DNA of 63,022 nucleotides, the filler included, from Basidiobolus ranarum (lineage: Eukaryota): the NCBI GenBank assembly GCA_040143965.1. It is 22 parts of 22 records of this genome, joined end to end, with 100 filler letters (N's around TTAATTAATTAA, not from the genome) between each part and the next. Parts side by side here need not be neighbours in the genome. Positions count along the whole stretch, not along the records: positions 5,765 to 8,545 come from JASJQH010002985.1; positions 8,646 to 11,425 come from JASJQH010002986.1; positions 11,526 to 14,302 come from JASJQH010002987.1; positions 14,403 to 17,178 come from JASJQH010002988.1; positions 17,279 to 20,053 come from JASJQH010002989.1; positions 20,154 to 22,927 come from JASJQH010002990.1; positions 23,028 to 25,799 come from JASJQH010002991.1; positions 25,900 to 28,670 come from JASJQH010002992.1; 14 more parts are not named here. The stretch is one strand, 5' to 3'. The position numbers and the translations under genes are program-made. Every line of letters starts with the position of its first letter. The stretch's first letter is position 1. This document shows, piece by piece, positions 1 through 63,022 of this stretch. The notes under the pieces are model-generated. The model saw only the letters and a list, made by a program, of their open reading frames with translations. It was not told where the DNA came from and did not search any database.

Positions 1-813
1 TAACAACTTGTGCAGTAGATTGATTTTGACAAGTGAATGACCAACATATATTAACAATCTATCAAGTTTTATCAATCCTTGCTCTACTTACAAAGCATGC
101 ACGTACTCCAGCAACCCACCACTCATAGATGCCAACTCTCCAAATAACACGATGATTGATTTGGTTATTAGCTTCAGTAGTTGATTACCAATCACCTTAG
201 TGAGTGGGCTAATTTTTGTCATAAGCGATTCAAAATGTTTGTCACTACCAAATGCAGTAGACCCACTGTGATTGATACGGAAACCTGAGAACAAGGAGTC
301 TTGGTCTAAGAAGTAGGTAACGGAACAACCTGACGCATTTATAGAGCTTTTATCGGCAGGAAATTGAATTCAATATGCTCTACTCTATTACTCATTAATT
401 TGCGTCTACTGTATTCTATTAGTGAAGAATACTCCATAGCTCTCGAAAAGTTCATATTAAACCTGCAACCCACCTGGGATGTTAACGGTATCCTGAAAAA
501 CCACTTGTTTCAGGGGGTATCAGATAGAATGAAAGGGATTGAGTTTCCATTTGGATTGAATATACCAACACAGGTTTAAGGATCAATTATTGTACATTAC
601 CCATTCCACTTAACGGGCCATCTTCGGTGTTTTTCTTGGGTTGATCGTTTTTAATATGCCTAGTACATGCAGATATCAGGTTTATGTAGCACTTTCAAAG
701 ACATCAATGATTTTATATTCATATATTTCCTTTTAGATACCCTAATGCACCCCCAATGCTCTATTCAGAAGTATATAAAGCTACCATGGTGAAGCTGGGG
801 CTCTTAGTCCCAA

Positions 814-2782
814 ATGTCTTCTGTAGTATCGCAGAGTCAGTCTTCTCATGATGAACTTCACTCATCTGGTAACGAATTTTCTTGATAATGAAAAATGGAG
901 ACGTACTCTAACTCACCGTATTCGTGTTGATAGGAGCTCATGATACGGCCATAATACTCGACTTGTTGGAAGCCATGCGTTTAGGTAACGTTCAAATATC
1001 TACTTGAAAGGAGTTAGCTTTTAATATCAGTCCCTTTAGGTGATAAAGAGGCTATTAAGGCCATCGTAAGCTCTTATATTAGACCTGGTACTAGCAATAA
1101 AATCTTTCCATTACATATGGCTGTTAGCAGTGCAGACAGAGCAACCACTGAGTTCGTTCTCTCTCTCCCTGAAGTGTATGTGAATCAACAAGATCATACC
1201 GGAAATACTGCACTTCACATAGGTGCTTCTCTGGGAAGAATCGAAGTTGTCAAGGTCTTGTTGAGACATGAAGATATAGACGATACACTAGTCAATCGAG
1301 ATGGAAAACAGCCACACCAAATGATTAACTCTGATGAGATTCTTCGGCTTATTGAACGTAAATCCATTTATACATATACAAGGCATTTGATTTGAATTTG
1401 ACCCTAACGGTCTTTAAAGAGAATCGCCGCGAGTTCGTGGAGAGACGAAATTCAGATGTAGTTCGACTCATTTCTAGGTTCAATATCGAGCAATTACTGA
1501 ATGTATTCAATGAAAATCGAGTCAAAGCTCTTCTCAATCTCAACCTGAGTGAGCCAGTCAATGGCTATTCAGCCCTTCACGTAGCAGCTCTCTCGAATGA
1601 TGTAGACTCGGTTCATACCCTCTTGAAGCTGGGAGTAGATGTGCTTAATCAAGATCACAAAAAGAATTTGCCCATAGATCTTACTCAATGCCCAAAGGTC
1701 AAGGCCATATTAAAGCAAGGTACTTGGTAGGATAGCTAGTAAATACCGTTGATCCGATATTGACATTTTAACTTTAGCCATGAATGCCTCACAGGTAACC
1801 ATCCACTCTCCTGGTAAAGTCCTCGCAGGGTTTTTACAAAAATGGACCAATTATGCTAGCGGTTATAAAGCGAGATGGTTCGTACTAGAAAACGGTAATA
1901 TAGCCTTATCGAATAAGACATACCGCATGTGGATTCCTCATACTTATTCTTGTCGTTGATTAGGTATTCTTTCCTATTACATGAACCAAACTCAAACGAG
2001 AGATACTTGTCGTGGAACTATCAATATTCGATTTGCCAATATTAGTATGCACAGACAAGATCACTCTAGATTTGACATTACAGGCCCACAATCAACAAAG
2101 TATCCTCTCCGGGCTAGCCATCCTATTGAGGCTAAACGTTGGGTTCTAGCACTCAACCAAAGTAAAATTTTGTCTGATTCAAATGACCATTCAAACGAAA
2201 TCTCAACTTCAACGCCAATCCAATTTCTCTCGAATAACTTTAGATTTCCCTACACTCCAGATCAGTCACCAACTGACTCTACCTTCGAAATAACTATTCA
2301 CTCTTCCAGCCTAAAACTCCACGGGGAAAAAGAAACCTCATATCTAGGACTCACTATAGAAGACGCCAATACATCCGATGATGACTCCGAAAAGCCGAGT
2401 GCAGATTATTATTGGAAAGTAGACGCTATCATTAACAAGCTAATGGCTCAACAACTTCATATCTCCAGGGCAGTTGAAGAACTTTCACTAGAAGAGGAAA
2501 AAAGAGAATGTGTGCAAAAATCCATATCCTTAATTAATAGTTTAGTGGAGGATGCTTCTAATGCATTACGAGAGCAAGACATCTACTGGAGAAAGAAATA
2601 TGCCCGACAAAGTCAAAAGCATGAACTATGGGTAGAAAACTTCAAAAGGTTAGCCCATGAAAACCATGAGCTCCAGAAGGATACTGAAATAGGAGCAGCA
2701 ATGATAGAGGAAGTTACACAGGTGCCGCCTGCAGAGGAGGAAGAAGAGGAAGAGGTTTATGATGCTATGGAGGCGGTGAGTT
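814..2782 (+). CDS. OSH1: Oxysterol-binding protein homologue, Osh1/Osh2 (SWH1) type: ankyrin repeats, PH domain, coiled coil and FFAT-like motif; 3'-truncated at the contig end
   Basis: Exons 814-868, 934-984, 1040-1357, 1420-1719, 1778-1894 and 1964-~2776 splice in frame through GT-AG introns. Ankyrin motifs GNTALHIGA and [11 protein letters not shown] start [28 protein letters not shown]; acidic [10 protein letters not shown] resembles FFAT. Confidence 0.88.
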
Positions 2783-2882
2783 NNNNNNNNNNNNNNNNNN
2801 NNNNNNNNNNNNNNNNNNNNNNNNNNTTAATTAATTAANNNNNNNNNNNNNNNNNNNNNNNNNNNNNNNNNNNNNNNNNNNN
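2783..2882. other. Artificial contig-joining spacer N44-TTAATTAATTAA-N44 (first of 21, recurring about every 2.87 kb)
   Basis: An identical 100-nt spacer with stop codons in all six frames recurs 21 times; the flanking contig lengths never increase, going from 2782 to 2755 bp. Confidence 0.98.
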
Positions 2883-3018
2883 TCCAGATATTGCCAAGAA
2901 TTTAATATCTGTATGCAAGGCCACCTCAGAAGGGCTAAAATTCAATTTTGATAAGTCAGGATGCACCATCACTGATCAAAATGGGAATTATTTGGCTTTG
3001 GGAGAAAAGGATCAAAAA
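2883..3018 (+). mobile_element. Copia pol fragment (post-protease region), same family as 25900-28458 and 51699-52400
   Basis: Reads PDIAKNLISVCKATSEGLKFNFDKSGCTITDQNG; reverse-complement match to 28240-28370. Confidence 0.8.
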
Positions 3019-4175
3019 GTAACTGGAAGCCTGTTGGAAGTGGTATAGAGAATCAGAGGAATTGGTGGATCTCACTGATTGATTTATTGAGTAGAAAGTT
3101 GACATTTATAGTTTTGTCATGATGTAAACATACTAACATGTAGAATGTGTTAAGAAAGGTCTCAGGAACATGTGTGCAAAGTTTGGGGCTTCTAGGACAA
3201 GTTTGAAAAGTCTATATATCTGAGAACTTCTAAGTTGGTAAAAATATTCTAAGTAAATTCCAATTGAGAATAATAGGTAATATCTTAGTGGAATATGAGA
3301 TAGTTAAGCATTGAGCTATATATCACTATATTTGGTGCTTAGACAATGTGAATTTTGACACAGATAACTAAATACTAAGCTATATATCATTATATAAATA
3401 TTTTGGCAATGCTAATTCCAACAAAACCTCCAATTCTTTCATATTCTCCAAACTACTTCCAGAAGCTCTCAAAATACTCTAACAGGTTATGAGCCCAAAC
3501 TTGCACTCCATGCAATATCTACATCCATTAGATTATAAATATGTGAAGGCATTTTGGGAGCCTGTGTAGTTTGCAGAAATAGTGAAATTGGTGGTTTTCA
3601 CTGATTGATTTACTGAGTAAGAAGTTGACATTAGTAGTTTTGTCATGAATTAAACAAGCTAACATGTAGTTTGTGCTAAGGAATATCCTTGGAACATGTG
3701 TGCCAAGTTTGGGGCTTCTAGTACAAGTTTGTAAAATATATATATCTGAGCAATTGCAAGTAAATTCTGATTGAGAATAAAGGGTGATATCTTAGCGGAA
3801 TATAGGATAACCAAATACTAAGCTATATATGACTATTTAGGTGTTTAGGCAAAGCTAACTTCAACAATCAGAGCTTCTAGTTCTTGGAAACACTTCCAAC
3901 AAGCTACCAAAACACTGTAACATTTAGGCAATGCTAATTTTAACAGAATGATGACATTCATAGTTTTATCTAAGGGTAAATAAATATATACACTGTGTTA
4001 TGAAAGGTCCTTCAATCATGTGTGTGGAATTTTGGGCCTCCAGGACAAGCTTGAGAAGTCTATATATCTTCAAACTTCTAAGTAAATTCTGATATTGAAT
4101 AATGGGTAATATCATAGTTCAATATAGGATAACTAAATACTAAGCTAGTGTTTAGGCAATGCTAATTTCAACACA
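3019..4175 (+). mobile_element. Tandem array of three degenerate copies of a Copia-type LTR (about 3019-3484, 3542-3922, 3990-4175)
   Basis: The block cactgattgattta..gttgacatt..acatgtgtgc..tttggggcttctagg..tctatatatct..aagtaaattc repeats three times (third copy partial). The first copy ends ..CTAACA directly before a PBS. Confidence 0.75.
3485..3496 (+). promoter_or_regulatory. Primer-binding site GGTTATGAGCCC (internal/half tRNA-iMet priming, Ty5/copia type)
   Basis: Directly follows the LTR end ..AACA; complementary to the tRNA-iMet anticodon arm GGGCUCAUAACC. Confidence 0.8.
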
Positions 4176-5202
4176 AAGGAGAGTAACAAGATCTTGACCA
4201 AGAGAAGGTCTTACCAAATGGTAACTTATATACTGTATGATTTAGAATCCATATCCAGTGGCAAAATTGAAGATAGAAATCTATTTAACTCCACAATCTT
4301 TGGAGTTGATTATGACAGTCTCAGAGATGGTAGCATTGTTTTTCGCATTTTACTTGATCTAGATAAGGCTTGTGAAGTCTATAGAGAGGGGAAAACTCGG
4401 GCTAGTATAGATAATTACTTTTAGTAACCTGATTTGAGAAAAAATGCAAACTCTAATGATAAAATTGCGAGGCTATTGATGCTCGCATTGAGGGTATTCT
4501 CTGAAAAATAAGGGATTTTTAGTGACAATAAACAACTCGTTTCATGGTGATCAGAGAGCTTTTACACATCTGTGAATACTTTATCAACCACGGCTAAGCT
4601 CAGTTAAATATACTTGAGTTAGATCCATAAAAAGGTGCTGAATATTCTTGAGTTAGATCCATTTCTTTCTACAATTAGTATACATACGTAACAATATAAG
4701 TATTCACTAATCCATGTTATACACAACTAGCTAGCTTTTTAAACTTGAAACTTTTCTAGGAACATAAGTAGGATATTCATCTTATGCGCCTCAGTTGAAC
4801 AGAAGAATTTCATCTTACGCGCCACGGTTGAATAGAAGAATTTCTATAAATCCTCCACTCAACCATTCTGTCTCAGTACTCCTAAACCATAGTCCGTTAT
4901 CTGCTCCTTTTGTGGCTCATTACCAAATGTAAGTATCATGTTGACATTCGATACTTATATCAGAGTAATCATGGGGCATTGAAATCTCAATTTGGAACTA
5001 GTTGTAAAATCAAGAAATCACCAAGAGTTCTGATTTGTGATGAGACCAAATCAACAAATCGTCAAATCTATACTTTACAATGTTATGAATCGTAGTCACA
5101 TATTTCGCCTATAAATTGATTCAAAAATCAGTAAATAAAAATAAACATATTGAAACCCAAACCCTTATCTTTACTGGTTTTTGCAATATTAGGATTAATC
5201 AG

Positions 5203-5664
5203 ATGCGTAGAGGGAATTGTAATTTCAAATATATTCTTACATTTTGTGTTCTTTTTCCATTTGTCTATTTGACGCTAATTTATGCTTTTGGTCACAAAGT
5301 CGGGTTATATGCTATAGATAGCACATCAAGGAATTCAAACACAACTACCCTTGTTTCTGCCTATTTCCCCCTTACAGAGTCCAAACATTCAACTAGCGAT
5401 TACATCAAATGGCTTTCCAATTTTCTTTCCAATGTTAATAATCCTATGGTGATATACACCACACCCCAATTTGCTTCAACTATTCAAGAACTTCGAGGGG
5501 ATTTCCCAACCATAATTCGTACACAATACGAAAGTCCTTTCAACGTAACTCCTTTACAGGGTTTGGAAGAGATATACAAAGGAAAACAACACGACCTTGA
5601 CCGAGAGAAGGCCTATCATAATGGTAACTTATACGCCATTTGGAATTCGAAAGCTTTTCTTGTT
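5203..5664 (+). CDS. Type II membrane protein, HtrL/YibB-like putative glycosyltransferase; 3'-truncated
   Basis: ATG at 5203, an N-terminal TM segment (ILTFCVLFPFVYLTLIYAF), then TTLVSAYF..SKHS..DY..WLSNFL....PMVIYT...H..LYAIWNSKAFLV, which I recognise as HtrL/YibB-like. Confidence 0.7.
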
Positions 5665-5764
5665 NNNNNNNNNNNNNNNNNNNNNNNNNNNNNNNNNNNN
5701 NNNNNNNNTTAATTAATTAANNNNNNNNNNNNNNNNNNNNNNNNNNNNNNNNNNNNNNNNNNNN

Positions 5765-8545
5765 TTTGATATAGTCTCCTGAATATTTTTATAGAGTTCT
5801 TCATACCCAAGGTTTAGCTCATACCCAACATGAATTTGTATCAATATCTTCATCAAAGCCCACCATTGTATTAACATTGCTGAATCAACATTCTTCCAGC
5901 TATCTGGCAGATACCTTGCAATATTGTGCCACTTTGAATTAAATTCTTCCCAGATATATGCATGGTCAACACCAGACAGAATGTCAAGTTGAATGTTCTT
6001 CTTCTGAAGCCACTTTCTGCATACTTGCACTGTGTTTTTCCATTCATACTTTTGAAAATACTCCTCAAGCACTTTGACTATTTTTGTACATCCTTGTAGT
6101 GAGACACTACTGAGGGTGCTTTGTGGTGTTTGTGCAGCTTTTTGCTTGCATTTAACTTTGGGGCTAATTTCAACACTTTGAAAAGTACCAGTTGAGGTTG
6201 GAGAGCCATGAGTCTTATTTGCTGGTGTTTTGGCTTATTGTGAGGTGCCAGGTGTTGGATAAACTTCCAGATTTAGCACTCTTGCAACTGGTGTACCTGG
6301 TTCCATGATGAAATTAAGCTTTTTTGCCAGTATATCCAACTTTGGAATTGCAGATGTTCATAATGGTATGAAGAATTTGGTAAGTGGGACAGTAGAGCCT
6401 AAACTCACTGGCTCCTTTGCTTTTCCCTTAGGTTTACTAACTTTCTGCTCTTTGAGTACTTCTTTAGCTGCTTTTCTTTTTTTCCAAGGCAATAATTGCA
6501 TACATTATGAGATGTTTCATGAATAGGCCTATACTAGCCTGATTGCCGTTTACTTGCAAAAACCCAGGATAAGCCACATGAAATAAGTCAAGAACCTCAG
6601 AGTAACGCCTGGTTTTTGTTTTTTCCATTATTGGCTCAAATCCAGGCCATTTTGGGCAAGATTCCACACAGTTTCCAAAATTTTAAACCACTTATCATCA
6701 GAGCAAGTGATGGCAGCTCTGACATTCAGAGTTCTTTGGTTTGCTGGTTTTCATATCAGATATCCACTTTCATGTGCTCAAGCAATTTTGGGTCATTGTG
6801 TAGGCTTAATGGTCCAACATATATTATGCTCTGCTAGATTGTCACAGTGATGCTCATATGTATGGTGTGCAATTGATTGAAATCCCATATGAGAATGGAT
6901 GGAGGGAGCAGCATGTTGCTGTAGCTCAAGTACAGCATTTTAAAGGTCTTGTATTATTGTTGAGTGACTCTCTAACTGTTGACTAGTTGCATCTGAATGC
7001 TGCATTAATTGCAATATTGCAGCATTATTGCTTGTCATGGCCTATATAGCAACTTCATAACTTTTACTTATGATTGCATACAACTCATTACACTGTTCCG
7101 CCTGCATTTCCCTTGTTGTAACTATTCTATCCAAATTTTCTACAGAGGGTTGTTCAATAGTTGGCAAGGTAGCTATTTTTGAAGTTGATGGTCTTGATGG
7201 AGTTTTGGTTGAACTTTGCTCAACTACTGATTTACTGTGTAATGCGGGATTAGAATCCCTTCACTTGCACTGTTACTTGAAGGGAACACATCTGGCAAAT
7301 TGATTAATGCTTCATCATTACTAGAGTTAGTTTTCAGCTTGCTAATGCCTTCCAAAGTGGATAGTGGATAGCTAGACTGCTCATCAATTAAGTCCTCTGT
7401 TCTTGATGGTTTTTTTCCTCTTGTGGCAGCAGGCTTGGGCTCGGAAGCCAATTTTGACTTCAATTTTGAATGCTTTTTGAATGGCATTGATATTTCCAGA
7501 TGGCAAACTTGGTGTAATGAAATTGCTTAGAAATAGCTTATAATAAATTAAAGTTGTCATCCATTACTGGAAATATCTTGTAAATCCCCTGATGACTCAT
7601 CTGTGACATCATCTCAGAATCAGCTGATGATATTAATGCGCTATACCTGAAATACTACCCTAATGTGGTAGGTGTTCTTTTTTCTACAATATCCTTCTCA
7701 TGCTGCAACGCAAATGTTTAAAGAAGACCTGCAATTATTGTCACAAATTCTTGTGCTATGAAAGCTGGAGGCTTCATCAAAAAAATAATCACAAGCATGG
7801 TCACTGTACAAAGCCACTAGTTGCACAAAGCCTGGTGTATAACAATTGTAATAAGTGCACTAAATCAACTTTAGTTTTGCCCATTGAGTCCTCTGACTGT
7901 AGTTTGCCTCAAAGTTTTGGTAACACTGCCAAAAGTCAAGATACTATGGAGTTACCACAGATATATGACCAGAATGATGTAGGTCAAAATGCAACTTTGG
8001 TCAAAACAGTAAGTCCAGACAACTTTGAGGACTTGCTGCTAGATGTTGACCTTGGTTATTCCAGTACTGATAGCAGAAAATCAGAAGTTGAAGAAGAAGA
8101 TGACGGTTTTGTTATGGACTCTTTGTTATTGGCAAACATTAGTTCACTCATGACACTTACTGTAAAGGAAGTAGCTTTGATTATTGAGGAGTGGAGAGTT
8201 CAATACAATGGACTTGTTCCATTGTGCCAGGATTTATCAGACCTTGGATCAATATATTAGAGTAAGTATGATTGAAATTGATCATGCCAGAGGGTGATGG
8301 ATATTACCAAATTGTGCTGCATGAATTTTAGAATAATATATCCAATATGAAATATACAGCACAATCTGGCACTATCATAGAGAACAAGACCATTCTTAGC
8401 AACCAGGTGTTTATTGGTTTTCTTACACTTTTACTACAGTTGATTGGCAACTGTTGCTTGCCACAGACCTGGTACAAGTGGAAAACACTTGTCAATTGTA
8501 TGACTTATAATCCTTTGGTAATTAAACTACCTTCATGCCCAAATG
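5765..8545. mobile_element. CACTA/EnSpm-like element, internal part: decayed accessory ORF1 (minus, starts ~7487) divergent from the transposase 5' end (plus, starts 7700)
   Basis: Homologous to copies at 20154, 21586, 23359, 31642 and 52410. The transposase N-terminus has CxxC..CxxCH and KLPSCPN, which leads into the tnp2 domain in the 31642 copy. Confidence 0.8.
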
Positions 8546-8645
8546 NNNNNNNNNNNNNNNNNNNNNNNNNNNNNNNNNNNNNNNNNNNNTTAATTAATTA
8601 ANNNNNNNNNNNNNNNNNNNNNNNNNNNNNNNNNNNNNNNNNNNN

Positions 8646-10627
8646 AGGTTTTACCATAGTAGCAACTGTCTTGTACTTGGTCCTAACAATGGCTTCTTGT
8701 ACTTTATATCCTAAAGCAGCTCCCCAAGCTAAGTTTGAGTTGGATGTATAATGTATTTGGTAGCAGGTATCTTCTTTGGTAGTGCTTCTGCACTTAGTTT
8801 GAGTACTATGGTCAGCAGCTGGTGCTCCACAAAAGTTGGCAAGTAGACCTGGGTTGCTTCCATATATGGTGTACTACGCAGATCCATCTGGGTAATTAAT
8901 GACTATTGCTCTTGCTTTTGTTTCCCAAGGTCTTCCAAGTAGTAGGTTGAAGTTTGCTTTTTGTCAGATGAAGACAGGTACAGTGTGCTCAACTCCTTGT
9001 ATGTTGCTGGGAGATGAATGTGTGACTCCTAACAGTGAAGACACTCCAGTTTTGGCATTGCGCATATTCCAGTGTATGTCAGTATCTATTGGGAGCAAGT
9101 GTTTGCCTGGTAATCACTTGTAGACATCCATTGGTATCACACAAATCTCTGACCCACTATCAATATGGCATCTTATAGGGTCTCCATGACTTGTCCTACT
9201 AGCTAGGGCTGTGGCCACTGAGTAGTATGTCAATGTAGGTGCTTCCTTGTTGATCTTGGGAAGTGGTTCATCATGAGTTGTCTGTATAATTCTTGCAGAA
9301 GGTTGATCTATAGGTTGTCTCCTAGTACATATGTTGTAATCTAGATTCTTTTTCACTGTAGGAGAAACACTGACAAGTTTCCCAATTGTGATGGAGAGGC
9401 AAGAGTCTAAGATCCTCTTGGTAAGTGTTGCAGGATCTGCCTTCTTGCTATTCTTGGATTGCATCTGATAGTTAGGTTGTTGTGGTGCTTCTTCAGCTGT
9501 TCTTGGTGTTGGTTTTGGAATGTTCTCAATAACAACCTCTGGCTCAGAAAATCTTGCCTTCTGTGTACCAGTAGTTCTTAGTTCATCAGGTGGAGAAGCT
9601 CACTTGGTTACATAAGCTTCAGCTAAGTGAGAAAAATCATCTTCATTATCAGATTTGAATGTTTGGTTTTGTTGTTGGTCAACAGCAAAGTGATTCATGT
9701 TCTTGTCAGGGTCTTCAACAGTTACCCTTCTGGTTTTGTTAACTGGTGGGCAGTAAGTTGCTTTCATACCTCCTCTTCCAAAGTTTGGCCTGACATTTCT
9801 GCCATTATGATCAATTATAAACTCTCTTGAGTCCAATTGGAGCTCTCTTTTGTTAAGTAGTTGATTTAATTCTGGACAGTCCTTCTTGGAATGCTTGATT
9901 GAGTCACACCATACACAATTAGATGGGAAGGAAGATTGATAGGTTCCTCCTTGGTAGGACTTGCTCTCAGTCTTCAAAGTGAGACATTCAAGTTTCTTGC
10001 TAATGTTGGATAGTTCTTCCTCAACATCAACTGTTCTGCTTTTTGTCAATGGTTCTTCTGATTTTGGTTGCTGTTGTTCCCTGCTCCTCTGGAGCATCAT
10101 CATGAGTGCTGAGTTCTCCTGACTGGCTAGGAGGACTTTCTTCACAATAGCAAGAGAAGGAATATCAGAGATTGATTGGCTGGTAGTTTCTTGATCTACT
10201 TTTGTCAGTAGGTGTTGGGATAAGGCATTGAATAGGTAGTTAGTGAGGGTAACTTCAGTGATAACAACTTATTAGATCACAGATGCTCCAATATTTTCAA
10301 GTTCTGAGATAAATTGTTTGGTAGGCATCTTTGAGAAGCTGGATTTGGCAAAGTCCTCCAAGTCATATATTCAGTAGGTATGGCAGGGTTCTCCATAGTT
10401 TTCTACTAAGTGTCCTTTCATAAGGCTCCAGTCTTTTAGTATGGAAGGGTTGGCTTGAAGTGCTGACATAATATCATCTTCACAGTAAGGCAGTAGTTCC
10501 TCAGCCATTCTGTCTTGAGGAACATTGTAAGCTTGGCAGAAACATTCCAATCTCCTGATGAATGCTCAAACTTTAGTTCCATCAAAGAAGGGAGTTCCTG
10601 GGGATCCGCTGTAGTGTGGAATAGGGC
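8646..10627 (-). mobile_element. Ty3/Gypsy gag-protease remnant
   Basis: Gag start PGTPFFDGTKV..FIRRLE; zinc knuckle CVWCDSIKHSKKDC; aspartic protease CHIDSGSEICVI and NLLLGRPW; interrupted by stops. Confidence 0.85.
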
Positions 10628-11425
10628 TGTTAACTTAAATATTCAGTAATAAAGCTTAATCCCACTACAAATCTCCAGCAAAGCTGAATTTTTTATACTG
10701 GAAGCTTAAAAATATCAATAGGAGATATATTCTTCACTCTATCTTTAAAGGGTAAAGACACACTTCAGTATGTCAATAGCTTGAAGACTTTATGAGAAAC
10801 AATTATTTCTGATAACAGAACTATCAGAAATCCTCAATACTACAAGGGTAGATAAAAGTCTGGTGTTTTCTCTAACTTGAAGTCTGAAGAAAAAGATATA
10901 GTTGTTTTGAGATTGGCAAAGACTTTGATTAATAGTTGGATATATTCTATGACTGTAAAAGTGAAGATAACCATGAAAGAATCTGTACTGCAATCTTCAA
11001 TAGTCAAGCCTAGTTGAGTTGCAATAGGAATCTTTATTATCTTACTATCATACAGGGTAGAATATCTAGTTAAGGAAAGGACAAAGAATATGATGTAGTT
11101 TGGATGGTGCTAAGGCTAGAAGCTTTTTCAATAGGGGGAAGGGTTGCTTATATAAAGAAAACAGCTTAGAATAAATGCTATGAATTGGGGGCTGAGAATA
11201 AATGCTATGAGTGGGTGGCTTAGCATTGAAGTGCTAATACGATCACTAATAAAGCAGCTGTGGCTTTGAAACTTAGAACACATTAGCATCAAGTATTGTT
11301 GCAGCTTTGTGCAAAATTTGAAGAGAATCCATTGGCTGGTTCAAAAGTTAGCACTAATTTTGTGAGCATCCTGAGATCCTGAATTCCTGTGTTCTGAATA
11401 TATGCTAGTGTTGATATTTGTGGTG
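10628..11425 (-). mobile_element. LTR-like sequence abutting or inserted into the Gypsy gag start
   Basis: Terminus TGTTAAC at 10628; minus-strand TATA (TTTATATAAG ~11150) and AATAAA (~11035); non-coding and CpG-poor. Confidence 0.6.
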
Positions 11426-11525
11426 NNNNNNNNNNNNNNNNNNNNNNNNNNNNNNNNNNNNNNNNNNNNTTAATTAATTAANNNNNNNNNNNNNNNNNNN
11501 NNNNNNNNNNNNNNNNNNNNNNNNN

Positions 11526-12071
11526 AAGCAACTTAACCCAAGCAAGAGAATTTGTGGCTATCTACCAACTACAGAGAAAGAATGTGAAGTTTGAATGGGG
11601 ACTTGTTCAAGATGCTGCTATGGAGAAACTGAAGCAAGCACCAACATCACATCCCATACTTAGGCCACTAGAATACACAAATGCCTCAAGACTACCAACA
11701 CACATAGTTGAATCAAGTCCTACTGGAGCAGGTATTCTTGTAGGCCCAAATGACAAAGCAGTCAACCAATATGCATGCAGATATGAAAGTTGTTTATTCA
11801 ACCCCAGGGAGCAGAGAAACACCCAGATCAAGAGACAGCTACTTGGAGCTGTAAAGATAATCAAGAAACAAAAGGCACAACTCTCTATGACTCACTTCAT
11901 ATGTGAACCAGATGCAAGACCAATTATTGAGATGATTAAAAAGCCAGATCTACCAGATGATGCTACCAACCAATGGATGGCTTTACTCAAGATGTTTGAC
12001 TTGGTAGTAGTACACATACCAGGATAAATAAATGTTGTTCAAGATACACTATCAAGAATGGGATCAAGACC
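11526..12071 (+). mobile_element. Ty3/Gypsy RT-thumb/RNase H remnant
   Basis: FEWGLVQDAAMEKLK..HPILRP..YESCLFNPREQRNTQIKRQLLGAV..WMALLKMFDLVVVHIPG..NVVQDTLSR. Confidence 0.85.
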
Positions 12072-13880
12072 TGATAAAAGTGTTTAGGGGACTTGGAAGT
12101 GTTTTAGACATCATTTGGATTTGTTAATTAGACTCTTAAGTTTGAATGTATTGAATATGTCATATTTATAGTTTACTATGAAATAGGACTATTTGATGTG
12201 CTTAGATAATCACAAATGTGCCTGTTAATCATGGGTGAAAATTTGAGAAGATTTGGAAAAGTTTTGAGAAAATAGTGAAAATTGGTAAAAGTTATCTAAT
12301 TGATATTTCTATTAGTTACAGCAATAAACACACATTTTTCAATGCCAGAATTGAGTGCTAAATAATCAGACTATGAATAAACTACCTACTAAACAAGGAG
12401 CTGCTATTTATCCACTTTCTACTTTCCCACTCAACTTAATATTTTGTAATTCTCTAAGCCTAACTTATTTCTTAATAATTTAAAGGGCAATTTAGCTACA
12501 GACTAGGTTGAGATGTCAGCAATCAATCCTTCAGTAAGGCAATAGACTAGCTCAATTATATCATTCTCTATTGCTTGTCTAACAAAATGATGCCTAATAT
12601 CTACATGTTCTGTTCTAGCATGAAATGTAGGGCTTTTAGCTAATGAAATACCACTTTGATTATCTTCAAATTCACTAATAGCACATTTTGATGAAATATA
12701 AGTGTGTAAATAACATCCTTAAACACATAGCTTCTTGTTTAGTAGAAGAGGCAGCCATATACTCTGCTTCTGCAGTGGAAAGTGCTATGGTTGGTTGCTT
12801 TTTACTCTTCCAAGTCATGGCTCCATTGCCATAGAGATAAGTGTACCCAGTTATTGATCTTCTATCATCAAGTTTTCTTCCCCAATTTGCATCACTGTAG
12901 CCTTCAAAATTTTATGCATCAGGAGTGGCAGAGTATTCCAGGACCAAATCTACAGTTCCTCTCAAATACCTGAATATTTACTTTGCAGCAGTTTTGTGCT
13001 TAGATCCAGGATTTTTGAGATATTGACTGTGAGTTCTCATTGCCTCAGCAATGTCTGGATGTGTTCCAACCATTGTATACATTAAACTACCCACCAAGGT
13101 CTGATAAGAGAACAGCTGGCTTTGATTTGGGTCATTTTAAGCCAAATTGGATGAAATTTTGATTAACTTCACATTAAGATCCATTGGTGTTGATACAAGC
13201 TTGCTTTTCTCAATGTTGAAGCATTTTAGGATATCTAGTATGTATCTAAACTGAATCAGCATGATTTTTTGATTGGGTTTATCTCTCCTGTGTGAATTCC
13301 ACAAAAATAACTTAATATACCCATATTAGTCATCTGTAAGTGATTTGATAAGCTGCTTTCCATCTGATTAAGTGCTTCTAGATCATTTGTAGCTATGATC
13401 AAGTCATCTACATACAGTGCCAAGATAGGATTTCTACTTTCAGTTGCTTTAATATAAATGCTGCTATCTGCTGTGCATTTTTGGAGTTCCAGTATTTAAA
13501 ACAGGTATCTATCTTGTTTTACCAGGCCCTGGGTTCTTACTTGAGTCCATACAGCAATCTTTGTAGCTTACAGACCATATCAGAATGTTTTAAGTCTATC
13601 AATCCATCTGGTTGCTATGTATAGATCTCTTCTTTTAGACCACCATTCAAAAAGGCTGTTTTTACATCTATTTGATGTGGTTCAAGGTAATGGCTGCTTG
13701 AGAGTGTCAGGATTGCTCAAATGGAGCTAAACTTAGCTACTGGAGCAAAAGTTTCATTAAAAGCAACTCCTGGAGTCTGGAAATAGTCTTTTGCAACTAA
13801 TCTTGTTTTGTATCTTTCTGTGGTTCCATCAGCTTCATTTTTAACTTTGTAGACCCATTTGCAACCTACTTATTTTGCTT
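12072..13880 (-). mobile_element. Copia RT-RNase H remnant with PPT and 352-bp 3' LTR (12072-12423)
   Basis: Minus strand reads CKWVYKVK, ETFAPV, LALYVDDLII, KQPTIALSTAEAEYMA and HVDIRHHFVR; PPT GAGTGGGAA; the LTR matches 48096-48447. Confidence 0.9.
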
Positions 13881-13954
13881 GAATAGGGTTCAGAAACAGC
13901 TGGAATTTTTTCAGCCACTTGCTGAATAGTGCTGATTGTGTGTACAAACTACAA

Positions 13955-14302
13955 TCAGTACTGCAATAGCTGATGTCAACATCTAGCAGCATGATTGCAA
14001 AGTTGTCTGGACTTACCGGTTTGTCCAAAGTTGCATTTCTACCTACATCATTCTAGTCTATAACTGTGGTGACTCCACAGTATCTTGACTTTAGCAGTGT
14101 AACCAAAACTTTGAGGCAAAGCATAGCCAGTAGACTTAGTGAGCAAAACTAAAGTCTATTTTGTGCACATATTATTGTTGATATTCACTTGACTTTGTGC
14201 AGCTGGTGGCTGTGTACAGTGACCGTGCTTGTGATTATTTTTTCCATGAAGCCTCTGGCATTCATAGCACAATAATTTGTGACAATACTAGCACGGTGTC
14301 TT
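13955..14302 (-). mobile_element. CACTA-like transposase 5' fragment
   Basis: Reverse-complement homologue of 7730-8070. Confidence 0.75.
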
Positions 14303-14402
14303 NNNNNNNNNNNNNNNNNNNNNNNNNNNNNNNNNNNNNNNNNNNNTTAATTAATTAANNNNNNNNNNNNNNNNNNNNNNNNNNNNNNNNNNNNNNNNNN
14401 NN

Positions 14403-16155
14403 ATTAAGCCCTGATAGGGATCATCTATATGTGTCTGCCCTGTCAGCAACCACTAAAGAAGACTCAGAAGTATGATATATTGCTTAAGGAGCTTCCTGGT
14501 ATATGTCAAACAAGAAAGATTGATTTTCCATCTTAAAACCCATCCAAACAAAGAAAGTCTAGTGGGGTTATGACTATGCACTAGATGCAGTTAGTAAGGG
14601 GACAGTTGTGCTCAATTTAGATCAAGATTCTGCAACACCATCTGCAAAATTGGATGATGTACTCTATGTACCAAAAATAGCCAAAATTCTGCTCTCAATA
14701 GGCCAAACAACAACTCAAGGACTAACTTTTGCATTCAGCAATGTTTGATGCACTATTGTGAATCGGATTAATATAAAATTTGCTACCAGAATTAAAGCTC
14801 TAAACTAATACAAGCTACAAATCAAGAAATTCCATTCTGAGCATGCAAACTTGGCTGAAACCAGTGAGATGAGCTGTCAAATATGGCATAGAAAATTAGG
14901 CCACATCGGGGAACAAAACTGGCCCATATGATCCAAAATCAGCTTGTTTCAGGGCCCGAAATTGAAAACATTACCAAATTGAATCAGTGTGAAGGTTGCA
15001 TATATAGAAAACATAACAAACAGCTGTTTAAAGCTCTGCAAAGATCTAATCCACTCTGAATTTTGCCTTGATTTATTCTGACCTATGTGGGCCTGTGGAA
15101 AGCATCTGACCAGGTGGCAAAAGGTGCTTCATAACCTGTTTTGATGACAAGACAAGATATACCTGGGTATTTTCCCAAGCAACGCTAGATTGAAATTCAG
15201 CATAAAAAATAAGAATACTAAGCAGTGATAATGGTGTAATGTGCTTCTCCAAAGACTTTGCTAGTGTTAATTGTGAACATGCAATTAGGCAACAAACTAC
15301 TGTACCTTACTCCACTGCAAAAGGGAGATGTAAAATGTGCTAATAGGACCATAGTGGAGATGGCAAGATTAATGCAACATGATCAAAAGTTAGAATACCA
15401 ATATAGAGCTGAATCTGTCTTCACAGAAATCTGTTTCTAACATAAATGTCCAACAAGATTCCTACAAAATATAGTACATTGGAAGCCCTGAATGGTTCAA
15501 AACCAAGTGTGAAGCTTCTCAGGATCTTTGGTTGCATCCCATGTGGCCTAATTCCTGCTCAACAATGCCCTCAATTGGAACTTTAGAGCAGAAAATGCTT
15601 ATTTCTTGGTTACAGTGATGGATCAAATGTCTACAGACTGTTTGATACTACAAATTAGAGGTTAATTAAGTGCAGAAATGTGATTTTTTGATGAAAATGC
15701 AAATTTTTTACCTCAGATCACAAATCTGGATCCAGAAGACACAATCAGCACTATTCAGAAAGTGTCTGAAAAAATTCCAGCTATAGATAAACCCAATTTA
15801 ACCATAATTCCAGCTCCAATTTCCATGGAGGATAATTTAGAACCTACAAGATGATACAGAAGGAGGAATAAGCCGGGGAACTGGTGGAATGCTTCAAATC
15901 ATGATGTCTATGCTTATGCAGCCACAGACTATAAATTGTTTCTTCACCTCAGGATAATAAAATGTGGGTTTTAAGTCCTCAATCATCCGGAAGAAAGGCA
16001 ATACATTGCCTGTGGGTTCACAAAGTTTAAAGCTGAGCTGATAGAACCATTGAATGGTGCAAAGTAAGACTAGTTGCAAAAGATTATTCCCAGACTCCAG
16101 GAGTTTATTGTAATAAAACCTTTCCTCCAGTAACAGACTTTAGCTCCATTAGAGC
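14403..16155 (+). mobile_element. Copia pol remnant (protease, GAG-pre-integrase, integrase, RT start)
   Basis: VLYVPKIAK, WHRKLGH, CEGCI, SDLCGP, ANRTIVEMAR, LRIFGC and KTFPPV motifs, with many stops and frameshifts. Confidence 0.88.
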
Positions 16156-16159
16156 TCAC

Positions 16160-16945
16160 TGAGTATTATCACACTACAAGCTGGTATAAAAATATTGAAA
16201 GTGCACAAAGAATATTATCAAAAGTTTGAAGGGAAAAACACAATTCAAGAATCCATAAAGTGGCTTCAATAGAAAAACATTCAACTTGACATTCAGTCCC
16301 ATGTAACCCTTTAGATCTATGAAAAGAATATAATACAAAGAGACATATGCTCCAGAGAATCTGCCAGAGATGTGGAAATATATAGATTTAGCCATGTTTT
16401 TACAGTGGTGAGCTTCAATGCAGATATTAATAAAAACTTGTGTTGAATATGAGCCAAACCTTAGGTATGAAGAACTCTGTAAAAGTATACAGAAGAATGT
16501 TTTAATGAATGTAGCGATCTTGGCCTTGTTCCATTGTGCCAGGATTTATTGGACCTTGGATCAATATTTTAGAGTAAATGTGATTGAATTTGATCATGCC
16601 AGAGGGTGATGGATAGTGCCAAACTGTGCCAATAAATTTTAGAATACTTTATCCAATAAGATATATACTGCACAATCTGGCACTATTACAGAGAACAAGT
16701 CCTTTGAAAGCAACAGATTAGTGTTCAAATTATGAATGTGTTTAATTTTAGTCATGCTCTTCACACATGTATTGATCTATTATTTCCTCACAAATCAGCC
16801 AATAATGTGCAACTGTTTTGCAAGAGCCTCAAGTTTCACTCCAAATATTCAGAAAATTAAATAGAAGGAAATTTGACTACTTTATGACGGTAAGCCAAAA
16901 GTCAATCCAAAATGGATCAAAATTATGACAGCTTTCTTACAACTT
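16160..16945 (+). mobile_element. CACTA-like element: 3' part of ORF1 and left subterminal region
   Basis: 16400-16495 is the reverse complement of 5780-5875; 16760-16940 is the reverse complement of 28485-28670. Confidence 0.7.
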
Positions 16946-17178
16946 TTTGAGCTGGAATTAGGAAATATGCTGTGCAACCAAAGATCCTGAGAGGATCCAC
17001 ACTTGGTTTTGATCCATATAGGGCTTCAAATGGAATAAAATATTGTAGCAATCTTGTTGGGCATCCATTTTTGATATAGACTGCAGTGGAGACAGATTCA
17101 GCCCAATATTGGTAATCTAACTTTTGATCATGTAACATTGATCTTGCCATCTCCACTATGGTTCTATTAGCACGTTCT
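16946..17178 (-). mobile_element. Copia integrase fragment
   Basis: MEMARSMLHDQKLDYQYWAESVSTAVYIKNGCPT..LRIFGCTAY. Confidence 0.85.
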
Positions 17179-17278
17179 NNNNNNNNNNNNNNNNNNNNNN
17201 NNNNNNNNNNNNNNNNNNNNNNTTAATTAATTAANNNNNNNNNNNNNNNNNNNNNNNNNNNNNNNNNNNNNNNNNNNN

Positions 17279-20053
17279 TTTGGAAATCAAGTGATTCCAA
17301 GTATGTGTCAATCTAAGTGTACCAGGCCCTGGGTGATTGTTTAAGTCCATAGAGTGATTTTTGTAGATTACAAATAACCGCAGGGTGCTCAGGATTCACA
17401 AAACCCTCTGGTTGATCCAGTAATATAGCATTTTTCCAGTCCCCATTCAAAAAAGCAGTTTTAACATTGATTTGATGGATTTTTAAGCTGTCTTTTGCTA
17501 TTATTGCTGGTATGGTTGTGATTGAGTTAAACTTTGCTACAGGAGCAAATGTTTCATTGTAGTGCACTCCTTTCATCTGAGAGTATCCTTTAGCCACTAG
17601 TCTAGCTTTTTATCTTTTTACTAATCACTCAGATTGCTGTTTAACTTTAAACTCCCATTTGCATCGAATTGATTTTTGATCATCAGGTAACTTAACCAAA
17701 GTCCAAGTTTGGTTATCTATGTGTGACTGATACTCCTCTGCCATTGCAGCACTCCAAAACTTTGTGCTAGGACTCTTTATAACCTCCTGTACTATTTTGG
17801 GCTCCTCAGAAAAGGCCAAATTAGCACTGGGCTCCTTTTGCATAGTTTGAGAATAGTAATCTGGTGGATATATCATCCAATTGGATCTCCTAATATGGGA
17901 AATTGGCACCACAAATTCTGATACCCATTTTGCAATGAAACCACCTCAAGTTTGGTTGAGGAGACTGCAGGTCAAGAATTTTCAATGGTTTTCTCATGGA
18001 TTGGGATCTGGTGAGAGAAAGAAGAATTTTCATCAATATTTGGTGGTTTTTCTTGATCCTGGATTTGTTTGATCAAAAACTCATCTTCTTCCACAAATTC
18101 CACCTCCCTTGACTTGGTTTGCCTCTTATTTTTGGTGTCATACAGTTTGTACCCTTTTGTTCCATCATAATATCCTAAAAAAAGACATTTCTGGCATTTT
18201 TGATCTAATCTTAACCTCTTCTAATCTGGAATCATTGTACATGCATTACTTCCAACAGCTCCAAGATTAACCTCATCAGGTTTACTTCCAAGCCAAGCTT
18301 CATAGGGTGTCATATCCAATAGAGACCTAGAAGCACATCTATTCCTAATACTTACTGCAGTTGCAACTAAATCAGCCCAGAACTGTTTGGTAAATCTTTA
18401 GTAAGAAGCATTGATCTGGCCTTTTCCATTATTGATCTGTTTGCATGTTCTGCTACTCCATTCTGCTGTGGGGAATATGGTACTGTAGTCTGCTGTTTTA
18501 TTCCATGTGTTGACCAGGATTTAGAGAAGAGTTTTGAAGTATATTCCCCTCCATTATCAGTACAGATAATCTTAATCTTTAGACCTGTTTCAGTCTCAAC
18601 TATTGCTTTGAATTCCTAGAGGGCATCCAAGGTTTGATCCTTACTGGCGAGAAAGTACACCCAAGTACACTTTCTTGTATCATCAATAAATATCATGCAA
18701 TACCTTTTCTGCCTAAGGATTTTGTCTGCATTGGGCGTAACCAATCTGAGTGAATCAGGCCCACCTATGGAGCAATTTTACTCATTTCACAGCCCCAAAT
18801 TGCTGTCTGTGTTGCCTACCATATGGCCAACCTTAATATAGCTCTAGATTCAGTGGAATTACAAAATATAGTTCCAACACCATCTTGTTTTTGATACATT
18901 TCTCATATTTTGAGCTCCTTGCTGATCCAATCTCCTTTGCCACATTTTCAGTCTATCTCTTCAGCTGTGGAGTATTAACTTATTAAGATATTGGCCAAGT
19001 ATAGTGAAGTTTATATAAGGCACTTAGCTGAGCTCCAGAAGCTACATAATTTCTTCTTTGATCCCTTTTTGTACAGCTATTTTGATCAAAATTAAAGCTA
19101 TATCTCTCAGATGTAGCTTAAATCACTGATAACAAATATTTTGCTATGCTAGGCACATATAGCACACTTTTCAGTCACAAATAGTTGCTTGCAGAGATGC
19201 CCTCAAGATCCATGTCAATTTCTCCCACTCCCAGAGCTTCTAGTGGCCAGTCATCTCCCACATACACCTAAGCCAAAAATCTCACATTTGCAATATGAGT
19301 AAACATACTGTCAGCCTTTTCCATCTGTATATTGAAGAAATTTCATCTGAGAGAGAGTCAATTAGCAAGACTTGTTGCTTCATAATGCTCTTCTAATATA
19401 GCCCAAGCTTGATGGGTAGTCTTGGCATATTTAATATTCACAAGTGGTGAATCCTTCAAACTTTGACAAATGATATTAAAGGCCTTCTTGTCTCTTTTCT
19501 TGTAAGCTTCCAATAAAGAAGGGTCAGAAGGTACCTTTTCATCTCCAGAGCCTACATCCCAAAGCTTCCTGTCTTCTGGCATGATATGCATCTTGTACTT
19601 ACAGAAATTGTAATTTTCTCCATCAAGCTTTCCAATATTTGAGTTAACAAAAGTGGTAGCAGTAGATTTTGCCATGCTATAAAGGTTAGAACATGTGGCT
19701 CATAACCTATTGGGAAAATATGGGCTGTTTGGAGAAACTTTTAGCAAAGTTGAGTTGTGAAAACTTTGTAAGATAATTATTTATTGTCTTGAAATAAAGC
19801 AATTATACATTTTGATGGAAATGCAAAAAGTAACACTGGGGTTGTATTGAGAACATCTGTGGGAGTAAGATGAGCTATCTTTGGGGCAATTTGGATGAGT
19901 TTGAAATTTCCAATATGGAATTGCTAATTCTCACATTATAAACATATACATAATATGTGCTTGGATTTTCAGTTATGGGATATTTGACTGAGTAATGTTC
20001 ACTAACTTATATGTGCTATATAAAATGGTTAGGTGTATAAAGATAGAGATAAC
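17279..20053 (-). mobile_element. Copia element 5' half: LTR (19708-20053), PBS, gag, internally deleted gag-protease junction, integrase, RT start
   Basis: PBS GGTTATGAGCC (19697-19707, minus); gag KLDGENYNF..WAILEEHY (19358-19675); TPYSPQQNGVAE-like integrase; RT ETFAPVAK..LYGLKQSPRAWY. Confidence 0.92.
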
Positions 20054-20153
20054 NNNNNNNNNNNNNNNNNNNNNNNNNNNNNNNNNNNNNNNNNNNNTTA
20101 ATTAATTAANNNNNNNNNNNNNNNNNNNNNNNNNNNNNNNNNNNNNNNNNNNN

Positions 20154-20925
20154 CTGGTGTACCCAGTTCCATGGTGAAATTAAGCTTTTTTGCCAGTATA
20201 TCTGACTCTGGAATTGCAGATCTTTGTAATGGTGTGAAGAATTTGGTAAGTGGGACAGTAGAGCCTAAACTCACTGGCTCCTTTGCTTTTCCCTTGGGTT
20301 TACTAACTTCCTGCTCCTTCAGTACTTCTTTAGCTGCTTTTCTTTCTTTTCCAAGTCAATAATTGCGTACATTTTTGAGATGTTTCATGAATAGGCCTAT
20401 ACTAGCCCAATTGCCATTTGCTTGCAAAAACCCAGGATAAGCCACATGAAATAAGTCAAGAACCTTCAGAGTAATGCCTGGTTTTTGGTTTTTCCACTAC
20501 TGGCTCATATTCAGGTGATTTTGGGCAAGATTGCACACAGTTTCCAAAATGTTAAGCCACTCATCATCAGAGCAAGTGACAGCAGCTCTGACATTCAGAG
20601 TCTTTTAGTTTCCTGGTTTTCTTATGAGATTTCTACTTTCATGTACCCAAGCAATTTCAGGTTGTTGTGTAGGCATAATGGATTGACACATATTCTGCTC
20701 TGCTAGATTGTCATAGTGATGTTCATATGTATGGCATGGGATTGATGGAAATCCCATATGAGAATGGATGGAGTGAGAAGCATGTTGCTGTAGCTCAAGT
20801 ACAGCATTCTGAAGGTCTTGTATCATTGTTCAGTGACTCTTTAACTGTTGACTAGTTGCCTCCAAATGCTGCATTAATTGCAATATTGTGGCATTATCAC
20901 TTGTCATGGCCTGTATAGCAACTTG
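20154..20925 (-). mobile_element. CACTA-like ORF1 fragment
   Basis: Close match to 6288-7056. Confidence 0.8.
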
Positions 20926-21585
20926 AATCTGGATGTGAGTCACCTACAAGGAGTGTGCCACCAGACAGGCATACTGGTTTAATGTGTACCCCCATGCAAC
21001 AGCAAGAAGTGCTAACTGCAGGAATTATTGAACCATCAACTGTGTTAGATGAAAACCAAATGCTAGAGAGCAGACCACTAAGACAGCAATCCATTAAAAG
21101 AATCCCCACAATACCAAAACAATGGTAGTTTGAGTGAAATAGTGAAGCTCTTATTGAGCTTTAAAAAGCCCCATTAGTTTTACACAAACCTCAAGGTACA
21201 CTGTAAGTTTTTATATGTTTGACCAAACAACAGTAGTCACAACCAGTGAAAAGAGATGAAGCTTCTACTGTGGTTGAAGAAGCAATAACCACCAAACACA
21301 CACCACATGGTAGACAACTTGCTCCAACATGTACTGCCATATGACCATGGCCATGGCCCATCCTAACAGATGAAGCTTATACTGTGGCTGGAGAATCAAT
21401 AATTGTCAAGCACAAACCTCAAAAAAGACATTTGGGGTTGATGTGTAGAACTGGGTGTCAGCAGCAATGGCTGGCTGACCCCACAAGTGAATGGTCCAGA
21501 TCTGAAGAAGATACAGTAGATACAAACAAGCTTCAAACTGGACCAGACAAGCCAACACATACCACAGGACATCAACCTCAATCAG
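20926..21585 (+). mobile_element. Probable decayed Gypsy pol fragment(s) nested between CACTA pieces
   Basis: EVLTAGIIEPST resembles a Gypsy RT start; CpG-free; otherwise too decayed to read. Confidence 0.4.
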
Positions 21586-22927
21586 AGGCTTCAAGAAGCT
21601 ATCTATAGGCATTGGTGACTTAGGTCCAGATATGATGGATGCTTTCTAAATATCATGACTATGATACCATTCAGCAGGAGGAAGAGTAAAGTTAATCAAC
21701 ATTTTTGGCTGGCTAGCCTTTCCAACAATGTAACTGTTTAGTGTGAAACCATCCAGTGTCAATGCAAATGCATGTCTATATGTGCTCTCAAAGGAACATT
21801 GACTTTTCAGACTCTGGTAGTGATGTACATCAAGTATATTGGTGATAGCATCAGCTTTATAGTGAGTACTTTGGTATTTGATTGAAGGATTACAAGTCAT
21901 ACAATTGACAAGTGTTTTCCACTTATACCAGGTCTGTGGCAAGCAACAGTTGCCAATCAACTGTGGTAAAAGTGTCAGAAAACAAATGAACACCTGGTAG
22001 CTAAGACTGGACTGAACTCTCCAATCCTCAATAATCAGAGCTGCTTCCTTTACTCTAAGTGTTATGAATGTACTAATACTTGCCAATAACAAAGAGTCTG
22101 TAACAAAACTGTCATCTTCTTCTACATCTTCTGATGTGCTACAATCAGTACTGGAATAACCAAGGTCAACATCTAGCAGCATGTCCTCAAAGGTGTTGGG
22201 ACTTACTGATTTGACCAAAGTTGTACTTCTACTTACATCATTATGGTAATGTAACCATGGTGACTTCATGGTATCTTGATTTTCAGCAGTGTTACCAGAA
22301 CTTTCAGGTAAAGCACAGCCAGTGGACTCAGTAGGGTAAACTAAAGTCAATTTTGTGCACTTATTACTGTTGCTATTCACCAGACTTTGAGCAGCTGGTG
22401 GCTTTGTACAGGGCCCATGCTTGTGATTAATATTTCTATGAAGCCTCTGGCTTTCACAGCACAAGAATTTGTGTTAATAAACACAGAGCTTCTTTAAATG
22501 TTTGTGTTGCTGCCTGAGAAGAATATTGCAAAAAAGGAACACCTTCTATGCTAGGGTGATATTTTATGTATAGCCCATCAACATCATCAGCTGCTTCTGA
22601 GACAGTGTCACTAATGAATCATCAGGGGATTTACAAGATATTTCTTGTAATGAATGACAATTTTGAACCTCTGAGTTGGTAAAAATATTTCAAGTAAATT
22701 TGTTAATTGCAACATTAACATCATCAGCTGATTCTGAGATGGTGTCACAGATGAGACATCAAGGGATTTACCTGATATTTCTTGCAATAGATGGTAACAG
22801 TGGCTTATTATAAGCTGTTTCTAAGCAATTTCATTAAACCAAGTTTACCATCTGAAAATTTCAAATCCATTCAAAAAGCATTCAACATTTGAAGCCAAGT
22901 TGGCTTCCAAGCATAAGCCTGATGGCA
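21586..22927 (-). mobile_element. CACTA-like transposase (minus, internally deleted) plus divergent intergenic region and ORF1 start
   Basis: ORF 21646-22464 includes HAFALTLDGF..LINFTLPPAEWY (tnp2-like), followed by GPKSPMPIDSFLKPLI. Confidence 0.85.
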
Positions 22928-23027
22928 NNNNNNNNNNNNNNNNNNNNNNNNNNNNNNNNNNNNNNNNNNNNTTAATTAATTAANNNNNNNNNNNNNNNNN
23001 NNNNNNNNNNNNNNNNNNNNNNNNNNN

Positions 23028-23358
23028 GATACTCATTATGGCTCCAATACAAAGCCTAAAATAACTAAATCAAGGCATGCATATTGATTCAAATTACTAC
23101 AGCAGTTAACCCAGTAATTTGCCATTCAAAAACTAGATTTTTGCAAAAATTGCTGGATATTGAATAACACATGCCAAATTTGAGGATTAATATTTCAACA
23201 TGTATGAATACCATCAAAATACTATCAAGAAACTGCCATCACACCATCAAAATCCCTGGCAGCATGCAAGCCACCATTATTGTGACAGTTCTCTGAAGGT
23301 TTTGCTATTTTGGACGGTGGATCCAATCCAAAGCATATCAATTTTATTTTTGTTAGGG
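23028..23358 (+). mobile_element. CACTA-like right end with terminus ..ATTTTTGTTAGGG
   Basis: Matches 49498-49822; homology among the four copies stops exactly at GGG. Confidence 0.8.
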
Positions 23359-25799
23359 GTGAGAAGCACCAGTTGCCAATCACCTGTGGTAAAAGTGTAA
23401 GAAAACCAATAAACACCTAGTTGCTAAGAATGGATTGAACTCTCCACTCCTCAGCATTCCCAGGTGCTTCCTTTACTGTAAGTGTTTTGGGTGCACTAAT
23501 GCTTGCCAATTACTAAGAGTCCATGAAAGAACTGTTGTTTTCTTCTCAGCTTCTGCTATACTACCATCAGTACTAAAATAATCAAGGTCAACATCTAGCT
23601 GCATGTCCTTAAAATGTGTGTACTAACTGTTTCAACCAAAGTTGCATTTCTACCTACAACATTCTGGTCATATAATTGTGGTAAATTTATGGTATCTTGA
23701 CTTTCCACAGAGTTACCCAAGCTCAGAGGTAAAGCACAGCCAGGGGACTCAGTGGGCAAAAGTAAAGTCAATTTTGTGCACTAATGACTACTGATATTCA
23801 CCAGGCTTTGTGCAGCTGGTGACTTTGTACAGTGACCATGCTTGTGATTATTTTTCCTATGAAGCCTTCAGCTTTCATAGCACAAGAATTTGTTACAATA
23901 ATAGCAGGGCTTCTTCATTTGGTTGTATTGTTGCATGAGAAGGTTATTGTAGAAAAAATGACAGCTACTATGTAAGGGTGGTATTTTAGGTTTATTCTAT
24001 CAACATTGTCAGCTGACTCTGAAACAGTATCACAGATGATTCATCAGGGGATTTTCAAGATATTTCCGGTAATGGATGGCAATTTTGTTTAATATAAGCT
24101 GCTTCTAATTGGTTTCATTATACCAAGTTACCATCATAAATTTCAATTCCATTCAAAAAGTGTTCAAAATCTAAAGCACAATTGGCTTTCAAGTAAAAGC
24201 CTGCTGGCACAAAGGAAAGAACCAGCAAGAGCAGAGGACTTAACTGATGAGTAGTCTGGCAATCCACTATCCACTTTGGAAGGCATTAATATGCTGGAAA
24301 CTAACTCAAGTAATGATGAAGAATTAATCAATTTACCAGATGTGCTCCCTTCTACCAATAGTGCAAGTGAAGAGATCACAATCCTCCAATTACATATTAA
24401 ATCAATATTTGAGCAAAGTTCAACTGAAATAACATCAAGACCTTCAACTTCCCAAATGCATACTTTGCCAACTATTGCATGCCTCTCTGTAGACAAGTTG
24501 GATAGAATTATCTCAACAAGGGAATCTCAGGTAAAACACCACAATGGTTTGTATGCAATTATAAGTAAAAGCTACAAAGTTGCTATATAGGCCATGACAA
24601 GCAATAACACCACAGTATTGCAATGATTGCAGTGTTATTGCTTGTCATGGCCTGTATAGCAACTTTGTAGTTTTACTTATGCTTGCATACAAATCATTAC
24701 AGTTTTCTGCCTGTGATTCCCTTGCTGTAGTAATTCTATCCAAATTTTCTATGAAGGGTTGTTCAATAGTGGGCAAAGTAGCCATTTTGGAAGTTGATGG
24801 TCTTGATGGTGTTTCTGTTGAACTTTGCTCAACTATTGACTTACTACATATTTTTGTGGTGTAATAATCTCTTCACTTGCACTGTCACTAGAAAGTAACA
24901 CACCTGGTAAACTGATCAATGCTTCATCATTACTTGAGTTGGTTTCCAGCATGTTAATGCCTTCCAAAGTGGATAGTGGATTGCTAGACTGCTCATCAAT
25001 TAGGTCCTCTGTTCTTGCTGGTTTTTTTCCTTTTGTGCCAGCAGGCTTTGGCTTGGAAACCAATTTTGATTTTGATATTGAACATTTTTTGAATGGTATT
25101 GAAATCTTCATATGGTAAACTTGATGTATTGAAATTGCTTAGAAACAGCTTATAATAAACCAAAATTGCCATCCATTACCAGAAATATCTTGTAAATCCC
25201 TGGATGACTCAACTGTGACACTGTCTCAGAATCAGTGGATGATATTGATGGGCTATACCTAAAATACCTCCCTTATGAAGGAGGTGTTCTTTCTTCTACA
25301 AAATCCTTCTCATGCCACAACACAAACATTTAAAGAAGCCCTGCTATTATTGTAACAAATTCCTGTGCTATGCAGGCTGGAGGCTTCATAGAAAAATAAT
25401 CACAAGCATGGTCAATGTACAAAGCCATCAGCTGCACAAAGTGAGGTGAATATCAATAGTAATAAGTGCAAAAAATTGACTTTAGTTTTGCCCACATAGT
25501 CCCCTGGCTGTGCTTTACCCCAAAGTTTTGGTAACACTGCCAAAAGTCAAGATACTGTGGAATTACCACATTTATATGACCAGAATGAGGTAGGTAGATA
25601 TGCAACTTTGGTCAAACTAGTAAGTCCAGACAACTTTGAGGACATGCTGCTAGATGTTGACCTTGGTTATTCCAGTACTGATGGTAGTATATCAGAAGTT
25701 GAAGAAGAAGACCACCATTTTGTTATGGACTCTTTGTTATTGGCAAGAATTAGTCTACTCATAACACTTACTGTAAAGCAAGCAGCTTTGATCATTGAG
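23359..25799. repeat. Two CACTA-like internal copies joined as a large imperfect inverted repeat (centre ~24620)
   Basis: ggccatgacaagcaataacac..gtgttattgcttgtcatggcc at the centre; arms ~23450-24610 and ~24630-25799 align as reverse complements. Confidence 0.85.
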
Positions 25800-25899
25800 N
25801 NNNNNNNNNNNNNNNNNNNNNNNNNNNNNNNNNNNNNNNNNNNTTAATTAATTAANNNNNNNNNNNNNNNNNNNNNNNNNNNNNNNNNNNNNNNNNNNN

Positions 25900-51160: not shown

Positions 51161-51598
51161 CCCTAACAAAAATAAAATCAATTTGATCTGGATTGGATCC
51201 ACCCTCCAAAAGAGCAAAACCATCAGAGAACCATCACAATATTGGTAGCTTGCATTCTGCCAGGGAGTTTGATAGTGTGATGGCAGTTTCTTGACAGTAT
51301 TTTGATGGTATTCATACATGTTAAAATATTGATCCTCAAATTGGCATATGTTATTCAATATCTGGCAATTTTTGCAGAAATATAATTTTCAAATGGCAAA
51401 TTACTTGGCTTACTGCTGTCAGAATTTGATTTAATATGCATGCCTTTATTTAGATATTTTAGGCTTTGTATTCCAGCCATAATGAGAATTAAAGAATACA
51501 AGAATCTTATTGTGCTTAGTCTCTACATATGCACATACTTGACTGATTAGATATAACTCAACAACATCAATATGCTTTACCAGCAAACTAACAGTTGA
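51161..51598 (-). mobile_element. CACTA-like right end in inverted orientation, terminus CCCTAACAAAAAT
   Basis: Reverse complement of 49390-49822. Confidence 0.85.
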
Positions 51599-51698
51599 NN
51601 NNNNNNNNNNNNNNNNNNNNNNNNNNNNNNNNNNNNNNNNNNTTAATTAATTAANNNNNNNNNNNNNNNNNNNNNNNNNNNNNNNNNNNNNNNNNNNN

Positions 51699-52400
51699 TG
51701 ATTGGAATAACTTATATTTACACATAAACCTCTAGGATTATACGTAGGTTTGTATAAGTTTTGATCCTTTTCTCCCACAGCTAAATAATCCCCATTTTGA
51801 TTGGTGATGGTTCATCCTGACTTATCAAAATTGAATTTTTTCCCTTATGCATTAGCCTTGCATACAGATATTAAATTCTAGGTAATATCTAGAACATGTA
51901 GTATATCCTTAAAAGTATATACTTTCTCTTCAGAAGGTCCAGTTAAATTGACTTGAATTGTTCCCATTCCAATAGCATCAAATGTGGAGTCATCTCTCAT
52001 GAAAACCTTTCTAATTGAGATTTCTTCATAGTTTACAAACCAATATTTTCATTTGTGTAGCTCCAGAATCAATATACCACATCTGAGAATCCTTGTTGGT
52101 AGTCATAGATAGAGCAGATATGAACAAGTGAACTTCTGTTGTAACCACATTTCCAGATTCAGTATGTTGTTCTTCTTATGCAATTCTTTTAAAGCAATCT
52201 TCACTTAAATGGCCTGTTCTTTTACAGTAATCCCAGAATGTGTTACTCTTCTTCTTAAAGCACTTTTGACCTTTATAGGAAGGTTTCCCATAGCCTATTA
52301 AGGCATTTTCTTCATTCTTTTGGTTGAGTCCAGATTTTCATAAATCTTCTTCTAGAAGTCAGCCAAATGCTTAATTTAAGGTCAAACTTTCAGATCTAGA
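51699..52400 (-). mobile_element. Copia gag C-terminus and protease remnant
   Basis: Zinc knuckle DYCKRTGHLSEDC and protease WYIDSGAT. Confidence 0.88.
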
Positions 52401-52409
52401 TTATAAAAT

Positions 52410-53591
52410 AATAATGCCATTCATAAAGCTTTCAAAATCTAAATCAAAATCATCTTCCAAGCCAAAGCCTGCTGGCATGAAAGGAAAAGAACCAGCAAAA
52501 ACAGAGGACTTAATTGAGGAGCAGCATAGTGATCCGCTATCCACTTTGGAAGTCATTATCATGCTGGAAGCTAACTCAAGTAATGATGAAGCCTTAATCA
52601 ATTTAGAAGATATGTTCCTTTCTAGCAATAGTGCAAGTGAAGAGATTGTAGTCCCCTAATTACCTACTAAATCAATAGTTGAGCAAAGTTCAACAGAAGC
52701 ACCATTAAGATCATCAACTTCCAAAATTGCTACTTCACCAACTATTAAACAACCCTCCATAGAAAATTTGGATTGAATTATTGCAACAAGGGAATCACAG
52801 GCAGAACACCATAATGATTTGTATGCAAGCATAAGTAAAAACTATCAAGTTGCTATACAGGCCATGACAAGCAATAATGCCACAATACTGCAATTGATGC
52901 AGCATTTGGAAGCAACTAGTCAACCGTTAGAGAGTGACTCAACAATGATACAAGGACTTCAGAATGCTGTACTTGAGGTATAGCAACATGCTGCTCCCTC
53001 CATCCATTCTCATATGGAATTTCAATCAATTCCATGCCATACATATGAATGTCACCATGACAATCTAGCAGAGCAGAATATGTGTTGGACGACTAAGCCT
53101 ACACAATAACCCAAAATTGCTTGGGCATATGAAAGTAGAAATATCATAGGAAAACAAGCAAACCAAAAGACTCTGAATGTCAGAGCTGCCATCACTTGCT
53201 CTGATCATGAGTGGTTTAACAATTTGGAAACTGTGCAGAATCTTGCCCAAAATTACACCAAGTTCACAATCTGAAAATTTCAGTGCCATTCAAAAAGCAT
53301 TCAAAGTCTAAATTTATATCAGCTTTCAAGCCAATGCCTGCTGGCACAAAAGGAAAAAAACCAGCAAGAACAGAGGACTAAATTGATGAGCAGTCTAGCA
53401 ATCTACTTTCCACTTTAGAAGATATTAACATGCCAGAAACTAACTCAATTAATGATGAAGCATTAATCAATATACCAGATTTATTCCTTTCCAGCAATAG
53501 TACAAGTGAAGAGATTGTAGGCCCCCATTTACATAGTAAATCAATAGTTGAGCAAAGTTCAACCATAACACAGAGTCTTTTGGTTTGCCGG
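52410..53591 (+). mobile_element. CACTA-like ORF1: one long and one short partial tandem copy
   Basis: MPFIKLSKSKSKSSSKPKPAG at 52414; ORF1 restarts at ~53285. Confidence 0.8.
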
Positions 53592-54455
53592 TGTGGTGGG
53601 GTAGCATTGCTACCCATGGGCAGGTTGACTTATCTCTACTCCAAGCTCATATCTTTACTATTACACAATTTCTATTTCATTATCCATATTTGACTTAACC
53701 AAATTTTCTAGCCAATCATATCACACCATTAGTATTATCCCCTATATTTCAAATTTATCAGTATTAACCCACATTAGCCCTATTATTTTCTGGAAAATTC
53801 TGCAATCTTCTGGAACATTCCACCAGATTCTTGGAATATTTGATGATTGATTGAGTTTTGACCAATCAAAACTTGATTTTGCTGGAACATTCCATGACTT
53901 TCTGGATTATTCTACAACCTTCTTGAACATTCCATGAATTACTAATCTTATGATTATTGATAATATCATAACCCAAGATTATCACAAATAGAATACTCTG
54001 GAACTCTCTGGAAATTTTCATTAGTAATCATTTCTACCTTCAGAAAAGTATAAATAGGATCCATATCTTTTCAAATAAAAATCATCCTGGTTTTCAACTA
54101 ACAATTACTACATGTGATCACCCCTTATTTTATCACTTCTTACAAGACCTTTGAAGAGGAAGATCAAGAGAGAGTACTAGAGGCAGTTACAGGCTACTGT
54201 GTGACTAGAAAGGACTTAACTGGCTCAAAGGAAGTACTGACAGGTAGGTGTTATATATCTAATATTTTATATTTTTCCCCTAGCTTTGTCTGCATAGTCA
54301 AGGAACATTTCATATCCTAGGATAAATTGCTACTAGTGCATCCTTGTTCAAGACCCTGCTGGCTGAGTTTACAGTAGTTTTGATTGGATATACCCTTTTT
54401 ATCTGATCATTCTCAAAGGACATTAAAGCCAGTATATTCTTTTGTCAGGTGCCAG
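53592..54455 (+). mobile_element. LTR inserted into the CACTA-like ORF1
   Basis: Starts TGTGGTGGGG exactly where CACTA homology stops; GGGTAGCA-T-TGCTACCC hairpin; repeated CTGGAACATTCC motifs; TATAAAT at ~54049. Confidence 0.65.
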
Positions 54456-55309
54456 NNNNNNNNNNNNNNNNNNNNNNNNNNNNNNNNNNNNNNNNNNNNT
54501 TAATTAATTAANNNNNNNNNNNNNNNNNNNNNNNNNNNNNNNNNNNNNNNNNNNNACTCACCTTATAAAACTATATCGTTACGTCATCTGATATTTTCTT
54601 AGCACATTATCTGCTGAGAAAGATCTATGGCCATACGATTATCAATTCCTGTATAATTTGTTAACTGCGGGTAAGATCAGAAATTTGAATTAGTAAGGCA
54701 AAGTCGAAGACGATCGACTCCTTTTCGGCCCTTGTCATCGGATTCGGTTTTAGAAAGTTGGTTTAATAGTTGTGCTTATGTTTCCAGACATGTGATTGTT
54801 TCTTCGAATGATCGAATTGTTTGATTCTTCCAGTTTTGATATTTCCGACATCTTTGTGGGCGGAAAATGTTATTGGAACGGAGAACCTTTTCACGCATGT
54901 GAAATTCACCTATGGCAACGTGTGTTACATTGGAGTTCATGTGATAATTAAGCTTATAGCCTTGGACGCATTTGAATTTATTGAGTAAATGCTGATTCTT
55001 GACAGTAAAAGAGTGTTTGTCACAGTAGTCCATGATCCCAGAAAGGCGCTGGTAGCTCGGGGTGTGAATACTCCTAACCATACAAATTAACGCAACTACT
55101 ATATAGCACTATTCGTCAGTCAATACATGATTTTCCAGGAAAGGGGCTACATATAGGTAAAGATCTTATTTTGTTGATGATAATGCGATTGGACCATTGA
55201 TGCTTATTTTAAATTTCACTACAGCTCTTTGTATAAAGAAGGCATCACCCTGAATCCTGACAAAACTATATCTTGTCTTTTCTTGATTCCATTGATTTTC
55301 TTGGTTACA

Positions 55310-56286
55310 ATGTGGAGCGCCGAACAGCCATTTATCATTCCTCTGGAGCCTATTTTTGATAAAGTATACCATGCTGTTCTTGGTGAATCTTATACCTCAT
55401 TCAAGTTCGTAGAGGGAGTAACACCTCTTTCAACGGTTCCAGAAGTCGCTACTACTTGCATCCTCTACTTGATTACCATCTTTGGAGGACAGTACCTTAT
55501 GAAAAATAGAAAGCCTTTCCAATTGGAATTCCTTTTTAAACTTCATAACCTATTTCTGACCACATTATCTGCTGCTCTTCTACTGCTCATTGCCGAGAAC
55601 ATTATTCCTATTATTTGGAATGAGGGTGTGTATGGCTCCGTTTGTAACCAAACCTCATGGACTCAACGATTGGAATTACTATACTACCTAAACTACCTGA
55701 CCAAATATTATGAACTCATTGATACCATCTTCTTGGTACTGAAGAAGAAAAAACTGGGTATTTTTATGTTTCCACACTTATTACCACCATTTTGCATACT
55801 AATATATATATGATGGTTTAGAATTTTTGCATTATTATCACCATAGTCTAACAATGGTCCTATGTTACACTCAACTAGTCGGTAGTACCGCTGTGGTAAG
55901 AATTTATTTGTGGTTTTTCGATTGAAAAGGCGTTTACTCACATATTGTTATAGTCTTGGGTTCCTATCACTCTGAATCTTTGCGTCCATGTTTTCATGTA
56001 TTACTATTATTTCCGTGCGACTGCTGGTGTTCGTATATGGTGGAAGAAGTACTTGACTACTATGCAAATTACTCAATTCATTCTTGACCTTGGGTTTGTT
56101 TACTTCTGTACTTATAATTATTTCGCTTTCAATTTCTTTCCCGCCTTCCCACACGTTGGTGATTGTTCCGGAACGGTTGGTGCCGCTCTTTTCGGATGTG
56201 CACTTCTCTCATCTTATCTAGTGCTATTCATTAATTTCTTCCGCAAAACATACAAGAAACCCATGTCTAAGCCGAAGTCAAATTAA
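55310..56286 (+). CDS. Fatty acid elongase, GNS1/SUR4 (ELO) family
   Basis: Exons 55310-55757, 55822-55895 and 55954-56286: KYYELIDTIFLVLKKKKLEFLHYYHHS, HVFMYYYYF, WWKKYLTTMQITQF, SYLVLFINFF. Confidence 0.95.
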
Positions 56287-57412
56287 GGACAAAGAGAGAA
56301 TTACTGGAACAGTAATTTTCCTTTTTTCATACATATCCTAATTCATCATTGTAGAATTTAGTTGAACCCTCTCTTTGGTTGTACCATAGATTGGCATACT
56401 CTTGCGCGAACCTTCGAATTGAATAAAATACTAATTTAATATTGATACATGCCTTATTGCTCATCTGGATCACGTCTGGGATGTAAGAATCCAGTTGTTG
56501 AAAAATCCGTGATTGCTGACGCTTGTTCCGTTGTGTGTTACCAGTGCGATGAGATATATACCTTATTGTAGTACCAATTATGAATGAACACAAAATGACC
56601 AACCAATTTCTCAAAATGGTACAGTTATTATTGTTCAATTAACAGATATGAGGTGATTGATTGGGTAAGTTATATCCTCGCAATGATATCGCTGCAGGGT
56701 TTAGAAATATATCTGTGGAGTAGCCTACAAATGATCAAGGAAATATGGTTCGCTTGGAAAAAGAGCACACGGAGCCAGGACTAATTGGCTGAGGGTTGAG
56801 AAAGTAAAATTATCTGCAGTAGTCACTGTCAATGAATAAATAATCTAGAATATTGGTCAGACAGGGTAGTTGGATTTCCACATAATTGGATTAAACGCAG
56901 CAATCGTTACAGTCTCTAGAGCAACCAAACGTTCCCCTAATGGAGTTATAATCACATCACATGATTACTGTGTAGCATTTGATGCAGTAACCTCTATTTT
57001 TATAGATTGGACGAATTATTCCTAGAACGTTGGTTTTATAGAGCAAACCAATGGCTTAGATAATCTCAGTTTCAGTCATGAAAAGTAAACATGGTTTGAC
57101 CTTTCTAACTGTGATACATAACGCCTTGGTCAAAAGTCCGTAATATTCTCTACGAGTATGGGCTCAAATGTCCGTTGTAACTTCACTTTCAAAATATACT
57201 AAATTCAATTGTTTTTGGATGCTGCTAGTATGAATTAGTACGAGACTTTACATCGCACAATGCTCTCCAAGTCTTTAGATCGGTACAGTCGAGGGTTACA
57301 AAAATTCTATATNNNNNNNNNNNNNNNNNNNNNNNNNNNNNNNNNNNNNNNNNNNNTTAATTAATTAANNNNNNNNNNNNNNNNNNNNNNNNNNNNNNNN
57401 NNNNNNNNNNNN

Positions 57413-57708
57413 CAGGTTACTTCGGTAAGGGTGGTATGCGTCAATTCCATTTGACCCGTAACAAGCACTATCGTCCTGTTGTCAATCTTGACAAATTGTG
57501 GACTTTGGTTTCTGAACAAACCCGTGTCAAGTACTCCGATAACAAGGAAGTTGTCCCTGTCATCGATACTCTTCGTGCTGGTTTCGGAAAGGTTCTTGGT
57601 AAAGGACGTCTTCCCGAACAACCTGTCATTGTCAAAGCTCGTTATGTTTCTCGTCGTGCTGAAGAAAAGATCAAGCAAACCGGTGGTGTTGTTGTCTTGA
57701 CTGCCTAA
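57413..57708 (+). CDS. RPL28: 60S ribosomal protein uL15 (L27a / yeast L28); 5'-truncated
   Basis: [62 protein letters not shown]; strongly biased codons. Confidence 0.96.
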
Positions 57709-58139
57709 ATCTCAACCCCCCTAATAGTGGATATCTTTTCTATGTAAATGGGCATTACTCATTTAACTCTTAGATGAAAAATAAATAATCATTTAGCTAA
57801 ACTAATTGTCACGTTCATTTCTTTGATGATTCAAAAATAGTCTCGAACCATGGCAGAGTTGCTTTTGTACCTATATTTCTGTGGTATCATATGTATTTGG
57901 GATCTTCAATGCAATGCCCACCTATATTGATGTGAAAAACTTCTTTTATATATTATGGATGACATGACATTGGAATCCTATCATTCGCCCAAAGTTGAAC
58001 ATATTCACTTGTCTTTCTTTATCCAGAGTGTAGATTTGTAAGATAATTCAATTTTTCAAGGTTGCTTGACCACTATGAGACTTGACAGATTGTTTACACT
58101 ACACACCCCAGGACAACAGTAAAATCTTAGGTTCACGAA

Positions 58140-58428
58140 GTTAAATTCAGCATAGCAGACTACAATTGACTTATGGAACTAAGATATCACGAACTATTCT
58201 CAAGAGGATTTTACTTAGAAGTTCTCAGATATATAGATTTTTCAAAGAAGCCTCGAACTTTGCACACATGTTCCTGGGACCTTCCTTAACACATTCTACA
58301 CATTTGTTTGTTTACATCTTGACAAAACTATGAATGTCAACTGAATACTCAATAAATCAACAAGTGAAAACCATCAATTCTTCTAGTTCTCCAAAGCACA
58401 TCCAACAAACTCCTAAAATACTTCAACA
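58140..58428 (-). mobile_element. Solo or partial LTR of the family at 3019-4175
   Basis: Minus strand starts TGTTGAAG at 58428 and aligns with 3030-3300 and 3542-3800. Confidence 0.75.
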
Positions 58429-60267
58429 GTAGGTACTCAGCCCAAATTCTGTATCAACTTTTCATCTCATATATATTCATAAACAGGTGCAGATATTTTA
58501 CATCTACCACAGTTCTGGGCTCTCTTAATTCGAATGATAGGACTGTTGAGTATTTCATACAGTGCAGGTTGCACAACAGATAAGTATTTAACTGTTCGAA
58601 AAGCCTCAATAACTATTTCTTGGAGTATTAGTGCAGAGCGAATGAGTGCCACATATGCTGAGCTGAAGTAACTTGTATGAAAATTGACCACGGTTTTTGT
58701 GCTGAAAGCATGTGATGGCGGACTAAATACTGGAGGTTTATTTGTAGGGACTTGGAAGTCACCGTACAGGTATCCCCATACACACATTGCATTTGTAAAG
58801 ATATGGACAAAAACAACAGTGCCTACAGCAGATCCAGAGACCAGCTTTCTTAATGGGTAATCTACCATTCCTAGGTAACAAATGGTATTCATGGACTATT
58901 CAATACATTCTTGTACATCTCATATCAGAAGTGCTTAGTGTTTATTCTGTGGTATTTTTAAATATGAGCTGCTTGTTTGTAAAGTATCTATGGGCATGAT
59001 ATGAACTCACATGGATCAACCTGAAACAGTACTTAGGATCATGACTATCTCCTCTCCTGGTCAATTTGTAGATACAAAAATAGATTATCAACCACCAAAT
59101 CTCTAGATGATGCGATAAACTAAGAATCCATGGGTGCTTGGATAAACCAGGAGATCGCTTAGGCTAAGCAGCATGAAAGATCATCCACCCGTAGATCATG
59201 TACAATAAAGTGATTTTGGTTGCAACCAAGGGCTGAAGAGACCATAAGGTAACCTGCAGTTCGCGGGACTTGAACTACCGCCTACAGCATTCGTTACTAT
59301 CCGATGATGTGCGACTTCAACAAGCAGGTTCGTTAATCCAAGGTTCAGGAAATCTGGTACTGTTCCATAGCAATCCAATTGATTGGACCAGAATGAGGAT
59401 GAGTAGATGGCAACTGGTTAGTTCACTCTCCGAAGTTGTTTCGGAAGTTATGTCGATGAAATACCAATGAAAACCGAATCATGCAAGTATTACACCACCA
59501 TCGGTAAAATGATCTCGCTGCACGCAGTTGAGTAGTCTTTTTTCCAAGACCTGGATATCCGAGCTTTCCCGGCTCCAATCCACAGCATTTCAACAGCGTA
59601 CCCCACTGATTCCTTCGAGGTCTCACCAGTATATCCGGTGTCATTCCAAATTTAAACAAATTACCTAACATATTTAGCGTTACTATGTTGACGATACATC
59701 TGCTCGCTCTTTCAACTCATTGCTTCCGTGGGATAAGTGGCGCGGTGACTGAGTTGAGGTGCTTTGATTCGAGTGGATTTAATGAAGATTTGTTGATCTG
59801 GCTGTGTGCTCATGACGGTAGAGCTGAGCTTGGTTACCGATCCTAGGTTTACAGTAAGGGCCGTACATCAATCTTAGACCCTTCAGTCTCAGTGTGGTGT
59901 TCTTGGTGAAGAGATTAGGTTCAAATCTAATAACATGCGTGATCGAAAATCTCAAAGAAAGGCTAATTGTCCGATCAATGCCCCCGTTTAGTTATACTAT
60001 CATCTTCCTTCTGAAGCCGCTGGTAAATATCTCTGCATTATTTTAAACGCTCAATATACGAAATCAATCATTTATTATTTTTTAGCCAATATTTTTTTAG
60101 GTAAGCCTCAAATAATTTTTTCAAAATCACTATTTAAATTTCCAAATTAACCAATATTTCCCAGCTTNNNNNNNNNNNNNNNNNNNNNNNNNNNNNNNNN
60201 NNNNNNNNNNNTTAATTAATTAANNNNNNNNNNNNNNNNNNNNNNNNNNNNNNNNNNNNNNNNNNNN

Positions 60268-62241
60268 ATTGCAGTACTCCAAAACTTTGTGTTGGGACTA
60301 TCCATAGCCTCCTGTACTGATTTGGGCTCATCAGAAAAGGTTAAATTAGCACTAGGCTCCTTTTGGCTTGTGTGAGAGTAGTAATCAGGTGGAGATCTCA
60401 TCCAATTGGATGGCCTAAGATGGGAAATTGGCACTACAACTACTGGTACCAATTTAGGCAATGAAAACACCTTGGGCCTGGTTGAGGAGACTGCAGGTGA
60501 AGAACTTTTGAATGTTTTTCTCACTGATCAGGATCTGGTGAGAGAATGAAGAATTTTCATCAATTTGAGGTTGTTTTTCTTGATCCTGGATTGTTTTGAT
60601 TGAAAATTTTTCTTCTTCAGCAATTTTCACATCCCTTCTCTTGATTGGTATCTTACTTTTGGTGTCATACAGTCCATACCCTTTTGTTCCAACCCAATAT
60701 CTCAAAAAAAGAGATATCTGGCTTTTTGGTCTAATTTTGATCTCTTCTGGTCTGGAATCAATACATCTGTGGTATTTCCAGAAACTCTGAGATTAGCCAC
60801 ATCAGGTTTACTTCCAAACCAAGCTTGATAAGGTGTCATAGCTAATAGAGACCTAGAAGGACATCTATTCTTAATATATACTGCAGTTACAACCAATTCA
60901 GCTCAGAACTGTTTTAGTACATCTTGATCAAGAAGCATTAATCTTGCCTTTTCCATTATTGATCTGTTGGCATGTTCTGCTACTCCATTTTTCTGTGGTG
61001 AATTTGGCACTGTAGTCTGCTATTTTATCCCATGTGATGAGCAGAAGTTAGAGAAGAGTTTTGAGGCATATTCCTCTCCATTAACAATACAGATAATCTT
61101 AATCTCTAGATCTGTTTCAGTCTCCATCATTGCTTTGATTTTCTTGAAGGTATCAAAGGCTTCATCCTTACTGGCCAGAGTGTACACCCAAGTATACCTT
61201 GTCTTATCATCAATAAAGGACATAAAATACCTTTTTCCACTTAAGGATTTTGTCTGCATTAGGCCACACAAATCTGAGTGTATCAGGCCCAATTTGTAAT
61301 CAATTTTGCTCATTCCAGAGCCCACAAACAGCTCTATGTATTGCCTAACATATAGGCAACCTTCACATAGCTCCAGATCTGGTGGAATCACAAAATGTAG
61401 TCCCAAAACCTGCTTCTTTTTGATTAAATTTCTCATATTTTCAGCTCCTGGATCAACCAATCTCCTATGCCAGATTTTCCAGCCTATCTCTTCAACTTTG
61501 GCAGTATTAACTTGTAAATATATTGGCATAATATAATGAGGTTTATACTAGTTATTTTGCATAGCTCTAGAAACTATGAATTCCCTTTTTGATCCCTGAT
61601 TGTACAGCCATTTTGATCAAAATTAAAGCAACATCCCTCAGAGGTAGCTTTACTCACTGATAACAAATTTTTTGCTATCCCAGGCACATATAGCACATTT
61701 TTCAGTGTCAAACAAATGTCCCCAGAGATGCCTCCAAGATCCACTACAATTTCTCCCACTCCCAGACCTTCTAGTGGCCGGTCATCTCCCATGTAAACCT
61801 TCTTGGTTATGTCAGTTTTGAGTCTCTTAAACCAGTTTTTTTGAATAGAGAATTACTCAGAGGCTCCAGAACAAATATATCATGACCTACAGTATTGTTC
61901 AGAGGTCACTGATAGGGTAGAAATGAACAAAACTTCCTCTTTGGTTGAAATCTGATTTGCTTGTTTGGACTTCTCATATTTGTTGTTATTTCTTGATTTG
62001 CAATCTTTAAAATGGTTTCCTGGTTTGCTACAACCATAGCATAAACCTGGTTTCCTTCTTCTGTAGCCTTTGTACCTGCCAAAGCTACATTTTAGAGCTC
62101 CAAATAGAGCCACTTCCCCAAATTCTTTTTCCAAATTCTTACTTGTGAGGTGTTGATCCATTAGCCTTGCAACCACAAACTCCAAAGATAACTTGTCCAA
62201 TCTTGCTTCCAAACCTGTAACCAAGTTTAAATACTGTTCTG
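60268..62241 (-). mobile_element. Copia gag-protease-integrase remnant, same family as 17279-20053
   Basis: CYGCSKPGNHFKDC, VLYVPGIAKNLLSV, WHRRLV, LIHSDLCG, FIDDKTRYTWVY; colinear with 17745-19265. Confidence 0.92.
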
Positions 62242-63022
62242 CCCTTACAAGAATAATATCAATTTGATCCGGATCATATCCACCCTCTAAAATAGCAAAT
62301 CCATCAGAGAACAAACACAGTATGAGTAGCTTGCATTCTGCCAGGGATTTTGATGATGTAATGGCTGTTTCTTGACTGAATTTTGATGGTATTCATACAT
62401 GTTAACATATTGATCCTCAAATTTGGCATGCTTTATTCAGTATCCGGCAATTTTTGCAAGAATCTAATTTTCAAATTGAAGTCAACAAATGACCTGCCAC
62501 AAGTAGATGTGTCATTGCTTGAATAGATTACCTCATGGCTAAAACAATGATATTGTGTAATGTGATCTATCTCACCAAGAAGTCTGTCTTGCAGCTTTCC
62601 TAAAAATACCATCAGATTATCACACAAACAAACTAGTCTGAATTATAGCGGAACTTACTCTGTGCCCATGGATTGGGCTTTGTTGCTGTTATTGTCCTCA
62701 AATAATGCAAGACCTGTGAGCACATTGAAAAGAGCCCTTGGTTGGAAGGTTAATATACTCTGGAGTCTCCTTAACCTATTATATTGCATCCATCACTGAT
62801 TTTTCTGATACATTGTTAATCAGATTAGCATTTGGTAATACTGATAATTTCACATAGAGCAGCATTTCATCACAAGGGCACTCCATTGGGAACTCCCAGA
62901 ATGTATAGCAGGGGCCCATAATGTCAGAGCATTGTGAAAGATGCAGCAGGGAATGTATTGAGTACCAGCATAGATTCAGTCTATCTTTTTGAAACATGTA
63001 ATAAAGTTTTTCATATCCAATT
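62242..63022 (-). mobile_element. CACTA-like right end and transposase 3' region, inserted in Copia gag
   Basis: Terminus CCCTTACAAGAAT at 62242; HSLLHLSQC..MGPCYTFWEFPME (62779-62997). Confidence 0.85.

Follow-up and report, generated by a model that had tools for sequence, protein, structure and literature searches.

In the window, the whole stretch of 63,022 nucleotides analysed from Basidiobolus ranarum, CpG dinucleotides have been erased from repeats while genes are spared. The loss is near saturation, with ~95% of ancestral CpGs gone, and it is best read, with a probability of roughly 0.65, as transposon-confined CpG methylation followed by decay of 5mC to T. The window consists of 22 contigs of ~2.76-2.78 kb each, joined by N44-TTAATTAATTAA-N44 spacers, and divides into 13 transposon contigs (Copia, Gypsy and CACTA) and nine genic contigs (Table 1). 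Pooled transposon contigs contain 59 CpGs where 1216 are expected (observed/expected ratio, o/e, of 0.05), whereas the genic contigs contain 609 against an expectation of 897 (o/e 0.68). The distribution per contig is bimodal, with 13 contigs at 0.01-0.10 and nine at 0.36-0.87. TpG displays an o/e of 1.35 in transposon contigs and 1.11 in genic contigs, and CpA of 1.39 and 1.10, respectively. Depletion is present in all three transposon classes seen and affects all four NCG contexts, whose density in transposons is 3-13% of the genic density (arithmetic from counts). Repeat-specific, near-complete CpG loss across the transposon classes had been described in an earlier note, whose counts of four CpGs in each of 8646-11425, 17279-20053 and 60268-63022 and ten in 41341-41520 proved exact. 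The interval it assigned to the phenomenon, 5765-63022, does enclose CpG-poor transposons but takes in seven CpG-normal genic contigs as well.

Table 1. Repeat, mixed and genic features of the window, with their CpG content.
Feature	Position	Strand	CpG content	Remarks
Repeat half of mixed contig	2883..4343		1 CpG in 1461 nt	~threefold tandem unit; outside the interval of the earlier note
Unique half of mixed 2883 contig	4344..5664		28 CpG in 1321 nt	
CACTA-family transposon contig	5765..8545		o/e 0.08	
CpG-poor contig	8646..11425		o/e 0.04	Weak retroelement-type DUF4100 match
Gypsy-type retrotransposon contig	11526..14302		o/e 0.03	RT_RNaseH domains
Repeat contig	14403..17178		o/e 0.10	Related to 45979 and 11526 contigs
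Copia contig	17279..20053		o/e 0.04	gag, RVT_2
CACTA-family contig	20154..22927		1 CpG, o/e 0.01	
CACTA-family contig	23028..25799		o/e 0.02	Two inverted copies of family segment
Copia contig	25900..28670		o/e 0.06	RVT_2 (E 5e-30), rve
CACTA-family contig	31642..34411		o/e 0.06	Transposase_21 match
Genic control contig	34512..37280	-	o/e 0.87	
Genic control contig	40249..43014	+	o/e 0.61	Cysteine-dioxygenase-like ORF
CACTA-family fragment	43115..43238	+	3/3 ancestral CpGs kept	Near family consensus; abuts genic DNA
Gypsy-related repeat contig	45979..48739		o/e 0.07	
Repeat contig	48840..51598		o/e 0.03	
CACTA-family contig	51699..54455		o/e 0.06	
Genic control contig	54556..57312	+	o/e 0.77	ELO fatty-acid elongase gene
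Solo copy of 2883 tandem unit	58172..58407	-		Within partly CpG-depleted stretch of genic contig
Copia contig	60268..63022		o/e 0.04	Integrase, Pol_BBD

The Copia contigs starting at 17279 and 60268 are 82% identical across 1535 nt, and the CACTA contigs starting at 20154 and 5765 form the youngest long pair, at 89.5% identity. An ORF at 33055-33348 (+), in the contig starting at 31642, matches Transposase_21 (tnp2) with an E-value of 7.6e-9 and 35.5 bits, above the 28.6-bit cut-off; this is the exception among CACTA-family ORFs, most of which have no Pfam match. An Atlas match to Plavaka, with a score of 0.85, is a lead only. A second copy of the 8646..11425 contig was not found within the window. 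A 135-nt Copia stretch common to the 2883 and 25900 contigs (94.8% identity) contains zero informative CpG sites. In the genic controls, exon 1 of the ELO gene displays 86% identity to a Basidiobolus meristosporus protein, and a 482-aa ORF of the 34512 contig displays 52% identity to a B. ranarum protein; on gene homology the host thus belongs in Basidiobolus or close to it.

CpG loss happened in place, after the copies had diverged from a CpG-normal ancestor. A pile-up of the CACTA family was built on the 5765..8545 contig as reference; the copy at 43115 was left out of the rate and context counts and kept in the tally of states at ancestral CpGs. Ancestral CpGs were inferred at 57 of 1476 dinucleotide positions, which gives the family ancestor a CpG o/e of at least 0.89 at 41.7% GC, and the states now found at these positions are TG (145), CA (101), TA (19), CG (14) and other (34). 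Over 49 HSPs, comprising 24,150 aligned columns, there are 236 CA/TG differences, compared with 3-61 for each of the other double-transition classes. In the 36 HSPs of at least 300 nt, CG is never conserved in both sequences, CG faces TG or CA 46 times and TG faces CA 217 times, while the six other double-transition classes sum to 152. Since the ancestor was CpG-normal, no CpG is common to any two copies and TG-versus-CA differences are in excess, the loss took place within the copies themselves, each decaying independently, which supports the earlier note in its inference of CpG mutation within the repeats. Aligned pairs at 67% to 89.5% identity are all saturated for CpG loss, the sole CpG-intact copy being a 124-nt near-consensus fragment.

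These data bear directly on the proposal that no process within this genome is involved, the CpG-poor contigs deriving from another organism or the transposon families having been CpG-poor on arrival. The contigs are separate sequences and the two CpG classes barely overlap, as such an origin would predict, yet the proposal is very improbable: the family ancestor was CpG-normal and its copies decayed independently, the CpG state switches within the 2883 and 57413 contigs, and the repeat fragment of the 43115 contig lies next to a Tom7 gene. The switch from 1 to 28 CpGs between the halves of the 2883 contig means that both CpG states exist in one genome. One CpG of the solo copy of its tandem unit, located in the 57413 contig, reads TG in 3/3 units of the 2883 contig. 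Neither organism mixture nor CpG-poor arrival can be reconciled with the mixed contigs and the TG/CA polymorphism.

Short repeat fragments within genic DNA escape CpG loss. The CACTA-family fragment at 43115 departs from the majority sequence of the other copies at only 1-2 non-CpG positions; the six other copies depart from it at 7-19 positions, over all 124 columns and with CpG sites counted. At the three CpGs of the fragment, the 18 states of the six other copies are TG (9), CA (6), TA (2), AG (1) and CG (0), in agreement with the earlier alignment, its example of TA, CA and TG at one site included. The 43115 contig had been taken there as a CACTA copy, which is correct for its first 124 nt, but the remainder is unique genic DNA. 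Intermediate copies are almost absent, such that a copy is either near-consensus with its CpGs intact or fully decayed.

Classical Neurospora-type RIP, which is RID-dependent and converts CpA to TpA, targets repeats and produces a dominance of C>T transitions, as seen here, and nothing further in the sequence favours it. In contrast to its predictions, TpA/ApT is 0.78 in transposons, below the 0.85 of genes, (CpA+TpG)/(ApC+GpT) is 1.60 in transposons, the opposite of RIP, and C>T at NCA (58/1027, 5.6%, in the CACTA alignment) does not exceed that of the other non-CpG contexts. Dinucleotide indices and context table together refute classical RIP for these contigs, rendering it scarcely credible, and the earlier verdict of "not classical RIP" stands, with CpA and TpG in excess and TpA not. 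The process resembles Neurospora-type RIP in its C>T transitions in repeated DNA and in the escape of short fragments, and differs in that the target is CpG rather than CpA, TpA is not built up and strand clustering is absent. On the basis of composite RIP indices, a study of Entomophthorales, a neighbouring order, suggested RIP outside Dikarya (PMC10515909, in the text available); in the main text of that study, as available, "CpG" occurs 0 times, and classical indices applied in this manner would miss the CpG signal entirely.

Across CHG and CHH contexts of the CACTA alignment, without the 43115 copy, no non-CpG target of C>T was seen; decay of the CHG type was rejected, as C>T at CHG (27/466) is no different from that at CHH (101/1890; p=0.73). 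Hits fall on either strand, independently site by site. Strand clustering of TG versus CA outcomes along copies was not found, runs tests giving z values of -1.7 to +1.8 across all copies tested, none significant, and strand-clustered mutation was rejected on this basis. TA outcomes account for 19 of 265 mutated states, or 7.2% against 5.6% expected (one-sided binomial p=0.17), and with no excess of CG>TA double hits the earlier suggestion that they signal an active mutator loses its footing. The 5' neighbour appears to influence loss. When the two strands compete, the TCG cytosine is mutated 69 times versus 32 for its partner cytosine, and by site TCG wins at 18 versus 3 (sign test p=0.0015; 23 sites, one family); extra families contributed few additional sites, and T won at 3/3 of these, each covered by 3-4 copies. 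Among the CpGs that remain, those preceded by T on one strand or the other number 15/59 in transposons versus 355/609 in genes (p=1.6e-6), and the order of preference for loss, TCG > ACG > GCG/CCG, is graded, ~2-3 fold. In the youngest long pair (5765/20154), pairwise non-CpG divergence amounts to 3.2% transitions plus 1.5% transversions and per-lineage CpG loss to 0.945 (95% interval 0.85-0.99) at ~2.4% background divergence, which by the authors' arithmetic places CpG decay at ~40-90x the background transition rate. Per cytosine, CpG decay is at least 25 to 60x faster than C>T elsewhere.

Speed and context raise the possibility, which is nevertheless doubtful, of an active repeat-directed CpG mutator that prefers TpCpG, in which a methyltransferase-like enzyme or deaminase would turn C or 5mC to T. 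Its targets would be repeats that are long or clustered, and it might operate during a sexual or pre-meiotic phase, as proposed for Pucciniomycotina. Such an activity would fit the loss of ~94% of CpGs per lineage at so little background divergence, the 5' preference (T > A > G/C), which emerges from each of two independent tests and whose direction matches the TpCpG bias described in the available text of Horns et al. 2012 (PMC3318451), and the near all-or-none pattern in which the 124-nt fragment keeps 3/3 CpGs versus 0/18 in six other copies, short isolated fragments escaping as with a length threshold. Nevertheless, TG and CA outcomes lack strand or run clustering, CG>TA is not in excess, no non-CpG target was seen, the preference is merely ~2-3 fold and all four NCG contexts, not TCG alone, are reduced to a small fraction of their genic density, while region-wide methylation with weak T:G repair accounts for the same data. 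That the Basidiobolus lineage possesses an active CpG mutator which prefers TCG, spares short fragments and converts copies from CpG-normal to CpG-free within ~2% background divergence is accordingly considered unlikely; if true, the TpCpG "RIP-like" mutation of Pucciniomycotina would be no peculiarity of one lineage but a form of genome defence of ancient origin in fungi.

Under the preferred reading of CpG methylation followed by 5mC decay, transposon bodies and repeat arrays, and not genes, would carry dense symmetric CpG methylation, with a DNMT1-type enzyme, a DNMT5-type enzyme or both, together with HELLS and CDCA7F, as the likely maintenance system. Methylated C would become T, CpG turning into TG or CA according to the strand that mutates first, and decay would proceed independently per copy and per site; 5mC would be the intermediate and its deamination spontaneous rather than enzymatic. 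CpG-specific loss with reciprocal gain of TpG and CpA is in line with this reading. Against passive decay are the high speed, above the 10-20x background of mammalian CpG decay, the scarcity of copies at an intermediate stage, and the TCG preference, unlike mammalian 5mC decay, which is highest in the ACG context. B. meristosporus is listed among fungi with CDCA7F in the available text of 10.1101/2023.01.30.526367, where CDCA7-bearing species invariably possess HELLS and, with few exceptions, DNMT1, B. meristosporus not being a named exception in that text. 5mC limited to repeats is described for the early-diverging fungi Phycomyces blakesleeanus and Linderina pennispora (PMC11258239, in the part available). 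As counter-evidence, a 2026 review, in its available portion, puts 5mC as near-undetectable in early-diverging fungi, which it describes as 6mA-rich (PMC13297926). A literature search on Basidiobolus covering 5mC, DNMT1, and DNA methyltransferases together with transposable elements yielded no account of CpG-depleted transposons in this lineage.

The closest parallels are the transposons of Austropuccinia psidii and Puccinia graminis, in which, according to the available text of PMC8063080, only transposons are depleted of CpG, classical indices give no sign of RIP and the CpG loss of Basidiomycota transposons is ascribed to 5mC deamination following CpG methylation. The present case differs from that portion of the study in that the host, Basidiobolus, belongs to Zoopagomycota, outside Dikarya, in the extreme depletion (o/e 0.05) and in that every alignable copy is already saturated, whereas an age gradient is reported for A. 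psidii. The TpCpG hypermutation of Pucciniomycotina, a group from which Basidiobolus lies far removed, likewise consists of C>T changes at the CpGs of repeats in which a 5' T is favoured, and in both cases repeated DNA alone is affected; however, the Microbotryum target is strictly TpCpG in the text available (PMC3318451), while here the preference is graded and ACG, GCG and CCG have nearly disappeared as well. A loss of this extent indicates that repeats in this lineage have been subject to prolonged and intense CpG-directed marking or mutation, extending a basidiomycete-type transposon defence to Zoopagomycota and contrasting with the usual summary of early-diverging fungi as 6mA-rich and nearly without 5mC (PMC13297926, as available). 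Erasure of CpG from repeats is what CpG methylation would be expected to leave behind, and the present example, from an early-diverging lineage of fungi, is unusually extreme. High CpG mutability and TCG bias together pose the question of whether fungal "RIP-like" CpG hypermutation is 5mC decay only or enzymatic. As in vertebrate CpG depletion, CG is converted to TG or CA with the products in reciprocal excess, but unlike in vertebrates the loss is limited to repeats, genes retaining an o/e of 0.68. Mammalian CpG o/e is roughly 0.2, the transposon depletion described here being ~4-5x deeper.

The 63,022 bases do not represent a single locus but comprise 22 size-sorted contigs of 2755-2782 nt, named here by their first window position and joined by N44-TTAATTAATTAA-N44 spacers (window 2783-2882 and each later joint). 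The pieces were put together artificially, and no feature can cross a joint. The per-contig ratio of observed to expected CG dinucleotides (CpG o/e) is bimodal with a gap between the two classes: 13 contigs display values of 0.01-0.10 (59 CpG observed against 1216 expected, o/e 0.05), while the other nine range from 0.36 to 0.87 (609 observed against 897 expected, o/e 0.68). The counts of an earlier sequence-only note, four CpG in each of three named contigs and 10 in 41341-41520, proved exact; the interval to which it assigned CpG erasure (5765-63022) mixes transposon and genic contigs. Fully genic contigs have CpG o/e values of 0.61-0.87, and the pooled value of the nine contigs lies mildly below 1, perhaps through AT-biased mutation in general or through a degree of gene methylation. 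CpG-poor and CpG-normal states coexist within one genome. The first 1461 nt of contig 2883, a repeat array, contain one CpG and the other 1321 nt contain 28, while contig 43115 begins with 124 nt of a transposon family and continues as unique genic DNA.

Three kinds of transposon make up the CpG-poor contigs: Copia, Gypsy-type and DNA transposons. The whole analysis rests on about 36 kb of such sequence. The label CACTA, given to the DNA transposons in the earlier note, is supported because one ORF of this family matches Transposase_21/tnp2 above the Pfam cut-off. Ordinary genes occupy the CpG-normal contigs, including an ELO fatty-acid elongase, a cysteine-dioxygenase-like ORF, ankyrin repeats and Tom7. 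Gene homology points to an organism in or near Basidiobolus: the ELO exon shares 86% identity with a protein of Basidiobolus meristosporus, with Basidiobolus paralogues (63-65%) as the next matches, and a 482-aa ORF without a Pfam family has as its sole match a Basidiobolus ranarum protein (52% identity).

Features of the window (window positions unless contig nt are stated; contigs by first position)
Feature	Position	Strand	Basis or description
Copia contigs	17279, 25900, 60268		gag, RVT_2, rve, Pol_BBD domains
Gypsy-type contig	11526		RT_RNaseH domains; relatives 14403, 45979
DNA-transposon (CACTA) family	5765, 20154, 23028, 31642, 51699		common sequence
Transposase_21/tnp2 ORF	33055-33348		Pfam match, one ORF of CACTA family
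Imperfect palindrome, most of contig	23028-25799		centre near 24621; two inverted CACTA-family segment copies, about 1.17 kb each, 79-95% complementary
Repeat array	2883-4343		roughly threefold tandem, unit about 230-300 nt
Tandem units of contig 2883	contig nt 167-464, 693-970, 1063-1291
Solo copy of the tandem unit	58172-58407		in contig 57413
Partly CpG-depleted stretch	57683-59112 (contig 57413 nt 270-1700)		12 CpG in about 1430 nt; CpG-dense flanks
ELO elongase gene	55184-56283	+	one short intron, between about 55780 and 55953
497-aa ORF	41084-42577	+	intron-free; weak cysteine-dioxygenase (CDO_I) match

Independent decay of an ancestral CG in two copies often leaves TG in one and CA in the other. 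Over 49 pairwise alignments (24,150 columns), CA/TG differences numbered 236, compared with 61, 54, 31, 22 and 3 for other double-transition classes. In the 36 alignments of at least 300 nt, which reuse overlapping copies so that counts are not independent, no CpG was conserved between any two copies; CG stood against TG/CA 46 times and TG against CA 217 times, with 152 differences in total for six other double-transition classes. A pile-up of up to seven CACTA copies on contig 5765 (1476 dinucleotide positions at a depth of at least 4) yielded 57 inferred ancestral CpGs, corresponding to an ancestor with o/e of at least 0.89 and a GC content of 41.7%, which was therefore CpG-normal. With the 43115 copy included, the states at 59 ancestral CpG sites were TG 145, CA 101, TA 19, CG 14 and other 34. 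As a control, 52 sites mixed CA and TG, compared with 4-15 for each analogous mix of other dinucleotide pairs. CpG loss occurred in place, separately in each copy.

The C>T process is CpG-specific. C>T changes at CHG (27/466) equal those at CHH (101/1890), and non-CpG C>T amounts to 3-11% per copy in every context. Classical RIP was rejected, as the earlier note had argued, with TpA/ApT of 0.78 in transposons versus 0.85 in genes and (CpA+TpG)/(ApC+GpT) of 1.60 versus 1.23. That note had also read CG>TA double hits as a hint of an active mutator. This argument did not hold, as TA accounts for 19 of 265 mutated states (7.2%) against a background, the C>T rate at CpA within the same alignment, of 58/1027 (5.6%; p=0.17). 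In addition, TG and CA outcomes follow one another at random along each copy (runs-test z of -1.7 to +1.8), with no sign in these tests of a processive one-strand event. Both the missing CG>TA excess and the missing strand clustering speak against the main rival explanation, an active mutator preferring TpCpG, which we consider less likely. In its favour are the speed of decay, a bias in 5' context and the fact that copies are nearly all either intact or erased.

The youngest long pair, contigs 5765 and 20154, aligns over 771 nt with 89.5% identity and displays, outside CG/TG/CA sites, 3.2% transitions and 1.5% transversions. The same alignment contains 12 TG/CA sites, three sites with CG against TG/CA and no shared CpG. 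A simple two-lineage model puts the CpG loss in each lineage at 0.945 (95% interval 0.85-0.99), and at 0.97 (0.92-0.99) when the three youngest pairs are pooled. By our own arithmetic, CpG decay outpaces background transitions roughly 40-90-fold, and taking the residual CpG as a mutation equilibrium would set a bound of at least about 25-fold. In mammals the excess is 10-20-fold. The speed of decay goes beyond the routine picture.

A second feature beyond the routine picture is a context preference, tested for the most part in a single family. Because a hit on one strand destroys the CpG, the balance of TG to CA at any given site compares both cytosines directly. Over 56 ancestral sites, the cytosine of TCG was mutated 69 times and its partner 32, while that of CCG was mutated 38 times and its partner 62. 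Counting by site, which avoids inflation from shared ancestry, TCG won 18 and lost 3 (sign test p=0.0015) and CCG won 5 and lost 16 (p=0.027). Other families added three sites, all favouring T, at a depth of just 3-4 copies. The context of surviving CpGs is an independent line of evidence: a 5' T on either strand is present in 15/59 in transposons (13 contigs) versus 355/609 in genes (p=1.6e-6), and a 5' C in 35/59 versus 224/609 (p=0.001). On our reading of the context table, T>C rates making new CpGs do not differ as needed to account for the bias. Together, strand competition and surviving CpGs therefore point to the order TCG > ACG > GCG/CCG, spanning about 2-3 fold. A TpCpG-preferring mutator would fit this gradient, but all four NCG contexts were erased.

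The best-supported reading, to which we assign a probability of about 0.65, holds that CpGs are densely methylated in transposons only, where 5mC would then mutate to T. The literature supports it indirectly. B. meristosporus is named among the fungi with CDCA7F in a study where every species with CDCA7 also carries HELLS and nearly every one DNMT1, and it is absent from the exceptions named there (10.1101/2023.01.30.526367, accessible text). 5mC is described as confined to repeats in Phycomyces blakesleeanus and Linderina pennispora, and 6mA as high in Basidiobolomycota (PMC11258239). If a methyltransferase itself catalyses deamination, the methylation and mutator readings overlap.

Few copies escape. 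The 124-nt fragment of contig 43115 retains 3/3 ancestral CpGs, compared with 0/18 in six other copies. Outside CpG, it departs from the majority state of its relatives at only 1-2 positions; the other copies show 7-19 differences from this majority (all 124 columns, CpG sites included). The fragment is therefore young or source-like rather than an old protected copy. In contig 57413, whose middle is partly CpG-depleted around the solo copy of the 2883 repeat, one CpG of that copy reads TG in each of the three tandem units of contig 2883; a second is GG there and uninformative. Methylation of large repeat domains would account for these few cases, and a length threshold would do so just as well. 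The depleted stretch, the only region of intermediate CpG density seen in the window, possibly represents a gene-proximal insertion that is old or short.

Transposon-specific CpG depletion in rust fungi is put down to 5mC decay (PMC8063080), hypermutation with CpG bias is described in Rhizoctonia (PMC4014442) and a TpCpG "RIP-like" pattern in Pucciniomycotina (PMC3318451). Our literature search for Basidiobolus found no report of transposon CpG depletion, and a genome paper on the neighbouring order Entomophthorales uses, in its main text, classical RIP indices only and nowhere the term "CpG" (PMC10515909). This kind of loss is already known; what distinguishes the present case is the lineage, the extreme degree and the graded TCG preference.

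Among the genes, ELO has several Basidiobolus paralogues (63-65% identity). For the 497-aa CDO_I-like ORF, most of the best relatives (43-47% identity) are metagenome-derived proteins without a named source; those with a name include some from a few bacteria (Microcoleus, Eremiobacterota) and from Mortierella. Its Atlas neighbours include giant-virus protein clusters, and the phyletic pattern of this gene looks patchy.
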